Assembly: GCA_963813715.1 (NCBI GenBank)
Contig: CAWFAK010000005.1
Span: 64,001 to 128,000, forward strand
From: an uncultured Planctomycetaceae bacterium
GTDB taxonomy: Bacteria; Planctomycetota; Planctomycetia; Planctomycetales; Planctomycetaceae
Reading direction: 5' to 3'
Length of the DNA stretch: 64,000 bases
Part shown: positions 1-64,000 of the stretch, in pieces
How the letters are laid out: each line of letters opens with the position of its first letter
How positions within the stretch are numbered: position 1 is the first letter of the stretch
Position numbers and translations under genes: made by a program
The notes under the pieces: model-generated
Database searches by the model: none
What the model saw: only the letters and a program-made list of their open reading frames with translations
What the model was told of the DNA's origin: nothing

Positions 1-797
1 GTCTTGCAGATGCTTAAGTTCGGCGCTCGGATCGTCGCGCCCGTCAACGTCCAAAAGCTGACGCCGGCGAAATCCCCCGACGAGCAACACGTGCTGCACC
101 TCGATTGCGGCGCCGAGATCCGCTGTCAGATGGTGCTGCTCGCGATCGGAGTCCGTTGGCGCAACTGGAGGCCGAGGGCGCCGACGAGTTCGCGGGGGCG
201 GGCATCTATTACGCCTGCACGACGGTGGAAGCCGACCTTTATGACGGCACCGACGTGGCGGTCGTCGGTGCCGGAAACTCCGCCGGGCAAGCGATCATGT
301 TCTTGTCCGAGTGCTGCCCGACGCGCAAGGTCCACGCGATTATTCGCAGCAAGCTGGGACCCAACATGTCGGAGTACCTCGCGAATCGGATCCGCGCCGC
401 TCCCAATGTCGTGATCCACGAACAGACCGAGATCGACGCGGTGTTCGGAAACCATCATGTGGAAGAAATCGCGCTCAAAGGCCAAGAAGCCGCCCCGCCG
501 CGTCGACTGCCCTGTTCGGCCGTATTCGTGTTCATCGGGGCAGAACCGGCGGGCGAGTGGCTGCCGGCCGAAATTGGACGCGACGACAAGGGTTACCTGC
601 TGACCGGCAGCGACGTGGTTCGTTCGGGCCTTTGGCCACTCAAAGATCGCGACCCGTGCCCGCTCGAGACGACTCTGCCCGGAATCCTCGCCGCCGGAGA
701 CATCCGCGCCGGGTCCACCAAACGGGTCGGTTTCGCGGTCGGCGACGGCTCGCTGGCAGTGACGTGCGCCCACCGCTTGCTTTCGATCCGAGCGTGA
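1..797 (+). CDS. Thioredoxin reductase-like FAD/NAD(P) oxidoreductase (5'-truncated; apparent frameshift near 164)
   Basis: ORFs 4..414 and 105..797 join (LAIGVRWR/LEAEGADEF). VVGAGNSAG NAD(P) motif, VFVFIG, GILAAGD, KRVGFAVGDG. The CxxC region reads YACTTVE, with one Cys only. Confidence 0.85.
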
Positions 798-817
798 ACT
801 CGTCAAAGGAACTGTCG

Positions 818-2511
818 ATGGCAGGACAGACCGCAGCGATCGCCGAACGCGGGCTACAGGAAGTCCGGCTGACCGGACGGAGCATTGCGCCGGGCTTGGG
901 AATGGGGCACGCCTGGGTCGTCGGAGACGCGCTGCGATCGGACGGCGTTCCGCAAACGATTGGCGCCGAGGCCGCGGACGGCGAATGCGATCGCCTCGCG
1001 CATTCCTTCGCAGAAACGTTTGCCGAGCTGGACCAGTCGGCACAGCGGATCGAGTCGGAATTCGACTCGGCACTGGCGGGCATCTTTCGCGCGCATGGCA
1101 CAATGTTGCGAGGCCTGGTCGAATCGGGTGAATTCGAGCGGGAAGTCAGAACTTCGTTGTTGACCGCGGAGTGGGCCGTCCGCAGAGTTCTCAAGCGGTG
1201 GTATCAAAAATTCGAGGCGCTCGAAAACCAGACGCTGCGCCAGCGCGCCGACGACGTGCTCGACTTGGGACGAAACATCATTCGGCGGCTCCGCGGAGAA
1301 GCGAAGACCGGGCTCGAATCGATTCCCGAGCAGAGCGTCCTGGTCGTCGAACGGTTGTTGCCTTCCGACGTCGTGCGGCTGCCCAAGTCTCACGTGGCGG
1401 CCATCGTCGTCGAATCCCTGGGCCAAGGCTCTCACGCGGCCCTTTTGCGCGCGAGAAGGGCATCCCCACGATCACCGAGATTCCGGGAGTGCTTTCGCTC
1501 ATTGCCGGCGGCGCCGACGTCTTGGTCGACGGCCATCGGGGAACTCTGGTGCTGTCGCCCCAATCGGCGACCTGCGAAGAGTTCCAGGAGCGGCTCAAAG
1601 CGTGGCGGGCCACGCTCGTGCGCTGCAAAGACGCTTGTCGAAAGCCGGCCCGCACACGCGACGGCCAATTGGTCCGGGTCGAAGCCAATATCGGCATTGA
1701 AGAGGACGTCGACCTGGCTCTCGACAACGGGGCCGATGGTGTGGGTCTCCTGCGAATCGAACAGCTCTATTTTGCCCGGCAAGCCCCGCCGACGGAGGAC
1801 GAACTGTTCCTCGATCTGCAGAAGATGGTGACGCCCCTCGGCGACCGGCCGGTGACCGTGCGTCTGCTGGATATCGGCGGCGACAAACCGCTGCCCTTCT
1901 TGCCGCTGGCGCCGACCGCAAATCCGGTGCTGGGCCGACGGGGCGTGCGGGTCCTGCTGGAGTACGCGCAGCTGGTTCGCACGCAAATGGGGGCCATCTT
2001 GCGGCTTTCGCAGGAACATGCCGTACGCATGCTGATTCCGATGATCACGCTCGAAGACGACATGCGGAGAATGCGCGAAGTGTTCGAGGCGACGAGTGCC
2101 GAACGCAAGATCGCTCATCCTCCCGAATTGGGCGCGATGATCGAAACACCGGCCGCCGCGCTGGCGGTTCCGGCACTGCTGAAGCACGCCGATTTTCTTT
2201 GCGTCGGAACGAATGACCTCACGCAGTACACGTTGGCCGCCGCCCGGGACGACGCCTCCGTGAACGCGTATTTTCAAGATAGCCATGAGTCGGTGATCCG
2301 GCTCTTGCACATTGTCATGGCCGACGCGCGCGGGCGGCCGGTGACGCTCTGCGGGGAGCTGGCCGGTCGCGAAGCCTGGGTTCCGCGCCTGTTGGAAATG
2401 GGATTTCGCACGCTGAGCGTGGCACCAACCGCCGTTCCCACCACGAAACAAGCGATTCGCGCCGTCGATCTCGGAACTCTGGATAAGGCCGCAACTTCGG
2501 CGGCCTTGTAG
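818..2511 (+). CDS. ptsI: Phosphoenolpyruvate-protein phosphotransferase (PTS enzyme I-like); apparent frameshift near 1447
   Basis: GRSIAPGLGMG, RQRADDVLD, phospho-His region GSHAALL(A)REKGIP, GADGVGLLRIE, RLLDIGGDK, MIETP, VGTNDLTQY, LCGELAG. RBS AAAGGA upstream. Confidence 0.88.
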
Positions 2512-2877
2512 ATGCTCGCGTTGGGCCACCGCCGGCACCGGAATGATCACTTCGATAGCCGCGTCAGCGGACGCAATCGGTGAGACGATGACGCGTTGAA
2601 GTTGGCGCGTGCCAAAGATTAATCCCGCGTCCTTCGCTGCTGCTTGGCTTCCCGGTGATTGGAGGGTTTCGTACCACAGACCCTAAGCCAAGCATATTTA
2701 TTTCGCGAGATCACCCCACCGCCGAAGCACTCCGATTCCGCTGAGGAACTATTTAGCTCGCGGCAACTGGCTGCTGAAATCTTGATGTCTGTGTCGTTCC
2801 CGGCGTGATAGACTGACGGCTCATCACCACCTCTTCTCCCTGACGAGTTTTTCCAGCACCAGCACGGAAGACGCCGC

Positions 2878-4329
2878 ATGAGCGACAACGGCACCACCAC
2901 GACGACGCGGAATCGCCGCGAGTTCTTGACGAGCACGGTCATGGCGGGAGGTGCGGCGGCTGTCGCGTCGGTCATTCCCGGAGACACAAGCGCGGCGATG
3001 GAGAAGCTGACTCCGGCGACGATCGCCCTCTTGCCGACGCCGGCGCAGATGCAGGATTTTATCGCGCTGCCCGACGATCATCCGATCGTGATGGTCAACC
3101 TGCTCAAGTTCAAACCCAACGGCGGGCAAGCCGAATACGCCAAGTACGCGGCCGCCATTCAGCCCATTCTGGAAAAGCTCGGCGCCAAGGTGTTGTTCGC
3201 CGGCAAGTCCGAGTACTGCCTGATCGGTAAGGCCGATTGGGACATGGTGGCGCTGGTGCAGTACCCGCGCAAGAAGACACTGTTTCAAATGTCGATGTCG
3301 CCCGAGTATCGGGCCATTCATCACTTTCGGGAGGCTGGGATCGTGGGACAAATCAACTATTGTGTTGCCCAAGTTCCGGCCAAGGCGGAGTCCCTCAGCG
3401 GTCCGGCAAGCGACGGCGGACCGAAGTCGGGCGTATTGCGGACGCCCGACGAGCGCTTCGCGCATCTGCCCGGCTTCGAGTTTCAGCCGCACTACCACGA
3501 GGTCGGCGGCTACCGCGTGCATTATCTCGACGAGGGTCCGCGGGACGGGCAGCCCATTCTATTGCTGCATGGCGAGCCGACGTGGTGCTACCTCTATCGC
3601 AAGATGGTTCCGCCGCTCGTGGCGGCCGGTTACCGCTGCATCGTGCCGGACCTGGTCGGCTTCGGCCGCTCGGACAAGCCGACCGATCGGACCGTGCACA
3701 CGTACAAGTTCCATGTCGACGAAATGGCCGGCCTCGTGACGGCGCTCGACTTGAAGAACAGCACATTCTTCGGCCAGGACTGGGGCGGTTTGATCGGCCT
3801 GCGGGTCGTCACCCAGAACGAAGGCCGCTTTTCGCGAATCGTGGTCTCCAATACGGGCCTGCCGACCGGCGAACAACCCATGACGCCCGCCTTCCTGATC
3901 TGGAAACGGATGGCGCAGGAGATGCTCGACTCCGGCGACATGCCCGTTGGCACGCTCGTCTCGACGAGTGCTCGCACTCCCAACTTGAAGGAAGCCTACG
4001 ACGCTCCCTTCCCGGACAAGCACTACAAGGCGGGCCCGCTGATGATGCCGCAGCTTGTCCCCACGACGCCCAACGACCCCGCCAAAGAGGCGAACAAACG
4101 AGCCTGGCAGGTGCTGCAGGAGTGGAAGAAGCCGTTTCTCACCGCCTTTGGCGATCACGATCCGATTACGGGCGGCGGCGACGCCCACTTCCAAAAAATC
4201 GTTCCCGGTGCGCACGGCCAGCCCCACACGATGGTCAAAGGGGCCGGCCATTTCATTCAAGAAACGCACGGGGCGGAGCTGGCCCAGATCATCATCGATT
4301 GGATTGCCAAGACCCCGCCGACGGCCTGA
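2878..4329 (+). CDS. Tat-signal / DUF1330-like / haloalkane dehalogenase fusion protein
   Basis: RNRREFL twin-arginine motif; MVNLLKF..WDMVALVQYP..SPEY DUF1330-like domain; then LRTPDERF, HGEPTW, GQDWGG, AFGDHDPI and GAGHFIQE as in haloalkane dehalogenases. Confidence 0.85.
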   Translation: MSDNGTTTTTRNRREFLTSTVMAGGAAAVASVIPGDTSAAMEKLTPATIALLPTPAQMQDFIALPDDHPIVMVNLLKFKPNGGQAEYAKYAAAIQPILEKLGAKVLFAGKSEYCLIGKADWDMVALVQYPRKKTLFQMSMSPEYRAIHHFREAGIVGQINYCVAQVPAKAESLSGPASDGGPKSGVLRTPDERFAHLPGFEFQPHYHEVGGYRVHYLDEGPRDGQPILLLHGEPTWCYLYRKMVPPLVAAGYRCIVPDLVGFGRSDKPTDRTVHTYKFHVDEMAGLVTALDLKNSTFFGQDWGGLIGLRVVTQNEGRFSRIVVSNTGLPTGEQPMTPAFLIWKRMAQEMLDSGDMPVGTLVSTSARTPNLKEAYDAPFPDKHYKAGPLMMPQLVPTTPNDPAKEANKRAWQVLQEWKKPFLTAFGDHDPITGGGDAHFQKIVPGAHGQPHTMVKGAGHFIQETHGAELAQIIIDWIAKTPPTA

Positions 4330-4430
4330 CGGATTTCGCGCCGTTAGCCCCCGCGACTCGTCCCTGACTTCACCGACGTCCCCGTGCACGGAGAGCGCGT
4401 CCCTACGAAAGAAAAGTTGAGACCTGCGCG

Positions 4431-6791
4431 ATGTCAGCTCCCTGCAGTTCCCGTGCGCCCGGTGTCACTGCCTCCTTTCTGGTTTCCTTCTTCACCGCGA
4501 TCCTGACGGCCGCCCCGTCGTTCGCCGACGACCCTGCCGGCAAGCTGCCGCGCGATCCGCCTCCGTTTCAGGGCGTGGTCGGCCGCACGATCAAGGATTC
4601 GAAGTCCGCTTATCCCGAGCCTGTGCGGGCTCCCAGAGACGCGCCCAACGTCGTGATCATCATGACCGACGATACGGGCTTTGGTCATGCGAGCACGTTC
4701 GGCGGGCCGATCCCCACTCCCACGCTCGACCGGCTGGCCAAAGGCGGTCTGCGTTACAACCGCTTCCACACGACGGCCCTCTGCTCGCCGACCCGGGCGG
4801 CCCTGCTCAGCGGTCGCAACCATCACTCGATGAGCGCCGGCATCGTCGAGGAATTCGCCACCGGCTTTCCCGGTTACGACTCGATGTTGCCCGCGAACGC
4901 CGCGCTGATCTCGGAGGTGCTCAAGGGCAACGGCTACAGCACGGCCGCATTCGGCAAATGGCACAACACGCCCAACTGGGAATCGGGGCCGACGGGACCC
5001 TTCGATCGCTGGCCCACCAACCTGGGCTTTCAGTACTTCTACGGCTTTCTCGGCGGCGACACGAACCAGTGGTCTCCCGGGCTGGTGGAGAACACAAAAC
5101 GGCTCGAGCCCCCCTACGATCCGCAGTATCACTTGATGACCGACATGACGAACCGGGCCATCGACTGGGTTCGCACGCAAAAAACCACCCAACCGAACAA
5201 GCCGTTTTTCGTCTATTTCGCTCCCGGCGCCACGCACGCACCGCACCACGCCCCCAAAAGCTGGATCGAACGCTTCAAAGGGCAGTTCGACCAGGGCTGG
5301 GACAAGGTCCGCGAAGAAACGTTTGCCCGCCAGAAGCAGCTCGGCGTCGTCCCGCCGGACACCATCAATACGCCGCGACACAAGTCGATCCCCGCCTGGG
5401 ACTCCCTGAGCGCCGACGATCGACGCCTCTATGCCCGCATGCAGGAGGTGTTTGCCGGCTTCCTCGCCTACACCGACAGCGAAATCGGCCGCCTGATCGA
5501 CACTATCGACCAGCTGGGTGAACTCGACAATACGCTCGTCTTCTACATCGTGGGCGACAACGGCGCGAGTCCCGAAGGAGGCGTGACCGGCACTGACAAC
5601 GAAGGCAAGCGATTTAACGGCATCTTCGATTCGGTCGAGGCGAACCGTAAGCTGCTCGACAAGTTGGGCGGCCCGATGGCCTACAACAACTACGCAGTCG
5701 GCTGGGCCTACGCCGGCAGCACACCCTTCAAATGGACCAAGCAGATCGCCTCGCACTTCGGCGGCACGCGCAATCCGCTCGTGATCTCCTGGCCCAAGCG
5801 CATCCGCGACAAAGGTGGCTTGCGGACCCAGTTCCACCACGTCGTCGACATCGCCCCCACGATTTATGAGTCCGTCGGCATCCATCCGCCTGCCGCCGTC
5901 AACGGCATTGCGCAAAAACCGATCGAAGGCGTCAGCCTGGCGTACACCTTCGATCATTCCGAGGCCAAGGGACGTCACGTCACCCAATATTTCGAGATGA
6001 TCGGCAGCCGGGCGCTATATCACGACGGCTGGGTGGCGGCCGCCTTTCATGGCCGCATTCCCTGGCTGGCCTTTGCGCTCGGCAGCGGGCCGGACATCGA
6101 CGAGGAGCCCTGGGAGCTCTATCACATCGACGAAGACTTCAGCGAAGCCAAGGATCTCACCAAGGCCAACCCCAAGAAACTGCGCGAGCTGCAGTCGATG
6201 TTCTGGATCGAAGCGGCCAAGTATCACGTCTTGCCGATCGACGATCGCACGGCCGGCCGCATGCTCAATAACCCGCAACCCCAAGTCGCTCCCGGCCGCA
6301 CGAAGGCGACGTTCTACCCGGGGATCATCTTGCCGGAAGCGGTCGCACCGAACTCCAAGAACCGCTCGTACGCCATCACGGCCTTCGTCGATCTGGCGAA
6401 ACCGGGGGCCGAAGGTGTGCTCGTCGCCCAGGGGGGCCGCTTCGGTGGGTACACGCTCTACATCAAGAACGGAAAGCTGGTCTGGCACTTCAATTTCTTG
6501 AATGCCTCCCGGTATACGATCACGTCGGATGTCGACGTGCCGCTGGGCAAGTCGCAGCTGCGGTACGAATTCGCGTTCGCCGGCGACGCCAACGGCGGCG
6601 GTCTGGGAAGGCTGTTTATCAACGACCGGCAAGTGGGCGAAGGAAAGATCGGTCGCACACCCCGCGGCGTCCTCTCGCTCGACGAAACGTTCAACGTCGG
6701 CGAGGACATCGCCACGCCCGTCTCGGAAGACTACCAATCTCCGTTCCGCTTCACCGGCGGCCTCGAGAAGGTGACGGTCCAGCTCAAGTGA
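4431..6791 (+). CDS. Secreted arylsulfatase (Cys/formylglycine type) with C-terminal LamG-like region
   Basis: Signal peptide, PNVVIIMTDD, CSPTRAALLSGR signature, GKWH, GDNG. Confidence 0.92.
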   Translation: MSAPCSSRAPGVTASFLVSFFTAILTAAPSFADDPAGKLPRDPPPFQGVVGRTIKDSKSAYPEPVRAPRDAPNVVIIMTDDTGFGHASTFGGPIPTPTLDRLAKGGLRYNRFHTTALCSPTRAALLSGRNHHSMSAGIVEEFATGFPGYDSMLPANAALISEVLKGNGYSTAAFGKWHNTPNWESGPTGPFDRWPTNLGFQYFYGFLGGDTNQWSPGLVENTKRLEPPYDPQYHLMTDMTNRAIDWVRTQKTTQPNKPFFVYFAPGATHAPHHAPKSWIERFKGQFDQGWDKVREETFARQKQLGVVPPDTINTPRHKSIPAWDSLSADDRRLYARMQEVFAGFLAYTDSEIGRLIDTIDQLGELDNTLVFYIVGDNGASPEGGVTGTDNEGKRFNGIFDSVEANRKLLDKLGGPMAYNNYAVGWAYAGSTPFKWTKQIASHFGGTRNPLVISWPKRIRDKGGLRTQFHHVVDIAPTIYESVGIHPPAAVNGIAQKPIEGVSLAYTFDHSEAKGRHVTQYFEMIGSRALYHDGWVAAAFHGRIPWLAFALGSGPDIDEEPWELYHIDEDFSEAKDLTKANPKKLRELQSMFWIEAAKYHVLPIDDRTAGRMLNNPQPQVAPGRTKATFYPGIILPEAVAPNSKNRSYAITAFVDLAKPGAEGVLVAQGGRFGGYTLYIKNGKLVWHFNFLNASRYTITSDVDVPLGKSQLRYEFAFAGDANGGGLGRLFINDRQVGEGKIGRTPRGVLSLDETFNVGEDIATPVSEDYQSPFRFTGGLEKVTVQLK

Positions 6792-6806
6792 GGGCGGCGC
6801 CGAAAA

Positions 6807-9545
6807 CTACGAACGAGCGGGGCGGTTGCTGCGGCGATACCAGTCTTCGAAGAAGTCGAGCCAGCGGCTGAGTCCCGGCTCCTGAAAGCACGACAAGTGA
6901 TTGTCGGTCTGGGGTAGCACGCACGACTCGATGCCCCCCGTTTCAATGCGGCGCCAACAGGCGGCATAGCTGGCGTGATAGGGCGCGCCCGCCACGAGAG
7001 CCACGCGTTGGCCGAGGGCGTGCAGGAAAGCGCTGTCGATATTCTGGACGTAGTGCGGATGCATGAAGTTCCACCGCTGCTCCGCGATCGAAGCCTCGGA
7101 AGAAATCATCTCGGCCTCGCCGCCTTTCGCCGCCACCTGACCGACGGGTGTGCGGCTAAACAGCAGGCGATAGAGGCTGCCGAGCCTTTGCCGCAAACGA
7201 ATCTTCCAGGGCAGGTCGCGGTAGGGCAGGGCGGGCTCGATCATCATCAGGTCGATGTCGAAGCCCTTGTTCAACAACTTGGCGGCCAGGCAATAAGCGA
7301 GAATGCCCCCATACGAATAGCCGATCAACAGCAGCTTCCGGCCGAGCACGTGCTGTTCGAGCTCGCGCACGTAGACTTGCAGCTGTTCCTCGAAACTAAG
7401 ATTGAGGGGCGGCCAGAATCTGCGAGCCGTCGAGCTTCAGATGAATGACGGGGCCGAGCGACGGCAATCGCTCCAACAGCAACGGAATGGGCTGCACGTG
7501 GCCGACGCACACGAGCGGATGTCCGTCGCCGCCAGCCCGCAATACTTCCAGAAAGTCGGTGGTTCCCGCGTCCGGTCCCCGCACCGCATGCTCCTTCTGT
7601 CCGCTGGGTGAAGAAGTCTCGCTGCGAGTCGCGCTGGTCGACGGAAACATCCGGGCGAGGCCGGCCGGAGTAGGGGCGACAAACAGGCTGCGCGTCGACA
7701 GCTCGACATGCAGCCGCTCGCGGATTCGCGAAACGAGCGTGGTCGCCAGCAGCGAGTGCCCGCCCAGGACGAAGAAGTTGTCGTGGATGCCGACCCGGGC
7801 GAGACCTAGTACGTCGGCAAAGATGCCGGCCAGCTCTTCCTCAATCGGCGTGCCGGTCGCGCGGAGACCGCGCTTCGGCTCGTTGCTGGCCTCCTGGTCG
7901 TTGATGATCGATTCGGGGGCGGGTAGTTGCTGGCGGTCGAGCTTGCCGTTGACGGTTCGCGGGAGCGCGTTGAGTGCGACGTACCGCGCCGGCAGCATGT
8001 GCTCCGGCAATCTCCGCTCGAGAAACCGGCGAAGCTCCGCGGCAGAGGGAGACATTGCGGACTTCGGTGCGACGAAGTAAGCCACCAGCCGTTTGTCGCC
8101 CGGCCGATCCTCGCGCAACTGTACAGCGCAGTCGGTAATTTGGGGGTGCTCCGCGAGCGTGGACTCGATTTCTGCCAGCTCGATGCGGAAGCCGCGCAGT
8201 TTGACCTGTTGATCGATGCGGCCGAGATATTCGAGATTGCCGTCCGGCCGCCGACGCACCAGGTCGCCCGTGCGATACAGCCGGTCGCCCGGCCGATCGC
8301 TGAACGGGTCGGGGAGAAATCGCTCCGCGGTCAGCTCGGGCCGGTTGAGATAGCCGCGGGCCAGCCCCGCGCCGCCCACGTACAGTTCACCAACCTGTCC
8401 GGTCGGCGTCGGCTCGCGGGATTCGTCGAGCACGTGCAGCCTGAGGTCGGGGATGGCCTCGCCGATCAGGCTGCTGCGCGTGGTGCGCACCAGCTCGCGG
8501 CTGAGCGGCTGGTAGGTCACGTGCACCGTCGTTTCCGTGATGCCGTACATGTTGACGAGCGTGGTCGCTTCGTCGGCGTGCCGCAGATACCAGTCTCTCA
8601 AGCGGGAGAAGTCGAGCGCCTCGCCGCCAAAGATGATGTATCGCAGCGCCAGCTCGACGGTGGTCGGGTTCTCAGCGTCGGCCTGCAGTAACTGGTAAAA
8701 GGCCGACGGGGTTTGGTTCAGAACGGTGACCCGCTCGTGGGCCAGCAGGTTGAGGAATTCAGCCGGCGAGCGAGTGATTGTTCGCGGGACGAGCACGAGA
8801 CGTCCGCCATGCAGCAGCGCGCCCACAGCTCCCAGACGGAGAAGTCGAAGGCGAACGAGTGGAACAGCGTCCACACATCGTCCGGGCCGAACTCGAACCA
8901 GGACCGCGTCGATTCGAACAAGCGCACGACGTTCCCGTGCGAGACGACAACGCCCTTGGGCGCGCCGGTCGACCCCGAAGTGTAGATGACGTAGGCTGCT
9001 TGTCCGAAATTGGGAGTTGCGACCCGCTCCGAGTCCGTCGGGTTGTCGTCCGCCGCGCGCTCGAAAGCCGTTCGCGTTTCTGGTGTATCGAGCAGCAGCG
9101 TTCTCGTGGCTTCCGGCAGTTGTCCGCGGAGCGCGCGTGTCGTGAGAACGACGATTGGAGCAGCATCCTCGACGATCACGGCCAATCGCGCGGCCGGATA
9201 CTCGGGATCGAGCGGCACGTAGGCTCCGCCCGCTTTCAAAATCGCCACAATGCCGATCACCATTTCGGGCGATCGGTCGAGACACAGGGCCACGAGTTTC
9301 TCGGGACCGACGCCGCTATCCCGCAGCACGTGCGCCAATTGATTGGCGCGGGCGTTCAACTCGGCGTACGTGATCCGCTGTTCGTCGCCGGCGAGGGCAA
9401 TGGCCTCGGGCGTGCGCGTGGCCTGCTCTTCGAATAGCCGATGCAGACCCTTGTCGGGCACTGACGGCGCGGCGGTCGAGCGAACTTTCTCTGCCCGCAC
9501 GGCCCGTCGCTCAGAATCCGTGAACAGGGGCAACTCGACCGTCAT
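6807..9545 (-). CDS. Stand-alone NRPS A-T-TE module (apparent frameshifts near 8823 and 7420)
   Basis: YTSGSTGAPKG, FDFSVWE, NMYGITETT, YRTGD, QVKLRGFRIE, NGKLDR; PCP FFVLGGHSLL; TE GYSYG with a C-terminal His. Confidence 0.88.
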
Positions 9546-9777
9546 CTCATGCGCCCCGTGCCGGAAATACCTCTCGCCGCAAACATTAAGGAAAGTCCAT
9601 TTTGTGCACGATTTTGCGCGAAATGAGACCAGCTATTGTTCACGCTGGATTAAACCTGTCGACACCTCCACGGTTTGATGAACATTTTTTCATAATTTGA
9701 CGCGATGTGCAAGGACGTCGCCCGATGGAGTCGGCCTATGGACTGCTGCCGCTCGTCCGTCCACAGTCACGGCGCCT

Positions 9778-10332
9778 TCAAATGGCGTTCGCACTTTCGC
9801 AGGCGGGACGTCGAACGTCGGCAGTAAACAAATCTTTCGGCTCGGCCCCGGTCGCGCGACGCTCCGAGGCGAGCAGCCAGTGTTTCTTGTCGAGGCCGCC
9901 GGCATAACCTGTGAGCTTGCCGTTGGCGCCGATCACTCGATGGCAGGGGACGAGGATCGAGATCGGATTGCGGCCGTTGGCGTGACCCACGGCCCGCGAT
10001 GCGCTCGGCCTGCCGACGCGCCGCGCCAGCTCGCCATAGTGGATCGTCGTGCCGAACGGAATCCGCACCAGCTCCTGCCAGACACGCTGCTGAAACGCGG
10101 TGCCGACCAGTTTGATTGGCACATCGAACTGCTGTCGCTCGCCCGCGAAGTATTCGGCCAGCTGCCGCCGCACCGCTGCGAACGGCTCGTCGGCCCGTTG
10201 CCACGTGGGTTCCGGACCCGGCGAGCCCTTATGCGAGGGCATGAACAGACCCGTCACGAACTGGCCGTCGCCGCGAACGAACATCTGCCCCAAGGGGGAG
10301 TCGAAATACGTGAAGTAGGTGGTCACCGTCAT
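9778..10332 (-). CDS. ogt: Methylated-DNA-protein-cysteine methyltransferase
   Basis: GTAFQQRVW, RAVGHANGRNP, PCHRV active site. Confidence 0.95.
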   Translation of the reverse strand: MTVTTYFTYFDSPLGQMFVRGDGQFVTGLFMPSHKGSPGPEPTWQRADEPFAAVRRQLAEYFAGERQQFDVPIKLVGTAFQQRVWQELVRIPFGTTIHYGELARRVGRPSASRAVGHANGRNPISILVPCHRVIGANGKLTGYAGGLDKKHWLLASERRATGAEPKDLFTADVRRPACESANAI

Positions 10333-10388
10333 GGGTTCTTACTCCGCCAAGTGTTGGAGAATGGGTGTGAGTTTGAGTGTTGGTGTGG

Positions 10389-11843
10389 TCAGTTCGAAGG
10401 CTCGTGCAGGCTTTCCCAGAGATGCATGGCGGCATAGGCCCGCCAGGGACGCCAGGGCTCGGCCGCGTGTTCCAGCGCGCGGGCTGACTTCAGCCGCGAC
10501 GCCTTTACCAGTCCCAGATCGCCGGCCGGAAACGCGTCGGGCCAGCGAAGGGCCCGCATCGCGATGTACTCGGCCGTCCAGGGGCCGATGCCGGGTAGCT
10601 TGACGAGGTCGGCGACGACTGCCGGCGGGTCGACTCCCGCTTCGAGATCGATCTCGCGGCGGACGACCGCGCGAGCCAGATTTCGCAGACTCTCGGCACG
10701 GGCCTTTGGCAGGCCCAGGCCGGCGAGCGTTGTCGTTCGCGCGGCTGCCAGCGACTCGGCCGTCGGAGTGACGCGGTTCAAGCAAGCCAGCGGTGTCTCG
10801 ATCACGTCGCCGAAACGGTGTGCGAAGCGGCCGGCCAGAGTTGAAGCCCCGCGCACCGAAACTTGCTGCCCGAGCAAGGCCCGCAAACCCAGCTCGAATG
10901 AATCGAACGCCCCCGGCACCCGCAGGCCGCGATGACGCTCGAGCGAAGCGGCCAGCAGCGGATCGTGTGCGAGATGCCCGGCGATGACGTCGGGCCGCGC
11001 GTCCAGGTCGAATAAACTTCGTAAACGGGCCAGGATCGACGGCAACGCCGGCGCGAGCGCCGTGGCCAGATCGACGACCAGCGCATGTCGATTGGCGAGC
11101 GGCGCGACGCTCAGCCAGCCTCGGTGTTCACCGACGCGAACGGTGCGAGAGTAAGCCTCGCTGCTCACGCACTCAATGCCCGGAATGGCCCGCGCCGCTA
11201 AAAAGCGGAGCATTGCGTCCCAGTCGAACGGCGGCCGGTACGCCAAGGTCAGCCGCAAGGAATCGGTCTGCGCCGGCTGTGCCGCCGACCGCCGCAGGGC
11301 GCTGGGCGTCAGCCGATAGTGGCTGCGAAAGAGGGCATTGAACCGGCGCACGCTCTCAAACCCGGCCGCAAACGCGACCTGCACCATCGGTAGTTGCGTC
11401 TCGGCAATCAACCGCTTGGCCAGGAGCAGGCGATTCGTCTGTGCGAGTTCGACCGGCGACACGCCCAATTCGGCCCGCACAGAACGGCGCAGCTGCCGCG
11501 AGCTGAGTCCCAGGCTTGCGGCCAAATCCTCCAGGCTGCCCCCGTCGTTGAGCGCACCGGCTTCGATCCGTGCCGCGGCCGCCCGGGCCATCGTGCGGGC
11601 GCTGTCGACGGGCGAATTTCCCGGCGCGAGTTCCGGGCGGCAACGCAAGCAGGGGCGAAAGCCCGATTGCTCGGCGAGTGCCGCACTCGTGAAGAAGCGA
11701 CAGCGCTCGCGTCGTGGCGTCTTCGCGGTACAGACCGGTCGGCAGTAGATGCCCGTCGTCTTCACAGCGACGAAAAACACGCCGTCGAAACGGTTGTCCC
11801 GCGCCGTGAGGGCTCGATAGCAGACGTCGTCGTCAATCGTCAT
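10389..11843 (-). CDS. alkA: Ada metal-binding/AraC regulator fused to AlkA DNA-3-methyladenine glycosylase
   Basis: TGIYCRPVC and GFRPCLRCRP Ada Zn motifs, AraC HTH (AGFESVRRFN), LPGIGPWTA helix-hairpin-helix, WRPWRAYA. Confidence 0.93.
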   Translation of the reverse strand: MTIDDDVCYRALTARDNRFDGVFFVAVKTTGIYCRPVCTAKTPRRERCRFFTSAALAEQSGFRPCLRCRPELAPGNSPVDSARTMARAAAARIEAGALNDGGSLEDLAASLGLSSRQLRRSVRAELGVSPVELAQTNRLLLAKRLIAETQLPMVQVAFAAGFESVRRFNALFRSHYRLTPSALRRSAAQPAQTDSLRLTLAYRPPFDWDAMLRFLAARAIPGIECVSSEAYSRTVRVGEHRGWLSVAPLANRHALVVDLATALAPALPSILARLRSLFDLDARPDVIAGHLAHDPLLAASLERHRGLRVPGAFDSFELGLRALLGQQVSVRGASTLAGRFAHRFGDVIETPLACLNRVTPTAESLAAARTTTLAGLGLPKARAESLRNLARAVVRREIDLEAGVDPPAVVADLVKLPGIGPWTAEYIAMRALRWPDAFPAGDLGLVKASRLKSARALEHAAEPWRPWRAYAAMHLWESLHEPSN

Positions 11844-12098
11844 GTCCGAATTGTAGCCGCCCTTCACGGAAGGGCTGGCCGTTTTCGGACACGTAAAACA
11901 GTCTGTCCCAAATTCGCTGGAGGGTATCCGGGCCGGCTGCCGCCCTGTCGAACGTCGACGTTTCAGGTGAATTCCCGCCGGCCGGAGACGACCCGCGACG
12001 GCTGTTAATCGCTCTCCCGTACGACCGCCAAGAAATGCTCAATTTGCCCAATCGCGCAAACCGATAGATTTTCTAGGAGACCAAGCGAGGGGGGACCC

Positions 12099-13013
12099 GT
12101 GCGCGAAGGATCCGCGCTTTCGAATCGAGCGCGCTATTGCGCCTCGAGCGGCCGGCTCGCGCGAGCGTGGTGGCCGATTCTGATTTGCCTGCTCGCGTCG
12201 ATCTCGGGCTGCCGCACGCACTTGAGTCTGCGCGACAATACGCTGCGCACGGCGGGCACGCTGACCGATCTCAACTATCAGCAAGTGCTCGATAACCTGG
12301 CTCGGTTTCACGACAACCCGGCGGCCATGCCTTCGTTCGCCGTCGTGAACGCGGGCACGGTGAACGTCGCCGATCAGACGTCATTCAACGCCAACGCGAC
12401 GTACTCACCGACGCTCACATTCGGCCAGCAACTGGGTTCGGGACTGCCGATCCTCAGCTTGCTCTTCAATCCGAGTGGCCAGCGCAACGTCACCGAGAAC
12501 TGGTCGCTGGCGCCGGTGACCGACATCGACAACTTGCGGCGGATTCGTTGTGCCTATCAACTTCTCGTGGCCGGCGGCACGCTCGACTCCAACTGCATTC
12601 CGTGCCAGGACCTGATCAAACGCTTTTATCTGGGCGAACAAGACGACCTCGACTGCGTCATTCCTAAGGGCTGGTACGGCGTGGGCTGCAAGAAGGACGT
12701 GCCCGAGTGCGCTTGCTACGTGGGGCATTTCGGCAAGACCTACGTCTGGGTCAACGCCGATGGTCTCGACGGCCTGACCCGCTTCACAATGACAGTGATC
12801 GATCTGGCGACCGGAAAGCCTCACGCTCCCACCAAGACCGTCGTAAGCACTTATGGCCCGGACGGCAAACTGCAGAACACGCAGGTCACGACCACGGAGA
12901 TCGACAGCGGGGCACTCAAAGAGATGCGCAAAGAGGCGGGCCAAACCGACCGCGCTCGGCAGTATCTCAGTCCGCCGCTCGTGAATCCGGGCCTGTTCTT
13001 CGTGCCGCATTAG
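12099..13013 (+). CDS. Hypothetical lipoprotein
   Basis: Hydrophobic stretch ending LASISGC (lipobox-like); Cys-rich central region; coding-like composition. Confidence 0.65.
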   Translation: MREGSALSNRARYCASSGRLARAWWPILICLLASISGCRTHLSLRDNTLRTAGTLTDLNYQQVLDNLARFHDNPAAMPSFAVVNAGTVNVADQTSFNANATYSPTLTFGQQLGSGLPILSLLFNPSGQRNVTENWSLAPVTDIDNLRRIRCAYQLLVAGGTLDSNCIPCQDLIKRFYLGEQDDLDCVIPKGWYGVGCKKDVPECACYVGHFGKTYVWVNADGLDGLTRFTMTVIDLATGKPHAPTKTVVSTYGPDGKLQNTQVTTTEIDSGALKEMRKEAGQTDRARQYLSPPLVNPGLFFVPH

Positions 13014-13162
13014 AATTGCGCCGCCTCGGAATTTCGTCCGTCGGCACTCGACGAGCACGTCGGGCGGAAGCGCGGCCATTGCGGTCGACAGTCGTTATGC
13101 TGTTTGACGGCGGCATTTTGCGGAAGACTGCGCGCTTGACGAGCTACCGAGAGACACACGCT

Positions 13163-14722
13163 ATGGCAGTTAACGATTCGGCGGCCGACAGCAGTCCGTC
13201 GCCCGCCGAGGTCTCGCGTCGGGATTTTCTGCGACAGGGAGCAACGGCCGGAGCAGCATTAGCGCCGGGGATCGTGCTCTTATCGAGCGGCGTGCCCACA
13301 CTCTTAGCCCTCACCTCGTCGCCCGCCGAATACGAGCTGAACGTCGGGTCGCGCGCAGCCGAGCCGGACGGCCGGCGGCGAAACATCTGGTGTTACAACG
13401 CGCAGCTTCCGGGGCCGCTCGTTCGCGCGCGGCTCGGCCAGACGTTGCGGATCAAGGTCACCAATCACCTCGCGGTGCCGACGTCCGTTCACTGGCATGG
13501 GTTGCATCAGCCGGGCACCTGGCGGATGGACGGCGTCGACCGCGTGTCGCACGCTCCCATCCCGGCGGGCGGCTCGTTCGTCTACGAATTCATCGCCACT
13601 CCGGCAGGCACGCATTGGTATCACTCACACGTCGGCGTGCAATACGGCAACGGCCTCTTCGGCCCGCTCGTGATCGACGAACCCGCTCCGCCCGCCCACT
13701 ACGACCGCGAAGAGATCCTCATAATCAACGACTGGTTCCTGCGACCGGCCGAGGAGATTCTGGCAGGACTCGTCGGCCCGCAGCACAGCCGTCCCATGGC
13801 GGGCATGAAGGGTCCGGCTATGAAAAGCCCGGCCATGAAGGACGCCGGGATGAACGGCGGAGCCATGACCGGTCGCGCCATGAAAGGCATGGACGGCAAG
13901 CCCGACATCGGCGATGTGCCCTTCGAGTCGGCCCTCATGAATGGGCGGGGCCGCTTCGCCGGCACCCATGCTCCGCTGACCAGCCTACGCGTGAAGCCAG
14001 GCGAAACTTTACGACTGCGGCTGATCAACGCTTCGAGCACCTACCAATTTCGCTTCCAGATCGACGGCCATCCGCTCACGCTCATCGCCGCGGATGGCGC
14101 GCCCATCGCACCGATCAAGGTCGACAATCTGGTCTTCAGCCCGGGCGAGCGGTACGACGCGATTGTGGTTGCCGATCAGTCTGGGTCCGCCTGGATTCGT
14201 GCGGCAACCCTGGCGGGTGACGAGGCACGTGCCGTTCTGAATTACGCCGACGCGCCCAACGCCGAGCCGGCGCCCCACTCCGTGACCTGGGGCAAAACAG
14301 GACTCGAGCCGACTTCGCTGAGATCACCCGCGGCCGTTTCGCTCGTCCCGCATTCGCGCGAGGTCGTGCTGCGACTGGGGGGAACCATGCGGCCTTACGC
14401 GTGGAACATCAACGACGAATCCTACCCGCACGCCGCGCCAATCGCCGCGGCCAAAGACGAATGGCTGAGGTTCGTCCTGGACAATCCGACCGGCATGGAC
14501 CACCCGTTCCATCTGCACGGGCACTATTTCTACGTGCTGGGCGCGCCCCAGCGGTTGAACCTGGTTGACCCGCCGCAGAAGGACACGGTCAACGTGCCGG
14601 CCCGCAGCCAGATCGTGCTGCTGTGGAAAGCCAACAACCCAGGCCACTGGTTTTTCCACTGCCATATCGAATGGCATGCAGCAACCGGGATGGCGCGGGT
14701 TGTCGAAATCGCAGATCGCTAA
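13163..14722 (+). CDS. Tat-exported multicopper oxidase with Met-rich insert
   Basis: SRRDFL Tat motif; HWHG, WYHSH, HPFHLHGH and HCHIEWHAATGM copper motifs. Confidence 0.93.
   Translation: MAVNDSAADSSPSPAEVSRRDFLRQGATAGAALAPGIVLLSSGVPTLLALTSSPAEYELNVGSRAAEPDGRRRNIWCYNAQLPGPLVRARLGQTLRIKVTNHLAVPTSVHWHGLHQPGTWRMDGVDRVSHAPIPAGGSFVYEFIATPAGTHWYHSHVGVQYGNGLFGPLVIDEPAPPAHYDREEILIINDWFLRPAEEILAGLVGPQHSRPMAGMKGPAMKSPAMKDAGMNGGAMTGRAMKGMDGKPDIGDVPFESALMNGRGRFAGTHAPLTSLRVKPGETLRLRLINASSTYQFRFQIDGHPLTLIAADGAPIAPIKVDNLVFSPGERYDAIVVADQSGSAWIRAATLAGDEARAVLNYADAPNAEPAPHSVTWGKTGLEPTSLRSPAAVSLVPHSREVVLRLGGTMRPYAWNINDESYPHAAPIAAAKDEWLRFVLDNPTGMDHPFHLHGHYFYVLGAPQRLNLVDPPQKDTVNVPARSQIVLLWKANNPGHWFFHCHIEWHAATGMARVVEIADR
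13805..13894 (+). repeat. 15-nt in-frame tandem repeat encoding Met pentapeptides
   Basis: ATG at 13805, 13820, 13835, 13850, 13865 and 13880: MKGPA MKSPA MKDAG MNGGA MTGRA MKGMD. Confidence 0.8.
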
Positions 14723-14739
14723 TTGAGGCTGAGCGGTCA

Positions 14740-17700
14740 CTAGCCGTTGAGGATCTCGACGGCAGCCGAGAAGCCCGCCCACTGATTCTGGGAGTCGTCC
14801 GACGTGGACGTGGGGGGCGACGTCAGCGTGCCGGCGGTCTGCGGCTGAGAACCCGGCGAAGTGGGGCCGCTTGAGCCTACGGTCACCTGGATGGCGCCCG
14901 AAGCCGTGAGCGAATTTCCCAAGTCCGTGTAGCCGATCGCGATCGATGCCGAGCCGACGTAGCCCGTCAACGGCGTGAACGTGAGGTTCTTCAGGGCGTT
15001 GTTGAGGTTGGCCAGCGTACCCGTGATCGTCATCCCCGACGAGCTATTTGCGCCGGAGGTGAAGGTCAGCCCGGTCGTCGAACCGAGCTTGAGCTTGCCG
15101 TTGGTCGCGGAGAGCGTGACCTGTTCGATGCCGGTCCCCGCGTTGACGTCGGTGACGCTGATCAGGTCGTTGTTGGTCTTCGTGAACTGCACGGAGCCGT
15201 TCTCGGCGACCGACGCTGTTGACGGAGCCGTCAGCGTGGGCGCCAACGTAGCGATCGAAAGCGAGACGCTGGTCGAGGCGGACAAACCGTCCGGCGGATC
15301 CGAGACGGAAATCGCCAGCGTGTCAGCGCCCGAGTAGTTGGTGTTTGGCTTGTAGGTCAAGCCGTTGAGCGCGTTGTCGAGGTTGGTGACTGTCCCGGTC
15401 ACGGTGAAGGAGGCACTGCTGTTCTTGCCAGTCGTAAACGTCAAACCGCTCGTGCTGCCGAGCTTCAGCGTGCCGTTCGTCACGGAGAGCGTGAGCGATT
15501 CGGTCTTGATCGTGCCGGCGTTGCCGTCGGTAAACGAGATGGCGTTGCTGTTGGCGGCCGAGAAGACCAGCGTGCTGTTCTCGCTGAGCGAACCGGTCGA
15601 GGGAGCGGTGATTGTCGGGGCAGTGGCGGGTGAGATGGTGATCCCGACGTTGCTGGTGGCCGACTGGCCGTCAGTGGTGTCCAGCAGCGAAATCGCCAGC
15701 GTGTCGGATCCGCTGTACCCCGTCGTCGGCGTATAGGTCAGGCCGGTGAGCGCCTTGTTGAGATTGGCCAAGGTCGCGGCGATCGTGAAGGACGAGCTGC
15801 CGTTCTTGCCCGCCTTGAAGGTCAAACCGGGAGTCGAGCCGAGCGTCAGGATGCCGTTGGTGACCGAAAGGCTGAGCGTGCCGGTTGTCGAATTGGCGTC
15901 GGCGACCGTAATCGCATTGCTGTTGGTCGATGAGAATACGATCGTGACGTTTTCGCCCGTCGCGACGGACGTCGGCGCGGTAATCGTCGGCGGGCTGAGG
16001 GCGTTGATCGTCAGCGCCACGCTGGCCGAGGCTGACTGCTTGTTGACGCCATCGGCGACCGTGATCGAAAGCACATCGGTACCAACGTAGCCGGCGGTTG
16101 GCTTGTAGGTCAGGCCGGCCAGCGCCGCGTTGAGATTGGTCAGCGTCCCCGTCACAGCGATTGTGGCCGCGTTGTTCTTGCCGGTCGTATAGGTCAGCCC
16201 TGTCGTCGAGCCCAACGTCAGGATGCCGTGCGAGACCGACAGGGTCAGCGACTCGGTCTTGGCCGTGCCGGCGTTCACGTCGGTAAACGAGATGGGGTTG
16301 CCGTTGCCCGACGAGAACACGAGCGAACCATTCTCATTCAGCGAGCCCGTCGACGGTGCGGTGAGCACCGGGGGCTGGACGTTGACGGTGAGGGAGACGC
16401 TGGTTGCCGCCGAGTCGTTGTCGCCCGGATCGGCGATCGAGATCGCCAGCGAATCGGAGCCGATATAGGCGGTCGTCGGCGTGTAAGTCAAACCGTTGAG
16501 GGCGTTGTTCAAGCTGCTGACGGTGCCGCTGACGGTGAACGTCGCGGAGCCGTTGCTGCCCGTGGTGAAGGTCAGCCCGGCGGTTGACGCCAGGGTGAGC
16601 GTGCCGTGCGTCACTGCGAGGGTCAGCGAATCGGCACCGGAACCGGCGCCCGAGTCGGTGACAGAGACGGCGTTACTGTTGCCCGACGAGAAGACGAGTG
16701 AGCCGTCCTCAAAGAGCGAGCCGCTGGTCGGAGCGGTGATCGCCGGCGGGCTGAGTGCGACCACCGTCAGGCCGACGCTGGTCGAGGCCGACAGGGTGTC
16801 TGTGGTGTCGATGACGGAGATCAAAAGCGCATCCGAGCCGATGTAGGCCGGGTTCGGCTGATAGGTCAGTCCATTAAGGGCGTTGTCGAGATCGCTCGTT
16901 GCCCCCGTCACGGTGAAGGAAGAGGTGCCGTTGTTCCCGGAGGCAAACGTCAGACCCGAGGTGCCGGCCAACGTCAGCGTGCCGTGGGTTACGGAGAGCG
17001 TGAGCGAGTCGGGGCCGGCCGCCGAGTCCGTGATCGCAATGGCGTTGCCGTTGCCCGTCGAGAAGACGAGCGATCCATTTTCGCTCACCGAACCGGTGGC
17101 GGGCGCGGTCAAGGTTGGCGGCGCGTTGACCGTCAGCGACACGCTGGTCGACGCGCTCACGTTGGCGAGCGGATCGGAGAGCTGGACCAACAGCGAATCG
17201 GGGCCGGCGTAACCCGTGTTCGGGCTATAAGTCAGTCCGGCGACGGCGGCCTGCAGATCGCCGATCGTGCCGGAGACGGTCATCGAAGAGGAATCGTTGG
17301 CACCGGACGTGAAGGTCAGGTTGTTGGTGGAACCGAGCGCGAGCGTGCCCTGGTTGACCGACAGGGTCAGCGTATCGATGTTGGTGCCGGCGATCTGATC
17401 GGTGATGGTAATGGCGTTGCCGCCCGAGAAGACCAGCGAGGTGTTTTCGTTCGTCGACGCCGAGGCCGGGCCGGTCGCGGTCGGCGACCAGTTGATGTTC
17501 GTATTGGCCAGGTCGGGAACGAGCAGGTTGGCGATCGGCGTGCCTAAGCCGCTCACCAGGTCGTATCCAGGCGCCGCGTTGTAGGTGCCGTTGCCGCCAA
17601 CCGTGATATCGTGGAAGTCGGAGCTGGAAAGGTTGTACAACGTCGGCAAGGTCTGCGTGAGGCCGTTGAGACTTGGCTCACCGTTGAGGGCACGTCCCTG

Positions 17701-18831
17701 ATTGGCGATGGAGACGAGCGCGGCAGTCAACGGCGTGGCGAGGCTGGTGCCACCGACCTGGTACCATCCGCCCGAGTAGGTATCGAGGACGTAAACACCG
17801 GTGTCGGGATCCGCGTCCATCGAGATGTCTGGAACATTGCGATTGGTCGTGCTGGCGCCGTTAATACCGTTCAGCCCGTCCTGATAGGCCGGCAGCGGTT
17901 CGTACTGGCTGATGCCGCCGCCGGTGCCGTAACCGTTGTTGTTGTTCCAGACTGATTCGGAGATGTAAGTGCCGTCGGACTGGATCTGCAACGACGTGCC
18001 GCCGACAGCCACGACGTCCGGCGAGAAGGCGGGATAAATCGCAGGCGAATCCCAGTCGCCGGTTGCGGCCAGGAACGTCACGCCGCCCGTGCGCCCGGTG
18101 GGTGTGAGGTCGAAGGGGTCTTCCGACTGCTCGCCCTGGAATTCGTCCTCGCCCCAGCTCATTGACACGACCGAGACAGCCGGATTGGCGGCAGCGGTAG
18201 CCACGGCCTGGTCCATGTCGGGGTCGTTGTTGGTGTTCGACTCGTAGAGGATGATATTCGCCTGCGGGGCGATTGAGTGGGCCCACTCGACGTCGAGCGA
18301 TTCTTCGACGTCCCAGCCCTGTCCGTTGGTGGTCGGCAACGACGTGCCGCCGGTTTGATTGAGCACCTGGAAGGTCGGACCGCCCTGAACGTTGAACTGC
18401 GGCAGATTGAACGTGCTGCTGAAGTTCTGTGCGTCGGTGACGATGTTGGGGTCGTTGTACGCGTCGACGATGGCGATCGTCTGACCTGCGCCGGTGCCGC
18501 TGACGCCGTTAAACGAAATCTGGTTCACGCCGTAAGCAGTGGTCATTTGGGCCGGCGTGTAGGGGGCCGAGGCGACCGTCGTAGCCGGAGTGACGCCGTT
18601 TTTGCCGACGTTCGGCGCGGCAACCTGGCCGGCCACGATGATCGCCGGCTGATAGGCGGCGACGGCCGAGAGCATTTGCCGCGCTTCGAGGGCTTCGACG
18701 ACGGGCCCGCAGCAGACGGGCTGCTGCATGCGGTCAAGTTCTCGTTGATTTCGCCGGCGGGGCACCTTGCGGCCGCGGTAGGTATTTCCTCGGGTCTGCG
18801 AAAAAATCGACAGCCGGCGAGAGAACAGCAT
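14740..18831 (-). CDS. S53 (sedolisin-like) peptidase with planctomycete LExR motif and 7 beta-rich ~120-aa repeats (paralog 1)
   Basis: LEARQMLS; EESLD (Glu/Asp), AATGD, GGTSLATP (Ser), GYDLVSGLGTP; repeats PxxTAP..ENxxLxF..GLTYxP. Confidence 0.88.
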   Translation of the reverse strand: MLFSRRLSIFSQTRGNTYRGRKVPRRRNQRELDRMQQPVCCGPVVEALEARQMLSAVAAYQPAIIVAGQVAAPNVGKNGVTPATTVASAPYTPAQMTTAYGVNQISFNGVSGTGAGQTIAIVDAYNDPNIVTDAQNFSSTFNLPQFNVQGGPTFQVLNQTGGTSLPTTNGQGWDVEESLDVEWAHSIAPQANIILYESNTNNDPDMDQAVATAAANPAVSVVSMSWGEDEFQGEQSEDPFDLTPTGRTGGVTFLAATGDWDSPAIYPAFSPDVVAVGGTSLQIQSDGTYISESVWNNNNGYGTGGGISQYEPLPAYQDGLNGINGASTTNRNVPDISMDADPDTGVYVLDTYSGGWYQVGGTSLATPLTAALVSIANQGRALNGEPSLNGLTQTLPTLYNLSSSDFHDITVGGNGTYNAAPGYDLVSGLGTPIANLLVPDLANTNINWSPTATGPASASTNENTSLVFSGGNAITITDQIAGTNIDTLTLSVNQGTLALGSTNNLTFTSGANDSSSMTVSGTIGDLQAAVAGLTYSPNTGYAGPDSLLVQLSDPLANVSASTSVSLTVNAPPTLTAPATGSVSENGSLVFSTGNGNAIAITDSAAGPDSLTLSVTHGTLTLAGTSGLTFASGNNGTSSFTVTGATSDLDNALNGLTYQPNPAYIGSDALLISVIDTTDTLSASTSVGLTVVALSPPAITAPTSGSLFEDGSLVFSSGNSNAVSVTDSGAGSGADSLTLAVTHGTLTLASTAGLTFTTGSNGSATFTVSGTVSSLNNALNGLTYTPTTAYIGSDSLAISIADPGDNDSAATSVSLTVNVQPPVLTAPSTGSLNENGSLVFSSGNGNPISFTDVNAGTAKTESLTLSVSHGILTLGSTTGLTYTTGKNNAATIAVTGTLTNLNAALAGLTYKPTAGYVGTDVLSITVADGVNKQSASASVALTINALSPPTITAPTSVATGENVTIVFSSTNSNAITVADANSTTGTLSLSVTNGILTLGSTPGLTFKAGKNGSSSFTIAATLANLNKALTGLTYTPTTGYSGSDTLAISLLDTTDGQSATSNVGITISPATAPTITAPSTGSLSENSTLVFSAANSNAISFTDGNAGTIKTESLTLSVTNGTLKLGSTSGLTFTTGKNSSASFTVTGTVTNLDNALNGLTYKPNTNYSGADTLAISVSDPPDGLSASTSVSLSIATLAPTLTAPSTASVAENGSVQFTKTNNDLISVTDVNAGTGIEQVTLSATNGKLKLGSTTGLTFTSGANSSSGMTITGTLANLNNALKNLTFTPLTGYVGSASIAIGYTDLGNSLTASGAIQVTVGSSGPTSPGSQPQTAGTLTSPPTSTSDDSQNQWAGFSAAVEILNG

Positions 18832-18901
18832 GCTTCGGGCTCCAACGGCTAATTGGGCAATGGGTTGTGATTCGGAGGGATGCTGCAAGCGCGACTCGAA
18901 G

Positions 18902-18919
18902 GGTGCTGGCCCAAGCACC
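18902..18919 (-). promoter_or_regulatory. Conserved upstream hairpin motif, paralog 1
   Basis: Sense strand GGTGCT-TGGGCC-AGCACC, 71-88 nt upstream of the inferred ATG; similar motifs precede paralogs 2 and 3. Confidence 0.5.
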
Positions 18920-19218
18920 GGGCGCGTAGGAAGAACTCCTGACGCCATTCGAGAGTCGTGCCTCACAGTTTGCCGTCGCGAGGAGCCGGTGACAACGCGC
19001 CGGTCGCGAGATTTCTGTGAATTTTCTGAAGGGAAGCAGGCCGCTCTAAGAACCGAACGTCAATCGCGGCAGAAGTGGACAGACGAGCACGGTAAAACGC
19101 CAGAAACCATGCGCGCCCGGATGGTTTTCGACCGTCCCCGTAGCGCGCGCTGCCTTCCATCTGCGGCGCACCGGAGGTCACCGCGGAAATTCGTTCACGC
19201 GAACGACCGGCGCGGACG

Positions 19219-22200
19219 TTAGTTGATCAGGAACTCGAGGGCTTGGAGAAAGCCAGCCCATTGAGTCTGTGCGTCGATCGGTGTGGACGCGTCCCCGTCG
19301 GCGCTTCCGCCCGTCGTGGCGGGATTGGTCAGCGACAGGGTCGCCCCTCCGGTCACCGGCACAAACTGGCGGTCGCCTTGCACCGGAGCCGGCGTCACAA
19401 CGAGCGAGCGGGATGCCCGGCCGTTGCGGCTAACGGTGAGGGCGATGCTGCCTGTGCCTGTCAGGCCGTCACCCGCGTCCGTGTAGCTCAGTGAGATCGA
19501 GGCCGAACCGGTGAAATTTCGAGTCGGCGTGTAGGTGAGGCCGTTGAGGGCGTTGTTGAGATTGGTCAGCGTGCCGCTGATCGTCATCGAGGCAGAGCGG
19601 TTAGCCCCGGATGTGATCGTGATGCCGCTCGTCGATCCGAGACGCAGGGTGCCGTGCGTGGCTGTGAGCGTCAGCTTCTCGGTGCTGGTGCCCGCGCTGG
19701 CGTCGGTGATGGTGATCGACTTGGAGAAGGCGACGGAGCCGTTCTCGGCGACCGAGGCTGTGGCTGGAGCCTTGATCGTCGGCGCGACAGCCGCGTTCAC
19801 GGTGAGGGTCACGCTATCCGACGCGGACAAACCATCGCCCGGATCGGAAATCGAGATCGACAGCGAATCGGAGCCGGAATAATTGGTCGCCGGCTTGTAA
19901 ACCAGTCCATTGAGAGCCGCGTCGAGGTTGGCGATCGTTCCGGTCACCGTCACCGTCGACGAACCGTTCGCGCCGGCGGTGATCGTCAGGCCGGAGGTGG
20001 AAGCCAAGGTCAGCGTGCCGTGCGTGACGGCCAGGGTCAGCGAGTCGGTGCTGCCGGCGCTCGAGTCGGCGACTGAAATCGCGTTGCCGTTGGTCGACGA
20101 GAAGGTCAGAGAACTGTTCTCGTTGAGCGAACCGCTCGTGGGAGCGGTGATCGCGGGCGGGACTGGCGGCCGTAACGGTCAGGCCGATGCTGTCCGAATC
20201 CGAGAGGCTATCGCCCGGATCGGAAAGTGAAATCCCCAGCGTGTCCGAGCCGGAATAGCCGGCCGTCGGCTGATACGTGAGGCCGTTGAGGGCCGCATTG
20301 AGGCTGGACAAAGTGCCGGTCACGGTGAACGCCGCCGTGCCGTTGCCGCCCGTCGTAAACGTCAGCCCGGTCGTCGAGGCGAGCGTCAGAATTCCGTTCG
20401 AGACCGTGAGCGTGAGCGAATCACTGCCGCTGCCGGCGCTCGCATCCGTCAGCGTGATGGCGTTGCCCTTGCCCGTCGAGAAGACGAGCGAGGAATTCTC
20501 AGCGACGGTGGCCGTACTGGGAGCAGTGATCGTCGGCGGCGTGGGCGCGTTCACGCTCAGCGACACGCTGGCCGAGGCCGACAGGCTGTCGCCCGGATCG
20601 GTGACCGAAATCGCCAGCGAATCGGAGCCGGCATAACCCGCAGTCGGCTGATAAACGAGTCCGGCGAGCGCCGCATCGAGGCTTGAGACGGTGCCGGTCA
20701 CAGTGAACGAGGACGAGTCGTTGCTGCCAGATGTGAAGGTGAGTCCCGACGTGGTCGACAACGTCAACGTGCCATGCGAGACGGACAGCGTCAGCGAATC
20801 GGCGTTGGTGCCGGCGCTCGCGTCGGTGACGCTGATGGCGTTCCCGTTGGCCGACGAGAAGGTCAACGAGCCATTTTCGGCCAAGCTTGCCGACGCGGGG
20901 GCGCTGACGCTCGGCGGTTGCGTTGTGCCGTATCCCGCCAGGGCGGGGACGAGCAAATTGGCGATTGGCGTGCCCAGTCCGGTGACCAGATCGTAACCCG
21001 TCCCGGCCGAGTAGGTGCCGTTGCTGCCGGTTGTGATGTCGTGGAAGTCGGAACTGGGCAATTGGTAGAGCGTCGGCAGTGTTTGCGTCGCGCCGTTGAG
21101 GGATGAATCGCCCAAGAGGGAGCGTCCCTGGTTCGCGATGGCGATCAGGCCGCCCCACATCGGCGTCGCGAGGCTCGTCCCGCCGACCTGGAACCAGCCA
21201 CCGTCGTAGCTATCGAGGACGTAGACGCCGCTGTTGGGGTCGGCATCCATGGCGACGTCGGGCACGTTGCGATGCGTCGTGCTCGCACCGTTGACGCCGT
21301 TGAGCGAGCTTTGATAGCTGGGGATGGTCTCGTATTGGCTGATCCCGCCGCCCGTATCGGACCAGGCGCCCTCGGCGATGTATTGGCCGCTGCTGTTGAT
21401 ATCCAAAGTCGTGCCGCCGACGGCCACGACGTCGGGACTGAACGCCGGATATCCCGAAGGCGTGCCGTCATCGCCGGTGGCCGCCAGGAAAGTGACGCCC
21501 TGATGACCGTTGGGCGTGACGAAGTTGGAATCGAAGCCGGTCTCCGAGGAGCTTTCGCCGCCGTCCCAGCTCATCGACACGACCGAAACGCCGGCGTAAT
21601 CGGCCGCCGTGTCGACGGCCTGGAACAGGTTCGCGTCGGAGTTGGAAGAAGCCTCGAAGAGGATGATGTTCGCATCGGGGGCGATCGAGTGAGCCCACTC
21701 GACGTCGAGCGCTTCTTCAACGTCCCAGCCCCCCTTGGCCGCGTTGGCCGGCAGCGACGTGCCGCCCGTTTGATTCAGGACCTTGAGCGTGGGCTCGCTG
21801 CTGCCGTTGAACTGCGGCAGACCGAATTGGCTGCTGAAGCTATTGGCGTCGGAAATGATGTCCGGATCGTTGTACGCGTCGACGATGGCGATCGTCTGGC
21901 CGGCCCCGGTTCCTGCGACGCCGTTAAAGGAAATCTGGTTGATCCCGTAGGCCGCCTGCATCTGGGCCGGATCGATGGGGGCGGTGCCGGCCGTGACAGC
22001 CGGTTTGTTGGTCGCCGCGCCATGGGCCTCGAGAATAAAGGTCGGCGTGGCGACGGCGGTGAGGGCGGACGCGGCAGAGAGCATCTGGCGGCCTTCGAGC
22101 GTCTCGGCGGCCGGACCGCAGCAGACCGGCTGGCCGATGCGTGCCGCGTCGCGTCGACGTTTCAGCGGTCGACGAGAGCGGGAGGACGACGGGCGGACGA

Positions 22201-22237
22201 AGTTGGACAAAAACGGAAACCGAAGCGACAACAGCAT
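19219..22237 (-). CDS. S53 peptidase with LExR motif and 4 beta-rich repeats (paralog 2; apparent frameshift near 20160)
   Basis: LEGRQMLS, EEALD, AATGDDG, GGTSLATP, GYDLVTGLGTP. ORFs 19814..22363 and 19219..20007 join in repeat 3. Confidence 0.87.
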
Positions 22238-22304
22238 CCTACCGGCCTCCTGTGGCGGGTGAATTTGACCGTCAGGTGTTCGCCAAACACGAACTGAGTC
22301 AGAA

Positions 22305-22322
22305 GGTGCCGGCCCAGACACC
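22305..22322 (-). promoter_or_regulatory. Conserved upstream hairpin motif, paralog 2
   Basis: Sense strand GGTGTC-TGGGCC-GGCACC, 68-85 nt upstream of the ATG. Confidence 0.5.
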
Positions 22323-22330
22323 CGTCCTAA

Positions 22331-22353
22331 AGAAAATCGTCGGACGATTTTCT
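22331..22353. promoter_or_regulatory. Perfect 11-bp inverted repeat, candidate operator
   Basis: AGAAAATCGTC-G-GACGATTTTCT in the intergenic region upstream of paralog 2. Confidence 0.5.
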
Positions 22354-22436
22354 GCCCAGTCACACCAATAGTCTGCCCGTCGGCGAACTGGAGATCAACT
22401 TAGCCCAATTACGTCAAAAAGTGCTTCCAATCAACC

Positions 22437-25400
22437 TCAACCGGCCAGCACTTGCATTGCGGCCGCAAACCCCGCCAGCTGCGTTTCGGAGTCCGGAGGC
22501 AGGGTGCTGGTCGAGAGCGAGTTAGCCGAAGGGACGCTCGACGAGGCCGGTCCCGCGGGCGCGCCTGCCTGCAGGATCGTGCTCGACGAGACGGTGATGT
22601 TGGCCGTCACCGACTGGTTGGTTGCGAGGTCGGTGTAGGCCAGGGTGATCGTTGCCGCCTTCGCCTGCAGCGTATAGGTCATCCCGTTGAGGGCCAGATT
22701 CAGGTTGGCCAGCGTTCCCTCGATGGTCATCGACGCAGAACCATTGGCCCCGGAGATAAACGTAATCCCAGTCGTGCTGGCGAGTTGCAAGATGCCCGAA
22801 GTCGCCTTGATTGTCAGTTCTTCGGTGCTGCTGCCGGCGCTCCCGTCGGCAATGCTGATCGCATCTCCCTTGGCGGCGGAGAAAGTGGTCGTGCCGCCAA
22901 CTGTCGACCTGACGCTGGTCGGTGCGCTGATCGAAGGCGGGGCACTACCCGAAACGTTGATCGACACGCTGGCCGAGCCCGACAGGTGATCCGCCGAATC
23001 ATTGATCGCCACGGCGAGCGAGTCGGCACCCGTATAGTTGCTGGTCGGCTTGTAGGTCAGTCCGGCAAGCGCCGCGTTGAGGTTGGTGATTGACCCCGTG
23101 ACCGTGACCGTGGACGACCCGTTAGCGCCGGCCGTGATCGTCAGGCCCGAGATCGTCGACAAAGTCACCGTGCCATGCGAGACCGTCAACTGCAGCGAAT
23201 CCGAACCGCTTCCCGGCCCTGCATCCGCGACTGAAATCGGGTTGCTGTTGCCCGACGAGAAGACCAGCGAGCCGTTCTCAGGCACCGTAGCCGATCCCGG
23301 AGCTGAAACCGTCGGCGGGCTGTTGGCGTTGACCGTGATGGCCACGCTCTTCGAGGCCGACTCGCTGTCGCCGGGGTCCAAGAGAGAAATCGCCAGCGAA
23401 TCGGAGCCGGTGTAGCTGGTCGTCGGCGTATAGGTAAGGTTGTTGAGGGCCGCATTCAAACTGGTGACGGCGCCGGTCACGGTGAAGGACGCCGAGCCGT
23501 TGCTCCCGGCCGTAAACGTCAGGCCGCTGATCGTCGAGAGTGTGATCGTCCCGTGAGCGACCGACAGGGTCAGCGTATCGCTGCTGCTGCCGGCCGCCGA
23601 GTCGGCCACGCTGATCGCGCTCGAGGAGAAGATCAGCGAATTGTTGACGAGCACCGAGGCCGTCGCCGGCGCGGTAATCGTCGGCGCCGGCAAGGAGTTG
23701 ATGCTCAGCGAAACGTTCTTCGAGGCCGACTGGCCATCGCCCGGATCTTGGAGCGAAATCGCCAGCGTATCGCTGCCCGTGTAAGCGGCCGTCGGCTGGT
23801 AGGTAAGGCCGTTGAGGGCCGCGTTGAGGTTGCCGACCGTGCCACTCACTGTGAAGGTGGCCGAACCGTTGCTGCCGGACGTGAACGTCAGACCGGACGT
23901 GGTGGAAAGCGTCAGTTTGCCGTGCGCGACCGCCAGCGTGAGCGAGTCGCTGCCGGGATTGGCGTCGGCGAGCGAGATTGCGTTGCCGTTGCCGGTCGAG
24001 AAGGCCAGCGACCCGTTCTCCGTGAGCGAGGCCGAAACTGGCGCCGCGATCGTCGGGGCCAGCGCGCTGACTGTGATGGCCACGCTGCCAGAGCCAGTTT
24101 TGTTGTCGGTCGGGTCGCTGACGGAGAGGGCCAGCGTGTCGGAACCGGCGTAATTCGTCGTCGGCTGGTAGGTCGTTCCTACCAGGGCGGCGTTCAAGTT
24201 GGCTACGGTCCCCTTGACCGTGAAGGCGGCGGAGTCGTTCGAGCCCGAGCTGAAAACCAGTCCATTGGTGGTGCCCAAGGTCAGGGTGCCGTGGCTGACC
24301 GACAAACTCACCGAATCTGCGCCGAAGCCCAACCCGTCGTCGGTCAGCGAGATCAAGTTGCCGTTACCCGTCGAGAAGACGAGCGAGCCATTCTCCGCTA
24401 CGCTAGCCGTAGAAGGCGCCGTGAAGGTGGGGGCGATCGGTGCGACCGTGATCGAAACGCTGGAGGAGCCGGTCAGGCTTTCGCCTGGGTCGGTTAGCGA
24501 CACCAGCAGCGAGTCGGCGCCGCTGTAATACGTGGTCGGTTGATAGGTCAGACCGGAACTGTCCAGATCCGCGTTCAGGTTGGCGATGGTCCCGCTCACC
24601 GTGAACGAAGAGGAGCCGTTCGTCCCGGACGTGAACGTCAGGCCGGTGGTCGAGCCGAGCGTCAACGTTCCGTCGGAGACCGAGAGCGTGAGCGAATCGG
24701 CAGCACCGGCGGAGAACGGATCGGTCAGGGTGATCGCGTCGCTGTTGGCCGTCGAGAGTGTCGCCGACCCGTTTTCGGCCACGTTGAGCGTGGACGGGTT
24801 GCTCACGGCAGGCGCAGTCGAACCGTATCCCGCCAACGCGGGCACGAGCAGATTGGCGACGGGAGTGCCCAGCCCAGTGACCAGATCGTAACCCGGCGCA
24901 GCCGAGTAGGTGCCGTTGCTGCCGGTCGTGACGTCGTGGAAATCGGAACTCGGCAGGCTGTAGAGCATCGGCAGGGTTTGCGTGTACCCGTTGAGCGTCG
25001 ATTCGCCCGCGAGCGCCCGTCCCTGGTTGACGATGCCGATCATGCCGGCCCACAACGGAGAACTGAGGCTCGTGCCGCCCACCTGGAAGTAGCCGCCACC
25101 TTGCCCTTCGTTCCATGTGTCATAGACGTAGACGCCACTGTCGGGATCGGCGTCAGCCGAGACGTCGGGAACGTTACGGTTCGTGGTGCTCGAGCCGTTG
25201 ATGCCGTCGAGGTTGTCCTGGTAATAGGGCAGCGCTTCCTGCGTGCTGATGCCGCCGCCCGTGGCCCAACCATTGTTGTCGTTCCAAACCGATTCTGAGA
25301 TGTACGTGCCGCTGTTCTGAATCTGCAGGTTGGTGCCGCCCACGGAGACGACGTAGGGCGAGTACGCCGGATAGCCGGCGGGGCTGCCCGAGTCGCCGGC

Positions 25401-26183
25401 CGAGGCCAGGAAGGTGACCCCCTGGTGGCCGGTCGGCGTCTGGAAGTATTGGTCTTCGGAAGTCTCGCCGGAGAATTCGCCTTCGCCCCAGCTGTTGGAG
25501 ATCACGGAGACGCCGGGCCAACCGGCGGCGGTGACTTCGGCCTGGTCCATGTCCGGGTCGTTGGCCGTGGTCGACTCGAACAGGATGACGTTGGCCTCCG
25601 GCGCCATCGAGTGCACCCACTGCACGTCGAGTGATTCCTCGAGGTCCCAGTCGCCGACTGTCGTGTTGGTGTTCATCGGCAGCGTCGTGCCGCCGTTTTC
25701 GTTCAGCACCTGAAACGTCGGACCGCCGGAGTTGAATTGCGGCAAGCCGAATCGCGTGTTGAAGGTGGCCGTGTCGGAGACGATGTTCGGATCATTGTAG
25801 GCGTCGACGATGGCGATCGTCTGTCCGGCGCCGTTGCCGACAATTCCGTTGAAGGAAATCAGGTTCACGCCGTAGGCCGTCTGCACCTGCGACGGCGTGT
25901 AAGGCGCCGAGGCGTTGTCGGGCGAATTCGTGGGCTTCACGCTTCCAGGAGCCGCGACGCGGCCCAGGTTGATCAACGTCGGCACGGCGATGCCGGCGGC
26001 GGTGGCGGAAACGGCCGCCGAGAGCATTTGCCGCCCTTCGAGTTCCTCGACGGTCGGTCCGCAGCAAATCGGACCAGGAATGAATGCCGTGTCTCGTCGG
26101 CTGCGTCGACTCAGGTGCCGCTTGAACCGGACAGGCTTGGACCCGATTTTGCGCGAAATCGTGAGCCGCCTAGAAAACAACAT
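22437..26183 (-). CDS. S53 peptidase with LExR motif and 6 beta-rich repeats (paralog 3)
   Basis: LEGRQMLS, EESLD, ASAGDSG, GGTSLSSP, GYDLVTGLGTP. Confidence 0.88.
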   Translation of the reverse strand: MLFSRRLTISRKIGSKPVRFKRHLSRRSRRDTAFIPGPICCGPTVEELEGRQMLSAAVSATAAGIAVPTLINLGRVAAPGSVKPTNSPDNASAPYTPSQVQTAYGVNLISFNGIVGNGAGQTIAIVDAYNDPNIVSDTATFNTRFGLPQFNSGGPTFQVLNENGGTTLPMNTNTTVGDWDLEESLDVQWVHSMAPEANVILFESTTANDPDMDQAEVTAAGWPGVSVISNSWGEGEFSGETSEDQYFQTPTGHQGVTFLASAGDSGSPAGYPAYSPYVVSVGGTNLQIQNSGTYISESVWNDNNGWATGGGISTQEALPYYQDNLDGINGSSTTNRNVPDVSADADPDSGVYVYDTWNEGQGGGYFQVGGTSLSSPLWAGMIGIVNQGRALAGESTLNGYTQTLPMLYSLPSSDFHDVTTGSNGTYSAAPGYDLVTGLGTPVANLLVPALAGYGSTAPAVSNPSTLNVAENGSATLSTANSDAITLTDPFSAGAADSLTLSVSDGTLTLGSTTGLTFTSGTNGSSSFTVSGTIANLNADLDSSGLTYQPTTYYSGADSLLVSLTDPGESLTGSSSVSITVAPIAPTFTAPSTASVAENGSLVFSTGNGNLISLTDDGLGFGADSVSLSVSHGTLTLGTTNGLVFSSGSNDSAAFTVKGTVANLNAALVGTTYQPTTNYAGSDTLALSVSDPTDNKTGSGSVAITVSALAPTIAAPVSASLTENGSLAFSTGNGNAISLADANPGSDSLTLAVAHGKLTLSTTSGLTFTSGSNGSATFTVSGTVGNLNAALNGLTYQPTAAYTGSDTLAISLQDPGDGQSASKNVSLSINSLPAPTITAPATASVLVNNSLIFSSSAISVADSAAGSSSDTLTLSVAHGTITLSTISGLTFTAGSNGSASFTVTGAVTSLNAALNNLTYTPTTSYTGSDSLAISLLDPGDSESASKSVAITVNANSPPTVSAPGSATVPENGSLVFSSGNSNPISVADAGPGSGSDSLQLTVSHGTVTLSTISGLTITAGANGSSTVTVTGSITNLNAALAGLTYKPTSNYTGADSLAVAINDSADHLSGSASVSINVSGSAPPSISAPTSVRSTVGGTTTFSAAKGDAISIADGSAGSSTEELTIKATSGILQLASTTGITFISGANGSASMTIEGTLANLNLALNGMTYTLQAKAATITLAYTDLATNQSVTANITVSSSTILQAGAPAGPASSSVPSANSLSTSTLPPDSETQLAGFAAAMQVLAG

Positions 26184-26245
26184 CCCCAGACTCCTGCAAC
26201 AGGTGCGCGATTCGGGCGGAAAAGCGAGAGGAAACACGGCCCGAC

Positions 26246-26263
26246 GGTGCCGGCCCAGCGCCC
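26246..26263 (-). promoter_or_regulatory. Conserved upstream motif, paralog 3
   Basis: Sense strand GGGCGC-TGGGCC-GGCACC, 63-80 nt upstream of the ATG, flanked by GACGG/CCGTC. Confidence 0.45.
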
Positions 26264-26458
26264 GTCTGAAGAAATGAAAGGCGTCGCTAGTTTCGCCGAC
26301 GGCGAGGCAGAGATCAAGACTTAACGCGCGTCACTTATCCAAAATCCGCGCAGCACAATTAGTCCCCGTCAAAGTCCCCCGGCATCGGTCCCCACGGATG
26401 GTCTCGCGACCACGTCAGACACCCAAGCTGGGCGACTTCGGGCCGGGTGCTCGTGCGT

Positions 26459-29400
26459 TTAGACTTCGGAGTCGGGCGGGATGGAACTCGTTGCGGGGCC
26501 AGTTGTTGTGTTTGACGACGGCGAATTTCCCAGGGTCGTATTCCCGAAGAGGGTCACCGTGGTGGAGGACGTTCCCTGCCCTCCCGTCACCAGGTTGGTG
26601 TAGACCATCCCGATCGTCTGACTCTTTCCCGTGAGCGTATACGTCAGCGTGGCAAGGGCGGCGTTGAGGTTGGCCAGCGTTCCCTGGACGACCATCTGCA
26701 TCGAGTTGTTGGCACCTGACACAAAAGTCAGCCCGGTGGTCTTGCTCAGGTTCAGTGTGCCCCCCGAGTCCTTGATCAGGAGCTGTTGCACGCCAGTCCC
26801 GGCGCTCGGGTCCGTGATGCTGACCGCGTCGGTCCCGGTGAAGCTCACCGCGTCGGATCTCGTCAAGATGGCCGTGGGCGCCTTGATGGCCGGCGCCGTG
26901 CTGCCGGTGACACTTAACGTGACGTTGGCGGAAGCCGACTGCCCATCGGACGAATCCTTGATCGCCACCGACAGCGTGTCGGGACCTGTGTAGCCGGTCG
27001 ACGGCTGATAGACCAAGCCGTTCAAGGCCGCGTTGAGATTGACCAGCGAACCGGTGACAGTGATCGTGGTCGAGCCGTTCGCTCCCGAGGTGACGGTCAA
27101 CCCCGTGGTGCTTGCCAGCGTCACCGTGCCGTGGGAAACGGTGAGCGTCAGCAAGTCGGAACCGTTCCCGGGACCACTGTCGGCCACCGAGACGGCATTG
27201 TCGGTGGCCGGCTCGAAGACCAGCTCTCCGTTCTCACTGACCACGGCGCCGCTGGGAGCCGTGATCGTCGGGGGCAAGAACGCGGTAATCGTCAGGGCCA
27301 CACTGGTCGACGCCGACTCATTGTCTCCCGAATCGGAAATCCCAATCGAGATTGCAGCGGCACCCGAGTAACCGGACGTGGGACGATAGATCAGACCGTT
27401 GAGCGCGGCATTGAGGTTGGCAAGCGTGCCGGCCACGGTGAACGAGGCCGTGCCGTTGGTCCCGGCCGTAAAGGTGAGCCCTGTCGTGGAGGCCAAGGTC
27501 AACGTGCCGTGAGTGGCGGTGAGCGTTAGCGAGTCGGTGTTGGCGCCGATCCCCGTGTCGGCGACGGCAATCACATTGCCGTTCGTCGCGGAGAAGGTCA
27601 GCGATCCGTTTTCGGCGAGAGCGGCCGTGGCGGGCGCGGTGACGCTCGGCGGAGCCAGGCCGACAATGCTCAGCGACACGTTCGCGGAAGCGGACTTGTT
27701 ATCGCCCGTATCGGTGATCGTGATCGCCAGCGTGTCGGCGCCGGTGTAGCCCGATATCGGCTGGTAGGTCACGCCGTTGAGGGCCGCATCCAAGTTGGTG
27801 ACGGTTCCGCTCACGGTCATCGAGGCGGAGTCGTTGCTGCCGGCCGTGATCGTCAAGCCGGTCGTGCTGGCCAAGGTCAGCGTGCCGTGCTGCACCGAGA
27901 GCGCCAGCGAATCGGTGCCCGGATTGGCATCACTAACGGTAATGCCGTTGCCGTGGGAACTCGCGAAGGGCAGCGCGGTGTTCTCATTCAGCGAGGCGCT
28001 CGACGGAGCTGTGATCGTCGGAGCCAGAGCATTGACAGTCAGCGCGACCGACGCGGAACCCGACTTGCCGTCATTCGAGTCCACCACCGAGATCGACAGC
28101 GTGTCCGAACCGGCAAAACCGGTCGCCGGCTGATAAGTCAAACCGTTGATGGCGGCGTTGAAGTTCGCCACCGTCCCCTTCACGCTGAACGAAGAGGAGC
28201 CGTTGAAGCCGCTGACGAACACCAGTCCGTTGGTCGAACCAAGGGTCAAGATGCCGCTGGAGACGGACAGCATCTCCGTATCGGCGCTGGTGCCGGCGCC
28301 GTTGTCCGTCAGGGTGATCGGGTAGCTGCTGGTTGTCGAGAAGGTGAGCGTGCCGTTCTCGATGACGGCGGCCGTTATTGGCGCGCTGATCCCCGGAGCG
28401 GCGATCGCGTTGATGGTCAGCGCAACGCTGCTGGTGGCCGACAGGCCGTCCCCCGGATCGCGGAGCAACACGGTCAACGTGTCCCCACCGGTGTAACTGA
28501 AGTTGGGCTGGTAGCTCAGGCCATCGAGGGCGGCGTTGAGATTGCCGATCGGCCCGCTGACGGTGAACGAGTTGGAGCCGTTGGTGCCGCTGGTGAAAGT
28601 CAGGCCGGTTGTCGCTCCCAGCGTCAGGGTGCCGTTTGCCGCGGAGACGGTCATCGAATCGGAGCCGCTCGCGCCGAGGTCAGTCACGCTAATCTCGTTG
28701 CCGAAAGCCGAGGAGAAGGTGAGGGCCGTATTCACGGTCGTGCTGCCGGTCGACGGACCGCTCACGGTGGGTAGAGCCTTCACGCTGAGCGAGACGGAGG
28801 TCGCGGAGGACTTGCTGTCCGCCAGGTTGGTAATCGTCAGGGACAGCCCATCAGAGCCGAAGTAATTAGCCGTGGGCTGGTAGATCAGGCCGTCGAGCGC
28901 CATGTTGAGGTTGCTGAGCGAGCCGGTCACGGTGAACGAACTTGTGCCGTTCGTGCCCGACGTGAAGGTCAAGCCGAAGGTCGTGTGCAACGAGAGCGTG
29001 CCGTGCGTGACAGAGAGCGCCAGCGCATCGCCGCCAGCGTTGACGTCGCTGACGGAAATCGAGTTGCCGTTCCCCGTCGAGAAGACGAGCGACTGGTTGG
29101 CCCCGACGATGGCCGAACTCGGCGCAGAAACCAGCGGCGCCAAGGCGTTGACGATCAGCGAAACGGTCGTGCCGCCGGAGAGATTGTCCGCCTGGTCCTG
29201 GTCCGAGAGGCTCAGCGTGTCGGTGCCGTAGAATCCCGCGGTCGGCGTATATGTGAGGCTGGCCAGATCGGCGTTGAGGTTCGGCAGCAGGCCGGTCAGG
29301 ACGACGGTCGCGCTGTTGTTTCCCGTCACCGTCAGCCCGGTCGTCGTTGCCAGATCGAGCGTGCCGTCGCCGACCGACAGCGTCAGCTGCTCGTCCGAAC

Positions 29401-32400
29401 CGCTCACGTCGCCTACGGTGATCGCATTGCCGGCAGTAAAGGTCACACTGCCGTTTTCGGCGACGCTAATGCCGCCGGTGGGAGCCGTGATGGTGGGAGA
29501 CACCGGCACCACGGTGATTGACACGGTGGTCGTTCCCGTCAGACTGTTGCCGGTATCCGTGTCGGACAGCGACAGCACGTCGGGGCCGAGGTAGCCGGAC
29601 GTCGGCGTGTAGGTGAGGGTCGCCAGGTCACTGTTCAGGTTGGACAGCGAGCCGGTCAGCGTGAGCGAGGTGGAACCGTTGCCGACGACCGTCAGTCCGG
29701 TCATCGTCCCCAGAGTAAGGGTGCCGTTGGTCACCGAGAGGACCAGTTGTTCGGCCGTCCCACTGGGATCGACGACGCTGATCGCGTTGCCCCCGCTCAA
29801 CGTCAGGCTGCCGTTCTCGTTGACCGTCACGCCTGTGGGGACTTTGAACGTCGGCGCGACCGGGGTAATCGTGATCGAGACGCTGGCCGAGTTGATCAAC
29901 TCGTCGGTCGTGTCCTTCACGGAGAGCGACAGCGTGTCGGCGCCCAGGTAACCGGTGGTCGGCGTGTAGACGAGCGTGGGCAAGTCGTTATTGAAATTGG
30001 TCAGCGAACCGGTCAGGGTCAGCGTTTTCGTGCCGGCTCCGGACACCGTGAGGCCCGCCGTGGTGGTCAGGTTGAGCGTGCCATTGCTCACAGTGAGCAC
30101 CAGCTGCTCGGCCGTGCCGCTGGTGTCCGCAAGGCTGATCGCATTCTGCCCGTTGAAGACGAGAGTGCCGTTCTCGTTAACGCTGACGGCCAAGGGCGCG
30201 GTGATGGTCGGAGCGAACGCGGTGTTCGAGAACGGGTTGGAGGCGATACCGTCCGCGATGACGACAATCGTGAACGGGTCGTTGCCGATGGCGGCCGGCA
30301 GCACGACGTTGGCCGTTTCGGGCGTGCTGCCGGTGGCGACGCCGACCGAGCTCCAATCTGAGGTCGTCGCGTAGTAAACGGTCCCCGTGCTGGTGTCGAC
30401 CACCCGCACGATGGGATAGTTCTCCGCCATCTGGTTGTCGTCGCCGTAGGACGCCCCTTCGTCGAGTCCGTTGAGCTGCGTTCCCGTCAGCGTGTAGTCG
30501 TTGCCACTCTGCTGCGTGAAGCTGGTGATGGTCGGTTGCCAGGACGCCTGCGGACTCCCGTTGGGCGTGTAGACGGCGAGCTGATTGTTGTCGTCGGTCA
30601 GCAGCAGCTGTCCCGTCGGCAGGATGAGGAACGTATTGATAAAGCTGTTACTGTCACTGAGGAACGGATCGACGGTCGCCGAGGGCGTAATGTTCGTCCA
30701 GACGTCGGCCGTCGTGTTGAGGTCGTAGATATAGGTCGGCCCCGGGAATTGTTCCTCCCCGGTGTTGTCGATGTAGACCGCGGGCGAAAGCGCCAGCACG
30801 ACGTCCCCATTGGGCAGGATGGCGCCCGGCGCGTCGCCTGTCGTAAGCTGCGTCATGACGCCGTTGATCATGACAGAGGGCATCGTCGGGCCCTGCGTCC
30901 AGGAGTTCGTGCCTGGATTGTAGAGCGCGGTCGTGCCGTTGGTTCCAGTGAAGAGCGCGTCTCCATTGGCCAGCAGAAGCGCGGGGCCCAACTCATAACC
31001 CGTGCCCTCCGTCGAGAGCAGGGGAATCGTGCCGACCGTGCTGCTGGCGTCGGACCAGGTATTCGTGCTGGGGTTATACAGCTCGGCCTCGAACTTGTTG
31101 TCGGTGATGCTCGAGAAGAGGTCGTAGGTGAGGATGTCGCCGTTGGCCAGCTTCACCCACGCCTCCTCGTCGCTCTGGTCGTTGTGGACCTTGGTGCCGC
31201 CCGCGCTCCACGCATTCGTGGTTGGGTCGTAAATCTCGGTGCCGTTGTCTTCGATGTCGCCCACGAGGACGTTGCCATCCGGCAGGAGCTCGGTCGGTTC
31301 GTCCCCGACAATCGACTTCGGACTGCTCGCCACCATCGTCCACTTGCTGGTGACCGGATTGTAGATTTCGGCGGAATTCGAGAAATTCTCGTCGGTCGCA
31401 TACTCGCCGCCCACGACGAAGACTTCGCCGTTAGGCAGCACGGTGGACCCGAAATAAAGACGTCCGACATTCATCGAGCCCGCCACCGTCCAGGTCCCGT
31501 CGACGTAGCTGCCGGTGCTGTCGGGCGTGACCAGATACCAACTGGTAGAAGGGCCGTTGCCGCCGCCTCCATGCACGAAGAGTTGACCGTTGGGAAGCAA
31601 AAGACTCAACTGGCCCGCGTCCCCCTGCGGAACCGCGTTCGACATGGCGGTCCAGTTCTGCGACACCGGCGCGATGACGGTCAGCGGCACGGTCTTCGAC
31701 GCCGATTGGTTCGTCCCCGGATCCAGCAACGTCACCGACAGCGTATCGCCGCCCAAGTAATTGGTCGCCGGCTGAAAGGTCAGCCCGTTGAGGGCGGCGT
31801 CCAGGTTGGTGACCGTTCCGCTCACCGTGAACGAAGCCGAATTGTCGGTGCCGCTCGTGAAGGTGAGACCGTTGGTCGTCGCCAGGCTCAACGTCCCATG
31901 CAACACGGCAAGGGAGAGCGAGTCGGCATTGGTGCCGGCACTCGTGTCCGTGACATCGATGGCGTTGTTGTCGGCCGTGGAAAACGTCAGCAAGTTGTTT
32001 TCTTCGGTGCCGGTGGCCGTGGGGGCAGTGACTTTCGGCGGTTGCTGCGAGCCGTAGCCGGCCAAGTCCGGGACCAGCAAGTTGGCCTTGGGCGTGCCCA
32101 GGCCGGTCACCAGGTCGTAGCCGACGCCGGCGCTATAGGTGCCGTTGCTCCCGGTCGTCACGTCGTTGAAGTCGCTGCTCGGCAGTCCATACAGCATGGG
32201 CAACGTTTGCGTGGCCCCGTTGAGCGTTGTCTCGCCGGCGAGCACGCGGCCCTGGTCGGCGATGGCGATCATGCCGGCCCACAAGGGACAAGCCAGACTG
32301 GTGCCGCCGACGTCGATCCATCCGTTCGCGCCGTACGAGTATGAGTCGTAGACATAAACGCCGGTATTGGGGTCGGCGTCGGCGGACACGTCGGGCACGT

Positions 32401-33374
32401 TGCGATTGGTCTTGCTCGCTTGGTTGACCCCGTTGATGCCGCTCTGGAAGCTGGGCAGCGTCTCGTAGATGCTGGTGCCGCCGCCCGTATCCGACCAGGC
32501 GCTTTCGGAGACGTAGGCGCCGCTGGATTGAATTTGCAGATTCGTCCCGCCGACCGCGACAACGTCGGGAGAGAACGAGGGATAGCCGGCCGGCGTGCCG
32601 TCGTCGCCCGTGGAGGCCAGAATCGTGACGCCCTGATGGCCGGGCGGAGTGATGAAGTACGAGCTGTCGTCCTGCGTCTCGGTCGAGTACTCGCCGCCAC
32701 CCCAGCTGTTGGAGATGACGGACACTCCCGGGAAGCCCGCTGCTGTCGCCTCAGCCGTGTACAGGTCGCTTCCGTTAGGCGAATTCCCCTCGAAGAGAAT
32801 GATGTTGGCCTGCGGGGCCATCGAGTGCACCCACTCGACGTCGAGCGACTCTTCGACATCCCAGCCGAATTGTGGCGCGTTTCTGCGGCAGCGTGGTGCC
32901 CCCGTCCTCGTTGAGCACGCGGAACGTCGGTCCGCCCGCGACGTTGAACTGCTGCAGGCCGAATTGAGTGCTGAAGGTGGCTGCGTCGGAAATGATGTTC
33001 GGATCGTTGTAAGCGTCAACGATCGCGACCGTCTGTCCGGCTCCCGTTCCCACCACGCCGTCGAACGAGATCGCGTTGACGCCGTAGGCCGTCGCGACCT
33101 GCACGGGAGTGTAGGGACCCTGGCTACTGGGTTGCGAGGCCGGGGAGGCCATCGGTTTCACGTTGGGATTGATGACAAACGTCGGGACCGCGGTGCCGAG
33201 CACCGCTGGCGTGACGGCCGAGAGCATCTGCCGCCCTTCGAGTTCTTCGACGGTGTGTCCGCAGTAGGCGGGTCCGGGAAAGAAAGCCGAGTCGCGTCGT
33301 CCGCGCTGTCGCGCACGCTTGCGTGGTTTAACAGGCGCGATTTTGCGCAGACTCAGACGCTTCGGAAAAAACAT
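26459..33374 (-). CDS. S53 peptidase with LExR motif, Kelch-like propeller and 11 beta-rich repeats (paralog 4; apparent frameshift near 32881)
   Basis: LEGRQMLS, EESLD, ASTGDDG, GGTSLACP; seven LxxG-type blade motifs at about 30230-31660. ORFs 32775..33374 and 26459..33019 join. Confidence 0.87.
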
Positions 33375-33793
33375 CCTCAGGACTCCCGATTACCGATGCG
33401 CAGTGGGAGGGCGCAGAAAGAAGGAGATCACAGCCAGTCGCGTGGATACGGCGATCTTCTCGGGAAGAAACGGTCAATGGCCCGAGACCAAAATGAACGT
33501 CGTAAATCTTTGTGCAAACCTAGGATTGGACAGTAATCCGGGGGCTCTTTCAAGCCCCTAAATCCGAACAATCCCTAGCCAGACCCTGCCGCTTCCCGCG
33601 ACCGGCCCGCGAGGGATGATGGCATCAGCGGCCCTCGGCCAGAGCGACCCAGGCGTTCGCCCGACGCGTGTCGGACCGCCCGCAAAGGGTCGCGTCGATT
33701 AGACTTCCGCGTTCAGAGCCCCCGAGCCCGTGACGTGAGCGCAACCGTCGAACGGGCCGAAGTTCGCGCCACTGAGCCTGGGACGAGATCGTT

Positions 33794-34812
33794 CTAGTTT
33801 CCGGTCGTCAGCACGACGCGGAAGCGGGCCTTGCCGCTCATCATCCGGTCATAGGCCTCGTTGGCCCGCTCCAGGGGCACGACCTCGTTCATCGAACGGA
33901 CGCCTGTCAGAGAGCTGAATCGCAGCGCGTCCTGTGAATCGATCGAGATGCCGGAGTACCATCCCTTCACGGCCCGCGAGCCCGTGATCAGAAATATGGG
34001 ATTAACCTCGAGGGACCCGACCGCTCCGATGACCAGCATCGTGCCGTTGGTGGCCAGCCCGCCCAGGACCGACTGCATGGCGTCACTGCTCGTCGCGGTG
34101 GCGAGAATCGCCTTGGCCCCTCCCATCCGAGCCAGCTCGGCTGCCGGGTCTTGGGCTTGGTTGTCGATATAGTGCGTCGCGCCCAGCTTGCGAGCCAGCG
34201 GTTCTTTGTCCTTGCCGCGGGCGATCGCCACCGTCTTGAAGCCCATCTTGGCGGCATACTGCACACCGAGATGGCCCAGGCCACCCAAGCCCAGAATCGC
34301 CACCACGTCGCCCGGGGCGGCGCCGCTGTGCCGCAGCGCATTGAACGTGGTCACTCCCGCGCACAGAGCGGCGCCGCATCGATCTCCGACAGCTCCTTCG
34401 GCACGCGGGCGACGGCTGACGATTGGGCGATCATGTAGTCGGCATAGCCGCCGTCCGACGTGATTCCCGTGACGCGAGTCGCCGTCTGGCAGGCGAAGAA
34501 CTCGCCGCGACGGCACGCGTCGCAATAGCCGCAGTAGCCCCCGTTCCAGCCGACACCGACGCGCTCGCCGACGGTCCAGCCGGCGACGTTCGGCCCGAGC
34601 GCGTCGACCAGCCCTACGACCTCGTGCCCGGGCACTCGCGGATATTCGATACCGGGCCACATCCCTTCCTTCGTGAGCGAATCGCTGTGGCAGACGCCGC
34701 ACGCCTGCACTTTGATGCGCACGGTTCCCGGACCCGGTTCGGGAATGTCTCGCTCGACGATCTCAAAGGCTGCTTTCGGCTTGCTAACCTGCACGGCGCG
34801 CATCTTGGACAT
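33794..34812 (-). CDS. Zinc-dependent alcohol dehydrogenase (apparent frameshift near 34365)
   Basis: CGVCHSD, GHE, CGYCDACRRG, CAGVTTF, GLGGLGH. Confidence 0.92.
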
Positions 34813-34911
34813 GGGATGGCTCCTGGTTGGTAGTGTCGATCGAGAATCCCGCAGGCGAATTGTACCTGGGTTCGGCTCGAGTGGCCCACTGTCTGAGCGA
34901 ATCGGAAGAAC

Positions 34912-34936
34912 TCGGGGGGCTGACGCCCCCCGCTCG
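34912..34936. repeat. GC-rich hairpin, REP-like
   Basis: GGGGGGC-TGAC-GCCCCCC just beyond the kinase stop codon. Confidence 0.45.
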
Positions 34937-34939
34937 GGC

Positions 34940-36698
34940 TCAAACGATGGTCGGCGGATCGAGGGCGCGGTGCTCGTCATCGACGCGGGGCCAGTCGAGC
35001 ACGAAGCGGCAGCCGAAGCCCGGCTTGGTTTCGACGATCACGTCGCCGCCATGCTCGCGAAGAATCTTCTGGCTGACGGCCAGTCCCAGCCCGGTGCCCC
35101 GCGCTCCCTTGGTCGACTCAAAGATGTTGAAGATCTTGGCCAATTGGTCCTCGGGAATTCCCGGACCGTTGTCGGTGACGGCGACGAAGATCACGTCGCC
35201 CGACGCTTCGTGCCCCGTCTCGACGATCACGTGTCCCCCTTCGATCCCCTCGACTGCGTCGATGGCGTTGGTGACGACATTGAGCACGGCGCGGTGAATC
35301 CCCTCGGCGTCGAACGTGGCCGATGGCAGATCATCCTTGAGCCGCACTTCGAGCCGCACCTTGCAATCGGCGGCCCGGGCCTGCATCAGCTCGCAGACCT
35401 CGGTCACAGTTTGATTGAGCGCGGCGACCTTCATCACGGGCTGCCGCTCTTTGCTGAAGGTGAGCATGTCCATCACAAGCTGGTAGATCTTGTTCTGGTT
35501 CTTTTCGACGATGCCCCAGCCTTGCTCGACGTGGTGTTCGTTGTGCTCCTTGAGCCCCAGGTCGATCAGGTAGCTGCCGCCGCGGATGCCCTGCAAAATG
35601 TTCTTGATGTGATGGCTGAGCATGGCGATCGTCTGACCCATCGCCGCCAGCCGCTCGGCCTTGACCAGCGCCTCTTGGTATCGGCTGTTCTCGATGGCGA
35701 GCGCCGCCTGGCTGCCGATGGCCACGAGCAGACGCAACTGGTCCTCCGAGAACTTGTGCGTCATGCCGCCATCCAGGACGACGCGTTCGGGCGGCGTGGT
35801 CGTGTCGACGTAGATCACGCCCAGCACGTCGACGCGGCCCTGCATGGGGACGCACATCGCCTCGCGGATGCCGGCCTGCAGGATGCTTTGACCGGGGACG
35901 AAGCGGCGATCCGTCCGCGCATCGGACGTGCGCACGCCCTGGCCTTTTTCCAAAACGTAATCGACGATGCTGCGCGAGACGGGCATCCGCGCGCTCTGGT
36001 CGGCCCGCCGGCCGTAGCTCACGACCTTGGGCACGCTCTTGCCCGTCTCCGGATCGGTCACCAGCATGCAGCCGCGATCGGCGCCGACCACGCCGATCGT
36101 CAGGTTGAGGATTCGTTGCAGCAGTTGATCGAGCGAGATCGCCGGGCTGACGGCTTCTTCCGCGATGCGATAAATGGCCTGCAGGTTGGACAGCTCCTGC
36201 GCGTGCGGACTGCCACCCACGCGCCGTTTGCTCGGAAAGGTTTTTGGCCGCCTCCTGCCCCACCTCGCCGACGATGCTCGCCTGGTCGTCGGCGTTCGGC
36301 CGGCTGACGAGATCGATGCGGTCGGCCGCTTCGCGTCCCGGCGCGACGGCGTTCGACTGGTGAAACAAGAGCACCGTGCCGCCCAGCTGCACCTGGTCGC
36401 CGTCGTGCAGCTCCTTCATGCGAATCGCGGCGCCGTTGACGAACGTGCCGTTGGCGCTGCCGCGGTCTTTGACAACGAACGCGCCGTCCACGAATTGGAT
36501 GACCGCGTGTTGCCGGGAAGCTTCGTCGTCGCCGACGCGAATTTCGTTGCGGAGACCGCGGCCCAAGCTGACGGGCTTTTCGCCGATCTCAAAGCGGGAA
36601 CCCTGGTCGGCCCCGCGGATCACGAGGAGCGTCGCCTTCGCCGGCCTGGTTCTCTCGTCCGTTGCCACGTCGACTCGACCTGGAAGCGTCCTGTCCAT
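34940..36698 (-). CDS. FHA-GAF sensor histidine kinase (apparent frameshift near 36200-36225)
   Basis: FHA LGR..SRQHA..SANGTF; GAF AMCVPM..LGVIYVD; H-box SHHIKN; NAIDA, DNGPG, GTGLGL. Confidence 0.88.
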
Positions 36699-36905
36699 GC
36701 GCCGGGCGGCTCCGTGATCCGCACTTCGGCCCGCGGGAGCATTGCCAACATCATAGCAACGACGGCAATCGCAGGTCCAAAGTCCGGGTTTCACTCGACA
36801 TTGGGAAATCGGCCGCCCAATGTCAACACCCGGCGCACAACGTCGTTACGGCGAACGGGCATTGAATCCGAGACGGAGCGAACTCGAGAAGAGAGACGAG
36901 CGCGC

Positions 36906-37280
36906 TCAGGCAGCATCCGCGGCCGACAGCAGCCGCTCGATCGTGCGGATCAGCTCGCCGTACTGGAACGGCTGCTCGAGGTAATGATCCTCGGTGGCCG
37001 TCTCGCAGGCGTCGTGCACCTTCGTCGATCCGATGACGATCCGCGGCACGTTCTGCCACCCGGCGGGGGCAGCGGCGGGCGCCGGCTCTTCGTCGACGTG
37101 CAGCACCATCACGCTCGGCCGGCGCTTCGACGCCAACTCTTCGGCACCCGCGCTGCGGATGCGGTCGACGGAGAGGCCGCGGGGCTCGAGCACGGCTCGC
37201 AACACTTCTTCCGTCTCTGAAAGTCCGTCGACGACAAGAACGCGCTGCTGAGCCGTCACGCGGATTTCTTTCTCGGACAA
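36906..37280 (-). CDS. Degenerate receiver-like small protein
   Basis: RVLVVD..EVLRAVLEPRG at the start and QPFQYGELIRTIERLL at the end resemble CheY fold termini; the start codon is uncertain. Confidence 0.55.
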   Translation of the reverse strand: MSEKEIRVTAQQRVLVVDGLSETEEVLRAVLEPRGLSVDRIRSAGAEELASKRRPSVMVLHVDEEPAPAAAPAGWQNVPRIVIGSTKVHDACETATEDHYLEQPFQYGELIRTIERLLSAADAA

Positions 37281-37523
37281 TCGGCTGGTTCTCGCTCAGG
37301 GCGAGAAGCGATTTTTGGGTTGCGTCGCAGGTCGGGTTGAGAGTCGGAGTTCGTTCGTGGGGCGGGAGAATATCGCGATCGCGAATGCGTGTTAAGAGCA
37401 AAATCGCATTCGCGCAGGTCGGCGCACGGCGCTGGAAATGGGAGAAAAACCCGGAGATTTTCGCAGTTTTTGCCTTGCGGCCGACTGTAAAAATTACAAC
37501 GACCGAGCGAGGGCTTCGTGCCT

Positions 37524-38291
37524 TCATTTCGGTGCCATGCGGATCGCGCCGTCGAGGCGGATCGTTTCGCCGTTGAGCATTTCGTTCTCGACGATGTGAG
37601 CGGCGAGCGCGGCGAACTCGTCGGCCCGGCCGAGTCGCGAGGGGAAAGGAATCTGCTGGGCGAGCGATTTGCGGACCTCTTCGGAGAGTTGTCCGAGCAT
37701 GGGCGTCTCGAAGATGCCGGGCGCGATGGTCATCACACGGATGCCCACCCGCGAGAGGTCGCGGGCGATGGGCAGCGTCATTCCAACCACGCCCCCCTTC
37801 GACGCGCTGTAGGCCGCTTGCCCGATTTGCCCGTCGAAGGCCGCCACCGACGCCGTGTTGACTATCACGCCCCGTTCGCCCGACGCGTTGGGCTCGCTCT
37901 TGGACATCGCGGTCGCGGCGACCGCAATCATGTTGAACGTGCCGATCAGGTTGACGTTGATCACCCGCGAGAACGACTCGAGCCGATGCGGCCCTTCTTT
38001 TCCCACGGTCCGCTCGGCCAGCGCGATTCCCGCGCAATTGACCAGCCCGTGCAGCCCGCCCAACTCCTTGAGGGCCGTTTCGACCGCACGCTCAGCCGAG
38101 GCCCGGTTGGTGACGTCGGTCTCGACGAAGCGGACCTTCGGTCCGAGTTCGGCCGCGAGCGCTTCGCCTGCCGCCTTTTGCACGTCGGCAATCACCGCCC
38201 GCCCGCCGCCGGCGACAAACCGCCGCACGCAGGCGGCTCCAAGTCCCGATCCGCCGCCCGTGACCAAGAACGTGTGATCGGCGATCTTCAT
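37524..38291 (-). CDS. SDR-family 3-hydroxyacyl-CoA dehydrogenase (type II/HSD10-like)
   Basis: [34 protein letters not shown]. Confidence 0.93.
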
Positions 38292-38350
38292 GATGGGAGA
38301 TCCGTTGGGTCTAAATGACTGCGCGCGACTTTGGGAATCTGGCTCGAATG

Positions 38351-38401
38351 CCCCCTCACCCCAAGCCCCTCTCCCGCGAGGGGAGAGGGAGAGGGAGAGG
38401 G
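38351..38401. repeat. REP-like palindrome
   Basis: CCCCTCACCCCAAGCCCCTCTCCC-GCGA-GGGGAGAGGG, intergenic. Confidence 0.6.
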
Positions 38402-38431
38402 ATTGCAGGGTGCTAATGAGGGCGGCACTGC

Positions 38432-39595
38432 TTAGATCCGTTCGATGATCGTGGCGGTCGCCATGCCGTGGCCGATGCACATCACCTGCAAGCCGGTCTT
38501 CCCGCCCGTCGTTTCCAGGCCGATCAGCATCTTGGACATCAGGCCGGCGCCCGTCGCACCCAGCGGATGGCCGTGCGCGATGGCACCGCCCCACGGGTTG
38601 ACCCGTTCCATACGGGGCTTCAACTCGCGGGCCCAACTGAGGACGACCGTGGCGAACGCTTCGTTGATTTCGATCCAGTCGAGATCGTGGATCGTCATCT
38701 TGGCCCGTTCGAGCGCTTTGCGCGTCGCCGGGATCACGCCGGTGAGCTGCATCATCGGATCATCACCGACGGCCACCTTGGCCAGAAAGCGGGCCCGCGG
38801 TTTGAAGCCGTCGGCCTTGGCCGTCTCCCGGTCGCCGACCAGGATGGCGGAGGCGCCGTCGGAAATCTGGCTCGAGTTGCCGGCCGTCACCACGCCGTTG
38901 CCGTTCGGGCGGAACACCGTGGCGAGCGACTTCATCTTCGCCATGTCGAGCTTTTCGCGAATGCCTTCGTCGCGTTTGAGCTCGAACGACTTGCCGTCCG
39001 CGTCGATCCCCGGCGTCGGCAGGATTTCTTTGTTGAAGCTCTGCGCGGCGGCCGCGCTCGCCTTCCGATGACTCTCCGCCGAGTACTGATCGACGTCGTC
39101 GCGAGTGATCTGCCACTTTTCGGCGATCCGCTCGGCACTTTCGCCCTGGTGGATCAGGTCGAATTTTTCCAGCACGGCCGGGTTGAGCTTCTCATAGCCG
39201 CCGCCGATGTCGCTGAACATCGGCACGCGGGTCATGCTCTCGACACCCGCACCGATCGCGTACTTGGCATCGCCCGCCGCGACTTCCTGAGCGGCAAAGT
39301 GCACCGCTTGCTGACTCGAGCCGCACATGCGGTTGAGCGTGACGGCCGGCACCGAAACGGGGAAACCGGCCAGAAGCACGCCGAGCCGGCCGACGTTCGC
39401 ACCTTGCTCACCGACCTGTTGCACGACGCCCGTCACCACGTCTTCAATCTTCGACGGGTCAATGCCGGCGCGCTTGGCGAGGCCCCGCAGCGCGTGGGCC
39501 AACAGAACGTCGGGACGCGTCTCGCGAAAGGCGCCGTTTCGCTTGGCGAACGGAGTCCGCGCGACTTCGAGAATCACCGGTTCAGCCATCGTCAT
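38432..39595 (-). CDS. Acetyl-CoA acyltransferase (thiolase)
   Basis: [25 protein letters not shown]. Confidence 0.95.
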
Positions 39596-39723
39596 TCTCC
39601 CCCAGCCTCAGGAAACTGCATCACGAATTCGGTTCGATGGGTGGCCGAGGTCGAGCGCAGCGAGCCCCGGGGATTCAACGATCGCTCCAGCCACCCGACT
39701 CTTCGTTCTTCTCCGCCTCAACC

Positions 39724-40579
39724 TCACTCGCGAACGGCGACGATCGGCAAATCGTGCGCGGCCGCCCACGTTTCCCACGCGGCCGACGTGCGCCGGGCAA
39801 ACGCTACGCCGAGCGCTTCATGTGTGAGCGATTCGGCTGCCAGCTCGCGCGTCAGCCGCTCCGCAAAGTGCGGCTCGAGCGCCGCCACGGCAATCCAGCC
39901 GTCAGCCGTCCGGTAGAGATTGTATCCAGGCCACGCACCGCCGAGCAGTCCCGACGCCAGCGTCAGCCCGTGCTGGTGAGCCAGTGGCAAATCTCGCGGC
40001 GGCTTGGGCCAGACTGACTTGCGCAAAACCGGCCACCCCGGTTCGCTCACGAGCCACCAGCAACGAAACGCCAGTCGACACCGCTTCCTCCGCGCCGCCC
40101 AAATCGGCGATCAGCGTCCGCGGCATTTCCGGAGGCGACACCAGCCCCAGCGTTGCCTGGTACGTGAGATCGTGCCCGGGCCGATTCTCGTCCGGAGGCT
40201 CGTGCCCGATGATGGCCACCTGGCACAGCCGAAGGAATTCCTGGTGCAGTGTGCTCCAGCCGAGGCCCAAGCGATCGAGCGCGGCGGGGCGCGACGAAGT
40301 CAGCAGCAAATCGCTCTCGGCCAGCAGCGGATCGAGATCGCGCCGCTCGGCGGCTTCCTTCAGATCGAGCTTGAGGACGGCGACGTTTTCATGCAGCGCG
40401 CCGTACCAGGCCGCGCAGCCGCGAGCGAGTGGATCCCCGTCGGGCGGCTCGATCTTGGTGACGCTCGCGCCCAGATCGCGCAGGCGGCCGGCAGCGACCG
40501 GTCCCGGTAGATTGATCGCCAGACTGACGACCTTCAGTCCGGCCAGCGGCTTCGACTTTGAAGAAGATGGGGCCGGCAT
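39724..40579 (-). CDS. CaiB/BaiF family III CoA-transferase (apparent frameshift near 39990)
   Basis: PLAGLKVV..NLPGP, KIEPPDGDP, GHDLTY, IADLGG, YRTADGWIAVAALEPHF. Confidence 0.85.
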
Positions 40580-40580
40580 G

Positions 40581-40658
40581 GTGGGAGGGCGAAGCTCCTG
40601 CTGAGCCGGTATTTCACTTCGGGCATGGGCCGCAGCTCGGCGGGAGCCTCGCCCTTCC
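40581..40658. repeat. REPIN-like inverted repeat pair, copy 1
   Basis: GGGAGGGCGAAGCTCCTGCTGAGCC ... AGCTCGGCGGGAGCCTCGCCCTTCC; the left arm is identical to the one at 58144. Confidence 0.75.
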
Positions 40659-40661
40659 AGA

Positions 40662-41129
40662 TCACAGTTCGTCCGCGGCCGCCAGCCACGGCGTGATCGA
40701 CTGCTTGCCCGACAGCAGTTCGGCCGGCGTGAAGTAGATTTCGATCTCGCGCTTGGCGGCGTCCGGTCCGTCGCTGCCGTGCATCAAGTTCATCTGGCGG
40801 CTGACGCCGAAGTCGCCTCGGATCGTGCCCGGCGGGGCCTGGCGGCCGTTCGTCGGCCCCATCATGGCTCGCACGACGGCGACGGCGTCTGGGCCTTCAG
40901 CCACAAGAGCCACCACCGGACCCGACGTGATGAATTTCTCAACGAGCGGGTAGAACGGCTTATTCACGTGCTCGGCATAGTGCCGCCGCGACAGCTCGGG
41001 CGTCACCTGCAGGAGCTTCATGCCGACGATCGCCAGGCCCTTGTCCTCGATGCGGCTGATGAGACGGCCGGCGAGGCGGCGCTCGATGGCATCGGGCTTG
41101 ATCAGAATGAGAGTCCGCTCGCTGGGCAT
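40662..41129 (-). CDS. ndk: Nucleoside diphosphate kinase
   Basis: ERTLILIKPD, HYAEH, PGTIRGDF, NLMHGSD. Confidence 0.97.
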   Translation of the reverse strand: MPSERTLILIKPDAIERRLAGRLISRIEDKGLAIVGMKLLQVTPELSRRHYAEHVNKPFYPLVEKFITSGPVVALVAEGPDAVAVVRAMMGPTNGRQAPPGTIRGDFGVSRQMNLMHGSDGPDAAKREIEIYFTPAELLSGKQSITPWLAAADEL

Positions 41130-41143
41130 GATGAGTCCTGTGC

Positions 41144-42321
41144 TTAGCGGCCCGCCAACGCGGGCTCTGCGCCGCGCATCAGCGTCCGAAATTCTTCGAA
41201 GAGATAGTGGCTGTCGTGCGGACCGGCGGAGGCCTCCGGATGGTACTGCACGCTGAAGGCCGGGAAATCGCGGTGCCGCAGCCCCTCGACGGTTTGATCG
41301 TTCAGGTTGACGTGCGTGATCTCGACGCGGTCGGAGAACGAATTCGCATCGAGCGCGAACCCGTGGTTCTGACTGGTGATTTCGACTCGGTTCGCCCGGC
41401 GGTTCAGGACCGGCTGGTTGGCGCCCCGGTGTCCGAACTTCAACTTATAGATGGTGCCGCCGCAGGCCATTCCCAACAGCTGATGCCCCAAGCAAATGCC
41501 GAAGATCGGCGTTTTGCCCATCAGCCCCTGAATAGCCGTCACCGCGTAATTGAGCGGGCGCGGATCGCCGGGACCATTGGACAAGAACACGCCGTCCGGA
41601 TTGAGGGCCAGAATCTCGTCCGCCGTGCTCGTACCCGGGACGATCGTGACGCGACAACCGAGCGAACGCAGGTGTCGCGGGATGTTCCATTTCATGCCGT
41701 AATCGACGGCAACGACGTGCAACGGTCGCTCGGCATCGCCGTCCTGGGGCGACGCTTGGGGCGTCTTGCCGTCGAGCGGCCGAAAGCCGAGACCGAGCGA
41801 CGACAGTCCGTCCTGCCACTCGGACGACGCCTCGGGCATGACCTCACGGATGAGATCCTGGCCGACCAGCTCGGGGCTGGACTGGGCTTTGCGGACAAGG
41901 CTGGCATCGTCGAGATCGCTCGTCGACAGCACGCCGGTCATCGCGCCTTGCACCCGAATCCGCCGCACGAGAGCCCGTGTGTCGATTCCTTCGAGGCCGA
42001 TGATGCCGGCTTCGCGGAGGTAGTCGTCGAGTGATTTGTTCGCGCGGAAGTTGCTCGGCTCGCGGCACAGCTCGCGGACGATAAAGCCCCGCAGCGACAG
42101 TCCGCGGCTCTCGACGTCTTCCAGATTGACCCCGTAATTGCCGATCAGCGGGTACGTCATCGTGACGATTTGCCCGCAGTACGAGGGGTCAGTGAGGATT
42201 TCCTGGTAGCCGGTCATGCTCGTGTTGAACACGACCTCGCCAAAAACTTCCCCCTGCGCGCAAAGCCGATGCCGGTGAAGACGGTGCCGTCGGCCAGTGC
42301 AAGTTTTGCCGGATGAGGCAT
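41144..42321 (-). CDS. carA: Carbamoyl-phosphate synthase small subunit (apparent frameshift near 42261)
   Basis: AKLALADGTVF, FNTSMTGYQE, SNGPGDP, GICLGHQ, QYHPEASAGPHD. Confidence 0.95.
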
Positions 42322-42453
42322 GCGTTTTTTTGTAGCAGAGCCCCGGAGCAAAGAAAAGCGACGGTCGGCGGCCTTCGGAGTCTCTGCGCTGCCGCCCGCG
42401 TCTCGCGCGGTTTGGCCTGAGAGTTCTCGCTCCGGTAGCTTCGAGCGACGGGC

Positions 42454-42900
42454 TTATTGCTCGTGCGTGACGACGAACTCGTCAAAGCGGAGCTGTCCTT
42501 TGCCCCGATCGCCGATGCTCGTCAGCAGTTGCTCCATCAACCCGCGGAACCGGGACTGCCTCACGGAGTAAAAGTTGTGCTTGCCGTCGCGGCGCGCCTT
42601 GATCAATCCGGCCACGCGGAGCAGGGCGAGGTGATGGCTGACCGCTGGCTGGCTCTGGCCCAGGCGATCGCAGAGCGCGGTGACGTGCAACTCGCCCTCG
42701 CGGGTGAGGTAGACGAGAATCCGCAGCCGCGTTTCGTCGGAGAGGAGCTTGAAGACCTGGACCAGCTCCTTTTCCAGTTCGCTCGACAGTTCGGGAAACC
42801 GGGATTCGGACTCGCGGACTGCGGCAACGGGATTGACGGCTGACGGATGGACGGCCGATACGTGCTCGGTCGCCGGGGCTTCGATCAGATTGGTGGTCAT
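42454..42900 (-). CDS. ArsR/SmtB family transcriptional regulator
   Basis: FKLLSDETRLRIL, SQPAVSHHLALLR, RRDGKHNFY. Confidence 0.9.
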   Translation of the reverse strand: MTTNLIEAPATEHVSAVHPSAVNPVAAVRESESRFPELSSELEKELVQVFKLLSDETRLRILVYLTREGELHVTALCDRLGQSQPAVSHHLALLRVAGLIKARRDGKHNFYSVRQSRFRGLMEQLLTSIGDRGKGQLRFDEFVVTHEQ

Positions 42901-43594
42901 CGGTTCTTCTGGACTCTCTTTCGCAGGCTCATCGCGGCCGTCCCGTCGGGCATGCTGGGCCGGTCGAGAATCGTCTGCCAACGGTGCAATCCTTTCGTGA
43001 GCCGTGGCTTAAAAGGCGATTGCGCCCCAAGCACCGGCGGCTTCCCACAGCGGAAGCCGACTCAGCTTCAGTCCTTGAAATCCCGAGTCAAATAACTGAT
43101 GCACGTCGCGAAAATGAACGACTCCGTTTGATTCGCTGGAACTGCCGCCGGAACGCCGAGCTCTCCCGGAACGAACGGAACCCGGGACGAACACGTATCC
43201 GCGTCAATGCGAAAACCGGAACCGACGGACCATTTCGTCGAATTGGTCGAAACGACCGAGAGACAGGATCAACGGGAGATGTAGAATCTCACGCCAGACG
43301 TCCGGGAGAATCGCCACAAATGCAAGACCGACTTGCCGCAACAGCGCTCTTTCGTCCGTGCGTCTGGGGCCTATTATGGCAGTCTCCAAATCGGTCGTCA
43401 ATGATTGTCCGACGAATTTGCGAACGTCGTTTTTCTGAGAAAACCGGCCAGAAATCCCGCAAAAACCGTAAGGCCGACGAACTCGAAAAAGCCCGGCGTC
43501 GGGCAGTTTTGTCGCTCGTGACACAAGCCGGCCATGGCTTTACGAGATAAGATTCACACTGGTTGATTCGAGTTCCCCGGTCAATCGGAATCCG

Positions 43595-44341
43595 ATGGAC
43601 AAACAGCTGCGATTGGAGATCCTTCCCCAGCCGGACCACTTGACGTGCGGCCCGACCTGCTTGCAAGCCGTCTATCGCTTTTTTGGCGACTCGATTTCTC
43701 TCAACCAGGTCGTCGACGAAATCCCCCAGCTCGAGGACGGGGGCACGCTGGCCGTCGTGATGGCCTGCCACGCGCTCAAGCGGGGCTATAGCGCCACGAT
43801 TGTCACGTACAACGTGCAGGTGTTCGATCCGACCTGGTTCAAGTCGAGTGCCCCGCCGCTGGCCGAACGACTCGACGCTCAGCGCCAGGTCGCCGACTCG
43901 TCGAAGGTCCAGCTCGCGTGCCGTGAATATCTGGACTTTCTGCACCTGGGCGGTAAACTTCGCATGGAAGATCTGACCAGCGAGCTGATCCGGAGGTTTT
44001 TGAAGAATTCGACGCCGATTCTTACCGGTTTGAGCGCCACGTATCTGTATCGCGCGAAGCGCGAGCTGGGACGGGACTCGGTTCCGGACGACGTGCGCGG
44101 GTTCCCGGTCGGTCACTTTGTCGTGCTCTGCGGCTACGATCAGTCGAACCGCACGGTGCTGCTGGCTGATCCGCTTCACCCCAACCCCCTCGGCAACGAA
44201 CAAACTTACGCCCTGGGAATCGACCGCGTTAAAAACGCCATTCTGCTGGGGATCGTGACGCACGACGCGAATCTGCTAATCATCGAGCCACGGACGAATC
44301 GCAAGCGAGTACCGAGTGCGGATTCTCATCATCGCGAATAG
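43595..44341 (+). CDS. Papain-fold C39-like cysteine peptidase
   Basis: QPDHLTCGPTCL (Gln/Cys), GHFVVLCGYD (His), LADP (Asp). Confidence 0.8.
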   Translation: MDKQLRLEILPQPDHLTCGPTCLQAVYRFFGDSISLNQVVDEIPQLEDGGTLAVVMACHALKRGYSATIVTYNVQVFDPTWFKSSAPPLAERLDAQRQVADSSKVQLACREYLDFLHLGGKLRMEDLTSELIRRFLKNSTPILTGLSATYLYRAKRELGRDSVPDDVRGFPVGHFVVLCGYDQSNRTVLLADPLHPNPLGNEQTYALGIDRVKNAILLGIVTHDANLLIIEPRTNRKRVPSADSHHRE

Positions 44342-45786
44342 CCATAAGGAATGGCCGTTTCGCATCCCCGACGTGGACGTTGTGGACGCCCGGGCTTATC
44401 TCACCCAGCCCGAGTTCAGCGAAGGCCGCAACGTCAAGGTCTTCAACCTCTGCAAGTCGTACCGCTATCAGACGGTCGGCTACTACGTCTCGCTGTTGGC
44501 CGAGGCCCGCGGCCACAAGCCGCTGCCCAGCATTACGACGCTGCAAGATCTCCGCTCGCAGGCGATGATGCGGATTGTCTCCGAAGAGCTGGAAGACCTG
44601 ATCCAGCACAGCCTCGGGCCGATTCAATCCGAGCGGTTCACACTGAGCATCTACTTCGGGCGGAACCTGGCCAAGCGCTACGAACGCCTCAGTCTGCATC
44701 TCTTCAACCTGTTTCAGTCGCCCCTGCTGCGAGTGCAGTTCAAGCGCTATAAGAAGTGGGTGATCCGCAACGTGGCCACGATCGCGGCCAGCGAAGTGCC
44801 GGAGGGGCACTGGCCGTTCGTGCTGGAGGTGGCCCGCCAGTATTTCGAGGGTCGCCGCGGCGCCCAGCGCAAGCGGGCCCGCATGCGCTACGACCTGGCC
44901 ATTTTGCACGACCCGGACGAAGCCGAGCCCCCCTCCGGGCCCGACGCGCTCAAGAAATTCATCCGCGCGGCCGAGAGCCTGGGTGTGCGAGCCGAGTTGA
45001 TCACGCGGGACGACTATGCCCGCATCGCCGAGTTCGATTCGCTCTTCATCCGCGAAACGACGGCCGTCAACCACCACACGTATCGCTTTGCCAGCCGCGC
45101 TTCGAGCGAAGGCCTGGTCGTCATCGACGACCCGGTGTCGATCGTTCGCTGCACCAACAAGGTTTATCTCGCCGAGCTGCTGAGCCGGCACGACATCCCC
45201 ACGCCCAAGACCGTGGTCATCCATCGCGACAATGCCGAACGACTGCGTGAGGGAATTGGGGTTCCCGCTGGTGCTCAAGCGGCCCGACAGCTCGTTCTCC
45301 CGCGGCGTCGTCAAGGTGGCCACGCCGGCGGAACTCCACACGCAGCTCGAGCAGCTCTTCGAGGATTCCGATCTGCTCGTCGCGCAGGAATTCCTGCCGA
45401 CCACGTTCGACTGGCGAATCGGCATTCTCAACCGCAAGCCGATCTTCGCCTGCAAATACTTTATGGCCGCCGACCACTGGCAGATCGTTCGTACGGACGT
45501 CAACGGTGACGGCCGTTATGGAAAGTCCGAGACGATTCCGGTCGAGCTGGCACCGCGGCGGGCGGTGAGCGCGGCCCTCAAGGCGGCCAACCTCATCGGT
45601 GACGGGCTGTACGGCGTCGACGTGAAGGAGTCGAACAAGAAGTTCTACGTGATCGAGGTCAACGACAATCCGAATATCGACGTCGGTGTGGAGGACGCCG
45701 TGCTGCGCGACGAAGTCTACAACCGCATCATGGAAGTCTTTCTGGACCGCATCGAACGCAGCAAAGCGGGAATTGGCGCCACATGA
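44316..45786 (+). CDS. RimK-like ATP-grasp ligase with RLAN N-terminal domain (apparent frameshift near 45252)
   Basis: NLCKSYRYQTVGYYVSLLAEARGH, LFIRETT, CTNKVYL, SSFSRGV, QEFLPT, YGVDVK, IEVNDNP. Confidence 0.87.
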
Positions 45787-47046
45787 GCTCGGCCGAACCG
45801 TTCCACCTGTTTCAGGCGTTCGGCGTCGAGCTGGAGTACATGATCGTCGATGCGAAATCGCTCGACGTGCGGCCGATCACCGATCGGGTGCTGCAAGCGG
45901 TGGCCGGGGAAATCACGTCCGACTTTGTTGATGGTGAGATCACCTGGTCGAACGAGCTGACCGCGCATGTCATCGAGGTCAAGACCACCGACCCGCGCCG
46001 TCTTTCGATTCTTTGCCCCAGGCTTTTCACGACAGCGTGAAGCGCATCAACGCCGTGCTGGAGCCGTTGGGGGCGCGGCTGATGCCCTCGGCCATGCACC
46101 CCTGGATGGACCCGCACCGCGAGATGGTGCTCTGGCCGCACGAAAACAGCTCGATCTACGAGGCGTTCAATCGCATCTTCGATTGCCGCGGGCATGGCTG
46201 GGCCAACCTGCAGGCCGTCCATTTGAATCTTCCCTTCAGCGGCGATGCCGAGTTCGCCCGGCTGCACGCGGCGATTCGCGTGCTGCTCCCCTTGTTGCCG
46301 GCACTCGCAGCCAGCTCTCCCTTTATGGACGGCAAGGCGGCGGGCCTGCTCGACGCGCGACTGTCAGTCTATCAACAGAATTGTCGACGTATTCCGGCGG
46401 CGACCGGCCGCGTCGTGCCGGAGCCCGTTTTCTCGTCGGCCGAATATCATCGGCTGATTCTCGAACCGCTTTACGCGGACGTCGCGCCCTTCGATGCCGA
46501 AGGCGTGCTTCAGGACGAATGGCTCAACTCCCGCGGCGCCATCGCCCGCTTCGGCCGGGGAACCATTGAAATCCGCGTGCTCGACGTGCAGGAGTGTCCC
46601 CAAGCCGACGTCGCCATCTGCGCGCTGATCACCGACGTGCTCGAAGCGCTGACGACCGGCAAATGGGGAGACCCCGCTCAACTCGAGACCTGGCAGACCG
46701 AAACGTTGTACGGTTCGCTGCAGAACACAATCCGCAATGCCGACCGGGCCATCGTCAACGACGCCGACTATCGGCGGCTGTTCGGCTTCCCAGGACATCA
46801 GGCGGTCACGGCGGGCGAGATTTGGCGACATCTGGCGAGTGCCGTTGATCGACAGGCGCGCTCGCGGCACAGCAACATTCGTCCGGCTCTGGAGACGCTG
46901 CTCGAGCAGGGCCCGCTGGCGCGGCGGATTCTGACGTCCGTGGGGCCCGATCCTTGCGCGAGCGGTTGGCGACCGTCTATCGCGAGCTGTGCGATTGCCT
47001 GGCGGCCGGCCGGATGTTCCTGGGCAAGGACGTGGCTGCGACTTGA
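45783..47046 (+). CDS. Glutamate-cysteine ligase family 2 (GCS2/YbdK-like) carboxylate-amine ligase (apparent frameshifts near 45995 and 46953)
   Basis: FGVELEYMIVD, HVIEVKT, AMHP, VHLNL, ASSPF, IEIRVLD; ATGA overlap with the upstream gene. Confidence 0.83.
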
Positions 47047-47768
47047 ACGACTTCGTCATCGTGACGTGCGAACACGGCGGCAACCGCGTTCCGGCGGCCT
47101 ATGCCCGGCTGTTCCGTCCGCATCGCGAGTTGCTGCAAAGTCACCGCGGCCATGATCCGGGCGCTCTCGACCTGGCCCGCGCCTGCGCTCGCCGGCTGGG
47201 CGCGCCGCTGCACTTTGCGACGATCACGCGGCTGCTGGTCGAGCTCAATCGCTCTTCGACCCACCGGGCCCTTTTCTCGTCGATCACAAAGTCGCTCCCG
47301 CCCGACGTCCGCGCCTCGCTGGTTGAGAAGTACTACCTCCCTTATCGCCGTGAGGTCACGGCCGACATGGCGCGAGCGATTGCGGCCGGCCACCGCGCGG
47401 TTCACTTCTCGATGCACACCTTCACTCCCGTGCTCGACGGCACCGAGCGCCGTGCCGATGTCGGGTTGCTCTACGATCCGCGGCGTCCGGGCGAAGCGGC
47501 CCTCTGTGCGGCACTGCGTCGTGTTCTGCTATCGCGGCGTCCCGATCTGATCGTTCGCATGAACTACCCCTACCAGGGGAAAGCGGACGGCTTCACCACG
47601 GCTCTGCGGAAGAGCTGGCAGGCGATGGCCTACGTCGGCATCGAAATCGAAATCAACCAGAAGTGGCCGCTAGGTAAGCGAGGCGCGTGGCGACGGCTCG
47701 TGCGCGACGTGTCGCAGGCGATCGAAACGGTCGTGCGGCCGTCCGCACATCCGGGCCCGAGCCGTTAA
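47043..47768 (+). CDS. N-formylglutamate amidohydrolase family protein
   Basis: VTCEHGGN, HDPGA, RLLVELNR, SMHTFTP, NYPY, IEIEINQ; TTG start overlaps the upstream stop. Confidence 0.85.
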   Translation: MNDFVIVTCEHGGNRVPAAYARLFRPHRELLQSHRGHDPGALDLARACARRLGAPLHFATITRLLVELNRSSTHRALFSSITKSLPPDVRASLVEKYYLPYRREVTADMARAIAAGHRAVHFSMHTFTPVLDGTERRADVGLLYDPRRPGEAALCAALRRVLLSRRPDLIVRMNYPYQGKADGFTTALRKSWQAMAYVGIEIEINQKWPLGKRGAWRRLVRDVSQAIETVVRPSAHPGPSR

Positions 47769-47777
47769 ACTCGTGCC

Positions 47778-48951
47778 ATGAAGGTGAAGTCCCGGCCCGA
47801 GGATTTTCGCGTCGAAGAATTGGCCGAGCCGCGCTTGGACGGCGGCCCCTTCGCGCTTTATCGCCTGGAAAAACAGTCGATCGGCACACCCGAGGCGATC
47901 GACGCGATCTGTCACGCCTGGCGGCTGCGGCGGGAAGCGGTTGGCATCGGCGGCCTCAAAGATCGTCACGCCGTCACGACACAGTTCGTCTCGATCGAGG
48001 CGGGCCCGCGGCGGCCGCTGGCCCAAAAGAGTTTTTCACTTGCCTACCTCGGTCAGACGTCGCGCGAGTTCACCTCCAAGGACATTCTGGCGAACCGATT
48101 CGAGATCGTGCTGCGTGATCTCGCGCCGAGCGCGGCGGAGGCCATCGTTCGCGAACTCCCGAGCGTGATCGCCGACGGCGTGCCGAACTATTTCGACGAT
48201 CAACGGTTCGGCTCGGTTGGCGAATCGGGCGATTTCATCGCCCGCCCCTGGTGCCTGGGAGATTACGAACGCACGCTCTGGCTGGCCATCGCCGAAGCCA
48301 ACGAGCACGACCGGGGCGACGTCCGCGACGAAAAGCGCTTCTTCCGCGAGCGTTGGGGTGACTGGCCCGCTTGTCGTCACGCGGCCGTCCGACCCGTCAG
48401 TCGCGCAGTCTTCGAGCGATTATGCCGTCAGCCGACCGATTTTCGCGGAGCGTTTGTCCGCATTCCCCAGCCCGATCGACGGATGTACCTCGGCGCGTTT
48501 CAAAGCGCGATTTGGAACCGCATCCTGGCCGAAACGATCCGCCTGGCAGTCGATGAGGCTGAACTGTTCGAGGTCGAAATCGCCCGCCAGCGTTTGCCAT
48601 TTTATCGGGCCCTGACTCCGTCGACCGCCGCGGAGACTCTTGCCCAGCCACTCCCGTTGCCATCGGCCCGTGAGCGCCAGGAATTGGGTCCGCGTGCCGA
48701 ATTCTACGATCGCGTGGCGGCCGAGTTCGGCCTGGAGTGCCGCACGCTCCGCGTCAAATACCCCCGCGACAGCTTCTTTTCGCGAGGCAGCCGTGCGGCC
48801 GTGTTTCAGCCACAGTCTCTCTCGCCGACGGTCGGCGAGGACGAGTTGGCCGAACGGACGGGGCCAGAACGCCGCAAAATCACCCTGCGCTTCGACTTGC
48901 CCCCCGGATGTTATGCGACCGTTCTTGATTAAGCGGGTGACCGCTTCCTAG
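47778..48951 (+). CDS. truD: tRNA pseudouridine(13) synthase (apparent frameshift near 48925)
   Basis: KSRPEDFRVEE, GLKDRHAVT, NRFEIVLR, PNYFDDQRFG, FDLPPGCYAT. Confidence 0.92.
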
Positions 48952-49076
48952 GAGATAACTGGGGCTTCGACTTCCGCCCTCGGCCGCCAGTGAGTACCAT
49001 AACTCCCCCGCCGAAGGTGATTTCGGCCCGGCAATCGACTGCCGCTCACTCAATTGTTGACGTAGAAGCTCGCGCC

Positions 49077-49163
49077 ATGAAACTCACGAAGAAGCAAAAA
49101 CGAAAGTTCCGCCGGCGCGCCAAGCTCCGTCAAACCTTGCGAGCACTCCGCAAGAGGAGCTGA
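49077..49163 (+). CDS. Putative 28-aa highly basic small protein
   Basis: MKLTKKQKRKFRRRAKLRQTLRALRKRS; 15 of 28 residues are K/R; intergenic and not in the ORF track. Confidence 0.5.
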   Translation: MKLTKKQKRKFRRRAKLRQTLRALRKRS

Positions 49164-49243
49164 AGCAACTCGCTTCAGACGCCTGCAAAGCACGCTGTCA
49201 CAGAAGCCCACGGTCCGTGTGCGTCGCGAGCAGGCGCGTGCTG

Positions 49244-49885
49244 TCACCGACCGTCCGCCACCTTGGCGGTCAGGTAGCGTCTCGACACAAAGTCCGTGGC
49301 GCGTAGCGGGGCGTGGCAGTGGATGCACGACTGGGTATGGTCGGTCGTGACAATGGTCGCGTCGCTGTTCAAAACGAAGAACTGCCAGTCCCCAGCCTTC
49401 GTGTTATAGCCCTTCCCGCGTTTCAGCATTCCCGTAAACAACAGCGGTTTCGTGCCGGCGGCGTCCGCGAACTTTTCCTTGAGAATCACGGTGCCCAGGG
49501 GATAAAGGCCTTTGCCGGTCTTCATCGCGTCGGAACCGCGTGACGTGACAAACACGTGAATCCATTTCCCCTCGTGCGGATCCTGCGGATCTTTTTGCGG
49601 ATCAAATTGAGTGGCGGGCCGACACCCCCACGCGGCTATACTCGTGATCGGAAATGGTTCACGCGTGACGCGCACGAACTTATCCTCCCGGGCTGACTCC
49701 CCAGCGCCGATTTCGCGGAGCCGATACTTGATCGAGGCCAAAACCGCTTGGGGCAATTCCGTCTCCTCGGCGGACCGCTTCAGCGATTCCCCTGCAGCCG
49801 CACCTCGCGAAAGGGCAAGGACGAGCGAGAACACGGTGCCCGCAACTACGAGAGCAATCGCGCACAAGCCAACTTGGGTTCGCAT
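49244..49885 (-). CDS. Cytochrome P460 family protein
   Basis: Signal/TM segment, YPLGTVILKEK, MLKRGKGYNTKAGDWQF, C-terminal CIHCH followed by DFV. Confidence 0.8.
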   Translation of the reverse strand: MRTQVGLCAIALVVAGTVFSLVLALSRGAAAGESLKRSAEETELPQAVLASIKYRLREIGAGESAREDKFVRVTREPFPITSIAAWGCRPATQFDPQKDPQDPHEGKWIHVFVTSRGSDAMKTGKGLYPLGTVILKEKFADAAGTKPLLFTGMLKRGKGYNTKAGDWQFFVLNSDATIVTTDHTQSCIHCHAPLRATDFVSRRYLTAKVADGR

Positions 49886-50566
49886 AGGTTCAACCTTCGG
49901 GACTGGTCTGTCCCACCGAAAGAGGCGCTGCGACACTAGTCGCATATTCGACGCTCGGAGTTTGGATTTGGTTTCATGCGGATTGGGCATCCCCCAATTG
50001 CCGCAACAGCTCCAGCGAAAATATCCCCGAGCTGTGCCGAGCCCCCGGACCGTTTCTGAACGCGGTGGACCGAGCGGCCCGCAAAATTGGTACAAGAAAA
50101 TTGGTACGCCTATCTATCAGTTTTCAGTGTACCGACCCAATTTTGGTCCTGAACGACGGTTTTGTCATCCCGTCCCGGCTCTGCGACGACTCACCATTGC
50201 TCGGCATGGACCGACGGCGCATCGCTCCCGTCGCGAACGACGAAGATCGCCCTAGTTCGATTGAACCATGGTTTGCCGAATGGCCCAAGATCAGTTTTTT
50301 CGGCTTGTGGGAGCACCGGCTTCCGAAGAAGCAGCCGCTCGAGAATCCGTGAGGCTGTCCGGGAATTCTGAGGAAGCTTCGCGCCCGGCTCCGCCAAGCA
50401 TAGCGTGCGGCCCGCAAGAGGGGCCGACATCGGACCGCCCGATAATCGGCCGTAAAAACCGCTGGGCACCAGAGGGGTCGCACGTTCACCAAATGGCGTA
50501 TGCTTAATTCCCAACGGGCCGCTTCGACCATGCCGTTGTGCAGTCGCTCGGCGCTGCCGGCGAGTT

Positions 50567-52234
50567 TCACGGTTTGGCCCCAGTGCGGCGGCCGATGGAC
50601 GCGGTCGATCCGCTGGGCGTCGAGATCCCGTAGCGATAGTGGATGTAATCGATCAGGAATTTCTGGTACATCGGTGCGCCGGGTTGCGCTCCCCACGAGC
50701 GGCCCGACGTCGTGCTCCAGCAGTGCATGCCGAACTCCCCGATCTCGTAGCCCAGGTCTTTTTTCGTGTCGTAGATCTCGGAGAGAAACCACGGATCGGC
50801 CGATGTTGCGCGAAAGCCGAGCCGCACGTGCGAGGCGTCAATGCACTGGATCAACAGGCCCAGCGGCTTGTGCGCCAGAATCGATTCGGGGACCTCGCTG
50901 GGAAAACGGAGCCGGAACGTCGCGCCGGAAACGGTCGGTGCCGCTTCGCCTTGGGATCGTTTTCAACTCCCGGCGTCCACATGCCCCGCGACTTTCCCTG
51001 TTTGTCGATCACGATGAAATTCATCCAGTAGTTCCACGGCCCTGAATCGTCGGGCGGGATGAAGCTGGTCTCGATCTCCCAGGGGGGCGGATAGACGGAC
51101 AGATTGAGCGACGAACCGCCGGCCACGGCAAAGCCGGTGCCGATGTCGGGGCCCAAGAGTTTCAGCATCAAGTAGCCCGGATACGAGTGCGTGTCCATGA
51201 TCGTGCACTGCTCCTGGACCTGCCACTTGCCGAGATAGCCGACGATGTTGAAATCATCGGAGAGTTCCTCGAAGGGTCGCGGCGTCGAGCCCAAGAAAAC
51301 GCAATAGTCGACGTAATACTCGTACGCCGGGTTGGGCGGCTCCGGCTTGGGTGCATGGACCGTCGTCATTTGCGAGGCGCCGTTCCCCAAAAAGAGCGGA
51401 TGCGGGCCTTTCACCTGCGGCAGGTTGCGGCACAGGACGTCGGGGATCCACCGGTCCGCGGAGATGATCGGTCCGATCTCCCAGATTCCGGTAATCTTCC
51501 CGTATTCCGAGCAGTCGATCGTTCGCATGTTCCAGCCGTGCGACGCGTCGAACTTGATCCCGACTGCCAGCGACGTCGGGCTGCTCACCACGCAGCGAAA
51601 AAAGACCTGTGGGCTGGCGGGGCCCGCGTATCGGGCGCCGTCGCCGATCCATACGTAGGGAATCCGCCAATCGCCCATCACCGTGCGGCCCAAGTCGCCG
51701 CGGCCCCACACCAAATACGTTTCGGGATGCGGTTCGGTCGAGAACTGAGGCAAGCCGACCCCCGCCTCGCCCGTCGAGCCGAGGTGCACGTCGAGCAATT
51801 GAAACTCGTGCGTGTTGGGCGGCCGCTTGGTGCGGTCGCGGGGCCACGTCGACGGATCGGAAAACGTGACCGCCACGTTGAGCCCGATCGCCGCGTTGAC
51901 TTGCGTCTTGACGCCGACGCCGGCCGTCAGGTTGAAGCTTTGCACGAACGCAGTCTGAAATTCCCACGGCAGGCGGTACTCGCCGATGCCAATCGGCTTC
52001 TCAAGGATGCCTTTGACGTCGTGTCCGTGGCCGGCCTCGCGAATCATCGCCAGGCCGGGATGCTCTTCGGTCGAGAAGTCCTTGATGTTCTCTTTGGGCA
52101 CGAACATCCAGGGTGAGATCGACTTGCCCGGCTCGTCGAAGTGCTGGTTGAGGGCGGAAATCTCGCCCGCCGAGGCAGCGTGCGCCGACCAGTGCCGTCG
52201 CCATGATTCCGAACGCGAAGGTCCTGAAAGCCAT
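50567..52234 (-). CDS. Secreted hypothetical protein with internal duplication (apparent frameshifts near 52180 and 50930)
   Basis: Signal peptide in 52001..52237 continues into ORFs 50851..52107 and 50567..50854; two similar halves. Confidence 0.65.
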
Positions 52235-52236
52235 CA

Positions 52237-52545
52237 CTAGTCACCCAGTTGCCGCAACAGCTCGAGCGAATAGATTCCGGAGCTGTGGCCGTCGCTGAAG
52301 GAAATGGCGTAGGCGTAGTTCCCCACCGGCCGCATCGAGGCGGGTGCCAGGGGTCGCGCTTCGGCCGGCGAGAGCACGGCCAGCAGGGGTTGCGGCTTTG
52401 CCGGCTTGGAGCGCTCCATCCGGCAGGTCGCGCAGGGGCAGGCATCTCGCAGTTTTCGCCAGGAAATTCGCTGCGTCAGCCCATCGCTCCAGGTGATTTC
52501 CAGTGCGTCGCCGACGTTCTTTAAGTTCTGCGGTGCCAGGGTCAT
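52237..52545 (-). CDS. DUF971 / GBBH-like N-terminal domain protein
   Basis: LEITWSDG, LRDACPCATC, PVGNYAYAISFSDGHSSGIYS. Confidence 0.9.
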   Translation of the reverse strand: MTLAPQNLKNVGDALEITWSDGLTQRISWRKLRDACPCATCRMERSKPAKPQPLLAVLSPAEARPLAPASMRPVGNYAYAISFSDGHSSGIYSLELLRQLGD

Positions 52546-52635
52546 CGCGGGTCCGTTGTGGTGCCGTTCTCATTTAAGAACGAGAATCGCCTATCATTAT
52601 GTGCGACAATGCTTTGGAGCGGAACTGACCCTGCG

Positions 52636-52677
52636 AAAATTCCCGATGTCGGGAATTTTGACACATTTGATTGTCAA
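52636..52677. promoter_or_regulatory. Overlapping inverted repeats in the divergent suf/DUF971 promoter
   Basis: AAAATTCCCGA-TG-TCGGGAATTTT (52636-52659) and TTGACA-N8-TGTCAA (52658-52677). Confidence 0.6.
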
Positions 52678-52739
52678 TTAGAGGGTGGGTCCCTAAGATT
52701 GAGTGTCAACAGGGAGTTCCGGCTTCGCGGACAAGATTT

Positions 52740-53399
52740 ATGCGGCTCTCCATTCAACCCGGCGATCGACAATTCCTGGAACGCCTCCACGAAATGGGTG
52801 GCGGCACCGTTCAGGACATCTGCCACGCCCAGGGCGTGACTGCCACGGCCGTTCGCCATCGGCTGGTGCGGTTGCAGGAGGCCGGATTCGTCACCCGCGA
52901 GCTTGCGCCGTCCAAGCGCGGCCGCCCCCACCACGTTTATCGCGTGACGCGCAACGCGCTCCGCGAAATGGGCGACAACTACGCCGAGTTGGCTCAGATC
53001 CTCTGGCGTGAAATACGAAACATCGAAGAGCCGGCGATTCGCGAACGTCTGGCCAGCCGCGTGCAGAACGCGCTGGTCGACCAAATCCGCAAAGTTTCCC
53101 CGACCGCTCCGCTGAGCGTTCGGCTCGCGGAGCTGGCGGCCGCCCTGCGGGAGCGCGGCTTTCAAGTCGACACGGACAATAGCGGACTCTTGCCGGTCCT
53201 CCGCGAGAACAACTGCCCGTATTACGAACTGGCGTCCGAGGATCCGGGCATCTGCGAGCTGGAGCAGGCGGTGTTCCGCAAGGTGCTCAATGCCGACGTG
53301 CGGCTCACGCAGTGTTGCCTCAATGGACATTCGTGCTGCGAGTTCCAGGCGGGTGAGTTGCGACAGGTGAATTGCCGACGGGCGAGTTTAGACAGGTGA
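52740..53399 (+). CDS. sufR: SufR-like HTH regulator with Fe-S Cys motif
   Basis: HTH ([11 protein letters not shown]), [27 protein letters not shown]; first gene of the suf operon. Confidence 0.78.
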
Positions 53400-53539
53400 G
53401 CTTCAAGCGGGCGAGCCGGCCCTCGTGGGGAGCGGCTCGTCGGGCGGCGGAATTGATTGAATTGTGAATCGACCTTGCTACAGTTGATGGACTTTTTCGC
53501 GGCCAAAACAGCTGAGAATTCGGGACATAGGACACGATC

Positions 53540-54091
53540 ATGACGTGGATCGACGGGCGGTTTGAAGAGAACGTCATCACGACCACGCTCGAACAGGCCA
53601 TGAACTGGGCCAAGCAATCGAGCGTGTGGCCGATGACCTTCGGACTGGCGTGCTGCGCCATCGAAATGATGGCGACCGGTGCGAGTCGGTTCGACCTCGA
53701 TCGCTTCGGCGCTGGCGCCTTTCGCGCCACGCCGCGACAAGCCGACCTGATGATCGTCGCCGGCACAGTGACCTACAAGATGGCCAGCCGAGTGCGTCGC
53801 CTGTACGAGCAAATGCCCGATCCGAAGTACGTGATCGCGATGGGCGCCTGCACGGTCGGTGGCGGACCGTACTTCAAGTACGGCTATCACGTCGTGAAGG
53901 GCGTCGACCTGGTCGTGCCGGTGGATGTGTACGTTCCCGGTTGCCCGCCGCGGCCCGAAGCGCTGCTCGAGGGCGTGATGCGAATCCAGGATAAGATCAA
54001 GGCCCAGAGGATCACCAAGGGCACGCCGACCGTGCTGCCAGTGCCGCACCACAGCGGTTATGCGGCAGTCTCGGACCTGGTTGAAGTCTAA
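53540..54091 (+). CDS. nuoB: NADH-quinone oxidoreductase subunit B
   Basis: [42 protein letters not shown]. Confidence 0.95.
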
Positions 54092-54292
54092 GCGAAGTTT
54101 GCGAAGCCCGGCTTCGGCGCTTTGAAGCCGGGCATAAAAATAAGGCGGGGGCGGAAACCACGGCCGCCAGTCCGCGAGTTACATGACAGCAAAGTGAGAG
54201 GCGCCGTCTCGATACGGCCAACAGGCACGATCGGGCGGGGCAAGAGCCGACCGGTCGCGAGCGAAAAACAGTCGGGGGACGAGTCGAGCATC

Positions 54293-55159
<867 letters not shown>

Positions 55160-55241
55160 ACACGAAACGAAACAGGCAAGAAACGAAACAGACAAAACAC
55201 GAAAGAGTACCAAGAGGGCAAACCTGCCCCTGGAGACAGTT

Positions 55242-56652
<1,411 letters not shown>

Positions 56653-56657
56653 TTGCA

Positions 56658-56764
56658 GTGGGAGGGCGAGACGCTCGCTGAGCCGCACTTTCTCGCCAAT
56701 TCGCCCGTTCTTCGGAGAAGGGGCTGCGGTGAGAAACCGTGGCTCGGCAGAGCCTCGGCTTCCC
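56658..56764. repeat. REPIN-like inverted repeat pair, copy 2 (diverged)
   Basis: GTGGGAGGGCGAGACGCTCGCTGAGCC ... GGCTCGGCAGAGCCTCGGCTTCCC between sufB and sufD. Confidence 0.65.
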
Positions 56765-56781
56765 TCGAGTTTTTCAAGATC

Positions 56782-58135
56782 ATGCCCGCACCATCGACTG
56801 CACCGCCTTCGCCGACCTCAGCATCCGCCGCGTCCGTCGGCCTTCGACCGCGCCGCGTTCGAGGCGTTTTTGAAAGCGCGCAACGAACCCGGCTGGATCA
56901 CCGACGCGCGCCGGAAGGCATTCGACATCTACTCGCAAAAGCTCGACGTGCCCCTCGATCCGGAGGAATTCAAGCGGGTCGACCTGCGGGCGTTTCGCCC
57001 CGACGATTACCGGCTGATCCCCTCGACGGCGGCCGCCGCGTCGGCCGAGTTCGCGACGCTCTTGGCCGACCGGGCCCGTTTCGCCGGCGGAGTGGCCCAC
57101 GTGAACGGGCAGGCGACGCGGGCCACGCTCGACGAAAAACTGTCTCGGCAAGGCGTGCTCTTTGGCGACCTGGCGACGCTCGCGCGCGAGCATCGCGCGA
57201 TCTTCGAGCCGCACCTGATGACGCGTGCCGTCCGCCCCGAGACGAATCGCTTCTCCGCCTGGCACGCCGCCTTCTGGACCGGCGGCACCGTGCTCTACGT
57301 TCCGCGGCGCGTCGAGATCACAGAACCGCTGCACAGCCTGATCGGCCTGGCCGAGGCCGGTGCGGCCGACTTCAGCCATACGCTCGTGATCCTCGAAGAA
57401 GACGCGTCCGCCACGCTCTTGGAAGAGACGGCCTCCGCGCAGGCTGACGCTCCGGGCATGCACGTCGGCGCGGTCGAGCTGTTGATTGGTCCGAACTCGC
57501 AGCTCCGCTACGTGCAACTGCAAAACTGGAGCCCGCGGACCTACCACTTCGCCCATCAGGCCGGCCACGTCGACCGCGGGGCCCGCCTGCAGTGGACGGT
57601 CGGCGGCCTGGGCGCGCGGCTGGCCCACATTCATCAGCACGTCTCGCTCGACGGCGCGGGAGCCGAGGCCCAGGTCAACGGCGTCACCTTCGCCACCGAC
57701 CGCCAGCACATCTCCTACTACACGCAGCAGACGCACCGGGCCCCCAGCACGACGAGCGACCTCTTGTACAAAGAGGTGCTCCGCGACAAAGCCCGCGTCA
57801 CCTGGCGGGGCATGATCAAAGTCGAAAAAGCCGCCCAAAAGACCGACGGCTACCAGCGGAGCGACGCCCTCTTGCTCAGTTCGACGGCCCGAGCCGACTC
57901 GATTCCCGGACTGGAGATCGAGGCCGACGACGTCCGCTGCACGCACGGCGCCACGGCCGGCCGCGTCGACGAAGAGCAGATCTTCTACTGCATGTGCCGG
58001 GCGATGTCGCGATTCGAGGCCATGCACATGATCGTCGAGGGCTTCTTCCACTCGATCTACGACCGCATCCCGGTCGAAGCCGTCCGCGACACGCTAAGCA
58101 AGACGGTCGAACGCAAGCTGGGCATCGGCCGGTGA
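56782..58135 (+). CDS. sufD: Fe-S assembly protein SufD (apparent frameshift near 56841)
   Basis: EEFKRVDL, AQKTDGYQ, ADSIPGLEIEADDVRCTHGATAG, IVEGF. Confidence 0.92.
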
Positions 58136-58143
58136 GAAACTTC

Positions 58144-58220
58144 GGGAGGGCGAAGCTCCTGCTGAGCCTCTTTTCTCGGCATTGGAGCGAAATGCAGCTC
58201 GGCAGGAGCCTCGCCCTCCC
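58144..58220. repeat. REPIN-like inverted repeat pair, copy 3
   Basis: GGGAGGGCGAAGCTCCTGCTGAGCC ... AGCTCGGCAGGAGCCTCGCCCTCCC. Confidence 0.75.
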
Positions 58221-58249
58221 TTCTGCAAGAAGGACCTCAGGCAGCTGAT

Positions 58250-58564
58250 ATGTCCGACTTCGAGGAAATCGCCCGCATCGACGAAATCCCGCCCGGCGGC
58301 CGCAAATCGGTGATCATCGACGAAACGCCCGCGCTCTTGTTGCGCGTCGGCGACGCCTTCTACGCCATCGAAGACGTCTGCACGCACGACGGCCAGCCCC
58401 TCACCGACGGTCCGCTGCAAGGCTGCGAAATCACCTGCCCCCGCCACGGAGCCCGCTTCGACATCCGCACCGGCAAACCCCTCTGCATGCCGGCGACCGA
58501 ACCCGTGCGGACGTTCGAGATCGAGGTGCGTGGGAACGTGGTGTTCGCTCGCCCGCGCGACTAA
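58250..58564 (+). CDS. Rieske-type [2Fe-2S] ferredoxin
   Basis: CTHD and CPRHGARFD ligand motifs. Confidence 0.93.
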   Translation: MSDFEEIARIDEIPPGGRKSVIIDETPALLLRVGDAFYAIEDVCTHDGQPLTDGPLQGCEITCPRHGARFDIRTGKPLCMPATEPVRTFEIEVRGNVVFARPRD

Positions 58565-58592
58565 TAACACGAGGGCCCAGTAGAATCGGGCC

Positions 58593-59539
58593 ATGAAACG
58601 AATCTCGCGGCTGTCTCCAATTCTCTCTCAGCGCCGTTTATTCGTGGCGGTGCACTCGTCGCCTTCAATGTTGGTTCCGAGGGCACGATCTATTTGGTTG
58701 TGGCGCTTCAGCCGCTCGACTACCGCGAATCGGAATTGATCGCGAGTTTTCCGAAGACGATCTCCGCTCAGCCTCAAACCTATCGGGTCGTGGGCTTGGC
58801 CGGAAAAGAGATCGTTCTCGACGTGATAATCGAAAGAGAGCCATTCAATATCTACGACGTTCAACCGCTCCGTGATGAACTGCTCCTTGTTTGCGTGAGA
58901 TCGCAATACAGGGGGCCCGGCGACTTCGATCGCAACGGGCGAGTCTATAAGCGCGATGGAACCTTCGCCCGGGAAATCTTGCTGGGCGACGGCATTCAAT
59001 CGGTTCAGACGACGTCCGCCGGTGTGGTTTGGACCAGCTACTTTGACGAAGGCGTTTTCGGCAACTTCGGCTGGCAGCGACCCGTCGGTGAGTGCGGACT
59101 CGTTGCGTGGAGTTCTGGCGGAGAAAAGCTCTATGAGTTCGAAGCCGGTGAGACATTAGACGCGATTTGTGACTGCTACGCGCTCAATGTCGAAACCGAC
59201 AACGACGTCTGGCTCTACTACTACACCGAGTTCCCGCTCGTCCACTTACGCGACCGCAAGATTGTGGAATCCTGGCTGATGCCGGTCTCTGGGAGCAATG
59301 CATTCGCCATTTCGGGCAATCATGCGTTATTTCGAGGCGGCTACAAGGACCGAGACACGCTTCACCTGTTCCGCCTCGGCAACGATGGGGATGTGACGCC
59401 CGTCGCGGACATTGAACTGCAAACCGAGAAGGGCGACGCCCTCTCCGCGAGCCACGTGGTGGGCCGTGCTGACTCCATTCATTTCATTAGCGGCGATTCG
59501 CTGTACCGAGTTGATGTAGGCACCGCTGCGACATCGTGA
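58593..59539 (+). CDS. Hypothetical protein (possible beta-propeller; probable frameshift near 58625)
   Basis: ORF 58694..59539 with LGDGIQ, WTSYFDEGVFG and DCYALN; upstream ATG at 58593 is in another frame. Confidence 0.6.
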
Positions 59540-59609
59540 TGCGTTCCAGCCTGTGACGAGTGAGCCGAGCCATCGACACATGAACGACACCGTGTTTTGA
59601 CTTCGGCGA

Positions 59610-60545
59610 TCAAGTGTCCTCGCGCGCCGCCCCGATTCCCGCCGCTTTCACCGCGTACGACACCTTCGACCACCGCCACGCCCAGAAGAGGCGATTGGCG
59701 CCCCAGAGGGCGACGATGGCGGCGGCGATCGGCAGGAGCCATTCGAGGATGCGGTTGGAGGAGCGTTCGAGGATGCCCGTTTTGGGGACGTAGATCGGCG
59801 TGCCGTCCGGGCCGGTGATGATTTCGCCTTTGTCGCCCAGGAGTTCGTCCTTGTAGCGGACGAAGAGGGCCAGGCCGGCGGCGCCGAGCACCGTCTTCGG
59901 ATGCTGCTCGATGAATTGGGCCACTCGCTTTAAGAGGCCCGTCTTCTCGGACGCGGGAAGGGCGGTGAAGCTTTTGGCTTCGCTCGACTTCACGAGCTGG
60001 ATGACGGCGTCGGTGTCGTAGCGTTTGCTCGCCTGGACGCCGGCGGCGCCCAGCCTTTCGACAACTTCGACGCCGACTCCCGGATGCCGGGCGGCCGCCT
60101 CGAGCGCGGCGGGCGTCAACTCGCTGCCCAGTCGTTCGAGCACGGCCCGCTCTTCGGGACGCAACAGGGCTCGCAGGGCGCTCGGGGCCAGTTCGGGTGA
60201 AACGCGTTCGGCCAAGAGGGCGAGGCGCGGAGCGACTTGGGCCGCGCGAATCGCGTCGACGCCGTACGACTTGCTGAGCTTAACGAGCGTTTGGACGCCG
60301 GCCTCGCCGCTCTCGCGGGCCACTTGCTCGAACACGTCGCGAACGGCTGTTTCGCCGCCGAATTCGGCCAGCTCTTTGGCCATCGTCTTCGCGCCTTGCC
60401 GTTCGGCCTGGCCGGCGAAGAATTCGACCGCTTCTTTGGCCGCCGCCCGCACGAGCGTTCCCTCTTGCGCGTGCACCGCCCCGCGCGGCACGACGATCAA
60501 CAGCGTCGCGAGGGGCAACAGCATCCAATTGCGAAAGCTTCTCAT
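59610..60545 (-). CDS. Hypothetical exported/membrane protein
   Basis: Signal peptide ending AVHA, helical Ala/Glu-rich body, C-terminal hydrophobic helix. Confidence 0.7.
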   Translation of the reverse strand: MRSFRNWMLLPLATLLIVVPRGAVHAQEGTLVRAAAKEAVEFFAGQAERQGAKTMAKELAEFGGETAVRDVFEQVARESGEAGVQTLVKLSKSYGVDAIRAAQVAPRLALLAERVSPELAPSALRALLRPEERAVLERLGSELTPAALEAAARHPGVGVEVVERLGAAGVQASKRYDTDAVIQLVKSSEAKSFTALPASEKTGLLKRVAQFIEQHPKTVLGAAGLALFVRYKDELLGDKGEIITGPDGTPIYVPKTGILERSSNRILEWLLPIAAAIVALWGANRLFWAWRWSKVSYAVKAAGIGAAREDT

Positions 60546-60557
60546 GGCCTGGCCTCA

Positions 60558-61684
60558 CTAGAGCGCTCGCAGCGCCGCCTGTGTTTGAATGTCGTAGAAC
60601 TTGTCGGCCGCGCGGTCGAGGGCCTCGCGGAAACCGACCCGCGCGGGTCGATCCGCCGTGGCCGCCACGCCGTCGACCAAATCGCGTTCGAGATTGTCCA
60701 GATAACGCGGTCAATTGCTCGGTCAGATTGGTTTTGAATTTGTCGGTCACCCACCAGTCGACCACCGCTCCGACCGCGAGGCCGGCCCCAACGCCAACCA
60801 CCGCCCCGATCGGCCCGCCCAGCCAACCGGCCGCTCCGCCGAGCGCCGCGCTGCCCGCCGTCGACGAGCCTCCGGCCGCGGCCGCTTCCACGCCGGCAGT
60901 GACCGCTTCGGTGGCCGCCAGGCGGAGGATGAGCTGCGCGACGAGTTGCTCCGCCGCGAACCCGGCCACGCCGTTGCCGATCAGGTTGACCGTCGCATTC
61001 ACCAGCGAATCGGTCGCATCGCTCTGGACGCGATCTGCAATGAAGCGATCGAACTCCCGCTGAAACGACGACAAAGTCGGGCTTGGCAAAATCCAGCTTC
61101 ATGTCGGCCGTGGTGAGGGCGACATTCATCTCGGCCAAGAGCCGATTGCGCGTCGCCGCCACGTCGTCTTTGAATTCGCCCAGGCTCGCCTCGACGGCTG
61201 TTTGCAGCTCGTCCGGCGCGAGGATGTGCCGCTCGAACTTGGCGACCATGTAGTTCTTGACTTCCTCGGAGTCGGCGTCGTCGCCCGCCTTCCAGAAGTT
61301 CTGCCATTTGTCGCGGCCGAGGCGGCGAATAATGCCGAACCGCGTCCGCCACGAGGAAACGTCGTCGACGAAGCCGGGGATGCCCGTGCGAAAGCGGTCG
61401 AACTCCTGGTGCAGCCGCACGAGCGACTTGTCGGCACTCGCGCGATTGCTGGCCCGCGCCTTGTCGATCAACGGCGCCAACTCGCGGCGATAGAACTCGT
61501 CCTTCGAGACGGAGGGCAAAACGATCTGCGGCGTGGGCGGCGGCGCGGCGGATGTGTCGTCCGAGATCGCCGAAGCCGATTCGCGAGCGAGCAACAGCCA
61601 GACCGCGACCAGCCCGGCCGACGCGACCAAGGCCAGACCGCCGGCCGTGATTTGTGAGCGGAGCGAAGGCTGATGCGTGCTCAT
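60558..61684 (-). CDS. Hypothetical membrane protein with glycine zipper (apparent frameshifts near 61070 and 60705)
   Basis: N-terminal TM segment; helical body; GGAAGWLGGPIGAVVGVGAGLAVGAVVDWW. Confidence 0.62.
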
Positions 61685-62056
61685 AAACGGCTCGATGTCG
61701 GGACGACTTCTCGGCGACGACGCAAGATTCGCAGTCCGTGGCGACAGCCCCGCCGCGAGCCGGGCAGGGACCGAAAACGCCCGGCGTGAATTGTAGGAGG
61801 GGGCGGGGTCCGTAAAGACAAGGGTGGCTGCGAGCACCGGCCAAATTCGGCCGGAGAACGCGGCTGAACTGCGTAAAGCTCTCCGGGCAAACGAGAGCAA
61901 TTTGGCCAGACGCGCCGTGCGCGGCAGCGGTTGGACAAATTGTGTGTCGGTCTCTAATTTCCAAGGACTCTTTGTCGGCATCGTCGATTCGGGCAGTGTT
62001 GCCCGCAGCAACCGCCGACCTCCCTACAAGACGCGAAGAATCCAGGACACTCGGCC

Positions 62057-62431
62057 ATGGAATCTGTGCAACGCGCAGTGCTCGGCGGCATTTTCTTGAA
62101 GGCCCGCGATCCGAAGAAGCTGGCCGACTGGTATCGCCAGAGCTTGGGAATTCCCCTCGAAGAGGGGCAGACCTACGCGTCCTTCCTGTCTGAGGGAGCG
62201 GGCGAAATGACGGTTTGGTCCACCTTCCCGGCCGACACCAAGTATTTCGGCACGCCCTCGCCCTTCATGGTGAACTACCGCGTGCGGGATCTCGACGCCA
62301 TGCTGGCTCAACTCCGCGCGGCGGGTGCCCAAGTCGACGACAAGGTCGAAGACTACGACTACGGCCGCTTCGCCTGGGCCACCGATCCGGAAGGCAACCG
62401 ATTCGAACTGTGGCAGCCATTGCCGGGGTGA
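62057..62431 (+). CDS. VOC/glyoxalase family protein
   Basis: GGIFLKARDP, FMVNYRVRDLD, YGRFAWATDPEGNRFELWQP. Confidence 0.92.
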   Translation: MESVQRAVLGGIFLKARDPKKLADWYRQSLGIPLEEGQTYASFLSEGAGEMTVWSTFPADTKYFGTPSPFMVNYRVRDLDAMLAQLRAAGAQVDDKVEDYDYGRFAWATDPEGNRFELWQPLPG

Positions 62432-62701
62432 CACGCGCCCGGCGTCGCGCTCGAATCGACTGCGAAATCGCGTGCCGTCCCGGCAAGCGGCGAAACTTCG
62501 GCGAACTCAGTCGAGTCGCGATCAGCCCGATGGTGCTTCGATTCGACGCGGATCCTTATCGCAGCGGGTAGTCGCGCCTTGCCGATCTCCAATTGAGGCA
62601 CCTGCCGGCTGACGCCGCCGGCTCGTCGAGTCGTGCAGTCGGTCAGGAGTTCGTTCGATTTCCATCCCTCCGCCGCGCCGCCAATTGCCGTCGCGGAACC
62701 T

Positions 62702-62733
62702 ATTGTTGAAAAATAATTGATGTTTTCAACAAT
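62702..62733. promoter_or_regulatory. Perfect 11-bp inverted repeat, candidate autoregulatory operator
   Basis: ATTGTTGAAAA-N10-TTTTCAACAAT, ending 18 nt before the regulator start. Confidence 0.7.
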
Positions 62734-62751
62734 GGCCGTTATCTTGGAAGC

Positions 62752-63348
62752 GTGAAACCCAAACCGGCAAAGGCAGACTGTCTCAGCGAACGGCGACGGC
62801 TGGCCGCGATCGCTTCGCCGTCGCGGATGGAGATCATCGGTGCGCTGCGGATGCACGGTCCGCGGTCGATCCGCGAGTTGGCCGCCCAGTTGGACCGGCC
62901 GGCCGACGGGCTCTATCACCACGTGCGGACGCTGCTCAAGGCGGGCATCCTGGTCGAGCGCGGACAGCGCAAGGTCGGCCGGCGGACCGAGGCCGTCTAC
63001 GAACTGACGGCCGAACGCATCGCCGGCCGCCTGGATCCCAAATCGGCCCAGAGCAAGGCGGCCGCCGTTCGTGCCGGCTCGGCCGCGCTGCGACTGGCGC
63101 ACCGCGAGTTCCGCACGGCGATCGAGACCGATGCGATGACCCTCACGCGAGGGCTGCCCAACATCCGTGCCTCGCGGCAGAAAGTCTGGCTCACGGACAA
63201 GGGCCTCGTCGAATTGCATCGTTTGCTCGGACAGGTCGAGCAGTTGCTCACTGCGGACAGCAACGTGAAGCGCGGCCGTCCCCATGCACTCACGATTGTT
63301 CTGGCTCCCTGCGTGAAACGAAGGGTATTTCGCCATGGTGCTCGCTAA
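62752..63348 (+). CDS. ArsR-like winged-helix regulator
   Basis: AIASPSRMEII, SIRELAAQL, LYHHVRTLLKAGIL, EAVY. Confidence 0.85.
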   Translation: MKPKPAKADCLSERRRLAAIASPSRMEIIGALRMHGPRSIRELAAQLDRPADGLYHHVRTLLKAGILVERGQRKVGRRTEAVYELTAERIAGRLDPKSAQSKAAAVRAGSAALRLAHREFRTAIETDAMTLTRGLPNIRASRQKVWLTDKGLVELHRLLGQVEQLLTADSNVKRGRPHALTIVLAPCVKRRVFRHGAR

Positions 63349-64000
63349 TTCGCTGACGTCGACCACGCCGCTCTCGGCCCTCGGTCTGGTCTGTGTCACG
63401 GTCGCCTCGGTGCTGATGCAGACGACGGGCTCGTCCGCGGCCGAACGAGACGACACGCCCGCGATTCTGGCCCGGATTCGCCATGCGATCGGCTCCCCGG
63501 CGCTTGCCGCCTTCCCGCACGGCGTGCTCATCGAAGGCGTGGCCCAGTATCAGGGTCTGTCGGGGCCGTACACGCTGCTGAGCGATTCGCGGGGAAGATT
63601 CGTGCAGACGATTCGCCTGGCGCGGGACCAGATCGTCGGGTTCGACGGCACGACGGCCTGGGGCGTCGATTGGTCTGGCACCCCCCGCGTGCTCGAGCTG
63701 GCCGATCTCGAGACGGTGCAAACGGAAATGTGGATCCGCACGGGCCGCTGGCTGGCCGAAGACGGCCCCTTCCACATCTCCGTCCGAGAGGACGCGGGCA
63801 AGGCGTCGCCACTGCGACTGCACCTGAAGCTCAAGCAGGGCCTGCGCGAGCTGGACCTCGACGTCGATCGATCGACCTGGTTGCCCACCCGAATGACGGC
63901 GCGGCGCCTCGGAACGGAGGAGACCTGGGACTTCGGCTATCGCGTCCACTTAGGCATGACACTGCCGCAGCACACGATCCACCACCTGGGCGGCGCGGCC
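63335..64000 (+). CDS. Secreted hypothetical protein, 3'-truncated
   Basis: ATG at 63335 overlaps the regulator end; hydrophobic N-terminus; GFDGTTAW; frame appears open to the window edge. Confidence 0.6.
   Translation, partial: MVLANSLTSTTPLSALGLVCVTVASVLMQTTGSSAAERDDTPAILARIRHAIGSPALAAFPHGVLIEGVAQYQGLSGPYTLLSDSRGRFVQTIRLARDQIVGFDGTTAWGVDWSGTPRVLELADLETVQTEMWIRTGRWLAEDGPFHISVREDAGKASPLRLHLKLKQGLRELDLDVDRSTWLPTRMTARRLGTEETWDFGYRVHLGMTLPQHTIHHLGGAA

Follow-up and report, generated by a model that had tools for sequence, protein, structure and literature searches.

A tandem array of four predicted S53 endopeptidases with Ig/cadherin-like repeat stalks in an uncultured Planctomycetaceae bacterium

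The window analyzed here is a stretch of 64,000 nucleotides of contig CAWFAK010000005.1, assigned to an uncultured Planctomycetaceae bacterium. Positions 14740 to 33374 hold four adjacent genes, all on the minus strand like every feature described below, that code for sedolisin-type proteases with repeat stalks: g4 (26459..33374), g3 (22437..26183), g2 (19219..22237), and g1 (14740..18831). Each product begins with an LExR leader and an S53 domain. In g3 (1248 aa), g2 (1005 aa), and g1 (1363 aa) these are followed by six, four, and seven repeats, respectively, and by a terminal helix, while g4 (2304 aa) has one repeat, a Kelch module, and 10 further repeats, with no terminal helix. Lengths are those of the translations, with g2 and g4 read through and an X placed at each frame break. 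A preliminary description made from the sequence had recognized four co-oriented paralogs at this locus, which is correct; its label of "giant" overstates proteins of 1000 to 2300 aa. It did not notice the missing S53 prodomain, the Kelch module, the two alleles of g3, or the terminal helix.

In this assembly, g2 has a surplus base near 20159 and g4 one near 32880; these cause the frame breaks, and both are most likely assembly errors. The base at 32880 is missing from all three sequencing runs that cover it, and that at 20159 is omitted in one of three covering runs among the indel rows listed; the read-through translations have uninterrupted database counterparts of 1005 and 2304 aa at 99 to 100% identity. 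Contigs from run X1 span the g1/g2, g2/g3, and g3/g4 junctions. When the DNA of the array was compared with itself, the top match reached 83% across 60 nt, and no other exceeded 72%. Syntenic arrays were found in three related Planctomycetaceae genomes.

The S53 domains are located at 32060..33116 (g4), 24831..25904 (g3), 20936..21979 (g2), and 17506..18564 (g1), and all four contain the intact catalytic set attributed to them in the preliminary description (ExxxD, GD, GGTS, and GYDLVxGLGTP). The Glu-Asp-Ser triad, made up of ExxxD and the GGTS serine, aligns to that of kumamolisin in every gene (E176, D180, and S363 in g1; E174, D178, and S355 in g2; E182, D186, and S372 in g3; E174, D178, and S359 in g4), and the oxyanion-hole Asp, within an A-x-GD motif, is D259, D256, D264, and D257, in the same order. 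The calcium-site motifs (FHDIT ... GYDxxxGLGxP) keep in all four genes both Asp residues (Asp408 and Asp424 in g1), which we take to be calcium ligands. The proposed assignment to S53 also stands: g1 matches kumamolisin-As with an E value of 3.6e-33, and the predicted model of g1, the one gene modeled, resembles pro-kumamolisin (Z of 45.9, rmsd of 2.7, 346 residues aligned), with kumamolisin/sedolisin structures filling the top 13 rows of the fold search (Z of 43 to 46) versus values of at most 29 for S8 enzymes. The heads share 66 to 72% pairwise identity and are under strong purifying selection (dN/dS of 0.032 to 0.088), and the loops that line the cleft, as read by eye, are constant inside ortholog groups and different between them. 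Judging from sequence, the four heads are probably acid-type S53 endopeptidases.

Upstream of the heads, the LExR-type motif is found at residues 43 to 55 (18667..18696 for residues 46 to 55 of g1, preceded by an Arg-rich, nonhydrophobic stretch, and 33219..33248 for residues 43 to 52 of g4). The four leaders have 10 to 12 Arg plus Lys among their first 45 residues, their 12-residue hydropathy peaks at 0.87 to 1.33, and there is no hydrophobic signal peptide. According to PMC8567305, the LExR motif is a putative signal for the export of planctomycete surface proteins. Against Pfam Planc_extracel (PF07595), g1 to g3 score 11.9 to 14.4 bits, below the cutoff of 25.5, and g4 has no match; NF012209 matches none of the four, while a fifth paralog passes it (22.2 versus a cutoff of 17).

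This leader runs straight into a short P-x-F linker, and the folded S53 prodomain is absent: the head begins at residue 87 to 94, and Pro-kuma_activ (PF09286) has zero matches throughout the genome, which is 83% complete. The linker occupies residues 62 to 67 in g1 (18631..18648) and 64 to 69 in g4 (33168..33185), where it is a candidate self-cleavage segment. The family profile, in which the linker Pro is kept in 40 of 42 rows, aligns this residue to Pro170-His171-Phe172 of pro-kumamolisin, with the g1 Pro at Pro170; the cleavage site of pro-kumamolisin is His171-Phe172, according to the accessible part of PMC2635056. AlphaFold places the linker as an ordered strand (pLDDT of about 71) with disordered stretches on both sides. 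As S53s with a short linker and an ordinary signal peptide are also present in Clostridium, Burkholderia, Acidobacteriota, and archaea, the prodomain-less head is widespread.

The stalks comprise 11 repeats in g4 (repeat 1 at 31667..32038 and repeats 2 to 11 at 26531..30211), six in g3 (22572..24812), four in g2 (19420..20914), and seven cadherin/Big_9-like repeats in g1 (14860..17484). Repeats are 119 to 127 aa long, Thr plus Ser amounts to 28 to 34% of the region after the head, and amino acid identity among the 28 repeats compared has a median of 49% and a maximum of 73%. The Thr/Ser-rich beta repeat of about 120 aa in the preliminary description is thus confirmed, as are its counts; what did not hold is contiguity in g4, in which the Kelch module separates repeats 1 and 2. 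Profile searches identified the repeats as Big_9/cadherin-like, with Big_9 above the cutoff in all four genes and NF012211 in g4 only. The repeat was modeled as an Ig-like beta-sandwich (pLDDT of 88.6; pTM of 0.69 for a two-repeat model), and all 10 of the best family-assigned matches in the Atlas were cadherin-like. In a fold search, one domain resembled human B4GALNT1 (9h6j; Z of 13.5, rmsd of 1.9, 106 residues aligned); other matches had a Z of at most 9.1, with no close bacterial structure among the matches listed. Of the best 120 homologs, 113 have repeats after the head, and purifying selection acts on the stalks (dN/dS of 0.14 to 0.18). The same stalk is common to many non-protease proteins of the genus, even head-less ones, so it may itself bind something.

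The Kelch beta-propeller within the g4 stalk (30212..31660) is about 480 aa long. Radical copper oxidases have a Cys-Tyr cofactor and copper His ligands. The module contains no Cys and two His and scores 17.2 versus 800 bits for NF052501, so we rejected its identification as a radical copper oxidase of the galactose oxidase/GlxA type. Atlas matches to the C-terminal part of the Kelch module plus one repeat reached at most 0.80 and serve as leads only.

The products of g1, g2, and g3 finish in an acidic amphipathic helix with the pattern W-x-G-x-x-x-A-x-E-x-L (14743..14796 in g1, behind a disordered Ser/Thr/Pro/Asp linker; 19222..19275 in g2; 22440..22493 in g3). Structure prediction also gives a helix after a disordered linker, and the hydrophobic moment is 0.216 versus a shuffled maximum of 0.208. 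All 22 matches among 1.84 billion representatives searched place this tail 0 to 2 residues from the C terminus. It appears almost confined to the host genus, a restriction that is biased, as the search profile was built from that same genus. Besides proteases, its carriers include a PqaA-like hydrolase, malectin, Kelch, and stalk-only proteins, and 12 of 19 tail-bearing non-S53 loci have an LExR leader in the same frame. By pattern, the helix is also near the C terminus of a PilZ-like protein (71 of 76 homologs) with no leader or signal peptide, a distribution that would suit a cytoplasmically recognized tag no less than an outer anchor. The g4 product ends in PPDSEV, and the tail is absent in all nine full-length members of its cluster; as its head is nevertheless under selection, function does not depend on the tail. 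The tail is also missing from many LExR proteins of the genome, and g1 to g4 have no transmembrane helix or known anchor. The tail may be an export or attachment tag. Its interpretation as a form of a planctomycete-wide terminal D-x-x-F motif was not supported: 4 of 34 LExR-S53 frames matched, where shuffling gave 1.4 on average and at most 5. We found no description of the tail, or of its combination with S53, leader, and stalk, in the literature searched; LExR-S53 proteins may be listed in Supplementary Table 9 of PMC8567305 and in the bioRxiv supplements. The impression that no such system had been described stands for the combination and the tail, which are apparently undescribed, and not for the parts, which are all of known kinds.

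The four upstream regions have in common a ribosome-binding-site-like GGAG and loose patches only, promoter and terminator scans were at chance (1 versus 2.0 expected and 15 versus 14.0 expected), and Rfam has zero matches in 12000 to 36000. RNA libraries X11 and X13 covered 30 of 30 bins, but we discarded them as expression or operon evidence, as the data are contigs of flat depth in which intergenic DNA is covered too. Secretins are present in the genome, with no tie to the array proteins. Sequencing runs from soil and rhizosphere, belonging to 19 studies, contain the DNA.

Our main reading, to which we give a probability of about 0.5, is that the array codes for exported, self-activating acid-type endopeptidases, following a modular design that recurs in many surface proteins of the genus, and docked by the C-terminal helix. 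The Arg-rich LExR leader would route the protein out of the cell. From sequence and model, the folded prodomain has been lost and the linker that threads the active site kept; this linker would block the cleft until it is cut in cis at acid pH, and the leader would be shed. A rod of 4 to 11 Ig/cadherin-like domains, at an estimated 4 to 5 nm each, carries the head at its N-terminal end, and the C-terminal helix would dock to an envelope or export partner, holding the rod at its base. Having lost the tag, g4 would be released or held by other means. The four paralogs may have been kept for their differing substrate-cleft loops and reach, with recombination exchanging stalk lengths and heads. 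Their likely role is the breakdown of soil protein for nitrogen and carbon near the cell.

Whether reach matters at all is the question raised by the strongest alternative, in which the array serves specificity and dose: old tandem duplicates with different cleavage preferences, in which recombination between repeats has left unequal stalk lengths that are tolerated. We regard this as a credible contender. The heads are just 66 to 72% identical with ortholog-specific cleft loops, and g3, missing from the array in G003 and G009, has alleles of six repeats (1248 aa) and nine repeats (1609 aa) that differ by three at about 24430 to 24760. Between g4 and its G002 counterpart, dS is 0.63 to 0.72 in the head region and 0.069 in the last 600 codons, as expected from a head swap. 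Repeat-number alleles were seen for g3 alone. Against this alternative, the numbers of g1 (seven), g2 (four), and g4 (11) are the same in G002 and G003, those of g1 and g2 also in G009, and that of g2 in G007, all at a dS of >1, and the stalk dN/dS points to purifying selection. These relatives are kin, so equal numbers may be plain inheritance. The proposal in the preliminary description that heads are displayed at different distances from the cell survives in part: selected S53 heads, the layout of head, Ig stalk, and C-terminal tag known from stalked surface proteins, and the conserved repeat numbers of g1, g2, and g4 agree with it, while a pure "distance ladder" does not fit stalks on non-protease and head-less proteins or cleft loops that differ by ortholog group.

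Somewhat doubtful, in our judgment, is that the enzymes are simply released. The helix would then act inside the cell as a signal for export or chaperone docking, the Thr/Ser-rich stalk and Kelch module would stick to soil particles, matrix, or substrate, and stalk length would mean avidity and not distance. A helix that is acidic, amphipathic, and not membrane-spanning, its presence on the PilZ-like protein without signal peptide, the selection on tail-less g4, and the stalk-only proteins are all consistent with this. However, an obligatory export signal should not vanish from a gene under selection, many LExR proteins manage without the tail, and C-anchored fibrillar proteins, as laid out in PMC10952558, have the same polarity, with an N-terminal head and a stalk beside a C-terminal tag. 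A separate and more speculative reading, which we consider improbable, is a two-signal display platform: the LExR leader would be shed by the cargo's own protease at the minimal pro-linker, the genus-specific docking helix would be read by an export or anchoring partner, and the conserved cytoplasmic PilZ-like protein with the same helix would act as a second-messenger-controlled competitor or gate that switches the surface arsenal.

There is still less to be said for a LapA-like, inverted polarity, with exit C terminus first through a TolC/HlyD-type channel, the leader holding the protein in the envelope, and acid self-cleavage at the linker releasing everything; with the head next to the anchor, the stalk would be useless as a spacer. 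The genome does have many TolC-family genes and a GAF-HlyD/HlyD/M50-HlyD cluster with another LExR gene about 6 kb away, and the accessible text of a preprint reports giant LEPRxLL proteins of Chlorobium that adjoin tolC, with a proposed C-terminus-first exit (bioRxiv 10.64898/2026.03.19.712371). Yet none of 28 HlyD-family (TIGR01843) matches reaches the type I secretion cutoff, no secretion genes lie beside the array, and tail-less g4 would be without an export signal. The M50 gene on C9 showed no HlyD link. Last, that the array is an assembly artifact, as the preliminary description had cautioned, or a set of decaying pseudogenes, to which the two frameshifts (with the base at 20159 omitted in just one of three runs in the row listed) and the lost g4 tail could point, is already largely refuted by the intact 1005- and 2304-aa proteins, the independent contigs across the junctions, the three syntenic arrays, repeats at most 73% identical, and a head dN/dS of <0.1.

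If the docked, self-activating endopeptidases are as we propose, S53s that fold with just the cleavage linker in place of the prodomain would offer an acid protease that is simple to express and a test of what the prodomain is for. The strictly terminal helix, on unrelated cargoes and a small PilZ-like protein, is a bait for a receptor search with g4 as natural tail-less control, in a field where, in the accessible text of PMC8567305, the export and holding of large planctomycete LExR-leader proteins is so far putative. The array also suggests that a soil planctomycete genus, seen in the runs of many studies, degrades protein in acid microsites.

Compared with known systems, the heads share with kumamolisin and sedolisin (MEROPS S53; PDB 1T1E, 1GT9, and 1GA1) the fold (Z of 43 to 46 for the g1 model), the triad, the oxyanion Asp, and the calcium-site motifs, and the linker aligns with the pro-kumamolisin cleavage site; they differ in the missing folded prodomain, in the LExR leader that replaces a signal peptide, and in a stalk of 500 to 1850 residues. 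With the LExR/LEPR-XLL proteins (PF07595, NF012209) they have in common an Arg-rich N terminus, the E-x-L-E-x-R-x-M-L-S motif, and a large multidomain build, with leaders below both curated cutoffs; the accessible parts of the literature on this group make no mention that we found of S53 cargo, this stalk subtype, or the C-terminal helix. Fibrillar adhesins and Periscope proteins (CshA, SasG, Rib, and Sgo_0707) likewise have an N-terminal tip, a repeat stalk, and a C-terminal tag in the accessible text of PMC10952558, and their repeat number varies by recombination, as in the g3 alleles, according to that of PMC8201768. In the array, however, an enzyme forms the tip, and the anchor is neither LPxTG nor another listed type. 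Periscope repeats are highly similar, whereas those of the array are divergent (median of 49%, maximum of 73%), with length alleles in one of four genes. By structural matches, the streptococcal envelope subtilases ScpA and SpyCEP likewise combine a head of the subtilase clan with beta-sandwich domains after it; these S8 enzymes have a His triad, are anchored by sortase in Gram-positive bacteria, and are displayed at the surface on a stalk.

The region 14740-33374 of the window holds four genes, all on the minus strand and all coding for S53 (sedolisin-type) peptidases: g1 (18831-14740, 1363 residues), g2 (22237-19219, 1005 residues), g3 (26183-22437, 1248 residues), and g4 (33374-26459, 2304 residues), with an X standing for the single break in each of g2 and g4. 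As the preliminary description had proposed for four co-oriented paralogs, the ExxxD, GD oxyanion Asp, GGTS serine, and GYDLVxGLGTP motifs are present in every one, and its counts of 7, 4, 6, and 11 copies of the stalk repeat in g1 to g4 were recovered by a repeat profile search (119-127 residues per copy). By triad and fold the catalytic domains (heads) belong to S53, though without the usual prodomain, and g1 matches kumamolisin-As at an E value of 3.6e-33. The stalk of g4 is interrupted by a Kelch module of ~480 residues between repeat 1 and repeats 2-11.

An assembly artefact, one way in which the description could have failed, is very unlikely, as contigs of sequencing run X1 bridge all three gene junctions and the highest identity between any two repeats is 73%; the array is real. 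In the 4 of 24 listed runs that were compared, the extra base at 32880 (g4) is missing from all three runs covering that position, and the one at 20159 (g2) is left out in one of three covering runs in the listed indel row, with nine further indel rows outside the listing. The reads alone thus give less certainty for 20159 than for 32880, and the protein database is more decisive on the former: of the 15 members listed for the g2 protein cluster, 7 have 1005-1006 aa (for g4, 9 of 15 have 2304 aa), and the three proteins compared per cluster match the read-through at 99-100% identity.

The search for syntenic arrays that had been suggested, made in 40 regions fetched around the stronger matches, found them in three genomes. 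The order is g4(11)-g3(9)-g2(4)-g1(7) in G002 (repeat counts in parentheses) and g4(11)-g2(4)-g1(7), lacking g3, in G003; G009 has the same g4-g2-g1 order as G003, with g4 truncated by the contig start partway through its Kelch module. The window, G002, and G003 share the upstream dehydrogenase, kinase, and thiolase genes. In a tree of 48 heads each array gene clusters with its own orthologs, so the duplications are older than these species. The named relatives are uncultured Planctomycetaceae, and this DNA was found in soil and rhizosphere runs from 19 studies. All 11 other genus genomes have head matches (3-17 each, fragments counted), as do 4 of 29 genomes outside the genus; since one of these four holds 10 matches, head expansion is not unique to the genus. 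The repeat subtype gave 4-88 matches per genus genome versus 0-2 in the 29 others.

A multicopper oxidase that has a Tat signal and a Met/Lys-rich insert (12707-14722, plus strand) converges on g1; it looks like a variable neighbour, because just 31 of its residues were matched in the G002 region. A 304-aa lipoprotein-like open reading frame (12099-13013, plus strand) has zero Pfam or NCBIfam matches, and at 34940-36794 (minus strand) FHA and GAF/histidine-kinase reading frames overlapping in different frames probably derive from a single gene that an assembly indel has broken.

The heads are under strong constraint (dN/dS, 0.032-0.088), with values of 0.14-0.18 for the stalks against G003, 0.12-0.18 for the Kelch module, and, when g4 is compared with G002, 0.375 over the last 600 codons. 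For g4 against G002 (locus L013), dS is 0.63-0.72 in the head and Kelch region (30212-33374) and 0.069 in the last 600 codons, a contrast that suggests that the N-terminal half may have been swapped. Repeats are exchanged as well: g3 has a 6-repeat allele of 1248 aa and a 9-repeat allele of 1609 aa, which differ by one 361-residue block, the junction being spanned gap-free by a contig of run X3 and a loose end in run X11 matching the extra G002 block with one mismatch; no length alleles of g1, g2, or g4 were seen. Of the best 120 of 4176 homologs (restricted to 749-2386 aa), 113 carry between 1 and 15 repeats, with 90 fitting the leader pattern and 82 the tail pattern. Seven homologs (P0014, P0015, P0021, P0025, P0027, P0096, and P0108) have two S53 domains and zero array-type repeats, some with YDG or Big_3 domains. 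Loci L020 (genome G004) and L019 (G005) each hold what looks like one giant gene whose frame is broken in both assemblies; along a single stalk it seems to bear two heads, a Kelch module, a Vgb-like propeller, and >25 repeats, with the tail at its end.

In g1 to g4 the catalytic domain starts at residue 87-94, and the Pro-kuma_activ prodomain has zero matches in the source genome (83% complete). The N terminus is instead an Arg-rich, nonhydrophobic leader ending in E-x-L-E-x-R-Q-M-L-S, which scores below the curated leader cut-offs; this LExR motif is described as a putative signal for exporting surface proteins in planctomycetes (PMC8567305). A Pro about 7-13 residues past the leader is conserved (40 of the 42 homologs aligned) and precedes Thr/Ser/Ala and a hydrophobic stretch; the family profile places it on Pro170-His171-Phe172 of pro-kumamolisin, whose cleavage site is described as His171-Phe172, near the catalytic Ser (PMC2635056). 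The prodomain is lost and its linker retained. In the AlphaFold model the linker is a strand (pLDDT of ~71) flanked by disordered stretches, and the model aligns to the pro-form of kumamolisin over 346 residues versus 324-327 for the mature form (alignment ranges only); we infer that the linker may be docked in the active-site cleft. Short-linker S53 peptidases are widespread: a set of 80 genome loci includes many with a signal peptide and a short linker from Clostridium, Burkholderia, Acidobacteriota, and archaea, many with the LExR leader from Planctomycetota, and only 5 with the stalk repeat of the array.

At the C terminus, g1, g2, and g3 carry a disordered Ser/Thr/Pro/Asp linker and then a helix of negative net charge and modest amphipathicity (W-x-G-x-x-x-A-x-E-x-L; G and A invariant, W, A, and L near-invariant). 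Against 1.84 billion representatives, a profile of this tail matched 22 proteins, all ≤2 residues from the C terminus; in the source genome, 9 of the top 10 matches stop 0-1 residues before the stop codon, several so by construction. Within the genus, 11 of 12 genomes have the tail, as do 1 of 29 other relatives (E value of 0.015) and 1 of 300 further genomes of the phylum (borderline), an apparent restriction favoured by the derivation of the profile from the same genus. It is missing from g4 in the source genome, G002, and 9 of 9 full-length cluster members, and is present on the g4 orthologs of G003 and G009.

The helix is shared well beyond the peptidases. Of 20 tail matches picked as outside known S53 loci, 19 fetched loci returned the tail, none of them with a head: 12 have the LExR leader in frame, 1 has it in an upstream frame, 3 are cut by a contig end, 2 have no leader in frame, and 1 is a small PilZ-like protein. 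Among the cargoes are a PqaA-like hydrolase, malectin, propellers (Kelch and others), and proteins made of stalk alone; some do not have the repeat of the array. One head-less protein (source genome contig C5:1403308-1406082, minus strand; L139:13308-16082) has the leader, six mutually similar repeats, and the tail; efflux genes (HlyD-like and AcrB-like) come after it. The PilZ-like protein (contig C17:801243-801875, plus strand; L172:1357-1989; orthologs in L167-L177) has no signal peptide and is present in 11 of the 12 genomes of the genus, its assignment lying under the Pfam cut-off (E values of 0.05-0.08). The W-x-G-x-x-A-A motif falls within the last 45 residues in 71 of its 76 homologs, mostly with a few residues beyond it, and none of the 76 has an LExR motif or a hydrophobic N terminus. 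Two more LExR-S53 genes of the source genome (C5:855546-858491 and C7:824673-827449) are frame-broken in the assembly and finish with the tail or a variant form; the C7 gene also has a PKD domain and an insertion within its catalytic domain. One stalk repeat each, without the leader, occurs in three related lipoprotein-like proteins of unassigned family (C17:1170000-1174466, C7:898449-902459, and C5:668109-669617).

From these features we propose that the leader would export the protein, that it would cleave itself at acid pH, that the C-terminal helix would dock it, and that the proteases would serve nutrition; we give this entire chain about even odds (roughly 50%). S53 enzymes are acid-active and enriched in archaeal acidophiles (PMC6411800). 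A cluster of GAF, HlyD, and M50-HlyD genes (C16:408000-414000; L140), ~6 kb from an LExR beta-helix gene, is a candidate export machinery for LExR proteins, and three TolC-family outer-membrane efflux genes lie side by side at C7:429695-434980 (L132). The original idea that heads are displayed at graded distances requires C-terminal anchoring and rigid stalks; it fits the polarity and the conserved repeat numbers, but the lack of a tail on the longest member (g4), the ortholog-specific cleft loops, and the head-less stalk proteins weaken it.

No description of the array architecture or the tail was found in the open-access literature searched, subscription journals and supplements being outside coverage, and LEPR, S53, and cadherin are all absent from the main text of a giant-gene survey (10.1101/2023.11.21.568195). 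In Chlorobium, LEPRxLL giant proteins adjoining a tolC gene have been described (bioRxiv 10.64898/2026.03.19.712371). We judge the array to be genuine and to represent a new form of stalked, probably secreted protease, and the shared terminal helix is its most interesting part. Its repeats fail the near-identical-repeat test of Periscope proteins; otherwise, g1 to g4 would work like the fibrillar and Periscope proteins, but with an enzyme at the tip (PMC10952558, PMC8201768).

Follow-up and report, generated by a model that had tools for sequence, protein, structure and literature searches.

Four tandem S53 peptidase paralogs of a soil planctomycete with a variant LExRxLL leader and no recognizable prodomain

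Introduction

Kumamolisin, sedolisin, and TPP1 (MEROPS family S53) are peptidases with a subtilisin-like fold, a catalytic triad formed by Ser, Glu, and Asp, and an oxyanion Asp. The Pro-kuma_activ prodomain is typical of characterized S53 members and lies outside the definition of the peptidase unit. To our knowledge, the LExR or LEPR-XLL leader of planctomycetes has been catalogued since 2004, with an export role proposed and a route never demonstrated experimentally. The motif goes back to Studholme, Fuerst, and Bateman (2004), as cited in PMC8567305 and PMC3343278. In the former, RRLxxExLExRxLLA is presented as a putative novel N-terminal export signal, and proteomics of T. immobilis found 20 of 52 proteins with such a motif, 8 of them in the SDS fraction only. 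A secondary SecA_DEAD locus with T1SS-like proteins is described by Kamneva, Poudel, and Ward (2015; PMC4452313).

Here, we characterize four S53 peptidase genes in a 64,000-nucleotide stretch of an uncultured planctomycete genome (the window). Their products share the fold, triad, and oxyanion Asp of kumamolisin, sedolisin, and TPP1 but differ from them in having neither a Pro-kuma_activ prodomain nor a classical Sec signal peptide, and in extending the C-terminus with a long series of tandem Ig-like repeats and a tail that is conserved. Their leader resembles Planc_extracel (PF07595) and LEPR-XLL (NF012209) in standing N-terminally after an Arg-rich stretch, without a hydrophobic core and with the core hExLExRxLL[SA], and in being carried by large surface-type Planctomycetota proteins. 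The window copies, however, read LE(G/A)RQMLS and fall under both curated cut-offs, and they carry Cys (usually CC) at positions -8/-7, which Arg occupies in the R. baltica consensus. Both the LExR leader and the S53 family were already known, and this basic picture is unchanged. We consider it likely that the four paralogs belong to a prodomain-less clade in which a variant LExRxLL leader replaces the Sec signal and marks the proteins for export.

Results and discussion

Organization of the S53 gene cluster

The ORF list of the window places four kumamolisin-like S53 peptidase genes in tandem on the minus strand (Table 1). The g1 product comprises the leader, a linker, the catalytic domain, tandem Ig/cadherin-like repeats of ~95 residues, and a conserved C-terminal tail; in g4, a Kelch-type propeller is inserted ahead of the repeats. 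Big_9 (PF17963) repeats scored 25.4–50.3 bits across the copies (50.3 in g1; cut-off, 23.6). The tandem-95 repeat profile NF012211 reached 109.1 bits in g4, above its cut-off of 90, and 30.6–72.5 bits in g1 to g3 (71.9 in g1), under that cut-off. C-terminal arrays of ~95-residue repeats are thus common to these proteins and to Tandem-95/Big_9 Ig-like repeat proteins, from which the S53 copies differ by fusing the repeats to a protease and to a family-specific tail, D-x4-WAGF-x2-A-x-E-x-L. Public records already label homologs “S53 family peptidase.” Next to the cluster are metabolic genes and genes for a multicopper oxidase, an alcohol dehydrogenase, and a histidine kinase with GAF, and no export or processing gene was found among all 38 window ORFs outside the cluster.

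Table 1. Positions of the S53 genes and their parts in the window
Feature	Position	Strand	Basis
g1, S53 peptidase gene, 1363 aa	14740..18831	(-)	ORF; kumamolisin match E 4e-33
g1 leader, residues 1-55: MLFSRRL..., Arg-rich stretch, PVCCGPVVEALEARQMLS	18667..18831	(-)	ORF, composition, DNA pattern
g1 motif PVCCGPVVEALEARQMLS	18667-18720	(-)	DNA pattern match G000:C5:82668-82711
g1 S53 catalytic domain	17482..18576	(-)	phmmer vs PDB
g2, S53 paralog, about 1004 aa, interrupted by one frameshift	19219..22237	(-)	ORFs + P0038 match
g2 leader, residues 1-54, ending PVCCGPAAETLEGRQMLS	22076..22237	(-)	ORF, DNA pattern, composition
g3, S53 paralog, intact, 1248 aa, identical to P0001	22437..26183	(-)	ORF
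g3 leader, residues 1-55, ending PICCGPTVEELEGRQMLS	26019..26183	(-)	ORF, DNA pattern, composition
g4, S53 paralog, about 2300 aa, split by one frameshift	26459..33374	(-)	ORFs + P0016 match
g4 leader, residues 1-52, ending PAYCGHTVEELEGRQMLS with one Cys	33219..33374	(-)	ORF, DNA pattern, composition

The catalytic domains are of the S53 type

Searching the PDB with phmmer aligned g1 residues 90-438 with residues 5-352 of mature kumamolisin (E 4e-33), and identity to kumamolisin, sedolisin, and TPP1 structures (1gt9, 1sio, 1t1e, 1ga1, and 3edy) was 31–33%. In this alignment, EESLD, GD, and GGTS of g1 fall on the Glu/Asp, oxyanion Asp, and Ser motifs of kumamolisin, which we take to be the S53 catalytic Glu/Asp, the oxyanion-hole Asp, and the Ser. 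E182/E183, D186, D264, and S372 were invariant in an alignment of 59 sequences, and the translation of g4 too holds all catalytic residues. When an AlphaFold2 model of g3 residues 1-470 was compared with the PDB using Foldseek, kumamolisin was the best match (E 1.2e-24; target TM-score, 0.78–0.80), followed by sedolisin and TPP1; Pfam Peptidase_S8 gave no score for the S53 copies. Model and alignments together indicate that all four copies have the predicted S53 subtilisin-like fold with an intact Ser-Glu-Asp triad and oxyanion Asp. With the g1 catalytic domain as query, 21,742 representative sequences matched at E<=1e-3.

The prodomain is missing across the clade

The original prediction put about 80-95 residues ahead of the catalytic domain and expected no Pro-kuma_activ match, and both statements proved correct. 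We found 87-94 pre-catalytic residues, with the catalytic start YTPxQ at residue 91 in g1, 95 in g3, and 88 in g4, whereas about 188 residues stand ahead of the mature enzyme in pro-kumamolisin (1t1e); the phmmer match of g1 to that chain opens at its residue 189, past the prodomain. The prodomain profile PF09286 matched none of the four copies, either in whole proteins at E<=0.1 or in N-terminal pieces at E<=10, and had 0 matches in their own genome (82.6% complete), with 1 of 14 control genomes positive. In the AlphaFold2 model of g3, residues 1-82 had pLDDT below 50 and no secondary structure.

The same architecture extends well beyond the window. Among the best 150 cluster representatives, 144 hold the catalytic-start marker GxGxTIAIVD, which lies within 150 residues of the N-terminus in 133. 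These 133 N-termini divide into 88 with LExRxLL, 21 with LExRxxP, 2 that are hydrophobic and signal-peptide-like, and 22 that are other or truncated. At 79 named genome loci, LExRxLL was present in 61 and LExRxxP in 7, always at most 120 residues from the catalytic start. Two members, P0161 and P0200, have an ordinary hydrophobic N-terminus (hydropathy maxima of 2.81 and 2.98) and also lack a prodomain. Judged by sequence, the absence of the prodomain is a trait of the whole Planctomycetota S53 clade, which would constitute a large group of surface or secreted peptidases with tandem Ig/cadherin-like repeats. Among the papers listed for sedolisins lacking a propeptide, none concerns bacterial prodomain-less S53 enzymes. 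The catalytic domain may fold without an intramolecular chaperone, and a large S53 clade apparently folding without the typical prodomain is of interest for protease biochemistry and for enzyme production.

The original prediction had the leader replace the propeptide, a proposal that did not hold up. In such a scheme, the leader would be a short stretch that inhibits the enzyme or helps it fold, holding it latent until processing, with the Cys pair taking part in the switch. The leader is indeed located where kumamolisin has its pre-pro region, the prodomain is absent, and the S53 subclade conserves the Cys. The leader nevertheless occupies the place of a signal peptide, and its own genome holds 22 LExR motif sites, for example in a Malectin-domain protein; three non-protease proteins bear leaders of this class, the Cys at -7 included. 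Moreover, P0161 and P0200 are without a prodomain despite having no such leader but a hydrophobic N-terminus, AlphaFold2 docks no part of residues 1-82 onto the catalytic domain, and the Cys has been lost at least 7 times. We regard propeptide replacement as very improbable, and a tie of the Cys to protease latency as unlikely.

The leader is a variant of the LExRxLL motif

The N-terminal stretches quoted for the four paralogs read exactly so (Table 1). As predicted, composition and hydropathy before the motif agree on a basic leader without a hydrophobic core: the 44-47 residues ahead of the motif contain 10-12 Arg+Lys against 2-3 Asp+Glu, and the Kyte-Doolittle 10-residue maximum there is 0.64–1.58 in the four copies. 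None of the four has a classical Sec hydrophobic core (~7-15 residues within roughly the first 30-40), as judged by hydropathy and the AlphaFold2 model. Following the Arg-rich leader, the motif reads P(V/I)CCGP..E.LE.RQMLS in three copies, with PAYCGH in the fourth.

Its identity as the planctomycete LExRxLL export motif (Planc_extracel/LEPR-XLL) was borne out. The window leaders carry the consensus ExLExRxLL[SA] N-terminally, after a basic stretch, and among 74 unique leaders of homologs, with positions counted from the Leu of LE, E(-2) is found in 68, L(0) in 73, E(+1) and R(+3) in 74, L(+6) in 74, S(+7) in 67, and A(+8) in 72. The expected profile matches did not materialize, with all four copies below the cut-offs. 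PF07595 scored 11.5–14.4 bits on the four leaders (11.5–12.2 in one search and 13.0–14.4 in another; 11.5–13.6 for g1; cut-off, 25.5), and no site of their own genome reached that cut-off; NF012209 gave no match to the four copies at E<=10, and an NCBIfam scan of the four N-termini returned nothing but a chance DPOR_bchN match. A fifth S53 paralog of the genome (C5:858051-858095) scored 22.2 bits with NF012209, above the cut-off of 17, and because its cluster lines up with the window copies in every column, the window motif is positionally homologous to leaders that pass the NCBIfam profile.

Across the 19 motif codons, each pair of the four copies differs at 2-7 codons synonymously and at 3-6 non-synonymously, and the stretch is therefore constrained as protein. 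This bears on whether translation might start at the Met of RQMLSA, leaving the upstream “leader” untranslated. Among the matches listed, 29 of 120 homolog records do open at MLSA, at LLLSA, or further downstream, so that gene callers often place the start there or past it. Against such a mis-called start stand the synonymous codon differences between paralogs, the invariance of M1, E49, R51, L54, and A56 in 59 sequences, and the 44 of 74 leaders that have RxLLS without a Met; we consider it extremely improbable.

A possible export route

We propose that the leader, with its Met-Leu-Phe-type start, Arg-rich spacer, and hExLExRx[LM]LSA, takes the place of a Sec signal peptide, that it would drive export by a route other than classical Sec, and that it would be removed from the exported protein. 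The candidate route is the secondary SecA_DEAD/PqqD-like-M50-HlyD/GAF-HlyD gene set. The genome has genes for a SecA_DEAD protein lacking the wing domain, a PqqD-like/M50/HlyD fusion, other HlyD proteins, and a GAF protein; these are the components of the locus described by Kamneva et al. (PMC4452313). Unlike in that locus, the candidate exporter genes are here on separate contigs, far from the S53 cluster: the SecA-like gene is on contig C9 and the M50-HlyD/GAF genes are on contig C16, none adjoining the cluster. When g3 leader residues 15-75, with alignment, were modeled as a complex with the N-terminal 200 residues of this genome's PqqD-like/M50/HlyD fusion, the score was 0.00 against a mark of 0.32, which weighs neither for nor against the route.

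The N-terminus could instead be an atypical Sec or Tat signal, in which the basic stretch and LExR form an oversized n-region, the Ala/Val/Thr/Pro-rich segment of the MLSAVAAYQPAIIVAGQVAAP type is a weak h-region, and the protein passes through the ordinary translocon and is cleaved by signal peptidase I. After residue 55, the ~20-25 residues following the motif are uncharged and abound in Ala, Val, and Thr, and their hydropathy peaks at 1.67–2.07 over 10 residues; P0161 and P0200 have their ordinary hydrophobic N-terminus at the same place, and Arg pairs occur upstream. These pairs lie 17-20 residues ahead of the motif, however, with acidic residues between them and the weak segment, and TAT_signal (PF10518) gave no match at E<=10. 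Many LExR proteins have nothing hydrophobic after the motif, and in the genome's sixth S53 paralog, LEDRALLSAI runs straight into the catalytic start TPAEMRQAYG. Furthermore, AlphaFold2 predicts no helix in residues 1-82, and a Pro within the segment is conserved (P68, shared by at least 90% of the 59 sequences). On this evidence, an atypical Sec or Tat signal has only a slim chance of being correct, and export by a non-classical route marked by the LExR leader remains our preferred reading. With the leader natively on a predicted assayable enzyme, an S53 protein could serve as a reporter in export studies.

The S53 enzymes were also considered as dedicated peptidases for LExR leaders, and this was rejected. 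Of 150 genomes sampled evenly from the phylum, none held a relative at E<=1e-30, although several of them are rich in motif sites, and 6 genomes of the same family hold none of the S53 enzymes.

A cysteine seven residues before the motif

The claim of a conserved CCGP was upheld only in part, in the form CC(G/A)P among close homologs. Of the 74 homolog leaders, 19 have exact CCGP and 26 have CC, and Cys at -7, the best conserved position before the motif, is present in 56; the conserved unit is accordingly one Cys and not a pair. S, W, Y, A, or V replaces it in the other 18. Taken as a whole, the observation behind the original prediction was confirmed, while its interpretation was borne out only partly, with propeptide replacement, the Cys pair, and the profile matches failing.

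The only Cys residues of g1 are residues 40 and 41, and g1, g2, and g3 are otherwise Cys-free outside the leader. All Cys lie within the leader in 35 of 74 homolog proteins, often as the sole Cys of proteins of more than 1000 residues, and the Cys fraction of the mature parts is 0.06%, against a genome background of 1.28%. Genome-wide, the pattern Cys-x4-E-x-L-E-x-R-x-[LM]-L-[STA], which follows up the suggested count of CCGP upstream of LExR, had 7 matches; since the reversed control had 0, it is not a chance match. These sites were counted with fixed-gap DNA patterns, and an in-frame Cys codon is present at C8:84588. Three non-S53 proteins of the same genome carry Cys(-7): one has a Malectin domain, another an E1_FCCH-like domain, and the third is an unknown protein.

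Summed over per-genome tables, Cys(-7) was found at 39 of 222 motif sites of the genus, at 1 of 86 outside it, and, in the family's 60 other genera, at 10 of 728. The last figure is about the 1.28% background, and a general rule of Cys before LExR was rejected. On the homolog tree, Cys(-7) shows 14 state changes (shuffled mean, 16.3), at least 7 of them forced by well-supported branches, and it is confined to a subclade and the genus. It has been lost repeatedly and is therefore dispensable, not essential. It is nonetheless selected for, since it persists in proteins otherwise free of Cys and is found on cargo of several kinds. None of the papers found on the LExR motif mentions a Cys, and a Cys in the LExR leader that is largely confined to one genus appears to be unreported. 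Cys(-7) is a genus-level addition to the leader, and most likely it would help determine how the leader is recognized or processed. This genus-restricted variant is open to mass spectrometry and point mutation.

Bacterial lipoprotein signal peptides carry a lipobox Cys that is handled by the Lgt/LspA pathway, and Lgt and LspA substrates have an h-region before this Cys. The leader resembles them in that a Cys-poor protein has one conserved Cys near the end of its targeting region, with small or aliphatic residues just ahead of it. The Cys might thus be a covalent handle and be chemically used in this genus, through acylation into an N-terminal anchor or through a transient thiol link, a disulfide or a thioester, to a partner or to the machine for processing or export. 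It would then be fitting that it is the sole Cys of otherwise Cys-free proteins (g1, g2, g3, and the 35 homologs), and that V/I/A at -9 and C/A/D/G at -8, followed by G/A, loosely recall lipobox positions -2, -1, and +2. Unlike in lipoproteins, however, the Cys precedes an LExR motif, has no hydrophobic h-region ahead of it, and has P/Q/S/A rather than L/V/I three residues upstream. A search for the lipobox [LVI][ASTVI][GAS]C was negative, as P-V/I-C or Q-V-A/G leads up to the Cys, and P-V-C-C-G is no match. Given that 18 of 74 leaders have another residue in place of the Cys, and that LExR leaders outside the genus show it no more often than background, we hold such chemical use to be doubtful, and a recognition or processing determinant remains the favored role. 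If true, a chemically used Cys would be the first chemical hint about the handling of this orphan planctomycete leader.

Frameshifts in g2 and g4

Two of the genes are interrupted in this assembly. In g2, residues 1-691 and 693-1004 of P0038 match in two frames with 99% identity, placing the frameshift at ~20157-20162, and in g4, residues 1-163 and 165-853 of P0016 match in two frames around ~32881-32886. One base was absent at the g2 site (20159-20161) in contigs of all four other soil-metagenome runs (4/4) and at the g4 site (32880) in contigs of all three covering runs (3/3). Both apparent frameshifts are single extra bases of this assembly.

The S53 gene cluster and its integrity

Four S53 peptidase paralogs, g1 to g4, are arranged head-to-tail on the minus strand of the window (G000:C5:64001-128000), within a genome assembly of 7.49 Mb in 18 contigs that is 82.6% complete. 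We consider it likely that these genes encode exported peptidases, probably displayed on the cell surface. An N-terminal leader carrying the planctomycete LExRxLL motif would tag them for export (we infer the export step itself), the catalytic domain would fold without a prodomain, and the C-terminal repeats would act as a stalk.

Features of the S53 cluster and other genes discussed, in window coordinates
Feature	Position	Strand	Description
g1	14740-18831	-	ORF
g1 tail	14743-14805	-	conserved C-terminal tail
g2	19219-22237	-	ORF, split once
g2 tail	19222-19285	-	conserved C-terminal tail
g3	22437-26183	-	ORF
g3 tail	22440-22500	-	conserved C-terminal tail
g4	26459-33374	-	ORF, split once
g4 propeller	~30300-31730	-	Kelch / galactose-oxidase-type beta-propeller
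Possible peptide-ligation genes	43595-47765	+	run of four gene types

The splits were located with homologs: residues 1-691 and 693-1004 of P0038 match g2 in different frames, as do residues 1-163 and 165-853 of P0016 in g4. Parts of the window stretch were found in soil metagenomes (20 runs from 17 studies). The contigs of all four runs compared have one base fewer at the g2 site (20159-20161), and so do all three runs covering the g4 site (32880). As these contigs lack the extra base, near-identical strains have both genes in unbroken form, and the additional bases in the window either arose in assembly or are particular to the strain. The window also has single extra bases at 26352 and 26376 when set against contigs from three or four independent soil runs; together, the four sites suggest indel errors of assembly GCA_963813715.1.

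Catalytic domain and C-terminal regions

In phmmer searches of PDB sequences, g1 matched kumamolisin-As (E 4e-33), its residues 90-438 pairing with 5-352 of the mature enzyme. The active-site residues (catalytic Glu and Asp in EESLD, oxyanion Asp in GD, and Ser in GGTS) all align to kumamolisin and are invariant across a 59-sequence alignment. For g3 residues 1-470, AlphaFold2 (59-row alignment) gave a model with a mean pLDDT of 72.5 that is confident for the catalytic domain from residue 83, and Foldseek matched this model in the PDB to kumamolisin (E 1.2e-24, target TM-score of 0.78-0.80), then to sedolisin and TPP1. There was no Pfam match to Peptidase_S8 in any of the four.

Between its S53 domain and its repeats, g4 has a beta-propeller (Kelch_1, 55.1 bits) that is common to homologs P0016, P0028, and P0103. 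The products of g1, g2, and g3 end in a tail of the form D-x4-(W/L)AGF-x2-A-x-(E/Q)-x-L-x-x-stop, present also in the consensus of 59 homologs, which is a possible C-terminal signal for sorting or docking. At ORF ends of the genome, the pattern occurs in g1-g3 only, a fourth match being far from any stop; g4 lacks it and ends early with PPDSEV-stop.

Absence of the prodomain across the clade

The original prediction held that these paralogs lack the classical propeptide and that only about 80-95 residues precede the catalytic domain, and both points were confirmed. No Pfam match to Pro-kuma_activ was found in any of g1-g4, and a six-frame search of the genome (82.6% complete) with PF09286 gave 0 matches, while the positive control matched in Sulfolobus. 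Against pro-kumamolisin (1t1e), the phmmer match of g1 begins only at chain residue 189. Approximately 87-94 residues precede the catalytic start in g1-g4, and there is therefore insufficient room for a 143-position prodomain plus the leader. In the g3 model, pLDDT stays under 50 over residues 1-82, and this part forms no secondary structure.

A word-index search returned 3179 relatives among 8000 scored candidates, and an exhaustive search of 50%-identity representatives gave 21,742 matches at E<=1e-3. We sorted the best 150 of these representatives by a marker of the catalytic start. The catalytic domain starts within 150 residues of the N-terminus in 133, is internal in 11, and lacks the marker in 6. 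Among the 133 early-start representatives, 88 carry an LExRxLL leader and 21 an LExRxxP form, a variant known from Gemmata-type planctomycetes; two (P0161 and P0200) have a plainly hydrophobic N-terminus, and the remaining 22 have other or truncated N-termini. A scan of genomes from 185,579 species yielded at least 574 relatives among 601 candidates, those listed coming from Planctomycetaceae, Tepidisphaeraceae, Isosphaeraceae, Gemmataceae, Pirellulales, Thermoguttaceae, Schlesneria, Singulisphaera, and Humisphaera. For 79 loci kept from these, the motif lies within 120 residues of the catalytic start as LExRxLL in 61 and as LExRxxP in 7; 7 have neither leader form and 4 lack the catalytic-start marker. 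The prodomain-less architecture is clade-wide. The distribution of the clade is patchy, with 0 of 150 genomes drawn evenly from the phylum containing a relative at E<=1e-30.

From this survey of leader types, the leader is therefore a stand-in for a signal peptide, and the absence of the prodomain is independent of it. The proposal that the leader replaces the propeptide was thus not borne out.

The leader as a divergent LExR motif

The leaders of g1-g4 open with starts of the type MLFSRRL, MLLSLRF, or MFFPKRL, followed by an Arg-rich stretch and then PVCCGPVVEALEARQMLS, PVCCGPAAETLEGRQMLS, PICCGPTVEELEGRQMLS, or PAYCGHTVEELEGRQMLS; the N-terminal sequences first read from the DNA agree exactly with the ORF translations. 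The anticipated match to the profile models of the motif did not materialize. Planc_extracel (PF07595) scored 11.5-14.4 bits against a cut-off of 25.5 (11.5-12.2 bits for g1-g3, and 13.0-14.4 for all four copies in the search of the whole genome), a cut-off that no site in this genome reached (top score of 19.8 bits). LEPR-XLL (NF012209) gave no match at E<=10 for g1-g4. It passed at eight other sites in the genome, one of them a fifth S53 paralog at C5:858051-858095, which scored 22.2 bits against a cut-off of 17. P0098, the cluster of this fifth paralog, aligns with g1-g4 column for column. In a six-frame motif scan, the same layout (a short start of hydrophobic or aromatic residues, a spacer rich in Arg, and hExLExRxLL[STA]) recurred on some two dozen further long ORFs of the genome. 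The fixed DNA pattern for ExLExRx[LM]L[STA] occurs at 22 sites vs 2 for the reversed control; such counts include a few chance matches, the reversed controls having matched 0-4 times per genome with the short pattern and 0-1 times with the long one. Judged by alignment and layout, the leader of g1-g4 is the known planctomycete export motif in divergent form. Most LExR leaders of this genome also open with a short Trp/Phe patch a few residues past the Met (SW, PW, RW, or KWF), which neither PF07595 nor NF012209 covers.

Studholme et al. (2004, as cited in PMC8567305) reported RRLxxExLExRxLLA from R. baltica and proposed it as a new N-terminal signal for export. In T. immobilis, a variant is reported in 52 genes, 20 products of which were detected, 8 only in the SDS-soluble fraction (PMC8567305), and the LExR motif is likewise taken as a signal peptide in PMC3343278 and PMC10952558.

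The 44-47 residues before the motif in g1-g4 contain 10-12 Arg and Lys vs 2-3 Asp and Glu. The earlier statement that no hydrophobic Sec core is present is correct for the leader proper, where the best 10-residue Kyte-Doolittle mean is 0.64-1.58, but overlooks a weakly hydrophobic stretch beyond the motif, uncharged, rich in Ala, Val, Thr, and Pro, and about 20 residues long (maxima of 1.67-2.07). This stretch would allow leader and post-motif segment together to be read as an atypical Sec or Tat signal. We regard that as quite improbable, as many LExR proteins have nothing hydrophobic beyond the motif, and in a sixth S53 paralog (C7:824994) the catalytic domain starts immediately after LLSAI.

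Candidate export machinery

A "secondary SecA_DEAD" gene set has been described computationally (Kamneva et al. 2015, PMC4452313). The genome carries its housekeeping SecA on contig C6 and, at G000:C9:212681-213864, a second gene of SecA_DEAD/PP_bind/P-loop type that lacks the wing domain and is broken into two ORFs. A 741-aa protein on C16 has weak PqqD-like (19.8 bits vs 23.4), weak M50, and HlyD domains; its locus (G000:C16:408000-414000) adjoins further HlyD and GAF proteins and lies 6-10 kb from an LExR-leader beta-helix protein. The parts of the module are present in this genome, but dispersed over C9 and C16. Among the ORFs scanned in the window, there were no SecA_DEAD, PqqD-like/M50/HlyD, or GAF-HlyD set genes.

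A cysteine in the leader

Leader positions were numbered from the L of LExR. The leader set comprised 74 unique sequences from 78 complete leaders in the best 120 of the 3179 relatives. Cys is at -7 in 56 of the 74, making this the most conserved position before the motif (the best Arg column reaches 54/74), while position -8 is Cys in 26. The pair CC is found in 26 leaders, CxC in 7, and any Cys at -14 to -5 in 59. The predicted conservation of CCGP therefore holds for the Cys at -7 but not for the exact motif, found in only 19/74. Cys makes up 0.18% of the 74 homologs overall and 0.06% after the motif; the background in long high-GC3 ORFs of the genome is 1.28%. No Cys other than the two in the leader is present in g1 (1363 residues), g2 (about 1004), or g3 (1248), and all Cys are confined to the leader window in 35/74 homologs.

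On a FastTree phylogeny of the catalytic parts, with the leader excluded, 14 changes of Cys state were counted, of which starred branches force 7 or more; shuffled states gave a mean of 16.3 changes, with 39 of 500 as low as 14. From these changes, the Cys at -7 looks ancestral to this S53 subclade and repeatedly lost.

The Cys occurs at 7/22 motif sites in the window's genome, at 39/222 in 11 other genomes of the genus (at least one site in all 11), at 1/86 in nine genomes outside the genus, and at 10/728 in 60 other genera of the family; these are sums over per-genome tables, in which related genomes are not independent samples. A general trait of the LExR leader class was rejected on the latter two counts. 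Among wider S53 representatives, 9 of 77 complete leaders have it, all close to the window genes, and of the 79 named loci 12 carry it, 10 of these being the nearest Planctomycetaceae MAG loci. Three of the seven sites in the window's genome are on non-S53 proteins (no tblastn match there): an unknown 480-aa ORF, a 1125-aa Malectin-domain protein, and a 388-aa protein with an E1_FCCH-like domain. Two of these three have no other Cys downstream of the likely start.

We hold that the Cys would have a role intrinsic to the leader, concerned with its recognition or processing and not with protease latency, because this Cys appears on unrelated cargo and is selectively retained in proteins otherwise purged of Cys, yet is dispensable. 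Covalent use of the Cys, through lipidation or a disulfide, is unlikely; the surrounding sequence is unlike a lipobox.

Prior knowledge covers the LExR leader motif, described in 2004 and modelled in Pfam and NCBIfam, as well as the S53 family and the repeats, and homolog records are already labelled "S53 family peptidase" or "subtilase family serine protease." In the literature searched, we found no published size for the prodomain-less Planctomycetota S53 clade and no genus-restricted Cys in LExR leaders.

In the same-genus genome G209, four leader sites with Cys at -7 stand in tandem (G209:C6:359964-375641) at spacings of 7.2, 5.0, and 3.4 kb; the corresponding spacings in the window's genome are 7.2, 3.9, and 3.4 kb. 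Three such sites stand in a row in G210, also of the genus (G210:C1:190448-201131). The genus has therefore retained the S53 paralog cluster. Elsewhere in the window, a plus-strand run of Peptidase_C39_2-like, RimK-like ATP-grasp N-terminal domain (RLAN), glutamate-cysteine ligase family 2, and N-formylglutamate amidohydrolase genes may form a small cluster for peptide ligation or modification, with no relation to the S53 leaders.
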